Part shown: positions 1 to 64,000 of the stretch, in pieces
Layout: every line of letters starts with the position of its first letter
How positions within the stretch are numbered: the stretch's first letter is position 1
NCBI GenBank assembly: GCA_030599585.1
Contig: JAUVNS010000019.1
Location: 16,404 to 80,403, forward strand
Length of the DNA stretch: 64,000 bases
Origin: Promethearchaeota archaeon
Lineage (GTDB): Archaea > Asgardarchaeota > Lokiarchaeia > Sigyniarchaeales > SOKP01
Direction of reading: 5' to 3'
Made by a program: the position numbers and the translations under genes
The notes under the pieces: generated by a model
Told to the model about the DNA's origin: nothing
Seen by the model: the letters and a program-made list of their open reading frames with translations, nothing else
Databases searched by the model: none

Positions 1-1
1 A

Positions 2-1426
2 AAAAGTGCAATAACATCTATCGACATTTCACCAACCGGAGAATATATTGTGAGTGGTTTAGAAGATAATTCCATTAATATCTGGAATTTGAAAAAAGGA
101 AAACTTATTTTTACACTTGAGGGCCATAAAGAAGCCGTAAATTCAGTTGCTTTTTCGCCTGATGGAGAATATATTGCGAGTGGTTCTAAAGATCAGACGG
201 TTAAAATTTGGAAAGTTGATACTGGTGAACTAGATTATACATTTGAAAAAATTAATAGCTCAGTCACATCAGTATCATTTTCTACTGATGGTTTATATAT
301 TGCTTGTGGTACAGAAGATAATTTTATTCGAATATGGGATTTCATTGAAAAGTACCAAACATCCTATTATTACTTATCAAAAGTTAATTCAGCAAAATTT
401 ATTCCAAATACAAATCAAATTATTGCAGGTTATGATTCAGGTGACGTTTTAGTCTGGGATTTATTAATGGAAGAACATGAAAAACTTCTAAAAGAGCTTC
501 GAAGCAAATTAAAGAATGTAGAGGACTTAATCGTTAAAAATAATTATTCAGAAGCTATTGAACAATTGGACATTGTTTTGGAAACTGCAGATGTATTTAA
601 TTTTGAAGATATTAAAGCAGTTGCGTACGAAAAACTAAAAAATTTAAGAGATCCAGAAGAATCTTTAAAAAATGTCAAAAAGATATTAGAATTTGAATTC
701 GAAAACCAGAGAAATATAAGTAAAGCTGAGATGGTTAACCAACTCAAGATAGAAATATCAGAAACAGAATATTATGAAAATTTAATAGCAAATCCTGTAG
801 ATTATGAAGCCTCTGAAACAGAACATCTAGAAAATTTAGGAACGAAAATATTACAAGAATTACTTAATCCTACATTGTATGCTTTAGTAATACAAAAGGA
901 ATATAATTTGATCACCGCAAAAAAAATAGGTAGATTCCTTCAAGATCAAGGCTTTATTAAAGAATTTAGAAATTATCCTCTTGATGGAGAAAAGTTTAAG
1001 TCGACAAGTGAGAAATTAGAAGATTTGATAGTATTTGTGAGCTATGCCACTACAGACGCGGAAACATTCAATATTAAAGAATTATCAAAGAGATTAAAAT
1101 CTTATGAAGAAATTAAAGAAGTCTTATATTGGCAAGAACACATGACAGATAATATTACGTTATTTATGAGTGATAGCTGTGATAAATGTGATGTAATGAT
1201 TCTTTTTTGTTCTGAAAGTGCTCGAAGTTCTAAAGCTGTCGACAAGGAATGGACGGCCGCAGATATGATGGGTAAACCCATAATTCCTATATTTTTAAAC
1301 TCTGATCATATCCCTCCACTTCTAAGATCAAGATTAGGATTTGAATTTGATTTAATGGATTTCGAAAAAAATGTGGTACAGATTTATAACTTGATAATGA
1401 AAAAATCTGGACGCCGTGTTAATTAG
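2..1426 (+). CDS. WD40-repeat + C-terminal TIR domain protein (5' end lies outside the window)
   Basis: The frame is open from base 2 (KSAITSIDISPTGEYIVSG..., itself a WD40 blade), so the GTG at 50 is not the real start. WD40 repeats: GHKEAVNSVAFSPDGEYIASGSKDQTVKIWK and VTSVSFSTDG...IRIWD. C-terminal TIR: IVFVSYA...DVMILFCSESARSSKAVDKEW...PIIPIF, with the Glu at the catalytic position retained. Confidence 0.88.
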   Translation, partial: KSAITSIDISPTGEYIVSGLEDNSINIWNLKKGKLIFTLEGHKEAVNSVAFSPDGEYIASGSKDQTVKIWKVDTGELDYTFEKINSSVTSVSFSTDGLYIACGTEDNFIRIWDFIEKYQTSYYYLSKVNSAKFIPNTNQIIAGYDSGDVLVWDLLMEEHEKLLKELRSKLKNVEDLIVKNNYSEAIEQLDIVLETADVFNFEDIKAVAYEKLKNLRDPEESLKNVKKILEFEFENQRNISKAEMVNQLKIEISETEYYENLIANPVDYEASETEHLENLGTKILQELLNPTLYALVIQKEYNLITAKKIGRFLQDQGFIKEFRNYPLDGEKFKSTSEKLEDLIVFVSYATTDAETFNIKELSKRLKSYEEIKEVLYWQEHMTDNITLFMSDSCDKCDVMILFCSESARSSKAVDKEWTAADMMGKPIIPIFLNSDHIPPLLRSRLGFEFDLMDFEKNVVQIYNLIMKKSGRRVN

Positions 1427-1497
1427 TAATTAATAAAGAAGTTTTAATATTCATTTAACATATTTGTACATTTTAAATTAAAAGAGCGGAATCAAAA

Positions 1498-3228
1498 ATG
1501 GAAGAAAATTTACATTTTGTATATGAGAAAGAGTATTGGTATATTAGCGCATTTATTAATACAAATGAATTTATTGGTGAGACAAAAGCAGAGGAAATCG
1601 AAGCGTTATTATTAGAAAAGCTAAAAAATCTCAGTGAAGTCGATTTAAAAAAAGCATATAATTTTTTAGAAAAATACCCTAAACCTGAAGAAAAAAAAAA
1701 GGTTTTGGAAAATATGGCTAAATCAATTACTATTGAGTGCGATTGGGAGCCTTTTTTCCAAAATTTTCCCTATACAGACGAAAATAATCCTTATACGGAA
1801 GATAATAAGGATTTAACTTATAATACTTTAGGTTATTTTAAATTGGAAGTAGAATATTTTAGAAACGAGCCTTTTCAAAAGGAAACTTTAACTCCAGATT
1901 TAATACAGCAAATCCCTTTTATTGCTATTGATATCCTTAAGAAATTTAGCAAAAGAAAAGAAAATCAATTTCTTCTCCTTGATATTGAAAGTCCAATTTA
2001 TGTGTTTGTGATATCTAAGAAATTAAAGCCAATGGAAGTTCAATGGACAGAAGAAAACATAAACAAATATAAAAAAAGCATTGGAACATGGACACAAATA
2101 TATTCAGGTCAGTGGACAGACTATTCTGATGAACTTTTTGAACGAAGAACTAAAAAGAACCTCTCTAATCGCGTAACAGAATTACACTACATTCAAAGAA
2201 ATTCTGGATTTATTTATATGGTACAAAAGAATTACGAAACAGAATTTGAATACATCAATCAAATGATTTTAAATCCAACTCCTCAAATAAGAGCTGTTCT
2301 TTTTGCTCTCATGTCAATTAATAACTCTCTTGACATATTATTTATGAAAAGGTACTCCGATGTTTTTATGAGCTTGGAACAAATTGAGGAAAAAACAAAG
2401 AATCTAAGATTTTTAAGAGGAATGATCCAAACAAAGATGAGCCTTATCTACAGTGAATTAGATTGGAATCCAAGAGAACATTACGTTAGGGTTTTGACTC
2501 ATTTATTAAAGATATTTCGAATAGAGGTTATAATTGAAAGAGTTAATGATAAATTTAAAACTCTTTATGACACGCTACAGGAACTATATACTAAAAGGCA
2601 TGAAGAAAATCAAAAAAATACTAAGAGGGCAGTTAATTTCTTGGGTATCTTATTTGGTGCCGGATTCATATTAGAATTTGCTAATTCATTAAGAATTACA
2701 TTTGGATTAAGAGAAGAAGATCAACCAACTCCACTAGTACATGCATTATTAACAAGCGTTCTAGGCATAGGATTTGTTGTATTATTAGCATACTTTATTT
2801 ATGGTAAAGTAAAAACTAAAAGTCTAGATTATGGCCATACTGTTGATGCTGTTATTCAAGTCGACGATCGAAATATAATTTTAGTTAAAAGAAGATACGC
2901 TCCTTATAAAGATAAATACGCCCTTCCTGGTGGATTTATTAAATATAATGAGAATCCAGCGCAAGCAATATTAAGGGAAGTTCGTGAAGAAACCAATCTT
3001 GCCGTGAAAATAATAAGTAAAATTGGTACATATGATCAAAAAGGAAGAGATCCTAGGGGAAAAATTGTTTCTACTGCATTTAAGTGTCGTCTTGTTAAAG
3101 ATCTTTCAATGTTACAAGAGGGAGATGATGCCTTAAGAGTAAAGATTATTCCAATTGAACAACTTAAAAATCTAGAGTTGGCATTCGATCACAACCAAAT
3201 CTTAAGAGACGCTGGAGTTTTAAAGTAA
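1498..3228 (+). CDS. Membrane protein: soluble N-domain (CorA-like, tentative) + 2 TM + C-terminal NUDIX hydrolase (ADP-ribose pyrophosphatase-like), paralog 1
   Basis: Nudix box GFIKYNENPAQAILREVREETNL, plus RDPRG and LAFDH motifs. Two hydrophobic helices (AVNFLGILFGAGFILEFA; ALLTSVLGIGFVVLLAYFIY) follow a long stalk-like helix. Confidence 0.8.
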   Translation: MEENLHFVYEKEYWYISAFINTNEFIGETKAEEIEALLLEKLKNLSEVDLKKAYNFLEKYPKPEEKKKVLENMAKSITIECDWEPFFQNFPYTDENNPYTEDNKDLTYNTLGYFKLEVEYFRNEPFQKETLTPDLIQQIPFIAIDILKKFSKRKENQFLLLDIESPIYVFVISKKLKPMEVQWTEENINKYKKSIGTWTQIYSGQWTDYSDELFERRTKKNLSNRVTELHYIQRNSGFIYMVQKNYETEFEYINQMILNPTPQIRAVLFALMSINNSLDILFMKRYSDVFMSLEQIEEKTKNLRFLRGMIQTKMSLIYSELDWNPREHYVRVLTHLLKIFRIEVIIERVNDKFKTLYDTLQELYTKRHEENQKNTKRAVNFLGILFGAGFILEFANSLRITFGLREEDQPTPLVHALLTSVLGIGFVVLLAYFIYGKVKTKSLDYGHTVDAVIQVDDRNIILVKRRYAPYKDKYALPGGFIKYNENPAQAILREVREETNLAVKIISKIGTYDQKGRDPRGKIVSTAFKCRLVKDLSMLQEGDDALRVKIIPIEQLKNLELAFDHNQILRDAGVLK

Positions 3229-3247
3229 TAAAATAAACTATCATCTA

Positions 3248-3369
3248 TTTTTTTTTTTGAAAAAATTGCAAAATTAATAACATTGAAGATAAAATACGAA
3301 AAAAAAAAATTCAGTATTTTAAGAATTAGGAAGTAGGAGTTAAATTTTAAATTTATTGAATAAAAAAAA
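3248..3369. terminator. Oligo-T/oligo-A tracts between convergent genes (probable bidirectional archaeal terminators)
   Basis: T11 at 3248-3258 follows the + strand stop. A11 at 3299-3309 and A8 at 3362-3369 follow the - strand stop. Confidence 0.5.
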
Positions 3370-3383
3370 TTAAGCAAAATAAG

Positions 3384-5063
3384 TTAATTCAGTAAATTTG
3401 CGTCTTCTAATATTTTTTTGTGATCAAAGGCTAATTCAATGTCCTTAAGCTGGTTTTTAGGTATAAGTAGTACGTTTTTAGAATCATCACCGCTTCTCAT
3501 TTTCGTGATATCTCCAATAATTGAACATTTATAAACTGTTGAATGTACACTGCCTCTGGGATCTCGTCCTTCTTCAGTATATAAGCCAATTTTATGTAGA
3601 ATTTTCACATCTAAATTAGTTTCTTCTTTGACTTCTCTTACTAATGCCCTAATCGCACTCTCGCCCTTTTCTATAAACCCTCCGGGTAATGCGTAGTAAT
3701 CTTGAAAAGGAGGATATTTTCTTTTTATCAAAATTACATTACCTGCGTTATCCTCAATTACTGCATCAACTGTCTTTCTGATATCAGCCTTCTTCATTTG
3801 TATACGGTTGTTCAGATAATATCCTATTGTTGTTATTAGTATCCCGATTATAACGATTGCTATCGAACCATTTAGTATGGATGTAAATAAGTTTCCCTTT
3901 TGTAAATTTAGCGAAATCACAATCACGGCCGCTAAATCAGCTAAAATTCCTGCTCCGAAAAGTAAATTTAATAAGTTTAATCCACTTTCAGTTCTTTCTT
4001 GGTTCTCGTCATTCTTTACATGATACAAGTCTTGCATTACATCGTAAATTGAACTAAACTTTTGATTTATTCGTTCTACTATATTCACTATTTCAAATTC
4101 AGCTAATAGATGTTTCAATACGCTCGAATAATGTTGTCTTCTATTATAATCTAGCTCGTTATATATTACGCTAAGGGTAGTTTGAATCATTCCCCTCAAT
4201 AATCTTAAGTTCCTAATTTTTTGTTCTATTATTTTTACTCCTTGAAATGCTTGTGTTTGAGTTTTTAGGAACAATAAGTCCAACGATTCATTTATTGAGC
4301 GTAAAGCAAAAAATACAGCCCTAAGTTTTGGGGTAGGAAATATAACATATTCCTTCATGTAGGATTCAAAGAATTTTTCATAATTTTCCTCAGCCATATA
4401 AATAAAACCAGAGTTTCTTCTTAAGAAGTGTAATTCTGAAAGTCGATTGGATAAATTATTTTCAATTCTCTTGTTAAATAATGTTTCAGAATAATCTTCC
4501 CATTGACCTGAATAGATTTCAGTCCAATTAGCGATCACTTTTTTATATTTTTCGATATTATAGGGATTCCAAACGATGTCCTTTGGTTCGCTTTTGTTAG
4601 AAGTCACAAACACATAAATAGGGCTTTCAGTATCAAGCTGAATGCCTTCATTTTCAGACTTATAGTTATACTCTTTGAGGATATCTAGAACAAGAATGGG
4701 AATTTGTTGTATTAAAAGGGGTTTTAACGATTTTTTCCTCGATGGATCTTCTTTGTAATGTTCTACTTCGAATTGGAAATATCCTAATGTATTAAAGCCT
4801 TTCTCAGAATTTTCATCCTTAAAAAGGAAATTAGATAAGCTCTTAACCCAATTGCATTTAATAGATACATGTTTTATTAGTTCAAGGATTTCATATTTAA
4901 GATCTTGTCGATAAATATCTTTTTCCTCTAAATTTTTAAACCTAAATTTTATTATATCCTCGATTTCCTTACTTTTTGCCTTTGTGTTAATATTAACGCC
5001 GTCTATGAAAGCACTAACAAACCAAAACTCTTCTTTATAAATAAATTGTAGAGGTTCATTCAA
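3384..5063 (-). CDS. Membrane protein: CorA-like N-domain + 2 TM + NUDIX hydrolase, paralog 2
   Basis: Colinear similarity with 1498..3228: NTLGYF, W(T)xIYSGQWxDYS, NLSNRxxELH, RNSGFIYM, LRGMIQT, LFGAG. Nudix box GFIEKGESAIRALVREVKEETNL, RDPRG, LAFDH. The TTG start is supported by the N-terminal alignment with paralog 1. Confidence 0.8.
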   Translation of the reverse strand: MNEPLQFIYKEEFWFVSAFIDGVNINTKAKSKEIEDIIKFRFKNLEEKDIYRQDLKYEILELIKHVSIKCNWVKSLSNFLFKDENSEKGFNTLGYFQFEVEHYKEDPSRKKSLKPLLIQQIPILVLDILKEYNYKSENEGIQLDTESPIYVFVTSNKSEPKDIVWNPYNIEKYKKVIANWTEIYSGQWEDYSETLFNKRIENNLSNRLSELHFLRRNSGFIYMAEENYEKFFESYMKEYVIFPTPKLRAVFFALRSINESLDLLFLKTQTQAFQGVKIIEQKIRNLRLLRGMIQTTLSVIYNELDYNRRQHYSSVLKHLLAEFEIVNIVERINQKFSSIYDVMQDLYHVKNDENQERTESGLNLLNLLFGAGILADLAAVIVISLNLQKGNLFTSILNGSIAIVIIGILITTIGYYLNNRIQMKKADIRKTVDAVIEDNAGNVILIKRKYPPFQDYYALPGGFIEKGESAIRALVREVKEETNLDVKILHKIGLYTEEGRDPRGSVHSTVYKCSIIGDITKMRSGDDSKNVLLIPKNQLKDIELAFDHKKILEDANLLN

Positions 5064-5161
5064 TGTGGTTCCACTTTAAAAATATTATAAATTCAATTAA
5101 ATTATATTAAATATTAATTACTTTTGATTATTTAAGAACTTCACAATATATATTGAAGAAA

Positions 5162-6103
5162 ATGTCAGTCAAACAGATACAAGAAGAAATTTTAAAACTT
5201 AAAAAGGAACAAGATGTTCTGATCCTTGCCCACTATTATCAACCAATAGAAATTCAAGAAATTGCAGATCATTTAGGAGGTTCTTTAGGTTTGTCTCGGC
5301 TTGCGAATAAAGCAGATACAGATTATATTATATTTGCTGGCGTAGATTTTATGGCAGAAACAGCTTCCATTTTAAATCAAAATAAAAAGGTTCTGATACC
5401 AAACCCCGAGTCATGTTGCCCCATGGCAGCTTATTTAACAGCGGATAAAGTAAAAGAGTTCAGACTAAACAATCCTAATTTACCGGTAGTAGTCTACGTT
5501 AACACTACAGCAGCGGTTAAAGCTGAATCAGACATCTGCTGTACCTCTGCAAACGCAGTTGATATTGTAAAGCGAATCAGTTCAGAATTCAAAACAAAAA
5601 CAGTTCTTTTTGGACCCGATGCAAATCTAGCTGATTATGTTGAGCAAAAATCAGGAATCAAATGCATCAAAATGCCCGAAGAAGGAAATTGCTATGTGCA
5701 TTCTCAATTAACTATTGATGATATGGAAAAAATTAGAATTGCTTATCCCAATGGTGAAATATTAGTTCACCCGGAGTGTATTAGAGAAGTCAGAGAATTA
5801 GCAGATTTTGTAGGTTCTACGGGTCAAATGTATAATCGAGTAAAAAATGATACTACGGTAGAAAAAGATTTTTGCATAGGAACAGAAAAGGGTTTAATGG
5901 AAAGGATGGCACAAGACTTTCCTAAGAAGAATTTCCACCTTATTAGCGAGAAACTTCTATGTTATAATATGAAAAAGAACACGATAGAACTTATGAGATA
6001 TGTACTCGAACATTTAGACGATCCAATGTTTGAGGTAAAAGTACCTTCTGAAATTGCAGAAAGAGCACTAATACCAATTGAACGGATGTTGGAATTTTCA
6101 TAA
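5162..6103 (+). CDS. nadA: Quinolinate synthase A ([4Fe-4S])
   Basis: Motifs LAHYYQ..EIQEIAD, GVDFMAE, CPMA, YVNT, CTSANA, GPDANL, CYVH, HPEC, GSTGQM, GTEKG and CYNMKK, with the three cluster Cys present. ATG at 5162 is preferred over TTG at 5153. Confidence 0.95.
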   Translation: MSVKQIQEEILKLKKEQDVLILAHYYQPIEIQEIADHLGGSLGLSRLANKADTDYIIFAGVDFMAETASILNQNKKVLIPNPESCCPMAAYLTADKVKEFRLNNPNLPVVVYVNTTAAVKAESDICCTSANAVDIVKRISSEFKTKTVLFGPDANLADYVEQKSGIKCIKMPEEGNCYVHSQLTIDDMEKIRIAYPNGEILVHPECIREVRELADFVGSTGQMYNRVKNDTTVEKDFCIGTEKGLMERMAQDFPKKNFHLISEKLLCYNMKKNTIELMRYVLEHLDDPMFEVKVPSEIAERALIPIERMLEFS

Positions 6104-6209
6104 ATTGTTATTAATGAAGTTATTAAGAAAGAAAAGAAGATTTTGATACTTCTAAGCTATTAATTCCAGAAGAAACAGAGTTTTCTGACTTGCTTATTCT
6201 ATTATTAAT

Positions 6210-7727
6210 TCACAAATAAGATGTAATTGATGTTTGTTTTTTATTGAATAACCACTTTTTAAAATCTTTTGTAGCCTTCCAATTCCTAATTGCTCTTTTA
6301 CTTGTTGATCTCTCAAACCTTACAATATCTCTGTAGGAAACTTCTAATTTCAACATTGTAGGTTTAAATTTAAGTATCCATTCTACAAATTTCTTATATA
6401 ATTGATTATTTGAGTTAGCAATTTCTCTATGGGTGCTTTCATAATATCTTACATCATCTTGTGAGTAATCTGAAAAATACCTATAGTTTTGCTCATCCCA
6501 AAAAAATCTAGATACTTCTTCAGAGAATTCTTTAATGGAGCAATTTGTAAGTTTCAAAATTGTTAAAGATTCCATTTCATTCATAAAATCAGGGATTTTA
6601 GTTATTTTAGCATTTCCAGATAAGTCTAATTGTTCTAATTTTGTTAATTCTTTAATTTCTTGTATCTCAGAAATATTGTTATTTCTAAATGATACTGACC
6701 GTAATTCTTCTAGTTTTTCCAAAGGTTTTATGCTTCTGATCTTATTGTTGTTCATATTCAAAGTTCTTAAGTTTGTGAAATTTTCGATTCCATCCAAATC
6801 TTTTATATTATTGTTACTAAGATCTAATTCTTGAATTGTTTTATAACGGTTCTCTAAATCCTCTATTTGATTTATGTCTTCAATGTTTTGATCACGCAGA
6901 TTTAATATTTGCTCATGCATCAATCCAATAATTCTGTTATCATATTTTACAGTATCTAGAGCTATTTCTTCTAAATATTTTTGATTGTTGTTTAAATAAT
7001 TAATTAACGGAAAATTTTTTTCAGTTTTCAGGCAATTAAAAATACTTGTTATGAGTTTTTTCCTATGATTTTCTGAAAAATCCTTTAGAATGTAAGAAAT
7101 TACAAAGGGAATATTGTGAATTCCCAAATTATTTTTTAAAGAACGGGTTGACCTTTGAATATATTTATCTAAATCGTTATCCTCTACTGAATCTAATATT
7201 CTTTTGAAGCTGGTTGATATTTCACCCAAAATTGGGAGTTTATTGTCATCTAGTAAGCACTCTAGCTCAACACTACTCAAGTATTTTAAATAACCACTTT
7301 GACTTAAAAATCTAATAACAGTAGAATGACCACTCGAATATCTGAGTGCAATCTCTTCCTTAAATTTTTTTTTAGCAAGAGGATCTCCTACATCAGAAAG
7401 CCTTTTCAATAATGGAAATGCTAAATTTCTATGAAGAATTCGAGTATCATAGTCATTCTCTGCCCAAACTTGAATGTTGGAGCAATGTCCAATAAATTCC
7501 TCTTCAGGAGTAATTAAATGTTGTGATCGTGAGCCCTCTAAAGATCTATCAAGAACTTCTGCCGCTTCATCGATAGAATCGATTAGATCATAATCTCTAA
7601 TTCGATCAACAGGAATATTTAACAAGAGATACATACATTGGGTAAAGATCCTATTCTTAACATAAATATTTGTTCTATTATTCTGTAATTTTAGCTTAAG
7701 GAAGTCGTTGATTTTAAATTCTCTCAC
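6210..7727 (-). CDS. Leucine-rich repeat protein with Lokiarchaeal-type conserved N-terminal domain
   Basis: LRRs (IQELDLSNNNIKDLDGIENFTNLRTLNMNNNKI...). The N-domain EFKINDFLKLKL...PEEEFIGHCSNIQVWAENDYDTRILHRNLAFPLLKRL is recognised from Loki LRR proteins. GTG at 7727 is the likely start; the ORF track extends to 7805. Confidence 0.85.
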   Translation of the reverse strand: MREFKINDFLKLKLQNNRTNIYVKNRIFTQCMYLLLNIPVDRIRDYDLIDSIDEAAEVLDRSLEGSRSQHLITPEEEFIGHCSNIQVWAENDYDTRILHRNLAFPLLKRLSDVGDPLAKKKFKEEIALRYSSGHSTVIRFLSQSGYLKYLSSVELECLLDDNKLPILGEISTSFKRILDSVEDNDLDKYIQRSTRSLKNNLGIHNIPFVISYILKDFSENHRKKLITSIFNCLKTEKNFPLINYLNNNQKYLEEIALDTVKYDNRIIGLMHEQILNLRDQNIEDINQIEDLENRYKTIQELDLSNNNIKDLDGIENFTNLRTLNMNNNKIRSIKPLEKLEELRSVSFRNNNISEIQEIKELTKLEQLDLSGNAKITKIPDFMNEMESLTILKLTNCSIKEFSEEVSRFFWDEQNYRYFSDYSQDDVRYYESTHREIANSNNQLYKKFVEWILKFKPTMLKLEVSYRDIVRFERSTSKRAIRNWKATKDFKKWLFNKKQTSITSYL

Positions 7728-7929
7728 ATTATTTCTTATAGTGGAATTGATCGAATAGATTGATAAAGCGATTAAACAACATATGATTATTTGAGAGAGT
7801 AACATGCGTCTAATGTAGGATTTTTGTGATATTGGAAATTACAAATAATAGATATTTCTCATCAATATTAAAAAAAATAGACCATGCAAATTTATCATAA
7901 AAATTACACAAAACCCGAAGAAAACTTTC

Positions 7930-9294
7930 TTAAGGTTTGATAATTGGAGTTAAACAATTAGGACAAACATCCCAATTTAATTTAATTTGGTAATTACAAT
8001 TTGGATTAGGACATTCAATTTCTTTTTCTTCTTCAAGAGAGGCTATTCTGTATGCAACACTTAAATCACTTACTGCCTCAATATCGCTCGCTTCCTTAAT
8101 CTTTAGTAATTCTTTATTCTCGAACTTTCTTCCACACCTAGCACAAATATTAGATAAATCATTTTTTAACACTGTTTTACCGCATTTAGGGCAAAATCCC
8201 CGCAATAACTTTAAACTTTGAAATAATTCGGTTTCTTTGGATTCTGAGATGGAAACTAAATTTAAATCTTCGTATCGCTCAGAATCGTTTATAATATTAT
8301 AGAGAGTATTTTTTCCGCCCTCTGCTTTTAACAATTTTTTGGATTGCAAAGCAATATCCATCAGAGAAGCCTTTGGTATACCCATCCCTAGGGCATATTT
8401 AATTATCATTTTCTCGACCAACATTTCAAATGGCTCCTTAATTCCGCTTATCTCTTGGTCTTCATCCATATCCCATATTAATTCCATTTCTAATAATTTC
8501 TCAGTTATATCTTCAGCTAAATTATCTAAATCTAAGTCAGAGATCATCTTTTCTTTTGCTATGTTTAACTCAACTATCTCGTTTATCAAATTATCTTTAA
8601 TTAATCGGATTGTAGTAACACCGAGTACATCTTCTCTGTGAAAAAAGAATTTATCCTCACCCCGACTAAACATATATAGTCCTAAATCGCCGGATAAAAG
8701 ACGATCTACATAAAAATCGATTCTTAATTTTTTTACATTATAGTGTTTACAGAATTCTGTAATTTCAAATTTAAAATCTCTTGTTAGAACAGAATTATTG
8801 TAGATGTAAAAGAGCGTAAGATATAAATCACGATTTTGCTCTATAAAAAAATAATTTTCGCCCATGTTGATAATGTTTCGAGTAATATCTGTTATTATGG
8901 AATCCGCAACGCTTATATCTTTGTAAAAGGTTTTTAATTCAGAAAGATTCGAAATGAGATCGTTTATTTCACTATAATAAAATGAGTCATCATAACCGAT
9001 ATAATCCTCACCAAGCTTTTCAGTACCTAAATCTGTTATAAAATAACGCTGTTCTTGAATGTTCTTTGAGGGATTTCTATAGATTTTTTTTTCAATTTTA
9101 TTTTTGGAGAGATGGAACTTTATATACTTAGATACTGTAGATCTACTCAAACCAGAATATTCTATAATATCTGTGAACCGCAAGGGTCCTAAATTCCTTA
9201 ATAAATAAAGAATGCGTAAATCGTTTTGATCAATTTTTTTTATTTCTGATAAAACTTTTTCTTTTACTTTAGCAGTGACCATAAATTTAGACAT
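7930..9294 (-). CDS. Winged-HTH (MarR/ArsR-like) transcription regulator with C-terminal zinc ribbons
   Basis: wHTH: ILYLLRNLGPLRFTDIIEYSGLSRSTVSKYI...RYFITDLG. Zinc ligands CPKC..CARC and CPNPNC..CPNC. Start is probably ATG 9294 or 9282 rather than TTG 9369. Confidence 0.75.
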   Translation of the reverse strand: MSKFMVTAKVKEKVLSEIKKIDQNDLRILYLLRNLGPLRFTDIIEYSGLSRSTVSKYIKFHLSKNKIEKKIYRNPSKNIQEQRYFITDLGTEKLGEDYIGYDDSFYYSEINDLISNLSELKTFYKDISVADSIITDITRNIINMGENYFFIEQNRDLYLTLFYIYNNSVLTRDFKFEITEFCKHYNVKKLRIDFYVDRLLSGDLGLYMFSRGEDKFFFHREDVLGVTTIRLIKDNLINEIVELNIAKEKMISDLDLDNLAEDITEKLLEMELIWDMDEDQEISGIKEPFEMLVEKMIIKYALGMGIPKASLMDIALQSKKLLKAEGGKNTLYNIINDSERYEDLNLVSISESKETELFQSLKLLRGFCPKCGKTVLKNDLSNICARCGRKFENKELLKIKEASDIEAVSDLSVAYRIASLEEEKEIECPNPNCNYQIKLNWDVCPNCLTPIIKP

Positions 9295-9318
9295 AAATAT
9301 AAAAAAGAAATTAAGAAA

Positions 9319-9345
9319 TTTATACTTTTGGCTATACTTATACTT
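9319..9345 (-). promoter_or_regulatory. Putative BRE/TATA promoter of the wHTH gene with three AAGTATA repeats
   Basis: Minus strand reads ...CCAAAAGTATAAA about 25 bp upstream of ATG 9294. TATACTT occurs on + at 9321, 9333 and 9339. Confidence 0.3.
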
Positions 9346-9541
9346 TAGTTTTAGATAGATTGACTCCAAAGGATTATGAATCTGGACCTTGTTTTATCAA
9401 AAAATTCATTATTAACTAACTAAACTTCAATTTAATCAAAAATACCTCTGTTTTTAATACACTTAAAAATATTATAAGAATTATACAAAAATTTAAATTT
9501 AATTAAAAATAAAACTAAAATTAAAAAGAGTGTGAAGGAGC

Positions 9542-9832
9542 ATGACCCAATATCGTTTTCGGTTGACAGGTGTTCCACCCGACCAAGCTATCAAACTTAT
9601 AGAAGTAGATCCAAACCAATCTATTGCAGAAATTAAGAAAACAGTTCAGCGGGAATACAAACTTAACCCAATATTAGCTATCCAGTTTATCTTTAAAGGA
9701 AAAGTACTTCCTGACCAGTTAAAATTCGCTAAAATAGGAATTCATCCTAAAAAGGATGTAATTACCGTAATGGCGACCCAGGCGGGAGGAAATCGGCGCT
9801 ACGCCGCGGTTAACCTATTTCCAATCATTTAA
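9542..9832 (+). CDS. Ubiquitin-like protein (beta-grasp) with di-Gly followed by a 13-aa extension
   Basis: Ubiquitin pattern SIAEIKKTV...IQFIFKGKVLPD...IGI...ITVM, then ATQAGG|NRRYAAVNLFPII. A GGAG SD-like motif at 9537-9540. Confidence 0.85.
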   Translation: MTQYRFRLTGVPPDQAIKLIEVDPNQSIAEIKKTVQREYKLNPILAIQFIFKGKVLPDQLKFAKIGIHPKKDVITVMATQAGGNRRYAAVNLFPII

Positions 9833-10602
9833 TTAACCCATTTTTTTTTCAATTTAGCTCTTTTAACCATTTTTCTATAATTAAATTTATCTTGTTCAAA
9901 ATCGTAACCATGGTATTCCAACACAATTTCAACATCAAACTCATCATAATCATAACCGAATTCTTCGATAAAAGCAACACCATTATGAACGCACATCAAA
10001 GCATTCCCTAGATCATGCGAATAAATACCACAAAAATCAGATACGGGCACTTTCCTAAGCGCGAACATTTGCGCTTCGATTAAGCCCGTAAGTCCGTCCT
10101 TATCGAGATCAAATGGGCTGAAATTAAATTCTTCACGCGTTCTTTTTGGAAACATCTCATATTTTTTAGACCTCCAACCGCCCAATGAGGTTCCTGATGC
10201 TCCGTAATAAAAGACAGCGGGGAAAAATAAGCTGTCGGGCGTCATTACAAACAATAACGTGTGGAACAATTGCTCATCTCCTCCAAACTCTAAATCGGGA
10301 AGGAGAGTTTTGAGAGACCCTGCAAGGAGCAGGTCGTGTTTAATATCATTCATAAGTCCACCAATATTTGAAAGTTTATCGCATTTTATCTCGTCAAGAG
10401 CCATGAAACCCTCAAAATCACCAAAGTGAGCTCCAGCTCCGCAAACTTTTCCACTCCATTTCCTAAACAAGGGATCAATGGATATATCGCGAAAATTGAA
10501 GTAGACAAAGCCGTATCCGTTAGATCCTACCTGTGCGTTTTTAACATTACACTGGTCTAACGCTCCATTTGATGTTAGACTTTTTATCTTCTTAATATCC
10601 AT
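9829..10602 (-). CDS. Hypothetical cytoplasmic protein, candidate immunity protein of the giant toxin
   Basis: 257 aa with no signal peptide or TM and an acidic C-terminal patch. Co-oriented and 44 bp downstream of the giant ORF stop. The function is inferred from position only. Confidence 0.55.
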   Translation of the reverse strand: MDIKKIKSLTSNGALDQCNVKNAQVGSNGYGFVYFNFRDISIDPLFRKWSGKVCGAGAHFGDFEGFMALDEIKCDKLSNIGGLMNDIKHDLLLAGSLKTLLPDLEFGGDEQLFHTLLFVMTPDSLFFPAVFYYGASGTSLGGWRSKKYEMFPKRTREEFNFSPFDLDKDGLTGLIEAQMFALRKVPVSDFCGIYSHDLGNALMCVHNGVAFIEEFGYDYDEFDVEIVLEYHGYDFEQDKFNYRKMVKRAKLKKKWVN

Positions 10603-10646
10603 CGTTATAATAATAAAAAGAAAAATATTTAAAGTTATGCTTAAGT

Positions 10647-12332
10647 TTAATCGATATTAAAGAAGCTACCTTTGAATTGAGTCAATCTTAATTGCGAGAG
10701 AGGAAATTTCAATATTAATTTTGCTTGTTCGTAAATGTTCTTAAGTTTAACAAGTGATTCATCTCTCAAATCCAAATCATTTCTTTGTAAACAGTCATCA
10801 ACTAAATTGTATAAGTCTTCAATTTTAGATCTTATCTTTTCTTGAACTTTAAGCGTGATCAGAAATTCGTCTAGAAGCATAATCTTTATATTTTTTGCGA
10901 ATGCTGGATTCCTTTGATTGAGATCCTTAGTCAACTGGTCAATGTCAGATTTAGTAAAGGATGGGTGAGTCAAAACAATAAATAAGAAACGATCTTTTGA
11001 CTGATATTCCTTATAATACTTCTTAGTAATGTAATAATCTTTTAATTTGGGCCGTTTTGCCTCATGTGTAAAATCTACTACTAACTCCCTTATCCCATTG
11101 GGTATTATTCTACTAAGAGTTCCGATGACAGTTAAGAATGTCGCTGAAACAGGTATTGAAAGGTCAACTTGTTTGCCTAACCTTCCTACAGGTTGTTCGC
11201 TTTCGACCCCTATTGTAAAACTATGCGATTTGAGACTCATCATTATCAAAAGTTCGATTGGTAAGTGAGTATATGTACCCACAATATTAGGTAAATAACC
11301 TTTAAGGCTTCGCGAATGTAACTTAAATGCTTTATGGGTTACATCTCGCAGATGGGAGTTTTTTGGTTGAGATAAGATATATGATCGTATTTTTTTATAA
11401 GGATTTCGGTTTTCCCTTAACATATTTCCATACGCTAAAAAGTGACCAGGGTTTAACATCTCCGTTTCAATTGTATCTATTAACTCATTGAAAGAAATAG
11501 ATCTTCCTTTGTTCTCAGATTCAAGAAAATATAACCCCCTATAGAGATCGTATTTACTTTCGACATAGACCTTAGAAGTTTCTTTATCATATTTGTTTAT
11601 ATATGGTTTACCAAATGGATTTAAAAACACAAACTCTTTAATGAATTGAGAAACCGTAGATTTTAATTTTTTCAATTGGTCTGAAGAAATCTTAATTCCT
11701 ATAGAATCAAAACGAGCTTCTGTTAATTTGTACGTGTTATAATCTATTTCAAGTAATTGAGTAAAATCAATTCTTTTATCAATTCGTCTTTTACCTAAAA
11801 ATAAACTTGCAGTATCCTTCGTAAATATCAACTTGGCTAATCTTGTGTATGAGAAAGGTACTCCCCAAAATTTAGGGAATATATCAATAAGACTCTCAAT
11901 TAACACTACCCTAGGTTTTATAGGAGTTCTTAAGTTTTCAAAAGCTTGCCCTTTAATAAATTGCATGAAATTACCATAATCTCTGAAAAATTTGGTAGTT
12001 TCATCATCTCTAGTACCATGAACGTCTTCATAAGCTTCGAGAAACTTATCCAAAAACCATTCATATGAGTGACCATCTTTGGTTGATAGAATATTGATTT
12101 TAGTTGCTCCTTTTTGAATCCAATATTCACCTTTATGATTTTTTGCCCAGATTGCGTAGTATTCGTCAAACTTTTCTTTGAGATATTGGAGGTCTTTTGA
12201 AAAGTCAAATTTCTTATCGAACCGGAACATTTCTCTCTTTAAAATCTTGTATAAATGATGAGTCATTTGAGCTATTGAATAATAAAGATTGTCAATTTTT
12301 CTATTTTCTCCCTTATTAATATCAAAAGTCAT
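10647..12332 (-). other. C-terminal basic effector region of the giant protein (aa 13990-14550), with a nuclease-like domain in the last ~210 aa
   Basis: Lys/Arg-rich, unlike the acidic body. Motifs GTYTHLPIE ... ESEQPV ... QVDL ... VVDFT resemble a restriction-endonuclease (PD-(D/E)XK) core. Confidence 0.55.
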
Positions 12333-15300
12333 TCCAATAGTTATTCCACCAAAGCTTATTCCGAGGTTTCCAAAAACACCAAATCCGCTCAGAGCAGGAA
12401 TCAATGTTTGTAGAGCCATCCATCCCAAAGACGCCACGCCTATCCCAAGAGCAACCAAAACTTGTTTTTTGTTGTTTCGCACATAATCAGCAACTTTGCT
12501 TTTGCTTATCGCGATTTTAACAGGATTGAATACCTTGCTAAAAACACTTTTAATCGAAATATCTTCCGTGAGACAGTAAGTTGCAATCGTTGTGAATGCT
12601 AGTGCGCCAAAAGGTCCGAGCAGGAACGAGGCGGTAAATCCCGTAGCCAACGAAACAAAACTAAGAACTTTGTTTGCTCCTCTAAGTAATGTCATTTGTT
12701 CTGCGTTCTGTTCTTGCTGAGACGCGATTTCGGTCTTATATTCGCTTATTTCGGTTAAAAATTGTTGCATCGTCGGTCTCAATCCTTTCGAGGCGTATTT
12801 CGAGTCGAGCCTTTCAGACAACGACTTTGGTTGAGCCTGTTGAGAACTAAACATGCTCGAAAGCGGTCCGCTGATCGCCTCTCTACCGCTCTCTGCGATG
12901 GAACTAAGAACTATCTGCAAGATAGCGTCTCCTCCTGCGCGTCGCACTAATCCCGAGACCGTGCTTTCGATCCAAGGGTCGATAACGAGTTCTTGTCCTA
13001 TTTCTTTTACTACGGCGCCAATTACGCCAGCAAAACTAAAACTTTTAGCGGCGTCTGAAAACGTTCCCAATAAATTCTTTAACACATTGCTCGAAACCTG
13101 TTTGATGCCTTCTTCACCAACAAAAGAATTTATGATGGTTCCCATACCGGCAGTAAAAACAATAGAAAGCGCAGTAGAAATCGCGGTAACTATCGCCGTA
13201 TAAACTAGTTCGTGGAATCCAAATTGCGTCTGAGTCGCAAGATTAAATTGGTAATTATATTCGAGGATGGCAGCTTCGATGGCTTGAGCGGTTGCGATTT
13301 TGCTTAATTGTTCTGATGTAAGATCCCGAACGTCCGAAACTGAGCGGTATTTTTCTACTTTTATCTCGAAAAGTATTTTTGGTTGAGAATAGGACACGCT
13401 TCCAAAATCTTGGTCTAACTCGTCTGTCTTTGAAATATAAGAATTTAGTATCATAGAAAGCGCAGGATCCGAATCGATGGTAATGATTCCCGCGCTTAAA
13501 TCGACTTTAAATTGGTCGGGAAGGAAAGTGTTAACGTGAGAACTTTTGGTTGATTTTATAGGTTCTGTTTGAGCCCAGACCACGTAAACTTCGATAGACG
13601 CGATATCTGTTTCGAGCGAAGATTCTTCGTCAAATAGCTGGATTTCGATGGAAACCGTCTCTTCCGGATCGTCGATTGCAATTACCTTGTAAATAGAGCC
13701 GTACTGATCTACTGCCGAAGAGTCTTCCGATACGAAGACGGGATACTCGGTGTAAAATTCTGGGGCTGGGATTCCGCCCATTGAATCGATAAAGCTATAC
13801 CTTGGGGAAAACCTATCGTGTTCGGTATCGTAATCAATGGTTGGGATGATAGTATCGAGGTAATTATCTCTATTATCTCCTGTTTCTTCTTGGACTTGGT
13901 TTTTTATGTAATACGCTGAACTTTTTGCGTGGTTAAACTCGGGAATTCCGATGTTATCGAAAACAGGGTTAATTACTCCAGTTGACTGGAGAAAACCGAT
14001 AACCAGAGAGTCGTCAAAATCGGAATATCCTGCCAAATTTCGCGTAGATAACCAATAATCTAATTTGGGAAGCGAGTAGGAAGTTGTAAGCGAGGAAGCT
14101 TTTTCTTCTTCAAAATTAAATTCTCGAACTATAATCTCGGCGTTATATGAGTGTTTATCGGTCTGTCCGTACACGGGGGCATATACTCCACCAAAAGAAC
14201 CAAAAATAGTAATCGGCATAATATTACCGTACATGTCGTCAAACCAGAACTTCTCTCCTAAAGTTGTATCTCCCGCAGAACTGTCTAAGCGGAAGGTACG
14301 GTGGGCGATATAGTTTTCTTGCTCCATAATTTTAACTATTTGGAAAGGAATGGAGACGGCGAGATATCCTAACATATAACCTAATGGCGAACCAGAAACG
14401 ACTCCTGCCACCATTCCCGCCGTTGTTGCCAGAAATTGTTGGAATATGTCTAACACTAAAGTGCCTAAGTCGGTTTGCTCTTCGAATTGATTAGTCGCCA
14501 TTTCTGCTGCGAGTTCTATTAAATCGCTGCTCTCGGTAAAGACCATCTTGCCTACGTCAAAAAGCACGTCGCTGAAGGTTGGCTCGTTAAAGACTCCTAT
14601 TTCTTTGTCGGATTCTCTGAAATGAATGTAATTATCCGTAAATGAATCGCCAAGGTAATTTTCGCTCCATACAATGTCTTTTTCGACCGGTAAAGTTTTA
14701 CCTGGATGGAACTTAGAATCTAAATCGTAATCAAAACCTATGCCAACGACGTTATCGTATTTGTCCATAACAATCACCGTTTCGTAGATTGAATCGTCAG
14801 AAGTATCTAAATAAAGGTAATAGCCCTCCTGATCCCGGTTCGAAAGCGAAGAGGATTTAAGATCGTTGAGCCAGTAGGTGCCTTCATTAGGCGTAGATTT
14901 AATCGCATCAACCGAGTAAGAATCAAATCCTTGACCGTTGTAAGAGTAAGTTCCAGGAATTGAGATCGATTGAGTAGAAGTAAGTAAATTTTCCGTAATG
15001 ATTTCGCCACTTTCGATTGTGGTGAGCTTGTCGAATTCAGCGGGAACATTGTCGGAAGAGTGGCTTAACTCAAAAACAGCGCTTAGATCGGTAGTTTGCG
15101 AGGTAATCGAACTACTAATTGCTGGAATTAAATAATTTTCCACGTTTGAAACTTCGGAAAGCTCGTTAGGGAAGGCGTCTTCGTACACTCTGGTACTGAC
15201 CACCTCACCTGCTTCTAAATCGCTAAACGTTATAGTCTGAGACATCTTTGAACTAGTAAAAGAGGAAACTCTAAGTTCTTCTGAAAAAGTTGCCTTTTGT

Positions 15301-18300
15301 TGGAGTTCTATTTCAGGTTTAATTTCGGTAATTTCTTTGGTATAAGTTGTAATTTCAATATTATTGTAAATAACTTCGTAGCTCGTTTCTTCGTCCATAA
15401 ATCCGTCGAGATCGGTGTCTTTTTGGACCGAATAATAATTTTTCTCTTCTATTGCGTTGGTGATCGTGGTACGGAGCATAATTCTTTTAGCGACTCCTAT
15501 GTTCGCTTGTTCGAGCTCAAACCATTCGGTACTCATGGACTCGAAATCTTTGTCTACTTGGGCCTGAACGGGGTCTGCTTCGTATACAATAGTGTAGTAG
15601 CTGATTTCTCCCGCAGGATCGACGCTACCGTACTTGAACACGTTGAATTCTCCGTCCCCCGTGATGTCAAGTTTTTCTAGGACAGATTCATGTGTGCCGT
15701 CCTCGTCAAAATCGGTCATTAAAAGCACGTTTTTTAGGTCGTTTTTTGCTTCAAAATTTTCGAAATCTATCGATTGATAATTTACATCTAAGGTAAAAAT
15801 ATCTTGCTCGTTTTGCACAAAATTGACGTTTCTGGTGTATTCCAAATGTTCAAATAAAGAATCTTCGGAACCAACTTCGTAATCTTCCATGAGTAAAAAG
15901 TAATCTAAATCGGTATATTCGAAGTCTACGTAGATACTGTCGTTCTTGGTCCATGCAGGGGTATCAGGATGGTTAAACGCGTTGTCTAACAATTTGAATT
16001 GAGAGTAATCGGATAATACTCCCGAAGTGAAGCTCAGTAGTACGACAATCCTATCAAAATCTGACAACTCAACTCCCGTCTCAGATTCGATGTAGATCGA
16101 TTCTTCTCCTGACACTACGTAACAATTTAGAAGGTTGAATTCGTATTCCGACTCGTTGAAATAAAAGCCGGTTATTGAATAAATAGCCAAGTCTTGAGCT
16201 GGAGTGTAGTCTTGCGAAAGTTCAAACTCCCCTGAGATGGCATTGGTGTCGTATGGGTAAACATTTTCGATTGCGATGTGTCTCGTCTCGAACTCGCTGA
16301 GCGATTGATTGTAAAGCACAGAATCAAAATCTTCTGTTGCTTCGTCGTACCACTCAAAAGTAATTCCTAAAACCGAAGTATTCACATTAGGTTGATCGAT
16401 TAAGCGCCATTCTTCCCACGCGTTATCGTCTGCCCAAGAGAGATATAAATACCTAAATTTTTCAATGTGAGGGTTATAATCTTCTCGCAACCCTTCTAAC
16501 TCTAATTCAGTAGTCTGCTCGTCGTAATACCACGCGTTGTAATGCTCGCTATACATGTTATTCCAATAGATGTCGTACACTCCTTGGGAAACGGTTTCGC
16601 CGAACAAATGATCGTCAAAGTAATAGTAATTACCCGCGGTGTCAAAAGCGTCGAAATAGAAAGTTTCGTTTACTCCGCTATCATCGTAGTAAAGAGGTGG
16701 GTTGCTTCCGGAGTCAAATATGACGTGTTCAGAATATATATCTTCGTAGTCTCCGTAGTAAAACTTTTCCATGTTGTTATTTGGATACACTTCAAATATA
16801 TCTGAATCATAAAGAGTAGCGTTTTCGTCAAATTCAAACATAAAGAAAGAATCTACAATAATTTGATACCGAGGATCGTTTGAAGAAATAACAATATCTG
16901 TAATATAACAATGATCTATCCCTTCGCTATCAATAACTTTAAACGTGGAAGAAATGTCTTCAAAGCTTACGTTAAACACTTTTTGTCGATAAGTGTCCAA
17001 AAATTCGTTTTCGAACGGAGTTAGGTCTAACTGGCTTTCCCAAGCGACCATTTTTTCCCTGTTCTCAAACAAATCGAGCTCAACTGAATATTCTTCTCCG
17101 TCGGTATTAATGCCTAGCAAACTCACTTCGGCGAACGGGACGTAATCGGGCTCTCCCGGCTCTCCCTTTCTGAAATTTTCGATATAAGGAGATTTCTGAA
17201 GGATCATCTCGCCTACCGCCAAACTAATGGTTTTAGGAAGAGTCGAATTGTATTTGAGGAACAAAATATCGTTGTCGTACATCTCTATCGCATTTTCTAG
17301 ACCGTCTAAGTAAGATGTTGGTAGCGAAATATTATGAACTGAAATATCGTACGCGTTTTGCACGCCGTTGTAATCAAAACTATCTATTCTGTTACCGATT
17401 TCCGAAATGCTATAAACGTATTCAAATTCGCCGTTAAGCACTAACACTTCCTCACCCGTGTCAAACATGAGGCGCTCTAAATCAATAGGTAAATAGCCCT
17501 CTATAGTGTCGCTTTCAATCCATTGAATCGTTTGCAAGTACGGATAGCCTTCTTCGTAATAATAAGCGTAAAAGTCGGTTTCGGTCAAAAATTCAGGCGT
17601 AAATACTATACTTGCGTTATTCGTTGTAGTAAATTGATCCCAACTACTTGATTCAGGTAAAGTAATATAGACCGATCCTGTCTCTGATTCTATCATATCG
17701 AGAGTTATTTCGGTTTCTCCAATTTTGGTAGAAGCGCCGTAATAAAATTCTGCTTTTATGCTAGAGATTACTTCGGGGTTCATAATTCCTAACCGCATGA
17801 TTAACGTATCGAAACTATCCCAACCGTCTGGATCGCTCAATTCTTCCGATAAGTAGTAAGTTAGCGCGTTAGTCTCGTTTAAAATCGCCATTACTTCTTG
17901 GACCATGCCTTTGCCAACTGGAGATTCAGAATCGTAATCAAACACGAAATAATCCGACTCAAAATTGGGGGCGAGGTTATTTTCTGGATCTTGAGCTACT
18001 TCCCAATTTAATAAGGTATAAGCTTCATTAGTTAAGTCGATCTCTAAATTGTGATAATATTGGTATTTATTGTGGAAATCTGCGCCAATCTCAACGTAAA
18101 CCACGTCTCCTTCGCCAATTGCTCCTGTTTGTGTAGGTTTATCAAAATAGTAGTTAGACACCCCTTCCCCATCTTTTAAGTCTATAGAAAGCCTCTTCAT
18201 TCCTGAATCGTAAGTCATATCTTGCTCCTTGAAATAATCTTTATCTCCGGTTATGTTGTAGAAATAGGCAAATATGATTGGAGTGGAATCGTAATCCAAC

Positions 18301-21300
18301 AGTGGCTGATTGTAGTCTATGTATAACTCAGCGACGTCGTTGTAAATATTATGACCGTCTAAAGCGAAGTCTAACGTTATGGTATTTTTCTCTACTAACC
18401 TGTAATTAAGCGCCATCTGATATTGATAGTTAGCCGATAAATTGTAATATAATGGAGACATTATAGACGAGCCGCTAAATGGGTAGTAATCGTTGTAAAA
18501 TTGCATTTCCCATGGCTGAACTTCGATAAACATGTGTTTAGTTTCTAAAAGCCCGCCTCGAGTTTTTGCCCAGTATTCGACCGTAAATTTCTCTCCTATG
18601 ACTAACTCTAATTTCATATTTTCTGTAAAGGTAATGTTGTTTCCTTCTACAGACAATATTTTTTCAATCAAGTCAATTTCTATTCCTAATTCGTCCTTGA
18701 CCACGAAACTGTAGCCGTCTCCGAACAAAATATCGTCTTGGGAAGCAGTGTAACTCAAACTTTCTCTTGGATAATAGTAGGTTAGTAATATTTCGGAGTC
18801 TTCTAAGATATCGATCTCTCTGAAATCGTACTTGCTAAGCGCGAAAGTATAAACCGGATATTCGGACAGGTCATGTTGCCAGCCGTAAATATATTTTGCG
18901 TCTATGTATCTTTCGCCGGAAGAAGTTTGTACTACCATTCCAAACGGTTGAATATTGTCATATCTTTCTTGGAATTCTCCTCCGTAAGTTAAGTTGACTT
19001 CACCGTAGAACAACTCTCCACCGTAATCTGTGAAGTCCGTGAAGGTAAATTCGGTAAAATTATATTCGGTTGGATAAAATTGGAATTCGTCAACAACAAA
19101 AGATTTGAAGTCTTCTACTGGGGCGTATTCAGAAATTTGGTAGAAAGACGCGTTAAAAGTATCGGTGGTTGTTAAGTCAGGATGGTAAGCGAAATTTGAC
19201 CATTCAACCGCTTCTGAAACCGGGAATTGCCAATGAAGTTCGGAATTATAAGTGTTTTGGTCTTCTGCTATTGCGTAATCAGAAGATGTAAACTCGTGAA
19301 CGCTGTGGAAATCTATTTGAATCTCGTCGCTTCCTAATATACTCACGATCTCGCTCACTTGTCTGAAGAAGTGAACTTGAGTTTGACCTTCTTCAGTAAG
19401 AACTATTTCGTAATCAACGCTTGGAGTTAATTTCACAAAACTGGTAGGATACGAAAGAGCGTTATCTGGATTGTAGCCAAGATAATCGTCTTCTGTTAAG
19501 GCAAATCCTTGCCACGACTCTACCCAATCCCAAGGTCGAGCTATTCTATCGATATTAGAAATTTCGATATTATCTATTTTTTCTGTTGAATCCGGAATTG
19601 AAATTGCAAATTCCACTCCTGAAGGTAAATCAGTAGTGATAATGTTTTGAGGTTCGGTAATGTCAATTCTGTGGTGTAAATATAATTCTCCCTCAACAAA
19701 TATTCCATCGCTAGTAAGCGGGAGTTCGGAAAGGACAAAGTTCTCGTTAAAAATATCTTCGTCAAAACTCTCTATATCAACTACATAATCTTGTTCCCAA
19801 TTAATATTGAATTCTAAGTCGCTAACATATTCGTCTCCGTAGGTGTTAGTTCCTTTACCCGCGTATAAATTCACTTCTCCTTCGATATATTCTGGAAGTT
19901 CTAAATCGTAGGCGTTTAAGTGGAATCCGAGCGAATCTACCAACCTTCTATCGTTTTCTTCTAAACATTGGAAGTAAAATTGGTCGTCTTCTTGGGTTTC
20001 GAAGGCTAAATCGTTGTTTTCGTCTCTATAAAGCTCTACTAAGTCGCCGTATCCGTTAAATCCTTCTACTGCTATGGTGAACCACGCGTTGTCCACTACA
20101 TCGTAGGCGTCCGTAAGGCGATCTGTGTAAATTTGAGCGTAATTTTGCGTATTGATGATAGTTGACACTTTTAAATTTCCTTCGGAATCGACTCGAGGTT
20201 TGGAGACTGTTTCTAATATCCTATCGTCTGCTGTAAGGTTGAAACTGCTAATAATTACGTAAGGAACTATGTTTGGCTTGTCTCCGTAGCTTAGGAAGTC
20301 TATCTGAATATCGAATGTAGTATATCCAATTGTTGCGTATATGGGTTGGAGCGAAATTTCGAAGTCAATTTCGTTTTCTCCTGAGGTTGGAATTATGTCA
20401 ACATAATCAAAATAGGATTCTCCATCTTCGGTGGTTATGGTAAATGTCGCTAGTATAGGTTTTAAGTTAGCAGCGTTCTCTAAGGCACAATCGTCCAAGT
20501 AAAAGGTTCCGCTAAGAGTTGTGTCGTATAATAGCGAAAGATATTCAAACGAGACGGTGGTTTTATTATCTCTCAAAAATGGCACGATTATTATTGGAGA
20601 ATTTGATTCCATTGGATTTTCAGGTTCATCTGGAACTTCGATTAAATCGATTGGTGTAGGACCAGATTCGTAATCGTAAATTTCATTAGAGGAATGAAGC
20701 TCAGAAAGTTTCCTAACGGCGTCGTACACGTTCATGTCAATTCTCTGATAACCTCTATCTAACTTATAGGTAGAAACGCCATAAGAGAGATAAATATCTT
20801 TATCACTTAAAGTAGCAAATTCAACTTGAATTTGACTTCCAAGATCATTAAGAATGTAGGTATCTGATAAATCGGTCCCATCTAGGTCGTCAATAGAAAA
20901 AATTTTAATATTAGCAGGAATAATATTTGGATACCCCTTATACAAAGTGGTTTTTCCGTTTACATTTATGTTATAAGTTTCGTTAAATATTGAATAAAAT
21001 ACTCCTAAATTATCAATGTGATCGCACGTTATTGGGTTAAAAATTAATTGTGAATTGCTAAATCCTTCTTGTTCTGAGAAAGTAAACGACAATACTTCGC
21101 TAGGATCTATTTGTATTGCGTAGGATATAATTAAATCTGAATGATTGTCTAAATCGGCTATAGGACCTTCGTTTAAAGTCATTTTTCCCGAAGTATCAAA
21201 GTTGTATTGTAATGAAGAAATAATTTCTTCGCGATAATTTATCATGCCTCTGACTTCTACTACCTCTATGCTTAAGTCTTCGTAGCCTCGTAAATTGAGC

Positions 21301-24300
21301 AATGCATCGTCGCTTTCTACACCGTAGGTTTCAATGTCGTCAGTAAATTCGAAATATCTTTCAACTCCATAGGGTATTGATGTATCGCCGATGTAAAAAT
21401 CTTCGTTGGTATCTAAATCCGAATAAGTCTGATAAATAATCATGTCTGTTCTAATATCAGAAGATACTATCGACATGTTAAGTATGTGCAATTGTTGCTC
21501 CCTGTTATCTTCAATCATTCCCGTTTGGTTGTAAGAGGCGTCAACTGTGACGTTTAATTGAACTTCTTTTCCCATAAGCATTGCTCCGTCTTGTCCTAAC
21601 GGATACTCGAAATAATACAGCCCGTCGTATACCAAAGAGCTTATCCAAACGTCTTCGTCCCCCAGTTCAAACCACTCTAAATCGTTCCAAGCGGTTTGGG
21701 AACCGATATCGCGCGCTCTGGCAGATATTTTGAAGTTCACGTAATCGTTTAATCCTATCTGACTGTGAAGGGTAGCTAAATAACCGGTTAATCGAGGATA
21801 GATGTCTTCGTAAAATCCGTAGTCCTCGCCGAAGCTAGCGCCTCCCCAGCCCGAATCGTACCAATTCAATAAGTCCAAAGTCATCGTAGGCTCTCCAAAC
21901 TTCATCCAATTTTCCGGTCTGACTTCTAAAGTACAGAATCGATACACTTCTTTGGTATAAGAGCTTGCTGGCATGTGAATGTTAACTTGATACACTCCTG
22001 GATCGAGTTGAGTTAAGTAATAATCGGTCAATCCGGTGGCGTCATCGATAGTAACTTGACCGTTTTGGTCGACATACGCGATAAATTGAGGCGATCCTTC
22101 GGCAAAAGGGCTATTTCCACTGTAATCGGTAATTGTAACTACTACAGGCGATCCATCGTATAAATAATTGTGACTCGAGCCAAGTTCTGGAATTAAGTTT
22201 TCTTGGTCAAATTGATTAGCCATTTCCTCTTCAGTCATTATGTTGGCGTCTGGAATTAAATCTGCCTCAGCAATTTCGATGTCAAACGCAAAAATATCTT
22301 CTTCCTCGGACTCCATCTGATAGACCAGTAAATCTGGCACTCCAAGTAGAAGATCTTCGGCGTGAACTGTAATTAATCCTTCCCCATAACTTCCGCGATA
22401 GAACTGCGTAGCGCTAAAATCGTAATCGTCAAGTTCGGAAACTCTGCTTAAGTCAAACACGTTATCGTTGTTGCTACCATATACTTCTGATTTATCGACA
22501 AATGCCATATCTCCGGCGTTAAACACGGGAGCGTGAATCACTCTCACATATAAACGATAATCTTCTAACGAATCTCGAGTAATCGAACCGCTACTGAACA
22601 TAGATTCGTCGAACACGCGAGCGAAATCAGCTATTAAATCTTGATTAAAGGACACGTTGAACGATACTACTCCAAATTCGTTTGTTATTTGGTAATCCCA
22701 AATATAACTGGAATAGAAACCGTATTCTCCCGAATCGGGATCTTTGTATTCCCACAGCTCAGGGCGAGTAAGCATCCGAGAAGTGCCTGCTTGCATTACT
22801 CCCGGACCAAAACACGTTTCAGAACCCTCGTCTGAGAAAAAGGCGTTTCCTAACGCTTCAGAATCTATATATTCTCCGCTTTCGGTTTCCCAGTCGATCG
22901 TTTTAAAGTTTAATCCCGCTTTAGGTTTAATTCCAACTTCCAACCACACGAGGTTGTTGGCTATTGCTTTTCCTTCGACGTCTTGGAGCCTAAACTTAAA
23001 GTCGTAGGAGTCTGTTATTGTTTTTTGGTAATTTAAAGCGGTATACGGTTCGCCTTCGTGTAAAGTTTCGTAAAGATTTGTGGTAGTATAATATTGTCTC
23101 GATGGAATAATCACTCCATTGTCAACGCTGGTGGTGTATTCGGTAGGAACGTATTCTATTGAGCTCGTTTTACCTAACACTGTAATAGTAAACAGTTCGT
23201 AAATGTCTTGCGTTGTGTTGTAAACGCTGTTATAACTCGAATACTCAACTTCTAAGTGCTCGTTGTTGTAATTCGTCAAATTATTAGGTAAGTAACCAAG
23301 TCGAGCAATTATTACCTCTCCTAAGGGTAATTGTAAACCTCCCTCGCCTAAGAAGAAACTTTCGTCGAAATCGCCTAAGATTCCAAGTGGTATTTTTTTA
23401 ATTGGTTTCCAAATACCGTCTTCGTCTAAAAATTCCAATATTAAATGACTCGCTAAATTAACTTCTTCGGTCAAATATCCTTCGTATTCGATGTAATATG
23501 AAAATTGTTCGCTAATAGAATAATATTGATCTATCGAAGTGTTAAAAGCGTAAAAAATTACTTTATTTCGATTAGTTCCGATCAAGTCGTAATCTGTTCC
23601 TTCAACCATCTGAACTTTAATCTCGTGCTCTCCAAACCTAACAAACACGCTCGAATCGAAACTATCTATTGAGTAATGATTTAATTTAAGCACCGGAATA
23701 AATGTATATTCGAAAATTACATCGACCGATCCTGTACCGGTGTAAGTGAAATTAAGAGCGTCAATTCCCGCCATGTTTACGATTTCGTAATGGAAGTTCG
23801 CCGGGTCCAAAATCTCGTACGCGCTTCCCGTGTCTTTCCACACTTTTACTAAGTCAATAATTCCTGATCCGATGGACGAATTATCTAATATGTAGTTAGG
23901 CGATACATCTGAAATTTGACCTGCGATCAAAGAACTATTTTCTGTTTGAATGTTTAATAAGTTAATCGGCTCTTTAAACGTTGAACGATCTACCCATTCA
24001 AATGTCCCGTAATCAAAGACTCGGAAATCGACTGGAGTTAAAGCGTCTTCTGCGTCTACGAAGGATACGGGAGTGATTTTCTTTCCCTGCATAACTCGGT
24101 AAGTTAGTAATAATTCAGTATCGTAGGCTATAAGGTGATCGTAATCAGAAGTCCAATTAACTATTAGCATAAATTTATTGGGGTGATCAATCATGTGATA
24201 AGCGTAGTAACTTATCCAACACCCTTCTATTACGTTCGTAGCGTAATTAAATTCTTGTCCGTCTACAATCTCGAAAAGGTTCGTTATTTTGTTTTTGTTT

Positions 24301-27300
24301 TCTCTATCGATAAACTCAAGCTTGAAATTGTCGATATCTATAAAGTCGGAATCGCCAATTAGCCCGTGAAGATCGATCTCGTATTCGCTGAGGGTGAATT
24401 CTCCTACGGGGTCGGTCGCTTTATATTCGATAACTTCTCGGTTTCTGTAATATGTCTTTGAATCTAAAATTGACCCGCTTAAGCTTAGATCGGAGTTAAA
24501 TTTTTCTACAAATTCTGATATGAGCGTAAAACTATAATCTTCGTTAAATATAACCTCTCTTTCGTTCCAGAGATTTATCTTCGACAACGTTTCAGGAACT
24601 AAATCTATTAATATTTCTTGAGTAGAATTAACTTGTTTTTCGACGTCGAAAGGTAAAAACATAAACTTTACGGAATAATCAGGTGAAATATCTTCTATTA
24701 AAGTAAATCTGCAATAATATTTGTTAACGCTGTCGTCCCAATCCATAAACGATAAGCCTAATAAAGTGTCAGAAAGGGTGTCGTACATGCCCATTAATGG
24801 CGTAGTGTATTCGTAAAGCGGATTAAGTTCGGTAGCGTATTTAAGATTGAAATAGACGTCAATAGAATCGGCAAACGATAGTAAGTTGTTTCCGGTAAAG
24901 TTTAATTGTTGTTTATCGCTATCGAAAACTGTAAAATTGGTCAATTCAGTATTGTATTTTTCTATTTCGATTGAACTTCCAATAACGTTATAATCGTATC
25001 CAAATTCGCTGAAAAAGGCTGTTAATTGAGAATCATTTGACAATAAATCGTAGACCGAAATTTCAGACACGCCAAAAATTTGGTATGGGTAATTTATTAC
25101 GGTAAATTCCAAATCTGGATCGTACATTGATAGACTACCTGGCCAAACAGGAGCGTCAACAACAATGAAAGTTATTGCCATGAGAGTCGAAATGTCAAAC
25201 GGAACTTTTATGTTTGAAGCAGCTAACTTAACAAAATCTACGTAGATTGGTATTTCTAACATTTCTGAAAGTCCGGGGATCACTCTTTTATAGAGGCTGG
25301 CGTTTTGGTAGTATTTATCTAAGTCGAGAGCGTCCAATCGATAATAAAAGACGTTGTTCTCGAAATCTCTAAATTCTATGTCTAAGGTTTCAATAGTGCC
25401 GTGAGTGGAATAAATGTTAGGTATTAACAATTCGAAATACATACCGTTGGAATCGGGATTCTTAAGCACATCTGCGTAATCTGAGCCGTAATAGACAACA
25501 ATTATCTCGTTATCTTTTACGTTAAGTTGATCTAAGTCGATATTCCAAGATATCGTGCCGTTGGTGGCAACGCTGTATTCAGAGCTATTAAAGGCGTATC
25601 GATCCTCGAAATTTTCGAGTTGTGCGTCCCATTTGTAGCAATACATTTCTTGAAGGCTAAGAAAATCGTTCATAATAAAACCTTCTTTTTCTGGGATGTA
25701 TAGAATGTCGGATTTAAGCTCTTGTAGGTTGAATCTTAACCCGAGCGGTTCTTCTTGAGAGGCGTGCTTGGCAAACGCGTAGTAATCTTCTCCAACAGAA
25801 TCCCAATTGAGCTTGCGATCAATCTCGTAGTTCGCATATAGCTGGTTTTTAAACATGTTATCCGAGCGCAAAACTAAATCGTATAAGCTGTCAAGCACGA
25901 TCTGGTAGGATTGGGTCGTCTCGTTCCAAAGAGTGGTTTTAATAAAGAAATTGCCTGATTTAAGCTGAATTTCTTTGTTTTTTAGCTCGCTATTGTCAGG
26001 ACCTATTAAAGTAAAATTAACAATATCTCCTAATCCTGAGTATAATCTATTAACGTCAATTAAGTTGTCTTCAAATTGGATCGTAACCTCGTTTGACACT
26101 AAAATTTTAGGAATACCTCCGTCGTACGAGTAGGAATCTCCTAAATAGCTGGAGTTGGTAATGGAGTTTCCTGCGGCGTCGGTGAGCCTTACTTCAATTA
26201 CATAATAATAAAGGGAGTGATCTTCGTATCCTGAAACTGGTATACCTAGATCAAACAATTCGTCGAAATTATCGCTTAAGGCGAGAAATCCCGATTGATA
26301 TGCTAAATTATCGTTGTGATCGAACACCTTTACCTGATATTCTTCGGTAATAGGTTCGTTATAATAGTAATCGTTGTGGTTTATTATGCTCGCTAGGTTA
26401 TCGTTGCTATTTACGTCAATTAAAGTCCAAGGAGCAGCAAAATTGTTTAAGGAATAATCGGTTTGCCCGTCTCCAATTGCAATCGTAGAAGTAGGAGCTT
26501 CAAAGTCTAGTACGCAATTATAGGAAATATTTTTCTTGGTTCCAAAATCAACGTCGCTCAATTCTACAATTAGCGTGAAATTATCTCCCGAAACTAAAGA
26601 ACCGCTGAAAAACGATTGAATGTTCGTCCAATTATACAAAAATTTATTGATTGTGTTTTCAACTGTAGTAAAGTCTCCAATTTTTGTGGCGTTTGTAGTG
26701 GGAGAAGAACCTCCGCTAATTGAAGATGGCCATTGAACTACGTCGTAAGTAATTACCTTTTCTTGACCGTGATCGCATTCTGTAAAAGTAATTTCGTTAG
26801 CTGCCGTGAGTCTGTAATCGGTTGCGCCTCTAGGGAAATAAGTTCCTCCGCCATCGGTGCTACACTGCGCAAAAATACTCGTAGAGTCCATATTGCTCAC
26901 TGTAGTAATAGTCTCAGTCCATGTATGCTCTTCTGAAGCGCCTCCGTCGTTCAAGAAAAAGTCTCCGTGTTCAACTACCATGGAATCGGCTGTAGATTCT
27001 ATAATCCAAATCACTTTATTTCTAACTCCTGCCGTATCTTTATTTCTAATCCGCAATTGCGTATTACTAATTAAGTCGATGTTGTCGCCTGCATCGTTTA
27101 GTCCCGCTGCGCTGTCAAACCTAAATTGTTGGTGAATAAACGCTCGCGAATAATTAGTAAGAGCATATCCTCCAACGCTAGTAATTAATACGTCTGTATG
27201 ACCCACTCCAGTTTCTGTGACCCACACAGTCGCTTCGTTAGAAACATCTAAGCGTTGTACATCTTTCCAATTAGATCCAGCAAATTCGACCACTGCGTAG

Positions 27301-30300
27301 CTTACTCCATCGTTACTCGCAACACTTTGACCGCGAGTAAACCTAGGTGTGTAAGGGCCACTACCTTCTAGAGAAGCTGTGAACAATCCATACTGAACAT
27401 TAGTAGCGCTTGAGGCGACTCCATATTGTCCCGTAATAAACACAACTACTTTATTAGAATCAGAAATTGTTGAGATAGAAGCGCCGTCAGCGTAAGAAGT
27501 GGTGCCAGAACACGTTGTGATGTCTACATCTCTCACAATAATTTCGTTGTCTCCACTTGAACCAATATATTGTAAAATTTCCCAAGTAACTCTACAATCA
27601 AGATCAGTTCCTGCTCTTTGGAAGGTAATAGAAGTTGCGATGTTGTCAGGATTTTGGATTCTTACTGCCCAATTGTCGAGTTCTGAAACGGTTGCCGAAT
27701 TTCTTCCGCCACTGGTTTGACCCATTCCCGTAAGCCGAGTGTTCGTAAGTCGAATAAAGCAAGTAGTAGAATCTTGTCCCGATTCCAAAGTATAATCTAC
27801 ACCTTCGGTAATCGTAATTGTTGTTGAAGAAGCACTAATCACGGCGGTTCCTCGTATAACCTTAAAACTATCTCCACTTCCTCCACCCTCTCCTCCTGAT
27901 TCGATAGAAGAGAAAAGCGAAGCGCCATCCACGTTGCTCGATGTTGTCAAGTCTAAAATTTTATCTTCTCCAAGAATTATGGTTTTGTTCATGTTGTACT
28001 CGTTATAATACAAAAAGCCCTCTAAATCGGTGGATGTAAAGCACACGTCCGATATATGTTCGACAAAATATACTCGGGAATCTGAAGTGGTGTTAAATAT
28101 GTCGTCGTCGTTAGAATCGTATAAGTAAGAGAATTGGTATTTAATAAAAGCCCTGTCGTTGTTGTCAATATTTTCTAAGAACCCTCCGGAAAACCCTATG
28201 TCTTGCTCGGAGTCGCCGTTAATATCTCCAATAAAAATAGACGAATTCTCTCCTAAAACCTTTGGAGTGATCAGTTCCTTATTAATCGTAGTTATTTTTG
28301 CTCTTACATCCCACTTAGTAACTTCTACTGTGGCGTGTATGCTAAACATAGCGTCGTAAGCGTATTGGATAATACCTTTAAGCTCCCATTCGTAGCTTAA
28401 GAAAAAGTCTACGAAATATTTACCAAATTTATATTGAATAAAATCGTATAAATCATCTTCGTTCGTGTGTTTTATGTAATACTTACCGTTTGATTTGTCT
28501 ATATCGTGTTTGGTACCATATTTATCGACAATATACACAGAAACGTAATTAGAATAAAGCGTGTAGTTATTGAACATCTCGTTAACATCAACTCCATCTA
28601 CAGGAGCGTCTGATATATACACGTTCCTCTCCCAATCGAGGTCAAAACTGAGTTCGTTAATGTGGGCTGTTACGCTTTCGTCACCGTCTGGATGAATAAC
28701 ATCGGTAATGTCTGCCGAGAAAGTAAGTTGAGGATTAAGCGAAATTACGCTATCAATTGGGTTGTAAAACATTTGAACGGTCAATTCTTCTATGTCAAAA
28801 AAGGTTTTGGTAGAATATTCGTCGCCAAAATAGTTTTGATCTATTTTAAATCGATACTTCAGTTGATATATGAAATTGTCTTCCGTAAGTCCATCAAAGT
28901 TAATGAAATCTACGGAAACGCGATCGATAAAATAAGCGAAAGTTCTGGCGTCGTTATCGTTGAGATCGTATACCACGTAAGGGACGGATATCCAAACATC
29001 GTTAAAATAATCGTAAAATTCAAGTTCGAGTAAATTAACGTCTTTATACAGCTTGTTGCTTAATTTTTTGTACATGTCTTGGCTATCAGTAGTACCAAAG
29101 AACCAACTTCGGATTTGCGGTATTTCGGTAAACTTCACTACTAAGGATACTGCCTCAATCCTCTGATCTGCGGAAACCGAAAAATTGTGAAGAAATGGTT
29201 GGGTGTCAACGTATTCGTCTTTCTCCCAACTGTCGTAAATGTAAGACAAGTCAACGTTTAATATCGTATCAGGCGTAATTTCTGTATACAGAACAGAATC
29301 TACAAATATTTTGTCTCCAGCTATATGATAGTAATCAGTAGAAAGGACGATTTTGTTCTGATCGTTTTCAGAATCAATGACTTTGACCCTATCTACGCTA
29401 AATGGAGCGTTCAAATGTTCAAAGCCAAACACATAATACACTCCTTGCTTGATCTCCTCAAAAGTAAGAGGAATATTTATCTCCCGACTATCCACTAGGC
29501 TCGGTGGGTTGTTAAACTCTAAATTAGCGTAAAAAAGGTCGTATTCTTCGCTACTTTCAATTATTAAATCGTTTATATTATCTGTCGAATCGGAGAATAG
29601 ATAAAGCCTATCAATAACGAAATCTACCGGTGTGGCGCTTTGGTTGTTGATTATCCTTAATTGAAGGCGAGATTCGAGTAAAGTGGGGGAGAAAGAAATC
29701 TTAAACGTAGTTTCGGTAGTGGAACTTAGCGTAGCTAAGTGGTGATATCCAGAATCGTCTCCGTATAGCAACCAGAAATTAGAATCGTCGGACTCAAAAG
29801 TAATTCCGAGCCAATATTGTTCCACTCCAGTAGTTTCTTGTTCAGGAATAATTTGAGAATCAACCTGTAAAAGATCGATCTCAATTTTAAAGCGACCATT
29901 TTCGATCGTCTCTGGGGTATCGTCTAAGACTAAAGTGGCGTTTGTCCCCAAAAATTTAAGGAGAATCTCGTTCTCTTGACTGTAAAAAGCATTATTTAAC
30001 GTAAAAGTTTGTTCAGTAAAAGATTTAGACACTCCGCTCTCTAGCGTAAACCACGCTTCTGTGTTATAATTATATATGCTAAACGCAATAGACTGCGATA
30101 TATTCGTCCGATACGCGTATTTAAGAACTTTTGTTTCCAAATTAGTATTAAGTTTAATTTTCGAAGTAAACGAAGCGGTGTGATTTTCGTAATATACCTT
30201 TAATTGATCCAGTTCAAACTCGAATGCGGTCTGAGCAGTATTAGATCCTTTAAATCGCACGATAATGTTATATTCCGAATCAAAATAATTATTGTTAATA

Positions 30301-33300
30301 TCTTTTGTTAATTCTGCGGAAAAGCTTCTAGTGCCGTCAATGTTCTCCCACGATTCGGTGTTGTAATTCCAAATATCGAAGCCAAAGGTACTAGCGTCCG
30401 CGCTAGTTGAATACGCGTAATAAAGCTTAATATCTTCGGCATATAACGCGTCTGAAGTTAAGGTTATTTTAGATGCAGCCTCGATTCTGACTTCGAGAAC
30501 TTCCGCGTATGTTATTTCAACGGACACCATATCAACTTGTACATCACCCGCAACAAACCCGAATATTAAGTTTTTAGCGACAAGAGCTACTTCTAAACTA
30601 TCAACAGCACTATCGTCTAGTCCGAGATCAGTCCACTCTACGTTAAATGATTGATAAGTCGTGGTGAGACCTGAGACCAGCTTCTCTGAAGAATAACCAG
30701 TTCCGTCGTGAAACTTTACGAATAATCCAACGGAAGCGTCAGATACGGTCTTAAGCGCGCGAAGTGTAATTTTTACTTTGTATGCTAAATACCCAGAGCT
30801 AAGAGCTACATCGGTATACCTATGGCGATCTATTTTGTAAGGCGACACTGCTCCCTCGGAAGAGATGTAATCACTATCTGCGCTTTGAATTCTATCGTAA
30901 TGGTCTCCCGATTCGTCCCATTGTAGTGGCGAACTATCCAAATTAGGAGTAAGAGTTGTTGTAGAGGGTGTTCCGAAGATATATCTGCTGGTAAAAGTGC
31001 TGAGATCGTCGTCTTTAAACTCTAAGTCGCCTGCTTTATCCGATTCGCCTTCGGCGTAAGTTAAAGCGGACACTTCCAAAAGTTTAAGGTAATAAATTCT
31101 CGAAGAAAAACTAGTAAATTGATCTGATGCTATAAAATTAATAGTGTCAACATCTGCAATTATAAGACTGTCAAAATTAATTGTCGAGCCAGTGGCAAAA
31201 ACATTGTTATTGACGTAAAGAGTACCGGAGATACCGTTAGTATTTTCTAGGTGGCAACTTAAGTAGTAATCCTTACCGGTAATAGAGGGATCGAAATCAA
31301 AAATGATATTTACCAGTTGTCCTCCTAGAATCGTTTCTGAATTAATATAAACGTAATTACTATCGTCCGCGTAAGTGTTCGATATGTCTCCTGTTACCGA
31401 AGAACCGTAGTTTACCGTAATGTCGTCTATATTCTGAATGGTTTCGCTTTGAGTCTGGCTTGGTACGTATTTATAATAATCAGAATTTGCGACCACGGTC
31501 GAATAATTATCGTCTAGAAGATTAAAGTCTCCGTTGTAAATTGCATCGCCTTCGGAAATAACGAAATCCTCAGATTGGCGGGGCACATCTGGACCGTTAA
31601 ATATGTAGTCTAACCCAACACCTGAAGTAGCTTCGGAAGTCAAGGTTAAATAATCGTTGTCGTCGTCGATTACGCTAGAAAGGTCTCCTGTGTGGGTGCC
31701 TTGTTGCTGAGACAAACTATTGAATTCTTTAAGGCTTCCGTATCGGTAATTTTGAGAATTAATTAACGCAAGACCAGTTAGGTCATCGTAACCATATAAT
31801 TCTGTAATATCGGCAAAATGGGGATTATGCATGAAATCGGAAGTCATGTTAACGAATTGAACGCCTTTTTTCGAGGAAGAGAGCTCGATCATGTCGATAG
31901 AAGGACGCTCGTCTTGTAAATCCGCGTCAATTTCGGCGTTTAACACTTCCAGAGCAAATTGACCGTGTAATCGCTTTCCTCTGTGGATTCCTTTAAAATC
32001 TGCCGTAATATTTATTAGAAGTTCTTTTCCCTCTCCAAAACACTCAAAAAGTTTTTGTAAATCTAGACCGGACCCTTTAAGATCAATATCGAGGTTATAC
32101 GTGTCGTATCGATAGAAAACTTGAGCGTAATCTTCGAGATGGAGCGTTCCGAAATAAGTATTACTCCCCGAAACTCGTTGATAAAAGTCTAAATTAACGT
32201 CGTAATCGCTCGAAGATAAAATGTTTGTAACGCTTTCCTTTCCTACAAAACCGCAGGAAAAGTTAAGAATTAAATTTAACCCTAAAAATATCGAATTTTC
32301 GGTTTCTGCTATTGCAAACGGAAATTTCATGGCGCTGTGTTGTAAGAGGTTAATTTTTTCTTCGCGATTATTGTTATCGTTATTATATATCTCGTGAACA
32401 ACTGCCCTGATGTTAGTATATGGGCTTAAATTAATTGATTCTGAAAATTCTATGTAATCGATCGAATTGTCAGAGTTCAAGTGAACGAAATAAGGTTCTT
32501 CGCTATAGAAAGAGTAATCTTGCTCGAAATTCTTAGTGAAATAGTCAATTGAACCGTCGCTTTTTACGCCAATTACGTTCTCTACTATTGTTACGTTCTC
32601 AAAGTTCCCGTTAGGTTCGTAGTCCTTACCCCCTATTGGCGTCAAATCGCTCCAAACTTCCATAGTAAAATTAAATTTCTCGTAATTTAAGATTGCAGTA
32701 AAAGGTAGATATAACCTACCCTCAGTTCTGTCAAACCTATAAAAATCGCTTCCGATTGGGTCTTCGGGAGTGGGGTCTACTAAAACAGACACCATTTTAG
32801 GATTTTCGTTAATACCGTACACGTTCACAATTCGAGCAATATCGTCGACAGATATAGATCCTAACTGTCCGTTCAGATCGATCCAAGGTTGCTGTAGAGA
32901 CGCGGGTGCGTCAAATTCTTGCCCGTGTGCGATGTTAGATAGTTGAACGTTGCTATGGATAACATCTGAAGTTAAAAAGGTTCGAGCGTAAGAATTGTTG
33001 TATTTTAGTTCGGAGCTAACTGCCATTCTTCCTTTAGTATCAAAATTTTCGTCGTAGGTCACCTCCCAATTACCTTCGTTAAAAGTTCCAGGTATAACGT
33101 AAGTAAGACCGAGTAAAGTCATATTAGCTTTCCCCCCAACAAAACTGAAGAAATTCTTCAGATCGTACCCTTCAATATCGTTCGAAATTTTAAAGATAAT
33201 CGTACAATTATCGCTTTCTTTGCCATCATTGTTGCCAAAATAGTAATTATGATCGTGAAGTCTTTGAACAGAATCGTATTGATCGTGATCGGTTACAGGT

Positions 33301-36300
33301 TCTTCCATAGGCCACACGAGCTTATCCTCAATATCGTTGTAAGCATAAGCAGTCCCGTAGTAGGACAACCAATTTTTGTTTAAGGTGTCGTATATTTTTA
33401 GGTTAGGGCGCCACGACCAAGAGTTAAAGTTAGCTACCGAGACGTTGTATTGCAATTTTACAATTATATCTGAAATTCCATCGATATTTTCGGGGGTAAT
33501 TTCTGGAAAAGTAAGATTGAACGGCATAGCCGAAACAAATTCTTGTTCTTGCCACCAAGACGTTTCATAAGGGTAAGTGGTATCGGAGAGCCCTTTGCCC
33601 TCGGTATCTATTAATTGGGGCACAATTCTAAAGTCATTTATCTTATTTGTTGCAGAAATAGAATCTCCGTTTTTCGCAAAGTTTGGATAAGTAGCTTTCG
33701 AACCAAACCCAAAGCTAAGAGTGTTAGCTCCAAACGAACTATCAAATATTAAAGAGTTTATCGAACTAATCTGAGGTGCGATTGTTGTTAGCTTTTCTCC
33801 GTTAGAATTAAAGTTCGCATCGGAATCTAAAGAGATTTTATCGTATAAGTTATTTAAAACGTAGAATTCGTAGGAATCTGAAACGGGTAAGCCGTATTCA
33901 GTATTTAGTAGTCTATCTTCAATAGTAACTGGCTCGTCAGAATAATCGATATTAAGAGTAAACCAATCTACATCTAACCAATTAACCCATGTATTTAAAT
34001 AAAAGCCAATGTTTGAAGAATCAAGTTCTAAACTATCTGTATTCCTATAAATGTCGGTTAAGTCAAATTCGTTATCGCAATATATCATGGGGTAATCGGA
34101 GACAAGGTAAGAACCGGTATATACTTCCCAAAATTCTGATGGTATTTGAAAATTATCAAAAGACGATCTAATCTCGAACCTGTGCGCTAAGGAGGTAAAG
34201 AAATTGTTAGTAATTTCAAAGCCGGAAACTTCTTCCGATTCGCTTCCTCTAATTCTAAACTTATACGCAAATTCCATATCAGAAATATATTCACGATTGG
34301 GAATCGACTCAAAAGAAAACGACAATTCGTTGCTCGGTTCCATAAAATTACTTCTTCGAACCCACTCGTCATCATAATACTTGGTTAAAGCAGGTAAATT
34401 ATATCCCTCCTCGGGATAGGCTTGACCGTTAATAACAACCCAATTGGCGTCGCTTACAGAATCTACAAAAAATGTCGAACTTTCTACTCCTTCAAGAGGG
34501 TTCATTTGATAGTATTGATACGCAGGATCGAAATCAGGACTGCTAGTAGAATAATCCGTATAAAAATCTATATCTGACCATAGCCGTAAATCTTCGAATA
34601 CGGAGTCAAAATCGTACAGATTTTCGTTAAAACAGTAAATAATTTCTCTGTCCGTAGATGCGGTCGAATAGGTAAGGTTGTTATTTGTTTCTCCGGCACC
34701 AGATACGATTGCTGAATCCGTATAATCAAAGTCATCCCAGCTATCAATTTTGTGAAACACTTGATTTTTAATTTCTAGAACTATTATTTCTCCGCTATCA
34801 ATTGCGATTTCAGGATACAAATCAGTAATTACTCCTGGTAAAGAAAAACTCGAAATTTCGCTTCCATCAATGAAGAATTTCCACGTAGGTATATCGTTTA
34901 CCTTTTCACGAGTGATCTCCGCTAAGTGAGTCCCTTCTTCAAGTTGGGCTGCGTCGTAAGAATAGAAATTAGACCCCCCTATCTTAAATTTTACCGTTGT
35001 TGGACTAGTAGGGAGTTTGTTAAAGGTAAATGAGGCTCGATATTTCGCGTTGTCTGAATTATCGATATAATCTAATTGAGGATATGTTTTTGCTCGGTCG
35101 TTAAGCGAAATCTTTCCAGATTTTAATAACACTCCGCCGTTTTCTGCTTCTTCGACATTTCCTAACCCTCCTAAATCTAAGTTTATGTCGTTTAAGTTGT
35201 CTTTATCGGTTAACACAACGCATTGAAATTGCCTAAGAATAAGCTCAGAGGCACCTGTGGACCCATCTAATAATTTTAAAGTATCGCCTGTGTATCCTTG
35301 TAGTTTTACAGTAAAAGTAATTTTTCCATCTGAGACAAAGGAATTACTCAATTCCGATTTGTCAACCTTAAGGTAATCGTAATTGTAATCGTGTTCTTCG
35401 GATACGTCGTCGTTTGGATAGAAAGGGGTTTTTTGTTCGTATAAAAACTTAAATACGTCGTTCTCGTCTTGAGTGAAAAGACCTTCGCTAATGTATTCTG
35501 AATCGTATATGAAATTGGCTTCCAAGGCAGCATTACTGGGTTTTAAATACTTATTGCCGTATGTGCCATAGTCTATTGCCGTGGAATATATCGATTCTCC
35601 AAAATTAATCGTTTTATATTTCACTAACTCTTTAGTAGCGTGATTTAAATCTAGGTTTGTGGTTTCAAAACTTTGTCCAAAATTAGTGTTATCTAAAGAG
35701 ATGAAAATGTTGTCTTCTTCTCCAACATCAAAATTGTCAAACGATTGTTCTCCAGGAATAGGATATAAAACATGCCCAAACGAAGTAGATATCAAAATAC
35801 CTTGAATGGACTCAGCGTCCTCATTATGATCTAGTTGAAATTCAACTTTTAGGTATAAATCATCACCTGCGTTATCTTTTTCTTTCCAAACGCTCATGGT
35901 GTAATCTTTTTGAGTTAATGCGTCTTCAAAACTTGATGCTGAAGGATCGTAGCTACTTCCGTCTTGATCGATAAACGTAACATCACTTATTGTTGGTTTA
36001 TACGCTGCAACGTTGTCGATCCCGAATATTGACCCCATTTCTGCGGTTAACGCCGAATAATCGATGAGATCTTGTCGCATGTCGACAGTGGTAGATAAAG
36101 TTAAGTTTTCTGCCCATACAGAATCAATATACGAATTTTCGTACAAACTTTGGAAATCGTCAGGGCGGTTAAAATCTTGACCCGTTTCGAATTGGGCTAA
36201 ATCAGAACTCATAGAAACTTCTAATCCTGAGGTGGAAATCGTACCGTAATCCATTCGGTTGTTCCCAAACTCAGTGAGCAAGGATAAGTCAGACACAGAA

Positions 36301-39300
36301 TTAATTCCGCTCTTCCAAAAATCGCCTTCAGATAGAATATATGGATGTCCCGTGGTAACATCGTTAAATTGATAGTTCCAATCTTCGTATTGGGTTCCGT
36401 AATAGAAAGTCCAATGGTTAAGATCGTTTGGATTAAGTAATTGAAACGCAAGGTTATCTGCTTTTATTTGAGAGTTTTTAGCAGCTATATTACTTACGTG
36501 TTCGTATTCTGCCGTGTTATATTGAGCCGATAATAGCCCGGAAGCTTCCGCTATACTGGCTTCGTAGAAATACCTTACCTCGAAGTACTCATCGGCGGCG
36601 TTTTCCCAGTGCCACTCGTTTTTGTAGCATATAAGTTGTTTCTTATCGCCGCTAATCTTATAACCAGACGGATTTATTTCTCTTAACGAGTCGTATATAT
36701 AAGCACCACCTCCAGTGGCGTAATCTCGATATTTATCGAATTCGTACACGTTGATAACTTCTATTGCGGGATAGTTCGATAATGGAACTAAAGCCGTATC
36801 GGTATCGTCAGGTAATTGGTATTCAAACATATCCCAGCTTCTAAACGTGTCAACTGCGTAAAATACTGGAGTTGCAGAAAGTGATATCACGCCTGTATCT
36901 ATGGTAGTTTTCCAAAGTCCTTGAGAGGAGGATATAAGAACCGATTCTAAGTAATCTTCTTTAGAATTAACGATTTGGAAAATTCTAAAGTCGTAGATTT
37001 CGGACGCAAAAGATTCTAACCCCGTATCAAGGGAAAATTCGGTTTTATACCAGTTGTCTGTAGAGGTATCTAATATGTAATAAAATACTTTATCGTTTTC
37101 GTTGTATGACTTCATAGAAACGCCAACAACTACGACTTCTCCAATCTCACACATAAACGAGTTTATTTCTATAATTGCTCCCTTTATTGCGGTTTCAAAA
37201 ATTATCAGCGAAGTTGGTGTTAAGTCTTTATTAATGGAATACATCGACGAGTTAATTATTCCGTTAAACGAAGGGTTAATAGTTCCAAAATACAGCTTAT
37301 CGCCAATAAGGCGCATTGTACTATGAACTTTCTGACCGTATATCTGGGTGGCGTCGCTCACTTGAGTTTTCGTTAAGGAAGCATCAAAATCAAGTTGCGC
37401 AACGTAGTTGACTTCGTTAGAGGAATTACTAACGCTCACATACATGGTAAAGGATTGGTCGCTCGTGAAATCTAGTAAAAAGTCTTTGAAAATCGCGTCA
37501 GGAAGTGGTTCGGGTAAAGTAATACTAGAAACCGTTGTTGTTTGATTTAAATAATACGATAAAGACGAACTATTGTAAATATAGAAAGAAATTGCATCGG
37601 AATCGGATAATTTGTTAAATATTACTAAGTCTGTATAATTATCGTTGTTTAAGTAATAATTTGATATTTTCTTTCCAATTAACGAAAATCCTAAGGGAAT
37701 GGTGAAATTAACGAACCATTGATTGTTTGAATCGTTAAAAGAATATACGTATATATCACCATTTAGCCCGACTAAGAACGGATGTATAGCTCCGGTATCG
37801 TCAAAGGTTCCATAAGAGCCGTAGAAATAATTACTTGGCTGTTGATGGTATGTATAATTGATAGGAAGATAAGATCGTTGGTTTGGCATTAATTTATAGA
37901 AAGTGTTGTTGCTCACCTGCCAATCGACCGTAAAATACCCATTAGAAGTGGTTGAAGTGCCCATAGGAAGCCAAATTTGGTCGGAATAATCGTAATAACT
38001 CATATCAACAGTTACGTCAGAAGTATTCGCGTTATCGATCCAATTGTCAACAAAACCGCTAAATTGGATCGGATTTTCGGTGTAATTAGTGTTGCTGCTA
38101 TGATATACAATATCGCCAAAATTTAACGCTCCTTCTAAACTACTAGAATCTTCGTTGAAAATATAGAGGTTTTGTATGACAACGAACATATTATCCGCCT
38201 TATCGTAAATTTCTGCTTTGACGTGGGTGAGACCTTCCGCAAAATTTTTCCCGTTTAATTCGAATTGGTAAGTTGGAAACGGAATTGTAAGCGGATCAAA
38301 AACCATTTCGCCTAAATAATAATTACTGGCGTTGAATAACTTAATTTTTTCAATGTTGTGCAAGAATCGATAGCCGTGCTTCACGTAATAGGACTGACTA
38401 GTAGCGTTAAACACGTATCCTGGAGTGAAGTATAACGTTTTGTGATCATGATCGGAACTGCCAAACATAATGTTTCCGGCGTCTCCGGTCTTACCAAGCT
38501 CCCAGTAAATACCACCGTTGGTCGTATTAGCGGTAAGTAGACCAAAACTGCCTTCTGGTGTAAGGTCGTCGTAATGAGCTTGATATCTTTGTGTGACAAG
38601 AGTATTGCCGTATAAATCTTCTACTTCGAAGTAAAACTCAAATCGATCCCTCGTGTATTTACGAGGAAAGTTGTAGTGGGGATCGTCGTTCTCGAACCCA
38701 AGCAGATTGTCTGTCCAACTCTCGGTCATCCCACTCAAGAAAGCAGATATGTCTAAGTTATTTAATACCCAATTTTGCTGGTCGTAAGAAAACGATGCAT
38801 TCCAACCAAAATTGCACTTAATTCCTTTTAAAATTATATCTGTAGTAAGGTAGTTCTTATAGCGTTCGTCAAATGTAATTTCTTGCGTTACGCTATCAAA
38901 AAAGAATGGGATCGAAACACCGTCTAAAGTAACTGCCTCTTCAATTGCGTATACATTCAAATTGAGGAGTGAAATTACCTCATCGTTCCATAGAATCGAA
39001 TTTTCGTAATATTTACCCGTTGCGTTCGTCCAATAATCGTGGAAAGAATAAGTGGTACGATTAGTTGCTAAATAAAGATAATTGGATGAGTTCCAAGAAT
39101 TCCTTCTCATAATTACGTTAAACCAGTTTTTATTACTACCTTGTTCTTCGTAAATTGCAGGACTTGCTAAGGTTTTTAGTACGAATATCTTAACTGACGT
39201 AATCTGAGAAATGTCTGCTAATTCGAGTTCTAAATCTGTATTATCGTTAAAATAAATATCGTTGCTAAAACTATGGCTATTCATTAACTTGCCCGTTATC

Positions 39301-42300
39301 TGAGGTGGAGAGTTATCTACGATAATAGGGTACTTGAACGTAAAGACGTTGTTTGTATAATCCGTAAAAACAAAAGTAAGGTTATGGGAGCCATCTGGAA
39401 TCCTGTTAGAATCGATGATCAGATCGTCGAAGTCGTAAGGTAGGTTATAATAAGTTCCAAGATCGACATATTCGCTATTCGCGTAAATATGGAGCGAGTA
39501 TATCGATTTGTTAAATAAACCAGTACCGTCGCTATTAATTCGCATTAAGCTGGAACCGTTAAACAAGAAACCGCTTTGTAAAGTCTCAGGGAAAAATCCA
39601 AGAACCGTATCGTCAAAGTAAATGTTAAATTCGTCTACAGATAAATACCCAAGGGTATCGTTCGAGATTACCCTAATTATTTGAGTTTGATTAAGTAAGG
39701 GTTCGTTAAAATAGAAACTGAACACGCCTCCTATAACTTCTGTGCTCCCGCTAACGGCTCGCCAATCAGATTCGTAAATTTGAAGGAAAACAGAATCAAC
39801 TCCAGAAGGATCGGTTATTTCGAAAGCAACCATGCCCGAAGTATGGTTAAGGAATACGCCGTCCTCGAACTGAGGGTCAACTACTGGTCCCGAGTGATCA
39901 ACTACCATTCCAAGGTAAGATTGTACAATTTCTGTGTTGTGAATGTTATAGGCAGTAATTTCTAAATTATAAACATCTGAAACAAAGTTAAAAACGTCGA
40001 GATTTAAAACGAACGAAAAGTTGTTTAACATCGTGGTGGAGTATGTATACTCGACGATAATTTTATATGTATCGTGCTCTATATAATCATCGTTAAATTG
40101 AATAAATAAGGTCTTATTTTCGTTATTTGTGTCGTAATAATAAAATATATCACTAGGTTGTAATATCGTTGCGTAACCCTCGTCGTTATTCGAATCAATG
40201 AATAGACGGGTAATTTCAAACATGCCCGAAGGAACGGGTTTAACCTTTAAAACTTGCTGACCGGTGATAGAACGGGTAGTTTGAACCGTGAGGTTCGCTT
40301 TATTGTTAAGATCTACGTTTGGAACAAAAGAGTATTCGTAAGCGTTTCCATAGGTTTGACCGATAAACTTTATGTTGGGACGCGTATTGTAATATGGCAT
40401 GCCCCAGACACTTTGGTACAAACTCGTAATATTAAGCAAGAATGTATTAGAAGTAGGGAATGTTTTGTCTGTGTGGTGATAAATACCGTCGTAATTTCCT
40501 TCTTGCAAAGCCATAGAGTTGCCATTGCTATTGTTGCATAACAACCGAATTGCACCTATAGGAATCGATCGATTGAAGAACCTGAAATCGTCAATACTGC
40601 CATCAAATAAGTTATTTGCCCAAGTTTCGTTTGCAAATCGGGCGCCAATTGCTCCATAAGTTGGAGAGTTACCCGTATAATTCTCGTTATGGGTTACTGA
40701 AGGCCCAAATTGAATTCCGTTCTTGAAAAAAGTTACGATGCCGTTTTCTTTTGTAATTCCAAAGTGCACCCAGGTGCCTATCTCAAATAGTTCTGGACCA
40801 CTTACAACTGAACCGCCAGCAGGAGGGTTGTGATCGAAAGATAATGCTCCATTCTCAAGAACGCTTAAGTAATTTCGAACAAGTTCTCCGCTTTCATATT
40901 CTCCATAAAGAGCAATAGTGTTATTTAACTCATTTAATTTAACCCAACCAGTTATAGCAAATGAGTCTTGACCGTTTTCAAAGATAGGAGAGGTTTGTAT
41001 ATAATCGTACACAATTATTTTTAGCATTTCTAAATCTAATTTAAAGGACTCAAGTTGGTTTTCGCCATAAAACTTAAGTAACACCTCGTAATTACCATCG
41101 AAATGATCTGAACTAAGATTGTAAATATTCTTGGAAAAAGTGGAAAAAGAGCTTATACTAACGTTCTCCCACTTGCTTAGAGAGTAATCCCACACGGAAA
41201 AAATTATTGGTTGCGTTATGTTAGTGCGATAACCATAGTAAAGCCCAATGTTGTCAGTGGAATCGCTAATTCCCAAGGGTAATTTAACAGTAAAGTTTAA
41301 TGTAGGCGGAACAACAGCTCTATAATCGTAAAGCTCCACTTTATTCACGATTAGCTGAGTATTATTTCCAATTATAACGAAAGTAACGTTAAAATCTTCA
41401 AAAACGGATAACCCTTTACCATCCATAAAGGAAGAAACGTTAAATTGACTTTGCGTAGTTTCTGAGTTGTTAGTTGCGTAAATCGCGGAATGCCATTGAC
41501 CGTCCGCTTTGATCTCGTATATAATCTCGAATTTATTTTCCCTCCCATAATTATTATAATAATCGAAACTGTCGCTAGTAGTATTAATCGAATAATCAAG
41601 ATTAATAATAAACATACCATTTTCTTTTTCAAATTGAGATAGACTGCTCTCGTCCGGATAAGCTAGTTCGAATTCTTGTTGCAAAAGCATCTGATTGCTT
41701 AAATTGAGACACTTGAAAACAAATGTATACCTTAAATTTACTATCTCTAATAGTCCATTAGATATATTGAACTTAAGGCCAAAACTATCTTTGCTGGTCG
41801 AATCGAACTCAAAAGTATTTGAAAAATGGTGCCAAGAGCTATCTCTAACTAAAGCGGATTCAGACGAATCGATATAAAATGTTGCGAAATCGCTGAAATC
41901 AGTATGGTCTTTCGTAAAATTGTAATCAAAGTCGATTGATACATCGTATAGTTTTTTGTAATTTGAATATCCCGAATCATATCTATCTAAAAAATTACTG
42001 CTTATACTTTTGGTTATATCTGCAAAAACTTCACCCGTCGATTTAACGGAAGTATAGTCTACTCTCAGTTGATCGATATCTAAATCGAACGCTGATAAAG
42101 AGTTTGCTAGATATCTTACCTTAACGGTATTTGAACCGTCGTAGTAATCAGAAGTCAACTCAAATGGACTTGAATCGGAAATTAAATTCCAACCAGTCCC
42201 CGACCCTGTGAACTTCCAAGCGTAAAAGTCAATAGTAGCTGAAGAAGAGTGGGCGAAATTTATTTCGTCTAGCGTATAAGCGTAAACATCTGAAACAGAC

Positions 42301-45300
42301 CAAGAAACATCAGCGTCCAGGTAATACATGTCAATGACAGGTTTATAATCTACTCTGGCTTGGTCTAAAGTCATACTATGTGCGGAAGATTGAACTGATG
42401 TGTATACTCTCATCAATACTTTATTAGTGCCGTCTTGGTAATACTCGTCGTAAGTCGCTAGGCTTTGCGAAAAGCTGTTACCCATACCATGCCATCCTGG
42501 AGCGTCCCAATCGTATATTTCTGCCGTCCCACCGTTTCCTGCGTAATAAACCCAATCCATCGAGTATACGTTACTCGGGATCATGCTAAACTCGGCATAG
42601 ATTCTGTGATTCGGAGTTCCTCGGGTAAGAACGGTTTCTACCGAGTCCACACTGACAGTATAAGCGCTACCTGTAAGTTTAAACCAGGCAACGTAAACTC
42701 GAAGGTCGTTTACTTGGCTTTGGGTTAACGATAATCCTGACCACGTGAAATACGATGTCCAAGTCCAAGAATCGCCCACAATTGCGGTTTTAGCTGACGA
42801 GTACACACCCGTACCTATTCTCCACCTTACTGAAACTCCACAAAATGCTGGAGTTGATTCTTTTATTCGTGCTCTGATCTTAACGTCAGTTACTTCAGTA
42901 CCTGCGACCCAAGAAGGGTTTTGGATGCCAACTTCGCAATTTGTATTTTGTCCGGATAAGTAATCGCTTCCCGTACCGGTATCGTCAATTTTCTCGTGAG
43001 CAGAACCGCTAGATGGATATAACGTCCAAGTATTTGAATAAGTATAATCTGGACGGAGGGTTGGATAATTTGCAACGTTAGTGAAATATTTCCCAGAATT
43101 TATCGTAGTTTCGTCCGCATCGTCACCTAAAAGATCTCCGTAAGGAGTAGCTAAACTGCCGTAGGTGAAAGAGAAATCTCCAAGTTGAGCAGGTACTTTT
43201 GCTAATTGGGAACCGCCAGATGGTACGAGCTCGGAAGAAATTGTGGAATTGGTGTCCCCTGATGAAGTTAAATTTCCATAAGGAGCCGAATAATCGCCTA
43301 AAATCACGCTAAAATCGCTCGGTTGACTGGGGGTTAAATGATCGTTATAAGATACGAATTCCGAAGAAAGATCGCCGTTACTAAATGAGGAACTAGTAAA
43401 GGCGGAATTGTAATTTAAGTTCCAGTTTGTCCAATCCTCAGATAAAGTTTCAGTAGGGAGTGATGTGGTCATGGATAAAGGATTCATAAAGAACGAGTCG
43501 TTATATCCATCTGGAAAGTAAAGATGACGCATATAAGAACTCTGAAAAGAACTAAGAGAGTCAGCCCACAAAAGCTCGTAATAAGGTTCGTGCTTTTCGT
43601 AGTTGTAATCAAAATCAAACCCTTCTGAGGTAAATTGAGTAGCTGAACTGTCTATTTTTTCTAAATTTCCACTCCAGTCTGAGCTTCCTTGTTCAAGAGT
43701 GAAGTCTTGAGGTTGAGATGGAATAACTGTAATGCTATTAAGCGTTAATGAATGGTCTCCAACTTTTCCTTGGGTCCAGCTTTCAATTCCTATTAAGCTA
43801 CCATCATTGTTCCCTGTTGCGTCGTAAATTACGAGTCCATTTCCTTCGTCAAATTTCCACCAAGTACGCTCGGTGTTCTCCCCTACATTATAGTAATTTT
43901 TATCGATTTGGAGGTCGTTAATGTAAATGTTAGTATCTAATCCTAACGAGACCGTAAATGGAATTAACAGTTCTATAGATTGGGATTTTAGATCGGAAGC
44001 CTTGATCTTTAAAATTTGCGTATCTACCGTTTGGTCTTCGAAATCAAAATCTATTGGATCGAAGGTAATTAAATGTTGAAAGTATAGCCCTTCCGCTTCA
44101 GGGTCAATTTTCTCAAAAGTATACACTTTATTCCCAACTGTCAAGTTTAAAACTTTTAAATCTTGAGCTATTGGGTAAATTTTAAAATAAAAAGGTTCAA
44201 ATATATCGTAAATACGATCAAAAGCGTAATTCTCTACGTACAGGTCACTGAAATAATTCTGGTCGTTGACAAAAGAGAATAGCAATTCGTTTCCATCGTT
44301 TCCAGAGGTATCGTATCCTACTATTTTAAAATCTACGTCTCCATCGGGCATGTATTTAACGTTCCATTGAAGAGTATCATTTGCGCCATAAACCGTGAGA
44401 TCGTCTCTCCAACCTTTTCCGTAGTTATAGGACAGTCGATAAGATTTGAAATCGTTATTAGAAGAACTTATTGTGCCGTTTACAAGCCCGTCGAACTCAG
44501 AGGTCGCTGTCCAAGAACCACTCGCTTGCTGAATTTGATATAAAACATCGTTTGGATTGGTATCCACGGTAATCGATGGGCCGTCAAGGTCGAGTTCTAG
44601 ATCATTTTTCGTAAGGTTAAGGTTATAACTTCCAAATAAAGGATAGGTAACTTTCAATTCTACAACAATGTTAAAAAGAAGCGACTCCTCCCAAGGCAAA
44701 TTAATAAATGGCGCTGAAAAGGGTGAGTAAGTAGCGTTGTTTATTAAAGTCCAATTAGCGTATCCCTGTTCTACCGCCCAAAATTTCGCGTAGTCTATCC
44801 TAGATTCTATTACATCAGAAATTACCAGCGAGATTTCGTCTTTTTTACTTACTGTATTGCTAACTTTTATAGCGTTTTTAAAAGGACTAACAATCGTTTT
44901 GTTTTCGTAGGTATCAAAAGAACTAAAAGCTCCGTTATACGCCTCCGATATTGCGTACCACGTACCGTTTGGAACCGATTCGCTCGAAATATAGTAAGCA
45001 AAATCTCCGCTAGAATCTGATAATTCTACCATTTGAGTCCAATTATCTTTGTTTTGAGTGGTAGGAACGTCGTTGTACATATAATAAATTACCTTAGTAA
45101 GCGAAACTCCGTTGTTGTTGGTGGTAGTAAACTTAATATCGCTGTTGACTTCTTGACTGTCGGAGATCGGCTCCCAATCGTTAATTCCTATCGAAAATGC
45201 TTTGCAAGTGATATTTGGAGGGTTATTAATTACGGTAAGATTGGAAACAGTAAGACTTCCTTGCGATCCCTTGTTGTTTTGGAACACTGCTTTCAGTTCG

Positions 45301-48300
45301 TATATAGTATCGTCGACTAAATTTGTGGTGTTCCAAGTAAAATTGAAGTAAGCAAAATTATTTTCGAAACTATATTGCGAAACGTTGGCAACCAAATCCC
45401 ACCCTGAATAATTACCCATATTTTTGTAATTGTAATACAAAGCAGCCCATTCGAAATCGTTCCCGATCGCTTTAACTTCCACGGGATATAACCCAGAAAC
45501 TACCGTAAAAGATTCTACGTTAACAAATTCGGGCAATATATCCCCTTGAACGAATTCAAACTTTACGCTATCTATGATCACCCCCCATCGACTCCTAAAT
45601 TCTTTCTCCGATGTGATATAAAAAGCGTCTTTCAACTGTGCTGTGAGTTCCAGGAATAAATAATCGGTGTCAGTAACTATGTCGTCCCCGTAAATGTATA
45701 TTTTAATAGGATCTTTGGTATAGTAATATTTTTGACCTAAATCGTTTGTTACGTTGCTAAAATCGTTAAAATCAAATTCTTGTATTTTAATAGAAGCGTT
45801 TGAATATTCAGAAAGAATTTTTGAGCTGAATTGATTGAATATTTCTAATTTAAACTTTAATAATTCTGATTTAAACTCGTCGGTAGCTTTATCTCGATCC
45901 GTTCCGTTTTGATACTCAAAAAATGGGTGAACGGTTATAATAGATCTTAAATAATAATCTAAGGTATCTTCAGACTCTAAATTAGGCGTTACTATTCCAA
46001 CCCGACCGGTAGAATCTGGACCGTCGATTAAGAGTTCGTCTTGATACGAATCGTAATAACCAAAACAATCGGTTAGATGAGTGTTTATAAGATTGAGGTA
46101 GTTCGCAGGACAAGTATTTTCAACTGTTTTAATTAAAACTGGTAAGTAGTTGTAGTTGTTCCCTTCTTGAGACGCCGGATAATAAGCATCGCTTGTGGAC
46201 GAAAAAGCGATAAAATCGTCTCGATTATCTATTTCAATGTCGAAGTCGCTGAGTAAGTTCAAATCTGCTCCTTTGCTTACCTTTTCAAAAAAGCCGTAAG
46301 GGTTAGATTCCTTAGTAAGCAAATACAACTGATTGTTTGCAGACCCGTTTCTCCAATCAATCGACAACTTTAGACTGTTGAAAATAAGATTGACGCCGTT
46401 TTGAATGTTATACGAGTTCAAGTCGTATGTTTTTACCTTTACGTTTAACACTAAATAAACTACTTGCTCGTTGCTTTCGTATAAATCTTTAAGAAGAGCA
46501 AAAAGAGCCTGCTTTTCAGTTTGTGTAAGTTGGAAATATTCTTCTTTGTTGTGAATTTCAACTGAGAAGTTCTCTAAGTTAAGCGTATAATATAAGTTTC
46601 CAAAATTTTTAGACCATTTAGAGTTGAGATTAATGTCTTGGAGAGAATACCCGGTCCAAGAATTGTATCTAATTTCGTTAGAGATAACTACGTCGGGATT
46701 GTCGTCGCTTTCGACCATAACCATTAATTCACATTCTAAGTTAGAATATGGAAGCGAGGACATGTGTTCGAATTGGTCGAAAAATAAACTAATGGCGTCA
46801 AAATCGATTAGTAAGTCAATTGAATTATCGTTAGATTGTTCTAGATATGGATCCACGAAAGCTGTAACATTTTCTAAATTCAATTTGTTAGAAATCAAAA
46901 ATTCGCTTTGAGCGTAAGTGCTTGACTCGTGTGACTTAGTTAACACGCCAAACGACTCCGAAGAGAAATTAGTTGGATTAAGTTTGAAAGAAAGGTATAC
47001 GTTATCTAAACCGACTTGATATTGGTCGAGGTCGGCAGTCTTGTTTAAACTCCAATCGTCTTTTACTAAGTTAAACCTTAAATTGAAGTGTTCCGTGAAG
47101 TTAATAGGGTAGGGGAATTGTACTTCGAAAGGGTAGATGTGATTTTGAACTTTGGTATCAGTTGCGTTAATTTCTGAAAACGATAAGGAAGTTTGCGATA
47201 GGTTGTAAAAATACCTTAAGTATTCGGGGTAATAGGTAGCGAGGTTATTCTCGACCCAATTATCCAAAGTTTGAGCGTTCCAATCTGTATCTAAAATTAC
47301 GCACTGAGTACCTGCAAATTCTAAGGAAACGATATATCGCAACCTATCTTCTGACTCGAGCAGGTCGTTATCAAACACGCTTAAGTCTAAATCGAAGTAT
47401 ACGCTCATATTAGCTGAAAATGCACTATCGGTAAAAAGGATGGGCATGAAGTCAGCAGAAAGCGTGCTAAAAGAGTTGAGATCGGCTCTCGCGCACGAAG
47501 TATATTCTACTGTCCAAGAGTTCGAGTTATTGGTTGAAAAGGTCCAAAACACTCCGTTTGACCAAAACGCGTCTGGATTTTGCTCTTCGGTACTTTCTTC
47601 GCTTTTCACGTAAAAGGGTCCGGTGAACTCTTGAGTCTCTAAATCGAAATACATATACTGAATTTTCCACTTGCTACTTTCCCCAGTTTTTCTGGAATTC
47701 ACTTCGTAGGCTATAAAAAGAGTGTCATTAAACCCTAAATTGACAATGGGGTTAAGCATTTTATAAAAATCGTAATCTCCAAAATTGATTGAGTCAGAAA
47801 TAGTTTCTACTATATTAAACTGACCGCTACTACTATTATACTGAGTGTGTTTAAAAATTAAGTCGCTATACGAGCTATTAACTTGACTGGAGTATACTAC
47901 GCTGATTAAGTCGTCGTTATTATATACGATGTCTGCTTGTCTGGAAATCGACTCGTCTTCTAGACCTCCTGAGACAAAAATATCTTCTTGAAACTGAAAG
48001 TTATCGTTGGAGACATCTAAATAAATTTGACGATCAGTAGCGTTAGTAAATCTTTCGAATATATACGCAATTTCGTTTTTTACGATTGAAACGTCAATTA
48101 TTAAGCTATTAGGAAGAATATAATCTTCGAGCGAGTACTTAACGTAAAAATAATTTTCTGAAGGAAGTTCGGAGGAAAACGATATGTTAAGATTATCGTT
48201 TCCGTAAGCACCTATTAAAGACCAGTTGTTCCTACTCAACCGAGTTGCGAAGCGTTCAATTTCGTAGGAGGGAAGTGGTGAGGTCGAGTAGTAAATATCC

Positions 48301-51300
48301 TTGACTTTTTTAATAAGAGTTACGTTATCGGCAATAAATGATTTAAGCCCGTAGTTGTCAATCCCGCTATAAAAAATGTTAATTCCAAAGTTAAATTGTC
48401 TTGAATCGTACACGTCTTGAAATTGAAGGTCATCGGATAACACGATTTGATCTTGATCAAATAATATGCTTTGGTCTCCGAATAATTTTACAAATTCCAA
48501 TTCTGAATTAAACAAAACTTTTGTTTGGCTCAAGTGATCTTCAATCGATATAGAATTTATCTGAAACACTCTCTCGCTTGAGGTCTGGTTGTAACTTACG
48601 AAAATAGTAGTTGAGTCTTCCAACAAAAGCGAAGTGTTGTAACAGATTCTAGTATTTATTTGAGGAGATTCAAGATCCCCGTTGTAGTTTATTGCGTTGT
48701 TTGACCCTGGAATAGTCCAAGAATAATTTAATTTTAGCATGTCTAATTGAAAGTCGAAATAAGAGGAATTTTCACCGCTTAATTTTGCTTTTACTTCAAA
48801 ATTTGCGTTATAATAATCAGAACTCGTAATTGAATACAATCCATCAAAGAACGAAGTGTGGACCGAAGAATTTACGAGATCGTATTGTTGGGAGTTGTAG
48901 TTGTATAACGAAATATTAATAGTTTGGCTGATGTTTGTTCTATAACAATACAACAACTCCGCGGAAGCTAAATCGTATTGAACGGGTTTATTTCCCATTT
49001 CCAAATCGGAAATAAAAGATAAATTGTTAAGAGTCGAGCTTGGGGAAGGCCGTTCTGATTCGAACTTTATTTTCAAATTGGTTATGTTAGTTTGAGACGC
49101 GGAGAGTCCAGACCAAGTGTAGGTTTTCCATTCAGGCGTTGCTCCCATGTTTAAAGGTTTTATTCCGAGCCAACTACCGCAAAACACGTTTATAGTTGAT
49201 TCAATCGAAGATTCGTTCCCATATACCTTTATAACAATTTGATCCACAGTCCCGCCTTGCACATCAAGATAACTCATGTCAAATTCGTCTGTGATATTTC
49301 CAGAACCGGTGCTTATTGTATAAATGAAATCGCTCGAAATAGTGGGCGCAGTAGGATCCTCTACTACATCGTTAATAAGTTCGAAATGATCGGTCCCAGT
49401 TGTTACTTCCCAATCATTTACAACATCGGAGTCTGGTCTTACAATACCGTTGTCTTGAACAGTACCACCACTGGCAGAATGCGAAAAAGAAGTTTCGTTA
49501 GTAATTATATAATGGGCAAATCCTGCCGTGTGTCCAACTTCAGTATCTTGATAACGATCTTCTTGGAAGTACGGTTCAATCTGAGTAGAGGTGAATGGAG
49601 AATCTTCCCAATTAGCCCAAGCACCATTGTTTCCGTCCATGCGGACGTATTTCGCTACGCCCCAAGTAGGAGTCTCTCCAAAGTTATGGTCTTCAAGGTT
49701 GTTGTGAGATTGTTCTTCGATCGTGTCTGCTGTTATTCCTGATTTAATGTGGAGTCCGTTTATCGAAAAATCGCCTTGTTCAATTACTATATAACTAATC
49801 GTCTCTCCAGGATGATTGTCTTGCGGAGTGCATTCAGCAGAAGTCATTGAAGTGTAAAACGCCGAAGTAGAGGGATGAGTGGTTCGGGAACCGCCATTTG
49901 TCCAAGATTCGATCCACTTACTTCCGGTTGCTGACGCGTTTTCAGTAGTTACAGTCGTGAGAAAATTGGCGGTTGTAGAACCCCAGAAAGTAGTATTTAA
50001 GGTAACTTGGTCGCCTGCCGAACCATAAGTATTTGGTACGACGGTTTCGGTATAGTGGTTACCTGCCTCAATCTTAGGCCAACCTGCTTCTTCCCATTCT
50101 CCCGCTTCAACTACCACTAAATATATATTGCCATGACAAGTCGCATTAGAACCGTATATATAATCCGGAACGCCAACTTTTGTCTGACAGCTCGTAGAAG
50201 TAACCGAACGGATTTTAACACCTACCGCAGTATCAGCAGAATTAAATCCTGAAGAAATTTCAAGGTTCGCAATAACAACGGGTTCTACATAGGTATTTTG
50301 AAATGATACATCTACCCAAGTAGTCTGATTTACTCCAGTAACTTTAATGGTTTCGATTTGGAATCCATTTCCACTTCCTTCTGAATATTCGTAAGAAACA
50401 TCACCGTATGCTGCGTATATTCTACTCCCTATCGCTTCAGTTTCATCGTAATCAGGAGTGAACGTTGAATAATCGTTGTCTCTATCGACAATCGAGCCTA
50501 ACCAGTCAGAAATTCCGCTTAGCATCTCAAAATCTGAAGGTTGAGCTGGAACATCCTGCGACGAACCCGTACCACCACTACCACCAGCAATTACATCGTT
50601 TATGGCAATGGGCGTTGAAAAGGAAGTATCTGAGTAAGAAGAACTTAATTGGGTATAATACAAGTTTTTAATAGTGTCGTTAACATCCTCGTTAATTCTA
50701 CTGCCTTGGGTAGGATTAGTCCAAGTAACCTCTTCGAAAGCGACGTGAACTATACATTCTTGGTGAATTAACTCTAAATTTTGATCGTATATATTACCGA
50801 GAGGGGTTAAAGTAATTTCTGGAACCATCATAGCGGTTTCGTCTAAATTTCCCAGTTCGTAATTAGTTACATTTATCACATCTTGTACGGTAAAATCTTC
50901 CAAGCTGACTCTTCCGTAGACTATTGACCATTCAGATTCGCCGTTTGAGTGAATGTCTTGATTTCTTTGTTGCCAAGTCACATATAGATCGGTAGAACTT
51001 AACGCAATAGCGGGCGAAAGTTGGTATATATCGTCTTCGCCTAGATCAAATAATCGAACGGGCGTTGACCAATCTCCTTCAGGTCTGTAAGCGTAAGTGA
51101 GGTAAATTTTCCACATACTTTCAGTGGCGTATCGAGCAGCAAAAACTATAATAACAAGTTCGTCGTTGGATACTATTTTTGGAACAACATATCTCTGCCG
51201 TATGTCCTCTAAACTACCGTCTGAATCTCCTACGCTCGTAAATTCGTCCTTAATAACGCTCTGGAAAGTGTTAGATATGTTAATAGGGGGGTTAAGGCTT

Positions 51301-54299: not shown

Positions 54300-54532
54300 T
54301 TTTGTTCACTTTTTTTATAAATTTTATTTGACTTATTGTTATTAACTTCATTTTCGTGAGAGATTACTTTATTTATCTCTTCTCGATATAATTGATATTT
54401 GCCAGTTATTGCCAATCTCTTCAGTAATGAATTGATTTACCTTTGGGCGATCGGTCTTAACGATTTCAATTCCACACTTGATTTGGTTTCTTTTTTCCAA
54501 TTATTCTGAGGGTGGCGGGGCGAAATTATCAT
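54296..54532 (-). pseudogene. Paralog of the 85-aa basic ORF with an in-frame TAA; its stop overlaps the giant gene start (ATGA)
   Basis: Manual translation: MIISPRHPQNNWKKETKSSVELKSLRPIAQR*INSLLKRLAITGKYQLYREEINKVISHENEVNNNKSNKIYKKSEQK. This aligns with NHWKDNHRFTFESLRPTAKRQIESLFRRMKASGKLSFYLEEIKKVL. The TAA at 54439-54437 sits where the paralog has Gln. Confidence 0.8.
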
Positions 54533-54576
54533 TTTTTAAACCTTTTCTTTTTTCTTCCAAGTTCATGTTATTGTTA

Positions 54577-54601
54577 TTTTTAAACAAAATAAAAAAAAAT
54601 G
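54577..54601 (-). repeat. 25-bp direct repeat, copy 1 (terminator/promoter-like)
   Basis: TTTTTAAACAAAATAAAAAAAAATG is identical to 56049-56073 and lies just past the stop of 54608..55735. Confidence 0.8.
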
Positions 54602-54607
54602 TAAATT

Positions 54608-55735
54608 TTAGGTGGGCTTTCTTCTTTTTGCTTCTACGGTTATGAGGAGCGTTGAGACCAACCCTATAGCTCCGAGAACTATAAACATATTGAAGCTTGG
54701 GATTGCGGGGTCGACCATGCCGGGAATGTAAGCGATATTGTGGGACACAATGTTAGAATAACTATCAGCTAAAGAAATTAAGTCTTCGTAGTCACCCGAT
54801 AATTTGGGAGGTGGAGGGGTACCTAAGTCAGGAATTGTGCCCGAGAGGGTGTTATTCTCGATAGTATTGCCTGATGATGTAGTCTGTAAGACATCAAAAG
54901 TCGTGCCAGTGTAATCCCCTGCAAATACATTGTATACGATCTTGGAATCATTAATTGTTATGAGGTTTACACCAACCTTGATCGGAAAACCGTAATAGGT
55001 GCTATTTAGTAGATTTTGTCTGACTTCTGATCTTTTGCTGTGGATAAGTTGAATTCCTGTTATTGTATTACTAAAGTAATTTTTCGTCACGAGAACATCG
55101 TCGCTAAATTGTACTACTATAGCTCTGCCAGAAAAGGAATATAAAGCCTTGTTATGGTACAATAGATTGTAGAGTACCGTTGTATTGTGGCTAAAATCGT
55201 TTACAAAAATATTATTATTGCTATAGGAGAGAGTATTATTGTAAATAATTCCGTTTACCGTATACGCAAGATAAATACCCGAGTTAAACTCGTCTGGTCC
55301 TGCCCGAGTAAAGAAGCACCCTCTAACTATAAAATATGCCGTAGAACGATAAATCGACAATGCGTTCCCAGAGTGTTGCTTCCCTATAGTCTCTGGTATC
55401 GAACCTTCTCCGTCGATGTACACATTTTCTATTACATATGGATCGCCTATCGTTCCCGAGCCAGAACACCAAGGATTTTCAGCGGCTGTTTTACTCCAAT
55501 TGTAGAGTGGGTCTGCGTCATCGATAAGAATTTTCGAGCCCGTCAAGTTATAATATGCAGATGTCTTTGGAACATCCGAGCTACTCAACTGGTTTGGGTT
55601 AAAACCCAAAAAGCCCGAAAAATCGAACGGTTCCTCTACTGTTGGGCGCTCACTAATAAGATCAGGTAGTAAAACAGCGAAAATACCCAAGAACAAAACC
55701 AAATAGAATAGGTGTCTTTTTTGATTATTTTCCAT
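54608..55735 (-). CDS. Surface protein with right-handed parallel beta-helix (NosD/pectin-lyase-like) and C-terminal TM anchor
   Basis: N-terminal hydrophobic signal, NWSKTAAENPWCSGSGTIGDPYVIENVYIDG, PbH1-type repeats (SGIYLAYTVNGIIYNNT; GIQLIHSKRSEVRQN), and C-terminal PAIPSFN-TM-KRRK. ATG 55735 (the track uses TTG 55741). Confidence 0.85.
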   Translation of the reverse strand: MENNQKRHLFYLVLFLGIFAVLLPDLISERPTVEEPFDFSGFLGFNPNQLSSSDVPKTSAYYNLTGSKILIDDADPLYNWSKTAAENPWCSGSGTIGDPYVIENVYIDGEGSIPETIGKQHSGNALSIYRSTAYFIVRGCFFTRAGPDEFNSGIYLAYTVNGIIYNNTLSYSNNNIFVNDFSHNTTVLYNLLYHNKALYSFSGRAIVVQFSDDVLVTKNYFSNTITGIQLIHSKRSEVRQNLLNSTYYGFPIKVGVNLITINDSKIVYNVFAGDYTGTTFDVLQTTSSGNTIENNTLSGTIPDLGTPPPPKLSGDYEDLISLADSYSNIVSHNIAYIPGMVDPAIPSFNMFIVLGAIGLVSTLLITVEAKRRKPT

Positions 55736-55741
55736 TATCAA

Positions 55742-55999
55742 TCATTTAATTTTTTTTTGTTTAATTTTTTTTAAATTTTTTACTAAGCAAGGTCTTCTTG
55801 TGGTTTTTGTAATAAATCGACGATCTTGCTTGTCCAATAGGACTTTCTTAATTTCTTCTAGATAAAACGAAAGTTTCCCTGAAGCTTTCATTCTTCTAAA
55901 TAAAGATTCGATCTGTCTCTTCGCGGTAGGCCTAAGGGACTCGAAAGTAAATCTGTGGTTATCTTTCCAGTGATTCTTGGCTTGAAGGGAGATCGACAT
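55742..55999 (-). CDS. Small basic hypothetical protein (85 aa), abutting the downstream surface gene
   Basis: The ORF fills the gap between two surface genes. Coding status is supported by a conserved paralog at 54296-54532. Confidence 0.7.
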   Translation of the reverse strand: MSISLQAKNHWKDNHRFTFESLRPTAKRQIESLFRRMKASGKLSFYLEEIKKVLLDKQDRRFITKTTRRPCLVKNLKKIKQKKIK

Positions 56000-56048
56000 G
56001 GTTAATTCTTTTCTTTTTCTTCTTTTTTTTTAATTCTACTTTTTGGTT

Positions 56049-56073
56049 TTTTTAAACAAAATAAAAAAAAATG
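56049..56073 (-). repeat. 25-bp direct repeat, copy 2 (terminator/promoter-like)
   Basis: Identical to 54577-54601; lies just past the stop of 56078..57877. Confidence 0.8.
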
Positions 56074-56077
56074 GGAT

Positions 56078-57877
56078 TTAGGATATTTTTTTGTTCTTTT
56101 TGGTTTTCGCTACTATTACCAAAAAGACGACGCTACTGACGGCAACGACGAGCACCGCGTTAAACCCAGGGATCACAGTTGGGGTAGGTGTGGTCGGAGG
56201 TTCTTGTTCCTCTTCTTGGGGGTCGAAATACACCGTGGTTGTGGGGTCGTGAAGTAATTTTTCTCCTGACCAAAGGGGGTAATTCTGCGTTTCTAAGTGA
56301 TACAAGCTATCTACCTTCGAAAAGTTTAAATCTGCAGCGACCATATCCTCGAGCGTGTAGATTAGGTTAAAGATCGGCGTTTCTGAATACGAGCTTAACG
56401 CCAACATGTCTAAGATTCCCTTGTGGATGCTTCCACCGTACGATTCCAACTCCGTATCTACTCCCGTTGTTGGGTAATCGAACAAAGTGTAATTAGTTTT
56501 TTTCGGATTAACTAAATTAATCTGAGCGACGGTCGATTCGTTTGATTCGAAAGTGAACAAGCTCGAAGGGACCGTAAGCTGTTTAAAATCTATTTCAGTA
56601 ATGTCGAACGAGGAAATAAACAAGTTATAGTGCGGAACTGAAAGACCCATGCCTTGAACCGACTCGTATAAGTCAGAGTCAGATATTTTGGACATTCCGA
56701 AGGTGAGATCAAGGTTAGCCTCGCTGTTTGAAATGTTGTAATCGTATTTATACGATAAATCGGTAGGAGACATCGAAGCGTAGGAGTTTCCAGAAAGAAA
56801 AGTCTCAACTCCAGGACCGTGAACGAAAGCAGCGATAGGATGTTGAGGGTATAATACTTCCCAAGAAATAATTTCTTTTTCGTCTATGGTTGGAGGCGTA
56901 AACACTATGCTTGACGCTATTTCTTCTATTGAGGTATCGTTAGGGCGTAATTTGGTAATTGAAGCGTTCCAACTGGATAAAGGTTCGTCGGGATAAATTC
57001 GTTCAATGTAATAATCGAGTTCTTCTGCTATTGGTACTAAAGTGCCGTAATGCTCGTCCGCCCAATTCATGCTTGGAAAGTCAGCCAATCCAGTTTTCTC
57101 TCCTGCGTTGTAAATACCATTTAAATCCATATCCTTGTAAACGATAAAATCAGAGAACAATTCTGCCCAGGCAAATTTATCTTTATTTTCAGTAGTAAAT
57201 AATTGTGTAACGAGGATCATTGGTTTGCAAAATTTTGAGCTGGAACTCTTATATTCCGTGTATTCAAGGATATTGGCAGGTTGAGAAATGTTTTTAACGC
57301 CAGAATTGTTCGTATACTCGAGCCAAGTGTCTAACACGTCCCAAGTAGCAGTATCAAACTTTGTATAATTGGTTACGATGTCTTGCGTGTAATTTTCGAG
57401 TAAGGTAAAATCGTGCGTAAAATGGTCGAGATAATATTCCATATCAATAGTTCCGTTTTTTAGGGCGAACCAATACATATCGAGCACTTTTTTATATTGC
57501 GCGTTTACTTGGTAAACGTCTACATTTAAATCGACGGTAATATTGCCTGTGGAGGTAAAGTTTGAGAAGTAGCTAAAGTTCGCTTTGTAAATAGTCGTGC
57601 TAATTCCTCTCGTCCAAGTGTTATCTGTTTCGTTGTAAAAGTTACTATTAGTGCTAAACACGTCTTCGTAGGAGTCGGAATAGTTAAAAACGTTTGAACT
57701 GCCATCCCAAATTCTTTCGAACGAAGTGGAAAAGGTAGTATCTTGCCACGAAAACGATGGGGCGCTAGTCTTAAGCGGTAGAAACCCTCGGCTTAAGAGA
57801 GAGAAAGGCATAAACCACGCAAGAGACAGGAAGATAAGCAGTAGCGTTATTTTAATTTTTTTATCGATTTTAATCAC
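56078..57877 (-). CDS. Secreted cell-surface glycoprotein with PGF/Loki-CTERM-like anchor
   Basis: N-terminal signal (ITLLLIFLSLAWFMPF), many N-x-S/T sequons, a DMDLNGIY motif, a Pro/Thr linker, and IPGFN-TM-KTKKNKK. Confidence 0.8.
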   Translation of the reverse strand: MIKIDKKIKITLLLIFLSLAWFMPFSLLSRGFLPLKTSAPSFSWQDTTFSTSFERIWDGSSNVFNYSDSYEDVFSTNSNFYNETDNTWTRGISTTIYKANFSYFSNFTSTGNITVDLNVDVYQVNAQYKKVLDMYWFALKNGTIDMEYYLDHFTHDFTLLENYTQDIVTNYTKFDTATWDVLDTWLEYTNNSGVKNISQPANILEYTEYKSSSSKFCKPMILVTQLFTTENKDKFAWAELFSDFIVYKDMDLNGIYNAGEKTGLADFPSMNWADEHYGTLVPIAEELDYYIERIYPDEPLSSWNASITKLRPNDTSIEEIASSIVFTPPTIDEKEIISWEVLYPQHPIAAFVHGPGVETFLSGNSYASMSPTDLSYKYDYNISNSEANLDLTFGMSKISDSDLYESVQGMGLSVPHYNLFISSFDITEIDFKQLTVPSSLFTFESNESTVAQINLVNPKKTNYTLFDYPTTGVDTELESYGGSIHKGILDMLALSSYSETPIFNLIYTLEDMVAADLNFSKVDSLYHLETQNYPLWSGEKLLHDPTTTVYFDPQEEEQEPPTTPTPTVIPGFNAVLVVAVSSVVFLVIVAKTKKNKKIS

Positions 57878-58279
57878 CGTATATATTTATTCTTTTTTTT
57901 TTGTTTAAATTGTGTTTTTTTATTACCAATTTTTTGTTAAACAAAGTCTTATGACCTATATTATTTAAAGAACAAAGACTTTGAATGCAAATTTTTGTCT
58001 GAAATTATGGTACTAAATCTTTTGATAATTAACTTGAAAACATTATTTATAAATTTGATGATCAAACCAATCAAATATTATTGTTAACTATCCAAACTTG
58101 GTTTTACAAGTTTCTATTATTATTTAAATCAATTCAAATCAAAATAAAGCACCAAAACAAAAAAAGATCAAGAAATGATTTAAAGGGATTCTCAACCCGC
58201 TTAATTTTTATCCCTAATTTGCGAGTTAGAAGTGCTAGTGCTTATTTGAATGAAAAAATTTTTGTATTAAGTAAAGCAA

Positions 58280-58640
58280 AAGGACCAGTTTGCTATTTGA
58301 ATGTTTTGTTTGGAGTCTAAAACCGCAATAATGTTGGAGGTATGGAAGTCTACAACAAAATTTGCGCCGATCAGTACAACTATGTTTCATATTTTCTGCA
58401 GAATACTATAAAAAGGATTCAAATGGGAATCATAGACGGAGCGTTTTTTGTGAAAACTCAAAATTTTGCAATCCTAATAGGAACTGCATTGCAAGCTAAG
58501 TTAAGGAAAAGTTGTTTGCAACCATAAAGCGAAGATTCTAAGGAGTTTGTAATAGAAATCTCGTAATTTTTCTTATTAATTTCTCATTGGGCAAAAATTT
58601 CAGAGTCTTCCTAAGTCTCCGGCTTTATATGAGTTTTACT
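58280..58640 (+). mobile_element. Possible heavily degraded DDE-transposase remnant
   Basis: Short broken frames contain GIIDGAFF (first-Asp-like strand) and later GKNF...LYM. No terminal inverted repeats found. Confidence 0.2.
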
Positions 58641-58790
58641 AAAATATAACCTTTTTTAACGGTTCAAGATTTTGCTTGAAAGAGTATTATATTTTTAATA
58701 TGAACTGATATTATTAACTCGATTTGCCCTCTTATTTAAATAGAAGAAAAAATATGTGTATTTAAAAATCTTTAGACAATAATTTAAGAA

Positions 58791-59210
58791 ATGAGCAAGC
58801 AAATTATAAGAAGACAACACGTTGTACCTCAATTTTATTTGAAATCTTTTGCCGTTCAGACTAAATCTGGTCACTTCAAAATATTTTGTTATTTCAAACA
58901 ACAAAGAAATAAAATAAAAAGACTTGAAGTGAAAGATGTTGCTGTTAAGAAATTTTTCTATGATGATAATAAACTCCCTCAACCAATTGAGAGTTATTTA
59001 TCTTTTTCAGAAACTGATTTATCTAGAACTTACCATAAAATTGTAAAAGAAAAATCTATAAATAACCTAAATGAGAAGGAAAGAAAACATCTAGTTTACC
59101 TTACATACATACAATATGTACGAACAGAATATACAAGAACTAAAACAGAACAGATATTGAAGGATGCTATAGAAAAAGAGAAATCTAATTACTTGAATAA
59201 TCATAATTAA
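58791..59210 (+). pseudogene. DUF4238-family protein, N-terminal fragment
   Basis: RQHVVPQFYLKSF and KFFY...IESYLS..E..QYVRT signatures. Ends after 139 aa without the C-terminal half. Confidence 0.7.
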
Positions 59211-59954
59211 AGGTAATATTTTTTTCCGAATCCTTAAAATTTAATAGTTTCGAGCCTCGAAAGTATTGTTAGTAGTAAATCTTTAAATGAGAATATATTA
59301 TAAGTGATTTGATACATAAAATAGGAAGAACGCTGGAACTACCATTTCAAGGAATTTTATGAAAACTAAATACTGCAAAATTATAGTATGGATTTCCTTT
59401 TATTTAATTTAAAGAATATAACTATGTAACTATTACATTTTTTATAGAAAAATCTGAAAAAATTTCATTATAAATTCTTTTAAATATCATATTTAAAGAG
59501 ATAAGGTGGATTCCATCATTATTAATGCTTTACCACATTTCAAAAATAAACTAGGATAATCTTTAAATAAAAAAAAGTAATATAATGAACTAAGGAGATG
59601 CTTTTGGATTGGTGGTTGCCTGTTTATATCCAGTAATCCATAGTATCTCTTTTTTCCACTACATTTTTCAGAGTTAGTTTTTTGGTTTCCGACTCAAATA
59701 CAAATATATATTTTTGTCGGTTATTTTCTTTTATTATAATTTCTATTTTTTCCATTTTGGTTTTTACCTTGATTGAAATTATAAGATTATATTTGCATCA
59801 TTTATATTAAATTTCTATATTAGTCTTTTAATAACATTAATCCATTAATCGTTTATGCATACTAAATTTACTATCCAACCATAGTTGCATCACAATTTCG
59901 CTATTTAATTAATATTATTATAATAAAGTTTTAGACACCCTACTATTATTCTAC

Positions 59955-60768
59955 GAAACTTTAGAAAAACAAACACCTCCCATATTTGATAAGTTGCTTT
60001 CTAAAAAATCAAAAAGCTCACTAACAACTGCTGAAAAGGAGATATTTACGAAATATTTAATCTTAACATGGAATAGACCAACTGAAGCTAGAGAACATAT
60101 GAAAGAGTCATTTGAAAAAGGGATTATAGAAGCTATAAAAATGAATCCAGATCTAAAACTTCCCGAGAATGTAAAACCTGTTATGAATGAAGATTATTTA
60201 AGATTTCAGCATGAATCCCAGATCTTTAGATTTCTGGATGAAAATAGTGATGTTTATCTTGTAGATCGAATACTTAACTTTAAATGGATGTTAATAGAAG
60301 CAAAAAACCAGAACTTTATTCTGGTTTATGAAAAACAAAAATCAAAAGGTAATGAATTTATTGCAGATATCCGTGAAAAAGCCTTGACAAAATTAAAAAA
60401 TGGATAAGAAAGTGGGTGAGGGTATGTTGCTAACTTCTGATCATCCCGAAAGAAGACCTGGAGTAAAGGGAGTTGAAATCTACTTTCCTATTAACCCCCG
60501 ATTTTGTATAGTGATGGTAGATTGGCAGAAAGGTTCTAAAAAATTGAAAATCAATCAAATTAACGAACAAATTATCCTCGAAGCAAATAAGTTTATCTAC
60601 TCTCATCAAAACGATTTTAGTAAAGTTAGAGAAATATTAAAAAATCATCCAGAAATGAAAATTAAAGCAGGAAAAAGATCAATTGTTAAAGGGATTTTTA
60701 AAGAGAAGAAAAGAGAAGGGGAATTTAAATTCAAAGCAATAAACATTAAAGATCTATTAAAAGAATAA
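59955..60768 (+). pseudogene. Second DUF4238-family gene, N-truncated and frameshifted (ORFs 59994..60407 and 60400..60768)
   Basis: TLEKQTPPIFDKL...LTWNRP...KWMLIE, then EIYFPINPRFCIVM...INEQIILEANKFIYS in the next frame. The frames join at the A6 run 60395-60400. Confidence 0.65.
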
Positions 60769-61109
60769 TAGTAAAGAAATAATTAACTCTAACATACACA
60801 CAATAGTAATATATCTTTTTCCCCATTCTCCATAATAATTGGTGTTCCGCCGTGGTGCCCCCTCCTAAAAAAGTAGGTGTTTCAAATTAGAACATTTTAA
60901 AGCTCTTTAATAACTTTTTCAGCAAATCCTCTTGAAATCTTCCAAAAAATAAAATTAAAAAAAAACAGAAAAATATTCCTTAGAAGTGCAATAGTATAAG
61001 AATCCCTAAGTGCTTTAAAGTTTTTTATAAAGAGGGTTATTGGACGGCAGCATTTTTATTTCAAGTATTTACAAAAACACACTCTAAATTATAAATATAA
61101 TTATAACTA

Positions 61110-61454
61110 AAAACAATCTAGTTTACTTTTTAAAATCTATAACTTTCTATTGAATTTTGATAAAGTTTCTTTTACTTCTTCTAAATTTAATTATTAGCAT
61201 TTTTTAATATCGGCAAGGGCTTTGTGGTGGTGCTTTTATTCTGGATCTATTAATTTGAGTACTTCAAATTTATATAATTCCCAGTTGACCACTAAATCTT
61301 CAACACATTCTTCATTTAGACGCTTCAAAATATTGATAACATCTATAGGAATGCCAGCGTTATCTTGGTCGATAAATACACCAAATTTCATGTTCTTTAT
61401 ATAATCGAACATTTTTGGGCTCTTGCCGACGATTATTAAAAAAGTAAAAACCAT
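61110..61454 (-). pseudogene. Degenerate ORF remnant of unknown family
   Basis: The 72-aa ORF continues in frame past several stops with protein-like sequence (LEEVKETLSKFNRKL). Confidence 0.25.
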
Positions 61455-61837
61455 ATATATTTTTTCACAGCTTTCGAAAATGAAGTATCATTAAAGTGAA
61501 TAAGTAATCCGAAATGCGTTATATATAAGAAAAGAGCCTAAAAAATAATAATGATTGATTAATCTTAAGAAGAACACATCTTAATTAATTAATTTGGTTT
61601 TTAATACTAAGATCATCGCAATCGGGTTATATTTAACCGAGATCTTCTGAATGTCACGCTTGACCTGAAAAATCTTTTATAAAGGTAAAACTACAAATAG
61701 GCTTGATTTAATCCAAAAAATTGTTGAAAGAAATCCATGCAAGTTCAATTTAAATAATATATTACTTTAAATTTGAATAAAAAATAATTTAACAAAAACA
61801 CTAAAATTAAAAATAATAATTAAAAGGTTAACCCCGT

Positions 61838-62512
61838 ATGAATAAAAATAAAATTATGCTCTTGAATGACAAAACAAGCTTAATTCAAAATGAATTTTAT
61901 ATCTTTATCGATCAATATAGGCCTATGACAGTTTTAAATTTAAAAAATACTAAATGTTTTATATCAGCCGCTTATTCAAATTGCTCATTAGATAAGAATT
62001 TTTTAACAAAATATTTAGAAGATAATATAGATTATTTCCCTTTTGTTCCTCATGAAAAAGGCTTACCGATAATTTCACCTTATTGTTTATCAGCTATCAA
62101 TTATTACTGGGTGGAATATGATGCAGAACTATGTCGTAAACATTATTATCCCAACTATCCTTCAAGATTATCTGCAATTTTTGCCTTTGGTGATTATGAG
62201 ACATGTATAGAAGTTAACAGAAAACATAGATGGGATTTAAGTACTGTTAAAAAATTCAGATTAAATATTGATAATTTGACGAGAGTAATAAAAGTAAATA
62301 TGGAAATCGTTTCGTTGATGAGAACCGCCTATAAGCGAGGATTCTTTGATGACAAAACTAAAGATGACATTTGGAAAAATTATTGGAATGGAACTGGTGA
62401 TATTGATTTGGAATTACCTGATGTCGAGTCTGAACGAAAAATCTATCCTTCGGGTGAAATTTTTGAATATTTAATTGAAGGTAAAGTAGTACTCATAGAA
62501 TCAGATCAATAA
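61838..62512 (+). CDS. DUF2441-like protein (ADP-ribosyltransferase fold, tentative)
   Basis: ELCRKHYYPNYPSRLSAIFAF and YWNG...EYLIEGKV match the family pattern as I recall it. Confidence 0.6.
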   Translation: MNKNKIMLLNDKTSLIQNEFYIFIDQYRPMTVLNLKNTKCFISAAYSNCSLDKNFLTKYLEDNIDYFPFVPHEKGLPIISPYCLSAINYYWVEYDAELCRKHYYPNYPSRLSAIFAFGDYETCIEVNRKHRWDLSTVKKFRLNIDNLTRVIKVNMEIVSLMRTAYKRGFFDDKTKDDIWKNYWNGTGDIDLELPDVESERKIYPSGEIFEYLIEGKVVLIESDQ

Positions 62513-62639
62513 ACCATAAAAATTAAATAATTATATAACTATTTTTTCTACTTGGTCTAAAATCATCACCAAACATTAGACTTCAAGCGTCTTTAAAAAG
62601 AAAAGAAAAAGAAAAAAAAATTTAATTATTTAATTATAG

Positions 62640-63608
62640 TTATTTTTCAAAAGCATTATTCCCTTCAATGACAAAAACAAAACTGGTAAAGTGTAACCCC
62701 GGTGGTGCTACGAATTCCAAGTCAATGTATTGCGATACACCATTGTTATGATCTGCACCTAATACTTCCACTTTTTTATCGTCGCTTTTCCTCAACAAAG
62801 ACCTCACTTGCCCATCTTCGCAATGGATTGCCGATACTAATGGAAGTCTGATCCTTCGGTTGCTGGGTAATATTCCATACAACCCGACTTGGTCTATGTC
62901 AGAGATGGTTTTTGGATGCTCGGTTAATTTGAGATGATATCGATTGTCAATCGCTTCTGGTGAGTTGATAAGTGTGTGCTGATAAGTAACATCGTTACCG
63001 TCAGAATCGTGGATATCCAACAATCCTTCTTCTTGATATTGTTCCTCGTCAAACACGCTTAAAATGGGACATCCTCCGCCTCCACCACTTGCGTAAGTAT
63101 ATCTAACTCGAAGAAAATCGAACCATATATCATATGCGCACAATAAATTGAATTCAAGATAATATACATCTTTATCAGGTCGTAAAGGAAAGGTTTCAGT
63201 TTGGTATTGAGGACGAGGGGCCCCAGGACCTGGATATAATGTAAAATAATCCGGCCATGTCTCACCATAATAGTGTACTGTTATTTCTAATAAATCATCG
63301 GGGTAAACATCATAGTAGTCATAAACCACTTCTAATTCACTTGTTGTATGAGTTATAGTGGGACGGTCAAAATAGAAAAATACACGAGAATATGAACCTC
63401 CTGACCTTTTAACCCAAAATGGCTCCTGATTTATAGTTGTAAGATCGCTTAAATCTCCATCCTCAACTTCAAAATTAAATAATAAATAAAAATAGGGATA
63501 CTCGTTTTCTGTGAGAGCGAGTGTCGATGGTATTATACTGAAGATAATGACGAATGTTAAAAAAGCACTTAATAGCCCTGATACTTTCTTATTCTTAATG
63601 ATTTTCAC
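62640..63608 (-). CDS. Secreted protein: N-terminal beta-rich domain, Gly linker, C-terminal 'GCP' domain
   Basis: Signal peptide (LLSAFLTFVIIFSIIPSTLA), then SGGGGGCPILSVFD...LKLTE...SDIDQVGL...FVFVIEG. Confidence 0.75.
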   Translation of the reverse strand: MKIIKNKKVSGLLSAFLTFVIIFSIIPSTLALTENEYPYFYLLFNFEVEDGDLSDLTTINQEPFWVKRSGGSYSRVFFYFDRPTITHTTSELEVVYDYYDVYPDDLLEITVHYYGETWPDYFTLYPGPGAPRPQYQTETFPLRPDKDVYYLEFNLLCAYDIWFDFLRVRYTYASGGGGGCPILSVFDEEQYQEEGLLDIHDSDGNDVTYQHTLINSPEAIDNRYHLKLTEHPKTISDIDQVGLYGILPSNRRIRLPLVSAIHCEDGQVRSLLRKSDDKKVEVLGADHNNGVSQYIDLEFVAPPGLHFTSFVFVIEGNNAFEK

Positions 63609-63830
63609 CTTTTTTTTTTCTCTTTTAGATTTTAATTATATTTTATTTTTAATTTTTTGATAAATTTTTGTCACCTAGCAAAAAAGATAATTGCTTATTT
63701 AAAACTTGCTACCGTTTTACTACAAATTATCAGGTGAAGATTGATCTGTCAAAATTCACCGCACATGAGTAACTTCAGATCCCTATATAAAGAGCAAAAT
63801 TAGTAAGCAATAATTTTAGACATTTAATTT

Positions 63831-64000
63831 TTAAATATTTATTTCGTTTTGCTCCTTAATTTTCATGTTCTCTGACTTCCAAAGCGTCAAGTATTTTTTG
63901 AAAAAATCGTGCGAAAACCCAATAGAATTAACAGTTCTCGTATCGTTTGGTCGTTTTACTTTTTTAGCCTTCTTTTTTCTAAAAGTTTTTTCCCAATCAA
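63831..64000 (-). CDS. 3' end of a hypothetical gene running off the window
   Basis: Open frame DWEKTFRKKKAKKVKRPNDTRTVNSIGFSHDFFKKYLTLWKSENMKIKEQNEINI* from the window edge. Confidence 0.4.
   Translation of the reverse strand, partial: DWEKTFRKKKAKKVKRPNDTRTVNSIGFSHDFFKKYLTLWKSENMKIKEQNEINI

What the first reader, a model, noticed from the sequence alone, without database searches (positions are those of the whole stretch)
9829..54299. Candidate giant contact-dependent (CDI-like) polymorphic toxin-immunity system in an Asgard archaeon
Seen: one 14,550-aa ORF ordered as 9-TM anchor (C-terminus outside), an acidic adhesin-like ectodomain of about 12,800 aa, a DxDxDG cluster, several Gly/Ala-rich hydrophobic helices and a basic 561-aa tip with nuclease-like motifs. 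A small soluble gene follows 44 bp later. Established: stalk, then translocation region, then variable toxic tip, then adjacent immunity gene is the layout of bacterial CdiA/CdiI, Rhs and other polymorphic toxins. Inference: this is an archaeal analogue tethered by a polytopic anchor instead of a two-partner secretion system, able to reach a neighbouring cell and deliver a DNase. A DNA-acting domain at the far end of an exported protein is hard to explain otherwise. It is well above halomucin (about 9,200 aa) in length.
Basis: partly seen in the sequence, partly recalled or inferred. Interest (0 to 1): 0.95.

Follow-up and report, generated by a model that had tools for sequence, protein, structure and literature searches.

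The report
Giant Asgard surface protein, swappable nuclease tip
A real 14,550-residue membrane-anchored surface protein of an Asgard archaeon ends in an interchangeable, glycosylation-site-free nuclease cassette paired with a small partner gene, which looks like an archaeal version of bacterial contact-dependent toxin systems.

Summary
The ORF (window 10647-54299, minus strand, 14,550 aa) and the 257-aa gene 44 bp downstream are real. The giant is one of three paralogues in this genome. The family reaches 20,619-aa open frames and lies mostly in one Promethearchaeota (Asgard) family.

- Homologues share the region up to about aa 13,945, then carry unrelated tails (at least 21 clusters).
- The tip folds as a restriction-endonuclease-like (PD-(D/E)xK) domain.
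- Other tails are LAGLIDADG or GIY-YIG-like.
- Co-oriented downstream genes co-vary with tail type.
- Truncated "orphan" cassettes and a decayed tip that keeps its partner gene exist.

New here: N-x-S/T glycosylation sequons are wholly absent C-terminal of helix H1 in 24 carriers (0 observed, 192 expected). The reverse tripeptide, the ectodomain, the cytoplasmic N-termini and the partner genes are all normal. This argues that the tail meets the external oligosaccharyltransferase and must stay glycan-free.

Against: charge distribution favours a cytoplasmic tail, no known trafficking domain was found, and distant partner-gene homologues occur without tips. Toxicity, delivery and immunity are untested.

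First-stage notes had flagged the paralogous giants on other contigs of this genome.

The parts
10647..54299 (-). Giant ORF, 14,550 aa plus stop codon
   Evidence: Single open frame. Paralogues of 13,906 and 13,858 aa in the same genome share the architecture.
53880..54299 (-). N-terminal cytoplasmic segment, aa 1-140
   Evidence: Hydrophilic and precedes the first TM helix. It carries 3 N-x-S/T sequons against 1.8 expected, so there is no purge here.
53025..53879 (-). Polytopic anchor, about 9 TM helices, aa 141-425
   Evidence: Nine hydropathy peaks with mean KD 2.3-2.9. No Pfam match and no His residue, so PrsW motifs are absent.
15936..53024 (-). Acidic, sequon-bearing ectodomain, aa 426-12788
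   Evidence: Net charge is -31 to -87 per 500 aa. It carries 175 sequons at 0.9-1.3 times expectation; the last one is at aa 12788.
40566..41009 (-). Laminin_G_3 / concanavalin-like lectin domain, aa 4431-4578; the only Pfam domain in the protein
   Evidence: PF13385, E 1.7e-14, found when the protein was scanned in 1000-aa pieces.
10650..15935 (-). Sequon-free C-terminal module, aa 12789-14550
   Evidence: No N-x-S/T in the last 1,762 aa of the giant. Across the family the count is 0 observed against 192.5 expected C-terminal of H1, while S/T-x-N is 169 against 192.5.
15402..15713 (-). DxDxDG (Ca-binding-type) motifs, aa 12863-12966
   Evidence: Regex finds only two strict matches in the whole protein, both here.
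14298..14468 (-). H0 helical hairpin, aa 13278-13334
   Evidence: The AlphaFold2 model has two helices joined by a turn, pLDDT 82-91. Hydrophobicity is conserved across homologues.
13341..14270 (-). D1 alpha/beta domain, aa 13344-13653; fold unassigned
   Evidence: pLDDT is mostly above 90. No convincing PDB match.
12855..13382 (-). Conserved core, aa 13640-13815: a 65-aa helix ending in hydrophobic helix H1 (13698-13720), then an amphipathic helical domain with invariant Q13672, E13766, E13770, D13774 (the D-P motif) and E13807
   Evidence: Alignment A5 of 59 sequences. An HMM of the core finds 24 carriers in fetched loci. It was found in 30 of 301 sampled genomes of the phylum.
12567..12674 (-). 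H2, two short Gly/Ala-rich helices, aa 13876-13911
   Evidence: Hydropathy. The model shows a helix-turn-helix but with low pLDDT.
12321..12464 (-). Cassette breakpoint and H3/H4 hydrophobic hairpin, aa 13946-13993
   Evidence: Identity to the in-genome orphan falls from 72-90% to 30% and then to background at about aa 13945. The G020 orphan ORF begins to match at aa 13951.
10650..12320 (-). Variable basic tail ('tip'), aa 13994-14550
   Evidence: K+R 16.3% with zero sequons. Model pLDDT is 82 overall and above 90 for aa 14130-14540.
11427..11990 (-). Helical middle domain of the tail, aa 14104-14291; it is combined with other C-terminal domains in some homologues
   Evidence: Conserved columns in alignment A2. 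In a subset of homologues the HMM match ends after this domain.
10680..11285 (-). Restriction-endonuclease-like (PD-(D/E)xK) domain, aa 14339-14540
9829..10602 (-). 257-aa partner gene (P0001), candidate immunity protein
   Evidence: 44-bp gap, same strand. Homologues at 70-77% identity lie directly downstream of this tip type, or of a remnant of it, in 5 of 6 loci examined. It has no signal peptide and normal sequon content.

Best explanation
The locus is an Asgard-archaeal polymorphic effector system. The protein is held in its own membrane by an N-terminal block of about 9 TM helices. It exports a ~12,400-aa acidic stalk that carries glycosylation sites. It ends in a ~1,760-aa glycan-free module made of DxDxDG motifs, a helical hairpin, domain D1, a conserved helical core with invariant acidic residues, and marginally hydrophobic Gly/Ala-rich helices. 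After a sharp recombination breakpoint at about aa 13,945 comes a cassette: a hydrophobic hairpin, a helical domain and a PD-(D/E)xK endonuclease. Its cognate cytoplasmic partner gene lies 44 bp downstream.

Shown here:
- the architecture;
- tail polymorphism behind a conserved module;
- orphan and decayed cassettes;
- co-variation of tail and partner;
- the nuclease fold;
- a specific purge of sequons from the module.

Inferred:
- the module lies outside the cell and must stay unglycosylated;
- on contact its hydrophobic helices enter a neighbour's membrane and carry the nuclease in, possibly after cleavage at the conserved core;
- the partner protein protects kin cells.
For: (1) Polymorphism. 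A 1,364-aa frame in the same genome is 68-71% identical to aa 13225-13945 and then unrelated. Of 134 library homologues most match only the pre-tip region. Sixty-nine tails fall into at least 21 clusters.

(2) Nuclease tails. The tip has a restriction-endonuclease-like fold with conserved H/E/D/D/K/Y/Q residues. Other tails match LAGLIDADG_3 (E 9e-11). One has GIY-YIG-like nearest neighbours, which is a lead only.

(3) Partner genes. Nearly every carrier has a co-oriented ORF 28-211 nt downstream, and its family tracks the tail family. Tails of L020, L036 and L037 go with a 286-aa LRR protein (65% identity). Tails of L035, L038, L039 and L045 go with a ~113-137-aa protein. L015 and L032 share the 149-aa partner, but whether their tails match was not compared. 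This tip goes with P0001. P0001 orthologues at 70-77% identity follow this tip in G000, G020, L050 and L051, and follow a 136-aa tip remnant in L025.

(4) Orphan arrays. In G018:C185 a giant is followed on the same strand by small ORFs, an orphan core-plus-tail ORF and its own LRR-like gene.

(5) Sequon purge. There are 0 N-x-S/T against 192.5 expected in 27,715 residues C-terminal of H1 in 24 carriers. Controls are normal: S/T-x-N 169 against 192.5 and Q-x-S/T 144 against 131. Sequons run right up to core position +16. The N-terminal cytoplasmic domains (9 against 13.8), the partner genes (33 against ~40) and the genome as a whole (ratio 1.07; 4 of 1,801 ORFs sequon-free with at least 4 expected) are not purged. 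The genome encodes an STT3/AglB homologue.

(6) Helix hydrophobicity. The C-terminal helices are far less hydrophobic than the N-terminal anchors (0.95-1.7 against 2.3-2.9), as expected for conditionally inserting helices.

(7) Precedent. REase-fold toxins, LRR immunity proteins and N-terminal polytopic membrane domains are all described in bacterial polymorphic toxins (PMC3482391).
Against: No toxicity, delivery or binding has been shown.
- A crude positive-inside analysis on 83 homologues puts the positive flanks after H1, on both sides of H2 and after H4. This favours a cytoplasmic tail.
- Short homologues that begin at H2 or with a single TM have no signal peptide.
- No known trafficking, pre-toxin or releasing-peptidase domain was found. 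VENN, DPxGL and YD motifs are absent near the tip.
- Every tail that could be assigned acts on DNA and belongs to a site-specific or homing type. This is narrower than the range seen in bacterial toxin repertoires.
- P0001 is well conserved (35% mean column identity with many invariant residues). Homologues at 41-46% identity sit in the same NadA-LRR neighbourhood with no tip. One 70% orthologue has no tip in the 297 nt available upstream.
- Soluble stand-alone tip-family proteins occur without a co-oriented partner, for example P0106.
- The carriers are related to one another, so the sequon counts are not fully independent.
Confidence: 0.5

Rival explanations
1. The giant is anchored at both ends. 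H1 is a stop-transfer helix and H2 and H3/H4 are hairpins, so the variable DNA-binding or nuclease tail and the amphipathic core stay in the producer's cytoplasm. The giant ectodomain would sense contact or virus attachment. The tail would be a membrane-tethered effector (defence nuclease or regulator), and the downstream gene its inhibitor or partner.
For: The positive-inside pattern fits. The tail is basic. H2 is modelled as two short helices. Short homologues such as P0006, P0055 and P0093 have basic N-termini or loops and no signal peptide. Soluble tip-family proteins exist. The tails belong to DNA-recognising families.
Against: A domain that never leaves the cytoplasm should carry sequons at expectation, as the giants' own N-terminal domains, the partner genes and the proteome do. 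Instead the count is 0 against 192.5, and the effect is specific to N-x-S/T. The C-terminal helices are only marginally hydrophobic. The basic charge is explained equally well by DNA binding.
Confidence: 0.2
2. The tails are selfish homing-endonuclease-type cassettes (REase-like, LAGLIDADG, GIY-YIG), each with an addiction or partner gene. They have invaded the 3' ends of giant genes by recombination at the conserved module. Their spread, not a function of the giant protein, would explain the polymorphism.
For: Every assignable tail belongs to an endonuclease family that is used by homing elements. Breakpoints are sharp, and orphan or decayed copies exist. P0021 begins with what looks by eye like a transposase-like helix-turn-helix fragment.
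Against: This does not explain why the tails, and the conserved module before them, are purged of glycosylation sequons. It does not explain why each cassette starts with a hydrophobic hairpin. It does not explain why most tails have no recognisable nuclease at all. In-frame C-terminal fusion is not, to my knowledge, how known homing endonuclease genes reside in their hosts.
Confidence: 0.1
3. The protein is a giant adhesin whose exposed C-terminal nuclease acts on extracellular DNA, for nutrient scavenging or matrix remodelling. Nothing is delivered into other cells, and the downstream gene is unrelated or a chaperone.
For: The ectodomain is acidic and lectin-bearing. The sequon purge implies external exposure. 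The tip has a nuclease fold.
Against: Scavenging does not predict at least 21 unrelated tail types, cassettes with co-varying cytoplasmic partners, or orphan arrays. Site-specific endonuclease families are poor bulk DNases. Exposed archaeal enzymes normally tolerate glycans, so a total purge would be unexpected.
Confidence: 0.07
4. The giant ORF, or its tip junction, is an assembly chimera of paralogous fragments.
For: The source is a 52-contig genome with 8.9% estimated contamination. A 70% identical paralogous pre-tip region exists in the same genome. Read support could not be checked.
Against: A 43.6-kb frame without a single stop is not expected by chance. Two further giants in the genome and many in relatives have the same order of parts. 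The same pre-tip, tip and P0001 order recurs in independent assemblies.
Confidence: 0.02

Closest known systems
Bacterial polymorphic toxin systems, in particular the PrsW-type (N-terminal 8-TM membrane domain, sometimes RHS stalk, C-terminal REase-fold toxins; Zhang et al. 2012, PMC3482391)
   Same: Both have a constant N-terminal membrane domain and a long stalk. Both have C-terminal domains swapped by recombination, a partner gene immediately downstream, and stand-alone cassettes. REase-fold nucleases are common toxins in these systems, and LRR proteins are listed among the immunity proteins.
   Different: There is no PrsW signature: no Pfam hit and no His in the TM block. There are no RHS/YD repeats and no HINT, ZU5 or other releasing peptidase. 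The stalk is ~12,400 aa of sequence with no family match apart from one LamG domain. A novel conserved helical core precedes the tails. Some tails are LAGLIDADG or GIY-YIG-like; neither term occurs in the held text of that survey.
CdiA/CdiB/CdiI contact-dependent inhibition (type V two-partner secretion)
   Same: Both have a filamentous stalk, a region proposed to act in translocation, a variable C-terminal nuclease, an adjacent immunity-like gene and orphan C-terminal/immunity modules. The tail is also bipartite: a shared helical domain followed by a variable catalytic domain.
   Different: There is no TPS domain, FHA repeat, CdiB partner or VENN motif at the junction. Archaea have a single membrane, and this protein is tethered by its own polytopic anchor.
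Rhs/YD-repeat toxins, including the Methanosarcina acetivorans RHS polymorphic toxins cited as the classical archaeal case (PMC3482391)
   Same: Both are large stalked proteins with variable C-terminal toxins and downstream cassettes, and both occur in archaea.
   Different: There are no YD repeats and no PxxxxDPxGL autoproteolysis motif. The family is Asgard-restricted in the genomes sampled and shows no sign of bacterial origin.
Type IIS restriction / nicking endonucleases (FokI, Nt.BspD6I) and other PD-(D/E)xK nucleases (Can2, AF1548, R2 endonuclease domain)
   Different: Scores are only middling. The third motif reads D-F/Y-T, not (D/E)xK, and the conserved Lys residues come later. There is no sequence-level match to any solved structure.
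Other giant prokaryotic surface proteins (halomucin, RTX adhesins) and the giant proteins noted across Asgard archaea, e.g. the aloposon pair Otus/Ephialtes (PMC8813620)
   Same: Both are of extreme length with an acidic extracellular body. [quoted passage not shown]
   Different: Those proteins are 3,000-6,000 aa, linked to mobile elements and not described with variable nuclease tails. I did not find the core module, the cassettes or the sequon purge described in the searched library.

Membership tests
Polymorphic toxin system (sensu Zhang et al. 2012) | C-terminal domains differ between otherwise homologous proteins, with a sharp junction | tested here: met
   Identity is 72-90% up to about aa 13945 and background after it. 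Sixty-nine tails fall into at least 21 clusters.
Polymorphic toxin system (sensu Zhang et al. 2012) | Small gene immediately downstream that co-varies with the toxin type (immunity) | tested here: met
   Co-oriented ORFs lie 28-211 nt downstream. Three tail/partner groups co-vary, and L015 and L032 share a partner although their tails were not compared. P0001 follows this tip type or its remnant in 5 of 6 close loci. The immunity function itself is untested.
Polymorphic toxin system (sensu Zhang et al. 2012) | Stand-alone or orphan toxin cassettes available for recombination | tested here: met
   Examples are the own-genome C23 orphan, G020:C31, L051 and the G018:C185 array.
Polymorphic toxin system (sensu Zhang et al. 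2012) | Recognised N-terminal trafficking domain (TPS, PrsW, LXG/WXG, VgrG/PAAR, SpvB, MuF, PVC peptidase) | tested here: not met
   No Pfam match for aa 1-1000, or for the N-termini of the two paralogues, at E <= 0.05. There is no His in the TM block.
Polymorphic toxin system (sensu Zhang et al. 2012) | Toxicity of the C-terminal domain and neutralisation by the downstream protein | not testable with these tools
   This needs expression and co-expression assays.
CdiA/CdiB CDI (T5SS) | TPS secretion domain, FHA repeats, CdiB transporter, VENN-type pre-toxin motif | tested here: not met
   No Pfam hits anywhere except LamG. The only VENN is at aa 2349, far from the junction.
Rhs / YD-repeat toxins | YD repeats and a PxxxxDPxGL cleavage motif before the toxin | tested here: not met
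   Regex finds none. There are no RHS Pfam hits.
PD-(D/E)xK (restriction-endonuclease-like) nuclease superfamily (the tip, aa 14339-14540) | alpha-beta-beta-beta-alpha-beta core fold | tested here: inconclusive
PD-(D/E)xK (restriction-endonuclease-like) nuclease superfamily (the tip, aa 14339-14540) | Catalytic E ... D ... (D/E)xK signature | tested here: inconclusive
   E14349, E14366, D14379 (19/19) and D14409 (20/22) are conserved. The third motif is D-F/Y-T, with conserved K14427 and K14430 following it. Neither Pfam nor the PDB sequence search gave a match.
PrsW-type membrane peptidase (N-terminal TM block) | Eight TM helices with EExxK/R, FxxxE and HxxxD/N motifs | tested here: not met
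   No Pfam hit. There are zero His residues in aa 141-425.

The most novel reading that the evidence does not exclude
Asgard archaea have their own contact-dependent effector-delivery machine, unrelated to bacterial secretion systems. A self-anchored, heavily glycosylatable 12,000-aa stalk presents a deliberately glycan-free, self-inserting helical module. That module carries interchangeable site-specific DNA endonucleases into neighbouring cells. Cytoplasmic partner proteins (P0001 or LRR proteins) act as immunity. Such a system could mediate kin discrimination, or DNA-level manipulation of partner cells, in the lineage closest to eukaryotes.
Probability: 0.35. Interest if true: 0.95.

Novelty: new variant of a known kind. 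Interest (0 to 1): 0.82.

Why it matters
Polymorphic toxin systems are regarded as essentially bacterial. The 2012 survey reports them as rare in archaea and apparently acquired from bacteria (PMC3482391). This family would be a native Asgard version, built from parts that have no known family. It takes up about 1% of the genome per gene (43.7 kb of 4.85 Mb) and is present in three copies.

It would bear on how Asgard cells touch, recognise and fight neighbours. That question matters for models of syntrophy and eukaryogenesis.

The sequon purge is a simple, general sequence signature. It marks protein segments that meet the external glycosylation machinery but must stay unmodified, and it could be used to find exported effectors in other archaea.

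The tails, the conserved core and the partner proteins are also a reservoir of uncharacterised nuclease and inhibitor folds.

Tried and rejected
- Pfam on the giant as 5000-aa blocks found nothing. Scans in 1000-aa pieces found only LamG.
- Pfam on P0001, on the tails of the two paralogous giants, on the own-genome orphan and on 10 tails from relatives found nothing useful.
- A profile search of the tip family against PDB sequences gave no significant hit.
- The Atlas look-up of P0001 gave no usable hit.
- Complex prediction of tip aa 14100-14550 with P0001 returned no verdict (score 0.00, controls not run). This is not evidence either way.
- I first read P0001 as a mere syntenic resident, because homologues in L021, L023, L025 and L026 seemed to lack tips. 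For the close clade I reversed this. L025 holds a 136-aa tip remnant directly upstream, and L050 and L051 hold full tips.
- I first favoured a cytoplasmic tail on charge grounds. The sequon result lowered this reading.
- I considered P0021 (1,794 aa) as a small full-length form. I rejected it as a guide to topology because its start looks like a fused transposase fragment.
- A sub-threshold Orbi_VP5 hit on the amphipathic region (14.4 bits against a cut-off of 27) is not evidence.

Full report
**Observation.** The window holds one uninterrupted minus-strand frame at 10647-54299 encoding 14,550 aa, followed 44 bp later by a co-oriented 257-aa ORF at 9829-10602, here called P0001.
- Hydropathy shows a 140-aa hydrophilic N-terminus, then nine strongly hydrophobic helices between aa 144 and 420.
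- The next ~12,850 aa are very acidic, with K+R 5-6% and net -31 to -87 per 500 aa.
- Strict DxDxDG motifs occur only at aa 12863 and 12961.
- A series of Gly/Ala/Ser/Thr-rich, only marginally hydrophobic helices follows (mean KD 0.95-1.7, against 2.3-2.9 for the N-terminal anchors).
- The last ~557 aa form a basic tail with K+R 16.3%.

The only Pfam domain in the whole protein is a Laminin_G_3 lectin domain at aa 4431-4578.

**Genomic setting.** The window is contig C47 of a 4.85-Mb, 52-contig genome. Homologues of the neighbouring genes carry the NCBI label Promethearchaeota, the Asgard phylum. The flanks encode WD40-TIR, NUDIX, NadA, LRR and ubiquitin-like proteins.

The giant is not alone.
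- The same genome has paralogues of 13,906 aa (C23) and 13,858 aa (C24) with the same order of parts.
- A profile of the conserved C-terminal core finds carriers in 30 of 301 sampled genomes of the phylum. Of these, 26 lie among 68 genomes of the window's own family.
- Many carriers sit in open frames of 11,000-14,500 aa, and one in a frame of 20,619 aa.

**Polymorphic tails.** They do.
- In the same genome, a 1,364-aa frame (C23:57899-61990) is 68-71% identical to aa 13225-13945. Identity then falls to 30% over H3/H4 and to background beyond.
- That frame's own tail has GIY-YIG families as nearest neighbours in the Atlas look-up. Scores are 0.79-0.83, so this is a lead only. I also see a GIY...YVG...R...E motif in it by eye.
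- An exhaustive HMMER search found 134 relatives. Most align only to the pre-tip region and then continue for 450-1,000 unrelated residues. Sixty-nine such tails form at least 21 clusters.
- Pfam recognises few of them: LAGLIDADG in three and helix-turn-helix families in one.
- A 617-aa orphan ORF in a sister genome (G020:C31) starts to match at aa 13951, exactly at the breakpoint.

**The tip.** An AlphaFold2 model built on 41 homologues has mean pLDDT 82, and above 90 for aa ~14130-14540.
- Foldseek's best rows are almost all restriction-endonuclease-fold proteins: Nt.BspD6I, Ecl18kI, EcoT38I, FokI, MspJI and the R2 endonuclease domain. E-values are weak, 5.6e-3 and above.
- The family conserves H14345, E14349, E14366, D14379 (19/19), D14409, K14427, K14430, Y14432 and Q14433.

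I read this as a PD-(D/E)xK-type nuclease domain with a non-canonical third motif, preceded by a helical domain (aa 14104-14291). Some homologues combine that helical domain with other C-termini.

**Partner genes.**
- Almost every carrier has a co-oriented ORF 28-211 nt downstream, and these track the tail type.
- P0001 has 114 homologues.
- Orthologues at 70-77% identity follow this tip type in G000, G020:C31, L050 and L051.
- In L025 the orthologue follows a decayed 136-aa remnant of the tip. The toxin-like gene has eroded there while its partner is kept.
- One orthologue (L052) has no tip in the 297 nt available upstream.
- More distant homologues (41-46% identity) sit in the same NadA-LRR-ubiquitin-like neighbourhood without any tip.
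- In G018:C185 a giant is followed on the same strand by small ORFs, an orphan core-plus-tail ORF and that orphan's own LRR-like gene.

This is the gene logic of polymorphic toxin systems. In those systems REase-fold toxins and LRR immunity proteins are both known (PMC3482391).

**Sequon purge.** An earlier first-stage note on a paralogue remarked that its tail lacked sequons, so I counted them.
- The giant has 179 N-x-S/T sites. The last is at aa 12788, and none occurs in the final 1,762 residues.
- In 24 carriers, sequons occur up to 16 residues into the core, about 40 residues before H1, and never after it.
- The count is 0 observed against 192.5 expected in 27,715 residues.
- The controls are normal: S/T-x-N 169 against 192.5, Q-x-S/T 144 against 131, and D-x-S/T 182 against 224.
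- The ectodomain (0.9-1.3 times expectation) and the giants' cytoplasmic N-termini (9 against 13.8) are not purged.
- Nor are the partner genes (33 against ~40) or the genome overall, whose ratio is 1.07. Only 4 of 1,801 ORFs are sequon-free with at least 4 expected, and one of those is the orphan.
- The genome encodes an STT3/AglB homologue.

From general knowledge, archaeal AglB glycosylates Asn-X-Ser/Thr (X not Pro) on the outer face of the membrane (sequon definition: PMC8342417, seen). A domain that never leaves the cytoplasm should be neutral for this motif. I infer that the C-terminal module is exposed outside and is under strong selection to stay glycan-free. That is expected for a module that must later insert into or cross a membrane and work as an enzyme. 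The carriers are related, so the counts overstate independence. Even so, the tails are mutually unrelated in sequence.

**Counter-evidence.**
- A crude positive-inside analysis on an 83-sequence alignment gives a negative flank before H1, and positive flanks after H1, around H2 and after H4. Taken at face value this puts the tail in the cytoplasm.
- Short homologues lack signal peptides.
- No trafficking, pre-toxin or peptidase family is detectable. CdiA, Rhs and PrsW hallmarks were looked for and not found.
- The pre-tip model (pLDDT 71.5) shows a helical hairpin, a confident alpha/beta domain and a 65-aa helix running into H1. It also shows an amphipathic helical domain carrying the family's invariant Q/E/E/D(P)/E residues. 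None of these matches a solved fold.
- The invariant acidic cluster could be a processing site or a metal site, but that is speculation.

**Verdict.** The polymorphic effector/partner reading is the best supported at about 0.5. Its main rival is a giant anchored at both ends with a cytoplasmic tail, at about 0.2. The system works like a polymorphic toxin system, but it fails the membership tests for CDI, Rhs and PrsW-type systems. I file it as a new variant of a known kind. I did not find the family, its core module or the sequon-free effector zone described in the searched literature.

Noticed in passing
window 2-1426 (+): This ORF runs off the window's 5' edge. It combines WD40 repeats with a C-terminal TIR_2 domain (aa 328-434, E 1.3e-11), an architecture typical of conflict or signalling proteins.
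   Followed up: no
window 1498-3228 (+) and 3384-5063 (-): Two convergent proteins (their 3' ends face each other) of ~560-576 aa each end in a NUDIX domain. Their first ~430 aa have no Pfam match.
   Followed up: no
window 9536-9829 (+): This small ORF is convergent with P0001. It is 79% identical to a gene with a (weak) PF00240 ubiquitin hit in the Loki's Castle contig L023. The NadA / LRR / HTH / ubiquitin-like / P0001 neighbourhood is conserved across genera, with P0001 in inverted orientation there.
   Followed up: partly
window 54608-55741 (-) and 56078-57877 (-): Directly upstream of the giant, on the same strand, lies a right-handed beta-helix / NosD-like protein (377 aa). A 599-aa protein with no Pfam match follows it. 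Either could be a functional partner of the giant.
   Followed up: no
window 58000-61800: This stretch is AT-rich (GC 26-27%) and has only short ORFs. The giant gene itself is GC-richer (35-41%) than its flanks (28-31%).
   Followed up: no
G248:C13:141921-142409 (relative genome): The conserved core lies in an open frame of 20,619 aa. That is far longer than the giant in this window.
   Followed up: no
own genome C40:190054-198219 (-): A 2,722-aa open frame is hydrophobic throughout, with dozens of TM-like segments. An earlier first-stage note also flagged it as a repeat-built all-membrane protein.
   Followed up: no
own genome C1:93879-106025 (-) and C50:2-11065 (-): Two further large frames (4,049 and 3,688 aa) are cut by contig ends. 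They are internally repetitive and about 30-40% identical to each other, and they are unrelated to the three giants.
   Followed up: no
carriers of the core, positions -640 to -165 relative to core start: A second sequon-free zone (0 against ~31 expected) covers the region around the H0 hairpin and the first half of D1. In one paralogue group, conserved sequons reappear at -163, -60 and +16.
   Followed up: partly
window 40566-41009 (giant aa 4431-4578): A point of method: hmmscan of the 5000-aa block reported no family at E <= 0.01, yet the same LamG domain scores E 1.7e-14 in a 1000-aa piece. Very long queries can hide domains.
   Followed up: yes
L027:384-5768 (P0021): This 1,794-aa carrier begins, after an AT-rich stop-filled region, with about 45 residues that look by eye like a transposase helix-turn-helix. 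It then continues in giant-type sequence. It is probably a 3' remnant created by a rearrangement, and an LRR gene follows it.
   Followed up: partly

What the first reader, a model, noticed from the sequence alone, without database searches (positions are those of the whole stretch)
29598..50586. Three homologous nested branches, each capped by the same family of tip domain
Seen: the N-half / tip / C-half pattern recurs at ~50586-48700, ~43736-41010 and ~31730-29598. N-halves: PAQPSDF, PSQPQDF, PRQSEDF. C-halves share YRTNI(S/T)QxI-x-S-x-(Y/W)(N/D)Y...EVxxK..GxN...L(D/E)MLK. Central tips share (R/T)PxxD..W..H..I..D(Y/F)I...V(K/V)I..W(S/T)xLxxxxxx(V/I)xxL (VRPDSD ~49445, LRPDYT ~43058, LTPNLD ~30953). 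Inference: a reusable adaptor domain acts as an insertion platform that displays diverged adhesin or receptor-binding tips on a branched filament, possibly setting target specificity.
Basis: partly seen in the sequence, partly recalled or inferred. Interest (0 to 1): 0.75.

Follow-up and report, generated by a model that had tools for sequence, protein, structure and literature searches.

The report
Nested jelly-roll side-arms on giant protein
Three side-arms of a 14,550-residue, probably Asgard-archaeal, surface protein are built like Russian dolls: a sugar-binding-type domain is split open to hold copies of itself and, innermost, a shared tip domain also found in tailed viruses. Relatives carry different arms at the same sites.

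Summary
The window holds one 14,550-aa ORF (10647-54299, minus strand). All three regions carry the same three elements:
- a ~40-aa "N-half" (P-x-Q-P-x-D-F...G-D-L..D..Y);
- a ~155-aa tip domain (T);
- ~100-aa "C-halves" (YRTNISQ...LDxLKV).

Profiles built without this protein find all of them (E 1e-5 to 1e-43).

N and C are two parts of one ~145-aa jelly-roll domain:
- In 11 database cases N abuts C directly.
- In 46 proteins N and C behave like matched brackets.
- The branch-1 N-half docks on its C-half 470 residues away (ipSAE 0.82, best control 0.00).
- In AlphaFold models, single-domain CBMs align over residues 7..918 of branch 2.

The branches are cassettes. A 50%-identical relative lacks branches 1 and 2 and carries its own two-level arm elsewhere.

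T has a CBM/galactose-binding-like fold (Z ~10). It also occurs as ~180-200-aa stand-alone proteins in clusters labelled tailed viruses.

The architecture is supported. A binding or specificity role is inferred only.

Recursive nesting is known from cyanobacterial RNA polymerase Si3. This scan has already noted nested jelly-roll stalks in another Asgard genome.

The parts
10647..54299 (-). Giant ORF of 14,550 aa. Six hydrophobic helices lie at aa 142-424, followed by a long acidic region and a basic C-terminal ~550 aa.
   Evidence: The only Pfam hit in the whole protein is Laminin_G_3 at aa 4431-4578.
48690..50573 (-). Branch 1 (aa 1243-1870): N, ~320 aa of unknown domains, T, C. It is flanked by Gly/Ser-rich linkers.
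   Evidence: Absent as a block from the 50%-identical relative P0001; the junction reads GGSG|NAINYNGDLE.
50436..50561 (-). Branch 1 N-half (aa 1247-1288).
   Evidence: HMM E 4.6e-11. It docks on the branch 1 C-half with ipSAE 0.82 against a best control of 0.00.
49467..50435 (-). Branch 1 extra cargo (aa 1289-1611), family unknown.
   Evidence: No Pfam hit. It sits between N and T.
49029..49457 (-). Tip domain T1 (aa 1615-1757).
   Evidence: HMM built without this protein: E 3.3e-43. It is 45% identical to a T at another site in P0141.
48711..49028 (-). Branch 1 C-half (aa 1758-1863).
   Evidence: HMM E 3e-26; docking.
43737..43868 (-). First strands of the LamG-like host domain (aa ~3478-3521; W-W-K-F-D-E-G-N-G ... 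S-L-T-L-N).
   Evidence: The same motif precedes the NNTCC module of P0003, whose Laminin_G_3 part follows that module. This is an inference from motif order.
40998..43736 (-). Branch 2 (aa 3522-4434): N n n N N, then T, then C C c c C. Up to five nested levels.
   Evidence: The AF2 model of the inner NNTCC has pLDDT 90.2 and pTM 0.70. Single-domain CBMs align over model residues 7..918 of the whole branch. Levels 2 and 3 are modelled poorly.
42615..43073 (-). Tip domain T2 (aa 3743-3895).
   Evidence: HMM E 1.5e-27. Jelly-roll fold, Z 10.7 to IFT25 (2yc2) and Z ~10 to CBM36/CBM6/CBM4-2.
40566..41009 (-). Remainder of the LamG-like host domain (aa 4431-4578).
   Evidence: Pfam Laminin_G_3, E 8e-16, profile positions 4-145 of 151.
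29598..31730 (-). Branch 3 (aa 7524-8234): (n) N, an uninterrupted side domain, N, T, C C c.
   Evidence: It is conserved in relative P0141, but its interior is more diverged (33-36% identity) than the backbone (55-57%).
30501..30968 (-). Tip domain T3 (aa 7778-7933).
   Evidence: HMM E 2.3e-20.
29847..30491 (-). Two canonical C-halves of branch 3 (aa 7937-8041 and 8040-8151).
   Evidence: HMM E 1.8e-18 and 1.8e-20.
26700..27911 (-). Fourth variable insertion (aa 8797-9200), with no N/C adaptor and Gly-rich linkers at both ends.
   Evidence: Absent in P0142. Replaced by other cargo in P0146 and P0141, and by a four-level N/C branch in G279.

Best explanation
Each 'branch' is a recursive domain-in-domain insertion.

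Architecture:
- The adaptor is a ~145-residue beta-jelly-roll domain of CBM4/16/22/29-like shape.
- It has a permissive loop about 40 residues from its N-terminus. Its first two strands (the 'N-half') pack against the first and last strands of the remaining ~100 residues (the 'C-half').
- That loop receives either a further copy of the adaptor or a cargo domain. The sequence therefore reads N..N-cargo-C..C, and the fold is a stack of jelly rolls joined by two chain crossings per level.
- The stack forms a stalk standing out from a loop of the main chain, with the cargo at its far end.
- In this gene the cargo of all three stalks is one family of ~155-residue CBM/galactose-binding-like jelly roll (T). 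T also occurs as small stand-alone proteins in clusters labelled tailed viruses.

Evolution: the stalks are cassettes. Relatives have none, shallower, deeper or differently loaded ones, at the same or other backbone loops.

Inferred, not shown: the protein is anchored in the membrane by its N-terminal helices, and the stalks hold ligand-binding (probably glycan-binding) tips away from the fibre axis. The faster-evolving distal parts would tune what is bound.
For: N and C are one domain:
- 11 cases in 9 database proteins have N directly abutting C (gap -6 to -1). N-to-C gaps otherwise cluster at ~130, ~200 and ~400 aa, while N-T and T-C gaps are ~0-2 aa.
- Read as brackets, 225 N/C tokens in 46 proteins leave 29 unmatched. 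In 2000 shuffles the mean was 94.6 and the minimum 61. T lies in an N-T-C context 31 of 48 times, against a shuffle mean of 7.3 and maximum of 17.
- Of 31 modules around a T, 17 are NTC and 8 are NNTCC.

Docking of two separate chains, the branch-1 N-half (aa 1243-1292) and C-half (aa 1752-1870):
- Score 0.82, best of 3 controls 0.00. This mark was reached by 58 of 80 solved complexes and 2 of 110 mismatched pairs.
- The runs agree in at least 88% of contacts, and the partner's pLDDT is at least 80.
- N residues 14-20 pair with C residues 9-14, and N 36-38 with C 99-101.
- My own alignments were used, and split jelly rolls resemble solved folds, so part of the pass may be from memory.

AlphaFold models:
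- AF2 of aa 3650-4090 (NNTCC) gave pLDDT 90.2 and pTM 0.70. The N-halves are beta strands at pLDDT 83-97. CBM29 (1gwk_A) aligns 115 residues over model range 2..434.
- In the whole-branch model, ~22 of 50 top rows are single-domain jelly rolls spanning model residues 7..918. Examples are CBM16 2zew_A (Z 10.2, rmsd 3.2, 129 of 146 residues) and phi812 baseplate 9euf_H (Z 11.2).

Cassette behaviour:
- P0001 (50% identical, collinear) lacks branches 1 and 2. It has its own NNTCC of 440 aa at giant position 2440-2450.
- P0029 has branch 2's architecture without T.
- The loop at aa 8796/9201 is empty, or filled with four different cargos, in five relatives.

Tip:
- T fold: Z 10.7 to 2yc2 and ~10 to CBM36, CBM6 and CBM4-2.
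- T matches 177-199-aa proteins in clusters labelled 86-100% viruses (Uroviricota), TM 0.68-0.74, rmsd 2.1-2.3 over ~150 residues.
- The branch interior diverges faster than the backbone.
Against: - All structural evidence is predicted; no coordinates or contact maps were available to me.
- Levels 2 and 3 of branch 2, and level 5 in the whole-branch model, came out at pLDDT below 50. Five levels therefore rests on counting divergent segments and on homology to P0029/P0018.
- 29 N/C tokens remain unmatched. Some proteins show runs of C without detectable N (P0006, P0015, P0052). These may be truncated ORFs or divergent N-halves, or they may mean that C-halves can fold alone.
- No Pfam CBM family matches N, C or T by sequence.
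- No ligand, localisation or expression data exist, so the binding role is inference.
Confidence: 0.75

Rival explanations
1. Beads on a string. The C-halves are autonomous ~100-aa domains in ordinary tandem arrays after a tip domain. The N-motifs are an unrelated short linker repeat, and nothing is nested.
For: The C-halves lie in direct tandem (aa 3896-4086, 7937-8151) and each has its own leading strand. Several database proteins show C runs without detected N. This was my first reading.
Against: - Intact N+C domains exist with no gap.
- N and C follow a bracket grammar far beyond shuffles.
- The N-half docks on a C-half 470 residues away: 0.82 against 0.00 for controls.
- Single-domain CBMs align over residues 7..918 of the branch-2 model, with 120-139 aligned residues. 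That is more than a 100-residue C-half can supply.
Confidence: 0.07
2. The nesting is real, but the stalks are structural rather than binding. They would be spacers or struts that set the thickness or lattice of a surface coat, or shield the cell from viruses, with the jelly rolls having no ligand.
For: - Some branches have no T or other cargo (P0029).
- No binding-site residues were identified.
- Jelly-roll folds are common scaffolds, and Z ~10 is a fold match only.
- The cyanobacterial Si3 nest acts by docking on its own enzyme, not on an external ligand (PMC10895346).
Against: - The cargo at the distal end varies between close relatives, while the stalk base and backbone are conserved. That pattern is expected for a part under changing selection.
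- T and the adaptor most resemble carbohydrate-binding modules and phage receptor-binding or baseplate modules.
Confidence: 0.15
3. The internal similarity is chance or compositional in a long, Ser/Asp/Asn-rich protein.
For: Tip-to-tip BLAST similarity within the protein is weak (E 0.02). Leave-one-out HMMs built from only two tips barely find the third.
Against: Independent HMMs find all the elements at E down to 3e-43, and nothing in reversed or shuffled controls. 136 database proteins share the modules.
Confidence: 0.01

Closest known systems
Si3 insertion of cyanobacterial RNA polymerase beta' (eight sandwich-barrel hybrid motifs, several made from distant stretches of chain; described as a six-level nested architecture; PMC10895346, PMC13114784)
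   Same: One small beta domain family is inserted recursively into copies of itself. This gives an elongated multi-level arm that leaves and re-enters a host loop, and its depth differs between lineages.
   Different: - The fold differs: jelly roll here, SBHM there.
- The host differs: a giant membrane-anchored surface protein rather than an enzyme's trigger loop.
- Here the innermost position holds a different cargo domain.
- Here whole arms are present, absent or swapped between relatives only ~50% diverged, and at several sites in one protein.
Type B carbohydrate-binding modules with beta-jelly-roll fold (CBM4, CBM16, CBM22, CBM29 for the adaptor; CBM6, CBM36, CBM32 and the galactose-binding-like superfamily including IFT25 for the tip)
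   Same: Predicted fold. Adaptor: Z 10.1-10.2, rmsd 3.2-3.5, 122-129 residues. Tip: Z 10-10.7, rmsd 2.9-3.0, 113-121 residues.
   Different: There is no sequence match to any CBM family in Pfam. No sugar-binding residues were identified, and binding was not tested. Known CBMs are not reported to nest in themselves.
Laminin_G_3 / LamG-like jelly roll (PF13385), the host of branch 2
   Same: aa 4431-4578 match the profile at E 8e-16. P0003 has the same order: LamG first strands, NNTCC, then the rest of LamG.
   Different: The domain is interrupted after its first strands by 913 residues. The Pfam profile covers only the part after the insertion, so the split is inferred from motif order.
Small (~180-200 aa) hypothetical proteins in clusters labelled tailed viruses (Uroviricota) in the ESM Atlas, and stand-alone T proteins from metagenomes
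   Same: Same domain as the tip. Sequence profile hits run from residue ~1 to ~155. Structural match: TM 0.68-0.74, rmsd 2.1-2.3.
   Different: They are free-standing and end in a short G-V-x-x-A-N-I-x-K-V type repeat. Their function is unknown. There was no match in the GenBank phage collection.

Membership tests
Recursive self-nested domain insertion (architecture of the Si3 kind) | The host domain's sequence is interrupted, and its two parts still form one fold. | tested here: met
   - Intact N+C versions exist.
- Docking scored 0.82 against 0.00 for controls.
- Single-domain CBMs align across model ranges 2..434 and 7..918.
These are predictions, not a solved structure.
Recursive self-nested domain insertion (architecture of the Si3 kind) | The inserted domain belongs to the same family as its host (self-nesting). 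| tested here: met
   The same N and C HMMs hit successive levels. NNTCC occurs in 8 modules, and NNN..CCC and a six- to seven-fold case (P0058) also occur.
Recursive self-nested domain insertion (architecture of the Si3 kind) | Three or more levels in this gene. | tested here: inconclusive
   In branch 2, levels 1, 4 and 5 are supported. Levels 2 and 3 are divergent segments modelled at pLDDT below 50. They are conserved in P0029, P0018 and P0092.
Si3 / SBHM family itself | Sandwich-barrel hybrid motif fold, located in the RNA polymerase trigger loop. | tested here: not met
   The fold matches are jelly-roll CBMs, and the host is a giant surface protein. It works like Si3 in architecture only.
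Carbohydrate-binding modules (CAZy CBM families) | Sequence membership in a defined CBM family. | tested here: not met
   N, T and C have no Pfam CBM hit. CBM96 was found only in relative P0001, at another domain.
Carbohydrate-binding modules (CAZy CBM families) | Beta-jelly-roll fold. | tested here: met
   Z 10-11 with 110-139 aligned residues at rmsd ~3 A.
Carbohydrate-binding modules (CAZy CBM families) | Binds a carbohydrate. | not testable with these tools
   This needs glycan arrays or binding assays on the isolated T and N+C domains.
Laminin_G_3 (PF13385), host of branch 2 | Profile match above the gathering score. | tested here: met
   58.9 bits against a cut-off of 27.6, E 8e-16, aa 4431-4579.

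The most novel reading that the evidence does not exclude
Asgard archaea diversify giant surface proteins with a modular 'stalk-and-cargo' system. Self-nesting jelly-roll stalks of adjustable height would be moved, deepened or reloaded at a few conserved loop hot spots, by exchange among the several giant paralogues in a genome. The tip domain is shared with tailed viruses. The arms would then be the variable recognition surface in partner attachment or in a virus-host arms race. That would be a protein-level diversification mechanism not described for archaea.
Probability: 0.25. Interest if true: 0.8.

Novelty: new variant of a known kind. Interest (0 to 1): 0.66.

Why it matters
Multi-level nesting of a domain inside copies of itself is rare. 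A survey of 48,551 insertion events singles out cyanobacterial Si3, with six levels, as the complex example (PMC13114784).

This case differs in three ways:
- The fold is different, and the three building blocks are unannotated domain families.
- The depth runs from 0 to about 5-7 levels.
- The cargo changes between relatives that are still ~50% identical, so the steps of growth can be read directly.

It also gives a first handle on otherwise 'dark' giant proteins of Asgard archaea. This one has a single Pfam hit in 14,550 residues.

It points to exposed, fast-evolving, CBM-like tips as candidates for how these cells touch partners, surfaces or viruses. For protein engineers, the adaptor is a natural scaffold that tolerates large insertions at a fixed loop.

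Tried and rejected
- **Whole-protein BLAST self-comparison** gave only the self hit. Fragment BLAST was needed.
- **Pfam scans of 4850-aa pieces** found nothing relevant and missed the Laminin_G_3 hit later seen in shorter pieces (against 86, 88).
- **PHROGs:** no family for T, N+C or the stand-alone T proteins.
- **Rfam and tRNA scans** of the window: nothing.
- **The search for related loci** with the tip+C alignment in genome contigs: no confirmed relative.
- **tblastn of a stand-alone T protein (P0086)** against the GenBank phage collection: no match.
- **Search for giant (5500-17500 aa) relatives of aa 6950-8950:** none. The 'shorter' search found P0141-P0146.
- **Foldseek against the PDB** with the three-domain model gave only low-TM multi-domain matches (Cry protoxins, reelin, phage baseplates) and added little.
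- **AF2 of the whole branch 2** did not resolve levels 2, 3 and 5. MAFFT had placed the homologous rows on levels 1 and 4.
- **G279:C47**, picked as a possible orthologue because its frame is 14,557 aa, proved to be a paralogue with ~24% backbone identity. I fetched only its last 11,467 aa.
- **Literature searches** for giant proteins of Asgard archaea, nested insertion/matryoshka, and Asgard LamG surface proteins found no description of this architecture. The 'aloposon' giant genes of Heimdallarchaeum (PMC8813620) were not compared.
- **My first reading,** collinear tandem domains, is rejected.


Full report
**What is there**

The finding lies inside a single open reading frame of 14,550 codons on the minus strand (window 10647-54299). 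Residue i..j maps to bases (54300-3j)..(54302-3i).

The protein has six hydrophobic helices at aa 142-424. A very long acidic, Ser/Asp/Asn/Tyr-rich region follows, then a basic last ~550 residues. Scanned in 1000-residue pieces, it has one Pfam hit in all: Laminin_G_3 at aa 4431-4578. Scans of 4850-residue pieces had missed even that.

The neighbouring genes encode WD40-TIR, NUDIX, LRR, NadA and a beta-helix protein. The closest relatives that carry a name come from Promethearchaeota, Helarchaeota, Thorarchaeota and Odinarchaeota MAGs and from Loki's Castle sediment. The organism is therefore very probably an Asgard archaeon. That is inferred from these names, not shown.

**Check of the observation**

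All quoted motifs are at the stated places.

Within the protein alone:
- the C-halves are significantly similar (E 3e-10 to 4e-8);
- the N-halves are marginally similar (1e-3);
- the tips are not (0.02).

A profile of tip plus C-half found 136 proteins among 1.84 billion representatives, 57 of them at E<=1e-10. From these I built HMMs of three elements:
- N, ~40 aa, consensus D-V-P-S-Q-P-D-D-F-T-F-T-N-G...G-D-L-E-Y-I-D-N-N-Y;
- T, ~155 aa;
- C, ~100 aa.

With this protein and its nearest relative excluded from the HMMs, the giant still scores as follows:
- three T: 3e-43, 1.5e-27, 2e-20;
- six C: aa 1758-1863, 3897-3989, 3992-4086, 4332-4434, 7937-8041, 8040-8151;
- six N: aa 1247, 3523, 3653, 3700, 7570, 7747.

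Reversed and shuffled controls gave nothing below E 6.

**Are the branches nested?**

My first reading was an ordinary row of domains. Five lines of evidence overturn it.

1. *Intact domains exist.* In 11 places in 9 database proteins the N element runs straight into the C element (overlap 1-6 residues), giving an uninterrupted ~145-residue domain. Otherwise the N-to-C distance falls in classes of ~130, ~200 and ~400 residues, while N-T and T-C junctions have ~0-2 residues. Something is inserted at one fixed point.

2. *Bracket grammar.* Around a T, 17 modules read NTC and 8 read NNTCC out of 31. NNN-(126)-CCC, NNN-(392)-CCC, six N with seven C (P0058), and N-(135)-C also occur. Read as brackets, 225 N/C tokens in 46 proteins leave 29 unmatched, against a mean of 94.6 and a minimum of 61 in 2000 shuffles.

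3. *Docking.* The N-half (aa 1243-1292) and C-half (aa 1752-1870) of branch 1 were given as two chains, each with its own alignment.
   - They dock with a score of 0.82; the best of 3 controls was 0.00.
   - This mark was reached by 58 of 80 solved complexes and 2 of 110 mismatched pairs.
   - The runs share at least 88% of contacts, and the partner's pLDDT is at least 80.
   - The N-half lays one strand on the first strand of the C-half and another on its last strand.
   - The alignments were my own, and a split jelly roll resembles solved folds, so this shows that the two parts fit as one domain. It does not show binding in a cell.

4. *Model of the inner branch.* AlphaFold2 of aa 3650-4090 (NNTCC, 86-row alignment) gave pLDDT 90.2 and pTM 0.70. 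Both N-halves are beta strands at pLDDT 83-97. CBM29 (1gwk_A, 141 residues) aligns 115 residues over model range 2..434.

5. *Model of the whole branch.* In the model of branch 2 (926 residues; pLDDT 69 overall, above 90 for N1, N4, T, C4 and C1), about 22 of the 50 best structural matches are single jelly-roll domains. They align 120-139 residues at ~3 A over model range 7..918. Examples are 9euf_H (Z 11.2), 5w6h_A (Z 10.4) and CBM16 2zew_A (Z 10.2, 129 of 146 residues). A 100-residue C-half alone could not give that, so the first ~40 and last ~100 residues of the branch form one domain around ~775 inserted residues.

Limits on the nesting evidence:
- No coordinates were available to me.
- Levels 2 and 3 of branch 2 are divergent and poorly modelled. 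"Five levels" rests on segment counting and on their conservation in P0029, P0018 and P0092.
- Some database proteins have C runs without detected N.

**The branches are cassettes**

*Relative P0001.* P0001 (6168 aa, ~50% identical, collinear with giant aa 395-6812) lacks branch 1 exactly. Giant aa ~1243-1870 are missing between G-G-S-G and N-A-I-N-Y-N-G-D-L-E. It also lacks branch 2. There the whole region differs: 294 residues with a CBM96 hit stand against 1135 residues. P0001 carries its own 440-residue NNTCC at the position of giant aa 2440-2450.

*Branch 2.* P0029 has the architecture of branch 2 without the tip. P0003 has a two-level NNTCC at the same point of the same LamG-like host.

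*Branch 3.* It is present in P0141. Its interior (T3 33%, inner C-halves 34-35%, side domain 36%) is more diverged than the backbone (55-57%).

*A fourth variable site.* This lies outside the finding, at aa 8797-9200, between Gly-rich linkers:
- P0142 has nothing there.
- P0146 (83-86% identical in the flanks) has a different 417-residue cargo.
- P0141 has ~560 residues ending in a T that is 45% identical to T1.
- A paralogue in another genus (G279) has a four-level N n n N-cargo-C c c C arm in the corresponding interval.

*Distribution.* The window's own genome has three giant frames with C-halves: 14,552, 13,906 and 13,858 codons. Among 301 sampled genomes of the phylum, 23 have the C-half. 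All but one of these are in the window's own family, mostly in frames of 11,600-20,600 codons.

**What the parts look like**

- *Tip T.* A galactose-binding-like / CBM jelly roll: IFT25 2yc2 (Z 10.7, rmsd 3.0, 121 residues), with CBM36, CBM6, CBM4-2, CBM32 and Cry toxin domain III at Z 9-10.
- *Adaptor.* Closest to CBM16, CBM29, CBM4 and CBM22, and to phage baseplate or tailspike modules.
- *Sequence families.* Neither matches any Pfam or PHROG family by sequence.
- *Stand-alone T.* T also exists alone in ~180-200-residue proteins. These begin at the R-P-x-G-D motif and end in short G-V-x-x-A-N-I-x-K-V-like repeats. In the ESM Atlas the nearest structures (TM 0.68-0.74, rmsd 2.1-2.3 over ~150 residues) are clusters labelled 86-100% viruses, Uroviricota. 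A tblastn against GenBank phages found none.

**How it most likely works**

Supported by prediction and comparison: the adaptor is a jelly roll with one permissive loop after its first two strands. Whatever is inserted there leaves and returns side by side, so adaptors can be stacked inside one another into a stalk with two chain crossings per level and the cargo at the far end. Stalks sit in loops of backbone domains. For branch 2 this is a LamG-like domain, split after S-L-T-L-N.

Inferred: the protein is held in the membrane by its N-terminal helices. The stalks present CBM-like tips sideways from a long fibre, and the distal parts, which change fastest and are swapped between relatives, set what is bound.

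I put the architecture at about 0.85 and the binding role at about 0.4. The DNA mechanism that makes and moves the cassettes is unknown. Gly-rich linkers at the junctions and several paralogous giant genes per genome make recombination between copies plausible, but I did not test this.

**Comparison with what is known**

Recursive self-nesting is documented for the Si3 insertion of cyanobacterial RNA polymerase. It has eight SBHM domains, four of them built from distant stretches of chain (PMC10895346). A survey of 48,551 insertion events calls it a six-level nest and presents it as the complex example among mostly single-level cases (PMC13114784).

The present case works the same way in architecture but is not a member of that family, because fold and host differ. 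It adds a distinct cargo and cassette-like polymorphism.

My literature searches found no description of it in Asgard giant proteins. PMC8813620 reports many unrelated giant genes in Asgard genomes but not this design.

This scan has noted the same design before on other DNA: nested jelly-roll stalks in a 20,619-residue Asgard protein (e1-5562254). A frame of that same length is among the hits in G207, and it may be the same protein. A further note, e1-5505231, describes the same opener and closer motifs. Those are AI notes. The Si3 lead came from them, and I checked it in the papers.

**Verdict**

- Observation: confirmed.
- Interpretation: supported for the architecture, untested for the function.
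- Novelty: a new variant of a known kind.

Noticed in passing
window 26700-27911 (-), giant aa 8797-9200: A fourth variable insertion with no N/C adaptor, flanked by Gly-rich linkers. The same backbone loop is empty in P0142 and holds unrelated cargo in P0146 and P0141. In the G279 paralogue it holds a four-level nested arm.
   Followed up: partly
window 10650-12299 (-), giant aa ~14000-14550: The last ~550 residues switch from acidic (D+E 14-21%) to basic (K+R 16%). One hydrophobic segment lies at aa 13698-13718. There is no Pfam hit. Earlier notes of this scan read this region as a nuclease-like toxin tip with an immunity gene at 9829-10602. I did not test that.
   Followed up: no
own genome G000: C23:30432-30740 and C24:374461-375999: Two further giant open frames (13,906 and 13,858 codons) in the same genome carry the C-half. 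One has a single copy and the other five in tandem, so the genome has at least three paralogous giant genes with this module.
   Followed up: partly
window 49467-50435 (-), giant aa 1289-1611: About 320 residues of beta-rich sequence lie between the N-half and the tip of branch 1. They have no Pfam hit and no detected relative apart from a possible counterpart in P0011 (N-(249)-T-(159)-C).
   Followed up: no
window 39750-54299 (-): Technical point. hmmscan of a 4850-residue piece did not report the Laminin_G_3 domain that scores E 8e-16 in a 213-residue piece and 1.7e-14 in a 1000-residue piece. Very long queries can hide real domain hits.
   Followed up: yes
window 2-5063 and 6210-7805: Flanking genes encode a WD40-TIR protein, two ~560-aa proteins with C-terminal NUDIX domains on opposite strands, and an LRR protein. 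The set looks like defence or signalling genes next to the giant gene.
   Followed up: no
window 58791-60768 (+): Two short ORFs match the N- and C-terminal parts of DUF4238 (E 6e-21 and 1.5e-5). They lie in a low-GC (26-27%) stretch with few long ORFs and may be a broken gene.
   Followed up: no
P0053, P0074, P0076, P0085, P0086, P0129 and similar proteins: Stand-alone tip-domain proteins of ~180-195 aa end in two or three copies of a short G-V-x-x-A-N-I-x-K-V-like repeat. The nearest ESM Atlas clusters are labelled tailed viruses.
   Followed up: partly

What the first reader, a model, noticed from the sequence alone, without database searches (positions are those of the whole stretch)
40540..43862. 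Russian-doll domain nesting: a LamG domain interrupted by 909 aa of concentrically inserted domains
Seen: the LamG N-part ends at SLTLN (aa 3521) and resumes at YDYIQT (aa 4431). Inside is a series of short N-halves (PSQPQDF..G..GNL..D; two less clear segments; PSQPSDF..G..YGNL..D; PAQLGDF..G..YGDL..D), then one intact domain (TLRPD...), then a series of ~90-aa C-halves ending LDQARVDY, IDQLRVDY, IVNLRYTF, VNKVELY and LEMLKI. Inference: each domain is inserted into a loop of the previous one, to about 5-6 levels. The chain would run out and back to build a rigid side-branch with a tip domain. Linear domain annotators would miss this.
Basis: partly seen in the sequence, partly recalled or inferred. 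Interest (0 to 1): 0.85.

Follow-up and report, generated by a model that had tools for sequence, protein, structure and literature searches.

The report
Six-deep nested domains inside LamG
In a 14,550-residue surface protein of an Asgard-type archaeon, one lectin-like (LamG) domain is split by 909 residues made of five sugar-binding-type domains nested one inside the next around an intact tip domain; such deep nesting is rare but already known from the cyanobacterial RNA polymerase.

Summary
The ORF (window 10647-54299, minus strand) carries a LamG domain. Its N-terminal strands (aa 3479-3521) lie 909 aa from its body (aa 4431-4590). A profile of ordinary contiguous LamG_3 domains reads both pieces as one domain, broken exactly between profile positions 44 and 45. 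Spliced it scores 126.7 bits; the body alone scores 71.4.

The insert obeys a stack rule. Five short N-pieces are closed in mirror order by five C-pieces around one continuous jelly-roll tip.
- AlphaFold2 models compared with solved structures show single about 140-aa carbohydrate-binding modules superposing on first-plus-last pieces for four layers (Z 7.3-13.5).
- The fifth layer has weak support only.
- LamG closure rests on sequence alone.
- Relatives, mostly sediment metagenome fragments and one Promethearchaeota genome, keep the mirror order. They show one layer fewer, two layers, swapped layer order, or up to eight open layers.

None of the inserted modules matches Pfam. The likely function, inferred and not shown, is a doubly connected side arm holding out a binding tip.

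The principle has a precedent in the Si3 insertion of cyanobacterial RNA polymerase. This scan had already reported the same architecture in another giant gene of this genome.

The parts
43737..43865 (-). LamG N-piece (aa 3479-3521), the W-x-F-D-E-G...N-D-G strands of Laminin_G_3-type domains
   Evidence: It matches positions 2-44 of a profile of contiguous LamG_3 domains. It is contiguous with the body in ordinary relatives such as P0052, P0058 and P0061.
43623..43736 (-). Layer 1 N-piece (aa 3522-3559), P-x-Q-P-x-D-F...G...G-x-L...D motif
   Evidence: pLDDT is 81-88. CBM16, CBM29, CBM4 and CBM61 domains align over model range 1..909 with 118-136 residues, more than the 103-106 residues of the C-piece alone. 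It is contiguous with its C-piece in P0019:2727-2863.
43455..43622 (-). Layer 2 N-piece (aa 3560-3615)
   Evidence: The Fbs1/Fbs2 sugar-binding domains and the phage J-1 Dit CBM2 align over model 39-54..805-810 with 126-153 residues, Z 9.1-9.7.
43344..43454 (-). Layer 3 N-piece (aa 3616-3652)
   Evidence: CBA120 TSP4, iota Ib / CDTb RBD1, CBM15 and Eph ligand-binding domains align over model 94-97..673-680, Z 8.8-11.2.
43206..43343 (-). Layer 4 N-piece (aa 3653-3698)
   Evidence: pLDDT is 90-93 in model 1 and 75-86 in model 2. CBM61, CBM16 and CBM4-2 align over model-2 range 1..430 with 113-120 residues, against 97 in the C-piece.
43065..43205 (-). Layer 5 N-piece (aa 3699-3745), paralogue of the layer-4 N-piece
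   Evidence: It belongs to the same motif family (alignment A4). pLDDT is below 50 in both models. Docking on its C-piece has weak support only.
42618..43064 (-). Continuous tip domain (aa 3746-3894), jelly roll
   Evidence: Model-2 range 80-104..240-248 aligns with a cyanophage tail-fibre CBD, the furin/Kex2 P-domain and CBM32, Z 7.6-8.0. This layer is absent or replaced in some relatives.
42345..42617 (-). Layer 5 C-piece (aa 3895-3985), ends LDQARVDY
   Evidence: It is a paralogue of the layer-4 C-piece (alignment A5, 30% identity). pLDDT is 65-83.
42054..42344 (-). Layer 4 C-piece (aa 3986-4082), ends IDQLRVDY
   Evidence: pLDDT is 88-95. It closes with the layer-4 N-piece.
41718..42053 (-). 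Layer 3 C-piece (aa 4083-4194), ends IVNLRYTF
   Evidence: ranges ending at model 673-680. pLDDT is 87-98.
41319..41717 (-). Layer 2 C-piece (aa 4195-4327), ends VNKVELY
   Evidence: ranges ending at model 805-810. pLDDT is 93-98.
41010..41318 (-). Layer 1 C-piece (aa 4328-4430), ends LEMLKI
   Evidence: ranges ending at model 909. The same domain type also occurs as free-standing about 100-aa tandem units in P0091 and P0019.
40530..41009 (-). LamG body (aa 4431-4590)
   Evidence: Pfam Laminin_G_3 scores 53.5 bits (cut-off 27.6) over profile positions 4-144 of 151. It covers positions 45-201 of the contiguous-LamG profile.
10647..54299 (-). Host gene: one open frame of 14,550 aa
   Evidence: Two further nested stacks lie at aa 1249-1858 and 7571-8124.

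Best explanation
The stretch encodes a recursive domain insertion. A LamG (concanavalin-A-like) domain of the giant protein's extracellular body is interrupted in the loop after its N-terminal strands. The interrupting domain is a carbohydrate-binding-module-like jelly roll, and it is itself interrupted in the loop after its own first three or four strands. This repeats five times until a continuous jelly-roll tip domain is reached.

The chain therefore runs outwards through five short N-pieces, builds the tip, and returns through five C-pieces in mirror order. Each C-piece completes the sandwich begun by its N-piece, and the chain finally completes the LamG domain.

Shown here:
- the precise split of LamG;
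- the mirror grammar and its conservation with variable depth in relatives;
- predicted closure of layers 1 to 4;
- the intact tip.

Inferred:
- closure of layer 5;
- that the stack is a roughly linear arm joined by two chain crossings at every junction, and so stiffer than beads on a string;
- that its job is to hold the tip, and perhaps the lectin-like layers, well away from the trunk of a membrane-anchored surface fibre to bind a glycan or a partner cell;
- that layers are gained and lost as units during evolution to change the reach.
For: LamG split:
- The contiguous-LamG profile aligns positions 2-44 to aa 3480-3524 and positions 45-201 to aa 4432-4589.
- Spliced, the two pieces give one domain of 126.7 bits, against 71.4 (body) and 48.4 (N-piece).
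- Ordinary relatives have the two pieces adjacent.

Layers:
- AlphaFold2 of aa 3522-4430 gave mean pLDDT 75.4 and pTM 0.55. Values are above 85 for residues 1-170 and 470-909.
- The alignment used held no contiguous N+C rows.
- VIA-align places whole single-domain CBMs on discontinuous ranges. Examples are 2zew_A (Z 11.0, rmsd 3.0, 126 of 146 residues, range 1..909), 9eui_D (Z 13.5), 5w6h_A (Z 11.2, range 95..673) and 2e33_A (Z 9.7, 139 residues, range 53..806).
- The Foldseek-independent search gave the same ranges.
- In model 2 (aa 3653-4082), 2xom_A has Z 7.7 with 120 residues over range 1..430. The tip is contiguous at 80..242.
- Layer 5: the complex score is 0.39 against a best control of 0.00, verdict 'weak support'. 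That mark was reached by 58 of 80 solved complexes and 2 of 110 mismatches, but at 0.60 or under by only 7 of the 80. The runs agree in at least 94% of contacts and the partner's pLDDT is at least 65.

Comparative evidence:
- P0019:2727-2863 has the layer-1 pieces 20 aa apart.
- P0003 has the same stack minus layer 5.
- P0006 has LamG-N, two N-pieces, two C-pieces and the LamG body.
- P0025, P0053 and P0026 have the layer types in another order, still mirrored.
- P0002 and P0070 reach 8 open layers.
- Stack-rule test: 45 matches and 9 mismatches, against 28.9 +/- 3.7 for shuffles.
- Two other giant ORFs of the same genome carry such stacks.
Against: - No contact map or coordinates could be exported. 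The structural evidence consists of first and last aligned residues plus aligned lengths, not residue contacts.
- Layers 4 and the tip rest on middling Z values (7.3-8.0), which the tool warns can reflect common folds.
- The layer-5 N-piece is unmodelled (pLDDT below 50).
- LamG closure was never folded.
- Layer-1-type C-pieces also occur as autonomous about 100-aa tandem units without any N-piece (P0091, P0019). The N-piece is therefore an accessory set of strands, not an indispensable half.
- Rigidity, arm shape and ligand are untested.
Confidence: 0.85

Rival explanations
1. Beads on a string. The C-pieces are autonomous sequential beta-sandwich domains, and the short N-pieces are linkers or mini-domains that do not pair with them. 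Only the LamG split would then be real.
For: Layer-1-type C-pieces form tandem arrays of about 100-aa units with no N-piece in P0091 (aa 323-700) and P0019 (aa 1825-2126). Each C-piece (91-133 aa) is long enough to be a domain on its own.
Against: - The N-pieces have pLDDT 81-97.
- Solved single domains align with 113-153 residues over ranges spanning an N-piece and its mirror C-piece. That is more residues than the C-pieces contain for layers 1, 3 and 4.
- The mirror order is kept when layer types are permuted in relatives.
- A natural contiguous N+C version exists.
Confidence: 0.07
2. The halves pair between molecules. N-pieces of one chain complete C-pieces of a neighbouring chain (domain swapping or strand donation), zipping giant proteins into a lattice and not forming an intramolecular arm.
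For: Split domains can in principle be completed in trans. The N- and C-pieces dock as separate chains with weak support. Nothing tested here distinguishes cis from trans.
Against: The strict mirror order is what intramolecular nesting predicts, and trans pairing does not need it. The monomer models close layers 1 to 4 in cis with high confidence.
Confidence: 0.04
3. Prediction artefact. The discontinuous superpositions come from AlphaFold packing unrelated pieces, or from the aligner including stray terminal residues.
For: Only range ends are reported. Model 1 has pTM 0.55 and one third of its residues below pLDDT 50.
Against: Three different, mutually nested ranges recur over dozens of unrelated solved domains in two independent searches. 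Sequence evidence that needs no fold says the same.
Confidence: 0.04

Closest known systems
Si3 insertion in the trigger loop of cyanobacterial RNA polymerase beta-prime (PMC10895346; described as a six-level recursive insertion in PMC13114784)
   Same: One small beta fold is inserted repeatedly into copies of itself. Several domains are built from distant parts of the chain. The result is a long arm (150 A for Si3) projecting from a host domain.
   Different: - The fold is the sandwich-barrel hybrid motif, not a CBM-like jelly roll.
- The host is a cytoplasmic enzyme loop, not a LamG domain of a surface protein.
- Si3 is a fixed, conserved feature of a clade. Here depth and layer order vary between relatives, from 0 to 8 open layers.
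Ordinary Laminin_G_3 (PF13385) domains of surface proteins
   Same: The host domain matches the family over its whole length once the insert is skipped.
   Different: In about 180 of 187 related LamG copies the N-piece and body are adjacent, separated by at most 54 aa. Here 909 aa intervene.
Carbohydrate-binding modules of the beta-jelly-roll type (CBM4, 16, 22, 29, 61 and others)
   Same: The fold of layers 1 to 4 matches, with Z 7.3-11 over 113-133 residues of about 140-aa modules.
   Different: There is no sequence-family match in Pfam or the PDB. Identity is 4-17%. Sugar binding was not tested. These modules are split by insertions, whereas the solved ones are continuous.
Nested domains of Gram-positive pilus tip adhesins such as RrgA
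   Same: A surface adhesin in which domains are inserted into one another, so that a binding domain sits at the far end of a doubly connected stalk.
   Different: As I recall, there are only two or three levels, the folds differ (Cna-B / vWA) and the organisms are bacteria.

Membership tests
Laminin_G_3 (PF13385), concanavalin-A-like | Pfam profile match above the gathering score | tested here: met
   53.5 bits against a cut-off of 27.6, at aa 4431-4578, profile positions 4-144 of 151.
Laminin_G_3 (PF13385), concanavalin-A-like | N-terminal strands and body together cover a full-length profile of contiguous family members | tested here: met
   The locally spliced sequence scores 126.7 bits over profile positions 2-201 with a 2-residue gap at the joint. 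Unspliced, the break falls between positions 44 and 45. The profile was built from this query's own hits.
Laminin_G_3 (PF13385), concanavalin-A-like | The two pieces form one beta sandwich in three dimensions | not tested
A joint alignment of LamG and inner rows could not be made with the tool's MAFFT.
Beta-jelly-roll carbohydrate-binding modules (fold level) | Superposition of a whole solved module on the predicted domain | tested here: met
   Layers 1 to 3 give Z 8.8-13.5 and layer 4 gives Z 7.3-7.7, with 107-153 aligned residues.
Beta-jelly-roll carbohydrate-binding modules (sequence families) | Match to a curated CBM family profile or to a solved CBM sequence | tested here: not met
   No Pfam family at E <= 0.1 for any module. 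No PDB sequence at E <= 0.01.
Beta-jelly-roll carbohydrate-binding modules | Carbohydrate binding | not testable with these tools
   This needs glycan arrays or binding assays.
Recursive nested domain insertion (A1-B1-C-B2-A2 type, as in Si3) | Discontinuous domains whose pieces occur in mirror order around a continuous core | tested here: met
Recursive nested domain insertion (A1-B1-C-B2-A2 type, as in Si3) | Homology to Si3 (sandwich-barrel hybrid motif inside the RNA polymerase trigger loop) | tested here: not met
   The fold matches are jelly-roll CBMs, not SBHMs, and the host is a LamG domain. It works like Si3 but is not a member.
Galactose-binding-like / P-domain / CBM32-type jelly roll (tip domain) | Clear structural match standing above background | tested here: inconclusive
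   The best Z is 8.0 (8ke9_A, 134 residues, rmsd 3.6) with many ties at 7.6-7.8. There is no Pfam hit.

The most novel reading that the evidence does not exclude
These Pfam-invisible jelly-roll modules may be a dedicated self-nesting family. On this reading, Asgard giant surface proteins build side arms of adjustable length by adding, dropping or reordering whole layers under a strict stack grammar. Fragments reach eight open layers, deeper than the six-level record reported for any protein. This would make them a natural system for tuning the reach of a binding tip.
Probability: 0.3. Interest if true: 0.65.

Novelty: new variant of a known kind. Interest (0 to 1): 0.5.

Why it matters
It is one of the deepest recursive domain insertions on record. 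The tip sits at depth six here, and related fragments have up to eight open layers. It occurs in unannotated modules of Asgard archaeal giant surface proteins, whose architecture is otherwise opaque.

- It shows why profile-based annotation leaves such giants blank: split domains and an unknown family.
- It gives a simple grammar for parsing them.
- It offers a natural series of arms with 0 to 8 layers for studying how nested, doubly connected domains fold and how stiff they are.
- It does not establish a new principle, because cyanobacterial RNA polymerase Si3 already shows six-level recursion.

Tried and rejected
- **Pfam on 5,000-aa chunks of the giant.** This found almost nothing and even lost the LamG hit. 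Pfam on single modules, on the last 700 aa and on the first 700 aa found nothing credible.
- **One alignment for aa 3470-4600.** MAFFT --auto, which I reproduced locally, always misplaced either the LamG rows or the tails of the inner rows.
- **Word-index homologue searches for the inner modules.** These returned one protein ('near') and none ('longer'), so the N4, tip and C4 columns stayed shallow.
- **Foldseek alone.** It gave multi-domain matches (reelin repeats, Cry protoxins, neuropilin) with TM-scores about 0.1 and no ranges, which says nothing about nesting.
- **DNA direct repeats at module boundaries.** As a trace of recent duplication or recombination, only short chance-level matches were found.
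- **Model coordinates.** They are not available to scripts, so no contact map could be computed.
- **Fifth layer as two chains.** The complex prediction gave 'weak support' (0.39 against a best control of 0.00). It is cited with its caveats and is not strong evidence.
Full report
**Setting.** The window holds one open frame of 14,550 aa on the minus strand (10647-54299). It is flanked by genes for a WD40-TIR protein, two Nudix fusions, NadA, an LRR protein and a beta-helix protein. The finding covers aa 3479-4586 of this protein.

**The LamG split.** Pfam sees only a Laminin_G_3 body at aa 4431-4578 (53.5 bits, profile positions 4-144 of 151), because that model does not include the N-terminal strands. 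A search of 1.84 billion representative proteins with aa 3470-4600 gave 567 hits at E <= 0.001, of which the best 150 were returned.
- Mapping them back shows that in ordinary LamG_3 proteins the piece aa 3480-3520 lies directly before the piece aa 4432-4586 (P0052, P0058, P0061).
- I built a profile from 30 such contiguous domains. In the unspliced protein it aligns positions 2-44 to aa 3480-3524 and positions 45-201 to aa 4432-4589.
- A locally spliced sequence gives one domain of 126.7 bits with a 2-residue gap at the joint. The body alone gives 71.4 bits and the N-piece alone 48.4.
- Of 187 N-piece/body pairs among the hits, about 180 are at most 54 aa apart. The exceptions are 85, 90, 223, 249, 261, 436 (P0006) and 910 aa (this protein).
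- The LamG domain is therefore truly interrupted in one loop. I could not fold it, because the tool's MAFFT (reproduced locally) would not align LamG rows and inner rows together.

**The insert, by sequence.** I cut the insert into modules and built an HMM for each. The modules are N1, N2, N3, N4, the centre, then C4, C3, C2b, C2a, C1. Module strings of the related proteins follow a last-in-first-out rule.
- P0003: LamG-N, N1, N2, N3, centre, C3, C2b, C2a, C1. This is the same stack without the N4/C4 layer, about 147 aa shorter.
- P0035: N1, N2, N3, centre, C3, C2, C1.
- P0025, P0053 and P0026: N2, N3, centre, C1, C2b, C2a. The layer order is different but still mirrored.
- P0047: N2, centre, C2b, C2a.
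- P0006 (860 aa): LamG-N, two N-pieces, two C1, LamG body.
- P0002 and P0004: alternating N1/N2 openings closed in reverse.

A stack parse gave 45 matched and 9 mismatched closings. Shuffled closings gave 28.9 +/- 3.7, and 0 of 2000 shuffles reached 45. The proteins are kin, so this figure is descriptive only.

In P0019:2727-2863 the N-piece and C-piece of a layer-1-type domain are only 20 aa apart, giving a continuous about 137-aa domain. Inserts between matched pieces range from 20 to 1,689 aa, and open depth reaches 8 in P0002 and P0070.

The N-pieces of layers 1, 4 and 5 share one motif (P-x-Q-P-x-D-F...G...G-D-L...D; alignment A4). The C-pieces of layers 4 and 5 are paralogues ending I-D-Q-L-R-V-D-Y (alignment A5).

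One caveat applies. Layer-1-type C-pieces also occur as free about 100-aa tandem units without N-pieces (P0091, P0019). The N-piece therefore adds strands to a core that can stand alone.

**The insert, by predicted structure.** Model 1 covers aa 3522-4430 and was built from 81 rows. I checked every row against phmmer mapping, and none was a contiguous N+C version.
- Mean pLDDT is 75.4 and pTM is 0.55. Values are above 85 for residues 1-170 and 470-909, and below 50 for residues 175-466.
- Coordinates cannot be read by scripts, so I used VIA-align, which reports the first and last aligned residue.
- Whole single-domain CBMs superpose on range 1..909. Examples are CBM16 2zew_A (Z 11.0, rmsd 3.0, 126 of 146 residues) and phi812 baseplate 9eui_D (Z 13.5, 135 residues), along with CBM29, CBM4, CBM22 and CBM61. 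The layer-1 C-piece has only about 103-106 residues, so the rest must come from elsewhere, and the range begins at residue 1.
- A second set spans 39-54..805-810 (Fbs1 2e33_A, Z 9.7, 139 residues; phage J-1 Dit CBM2, 153 residues).
- A third set spans 94-97..673-680 (CBA120 TSP4 5w6h_A, Z 11.2; iota Ib / CDTb RBD1; CBM15; Eph ligand-binding domains).
- The Foldseek-independent search of 48,161 chains gave the same three nested ranges.
- The 'two less clear segments' are thus the N-pieces of layers 2 and 3. These always travel together with C2b and C2a as a two-layer cassette.

Model 2 covers aa 3653-4082 (37 rows; mean pLDDT 73.9).
- CBM61, CBM16 and CBM4-2 fall on range 1..430 (Z 7.3-7.7, 113-120 residues, against 97 in the C-piece).
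- A continuous jelly roll lies at 80-104..240-248, that is aa about 3732-3900 (Z up to 8.0; cyanophage tail-fibre CBD, furin P-domain, CBM32). These Z values are middling.
- The layer-5 N-piece stayed below pLDDT 50.
- Folded as two chains, the layer-5 N-piece against its C-piece scored 0.39 with a best control of 0.00. The verdict was 'weak support'. That mark was reached by 58 of 80 solved complexes and 2 of 110 mismatches, but at 0.60 or under by only 7 of the 80. The runs agree in at least 94% of contacts and the partner's pLDDT is at least 65.

**Count.** There is a split LamG host, five split jelly rolls and one continuous tip: seven domains, with the tip at insertion depth six. Layers 1 to 3 are well supported, layer 4 reasonably, and layer 5 by paralogy, grammar and a weak docking score.

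**Distribution.**
- The named sources of relatives are the Loki's Castle marine sediment metagenome (LCGC14), subsurface metagenomes and a 'Promethearchaeota archaeon' MAG (P0007).
- The window's genome (4.85 Mb, 52 contigs) holds two more giant frames of 13,906 and 13,858 aa that carry mirrored stacks.
- With the aa 4083-4430 query, 3 of 24 genomes of the same genus and 0 of 16 others in the order had matches, inside frames of 9,240 and 13,771 aa. This means 'not found with this query', not absent.
- The giant itself has two further stacks at aa 1249-1858 and 7571-8124.

**How it probably works.** Each junction between successive layers is crossed twice by the chain. If the insertion loop lies opposite the domain termini, the layers would stack into an arm several domains long. 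That arm would be stiffer than singly linked beads and would display the tip domain away from the trunk. All layers have a lectin-type fold, so glycan binding is plausible. None of this was tested.

**What is known.** A survey of 2.7 million classified domains reports that most insertions are single-level and cites six-level nesting in cyanobacterial RNA polymerase as the extreme (PMC13114784). The Si3 crystal structure shows eight sandwich-barrel hybrid motifs, four of them built from distant chain segments, forming a 150-A arm (PMC10895346).

The principle is therefore known. What is new here is the fold family (Pfam-invisible CBM-like jelly rolls), the host (a LamG domain of an archaeal giant surface protein) and the variable depth and order among relatives. 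An earlier report of this scan (e1-5654833) described the same architecture in another giant gene of this genome and named the same precedent. My evidence was gathered independently on this stretch.

Noticed in passing
window 48726-50555 (aa 1249-1858) and 29928-31589 (aa 7571-8124), minus strand: Two further nested stacks lie in the same giant protein. One N-piece at aa 1249-1281 is closed by a layer-1-type C-piece at 1773-1856. Two N-pieces (7571-7601, about 7748-7773) are closed by two C-pieces (7936-8034, 8041-8122).
   Followed up: partly
own genome, contigs C23 (frame of 13,906 aa) and C24 (13,858 aa): Two more giant open frames in the same genome carry mirrored stacks. C23 reads N2, N3 ... 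C1, C2b, C2a. C24 has three N-pieces followed by five C3-type pieces.
   Followed up: partly
P0043, aa 1174-1460 (related protein): Here a LamG body appears between two parts of a C2b module. LamG can therefore be the guest as well as the host in this family.
   Followed up: no
P0091 aa 323-700; P0019 aa 1825-2126: Layer-1-type C-pieces occur as head-to-tail about 100-aa units without N-pieces, so the core sandwich is autonomous.
   Followed up: partly
window 12001-52000 versus 1-8000 and 60001-64000: The giant gene has 37-40% G+C, against about 30% in the flanking genes. The cause was not examined. It could be amino-acid composition, codon choice or foreign origin.
   Followed up: no
window 2-6103: A WD40-TIR protein, two convergent proteins with C-terminal Nudix domains and NadA lie side by side. 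This looks like an NAD-related signalling or defence cluster.
   Followed up: no
window 39300-54299 (aa 1-5000): Pfam loses the Laminin_G_3 hit when the protein is scanned in 5,000-aa pieces (0 families), although it is found in a 1,833-aa piece. Long biased queries hide real domains.
   Followed up: yes
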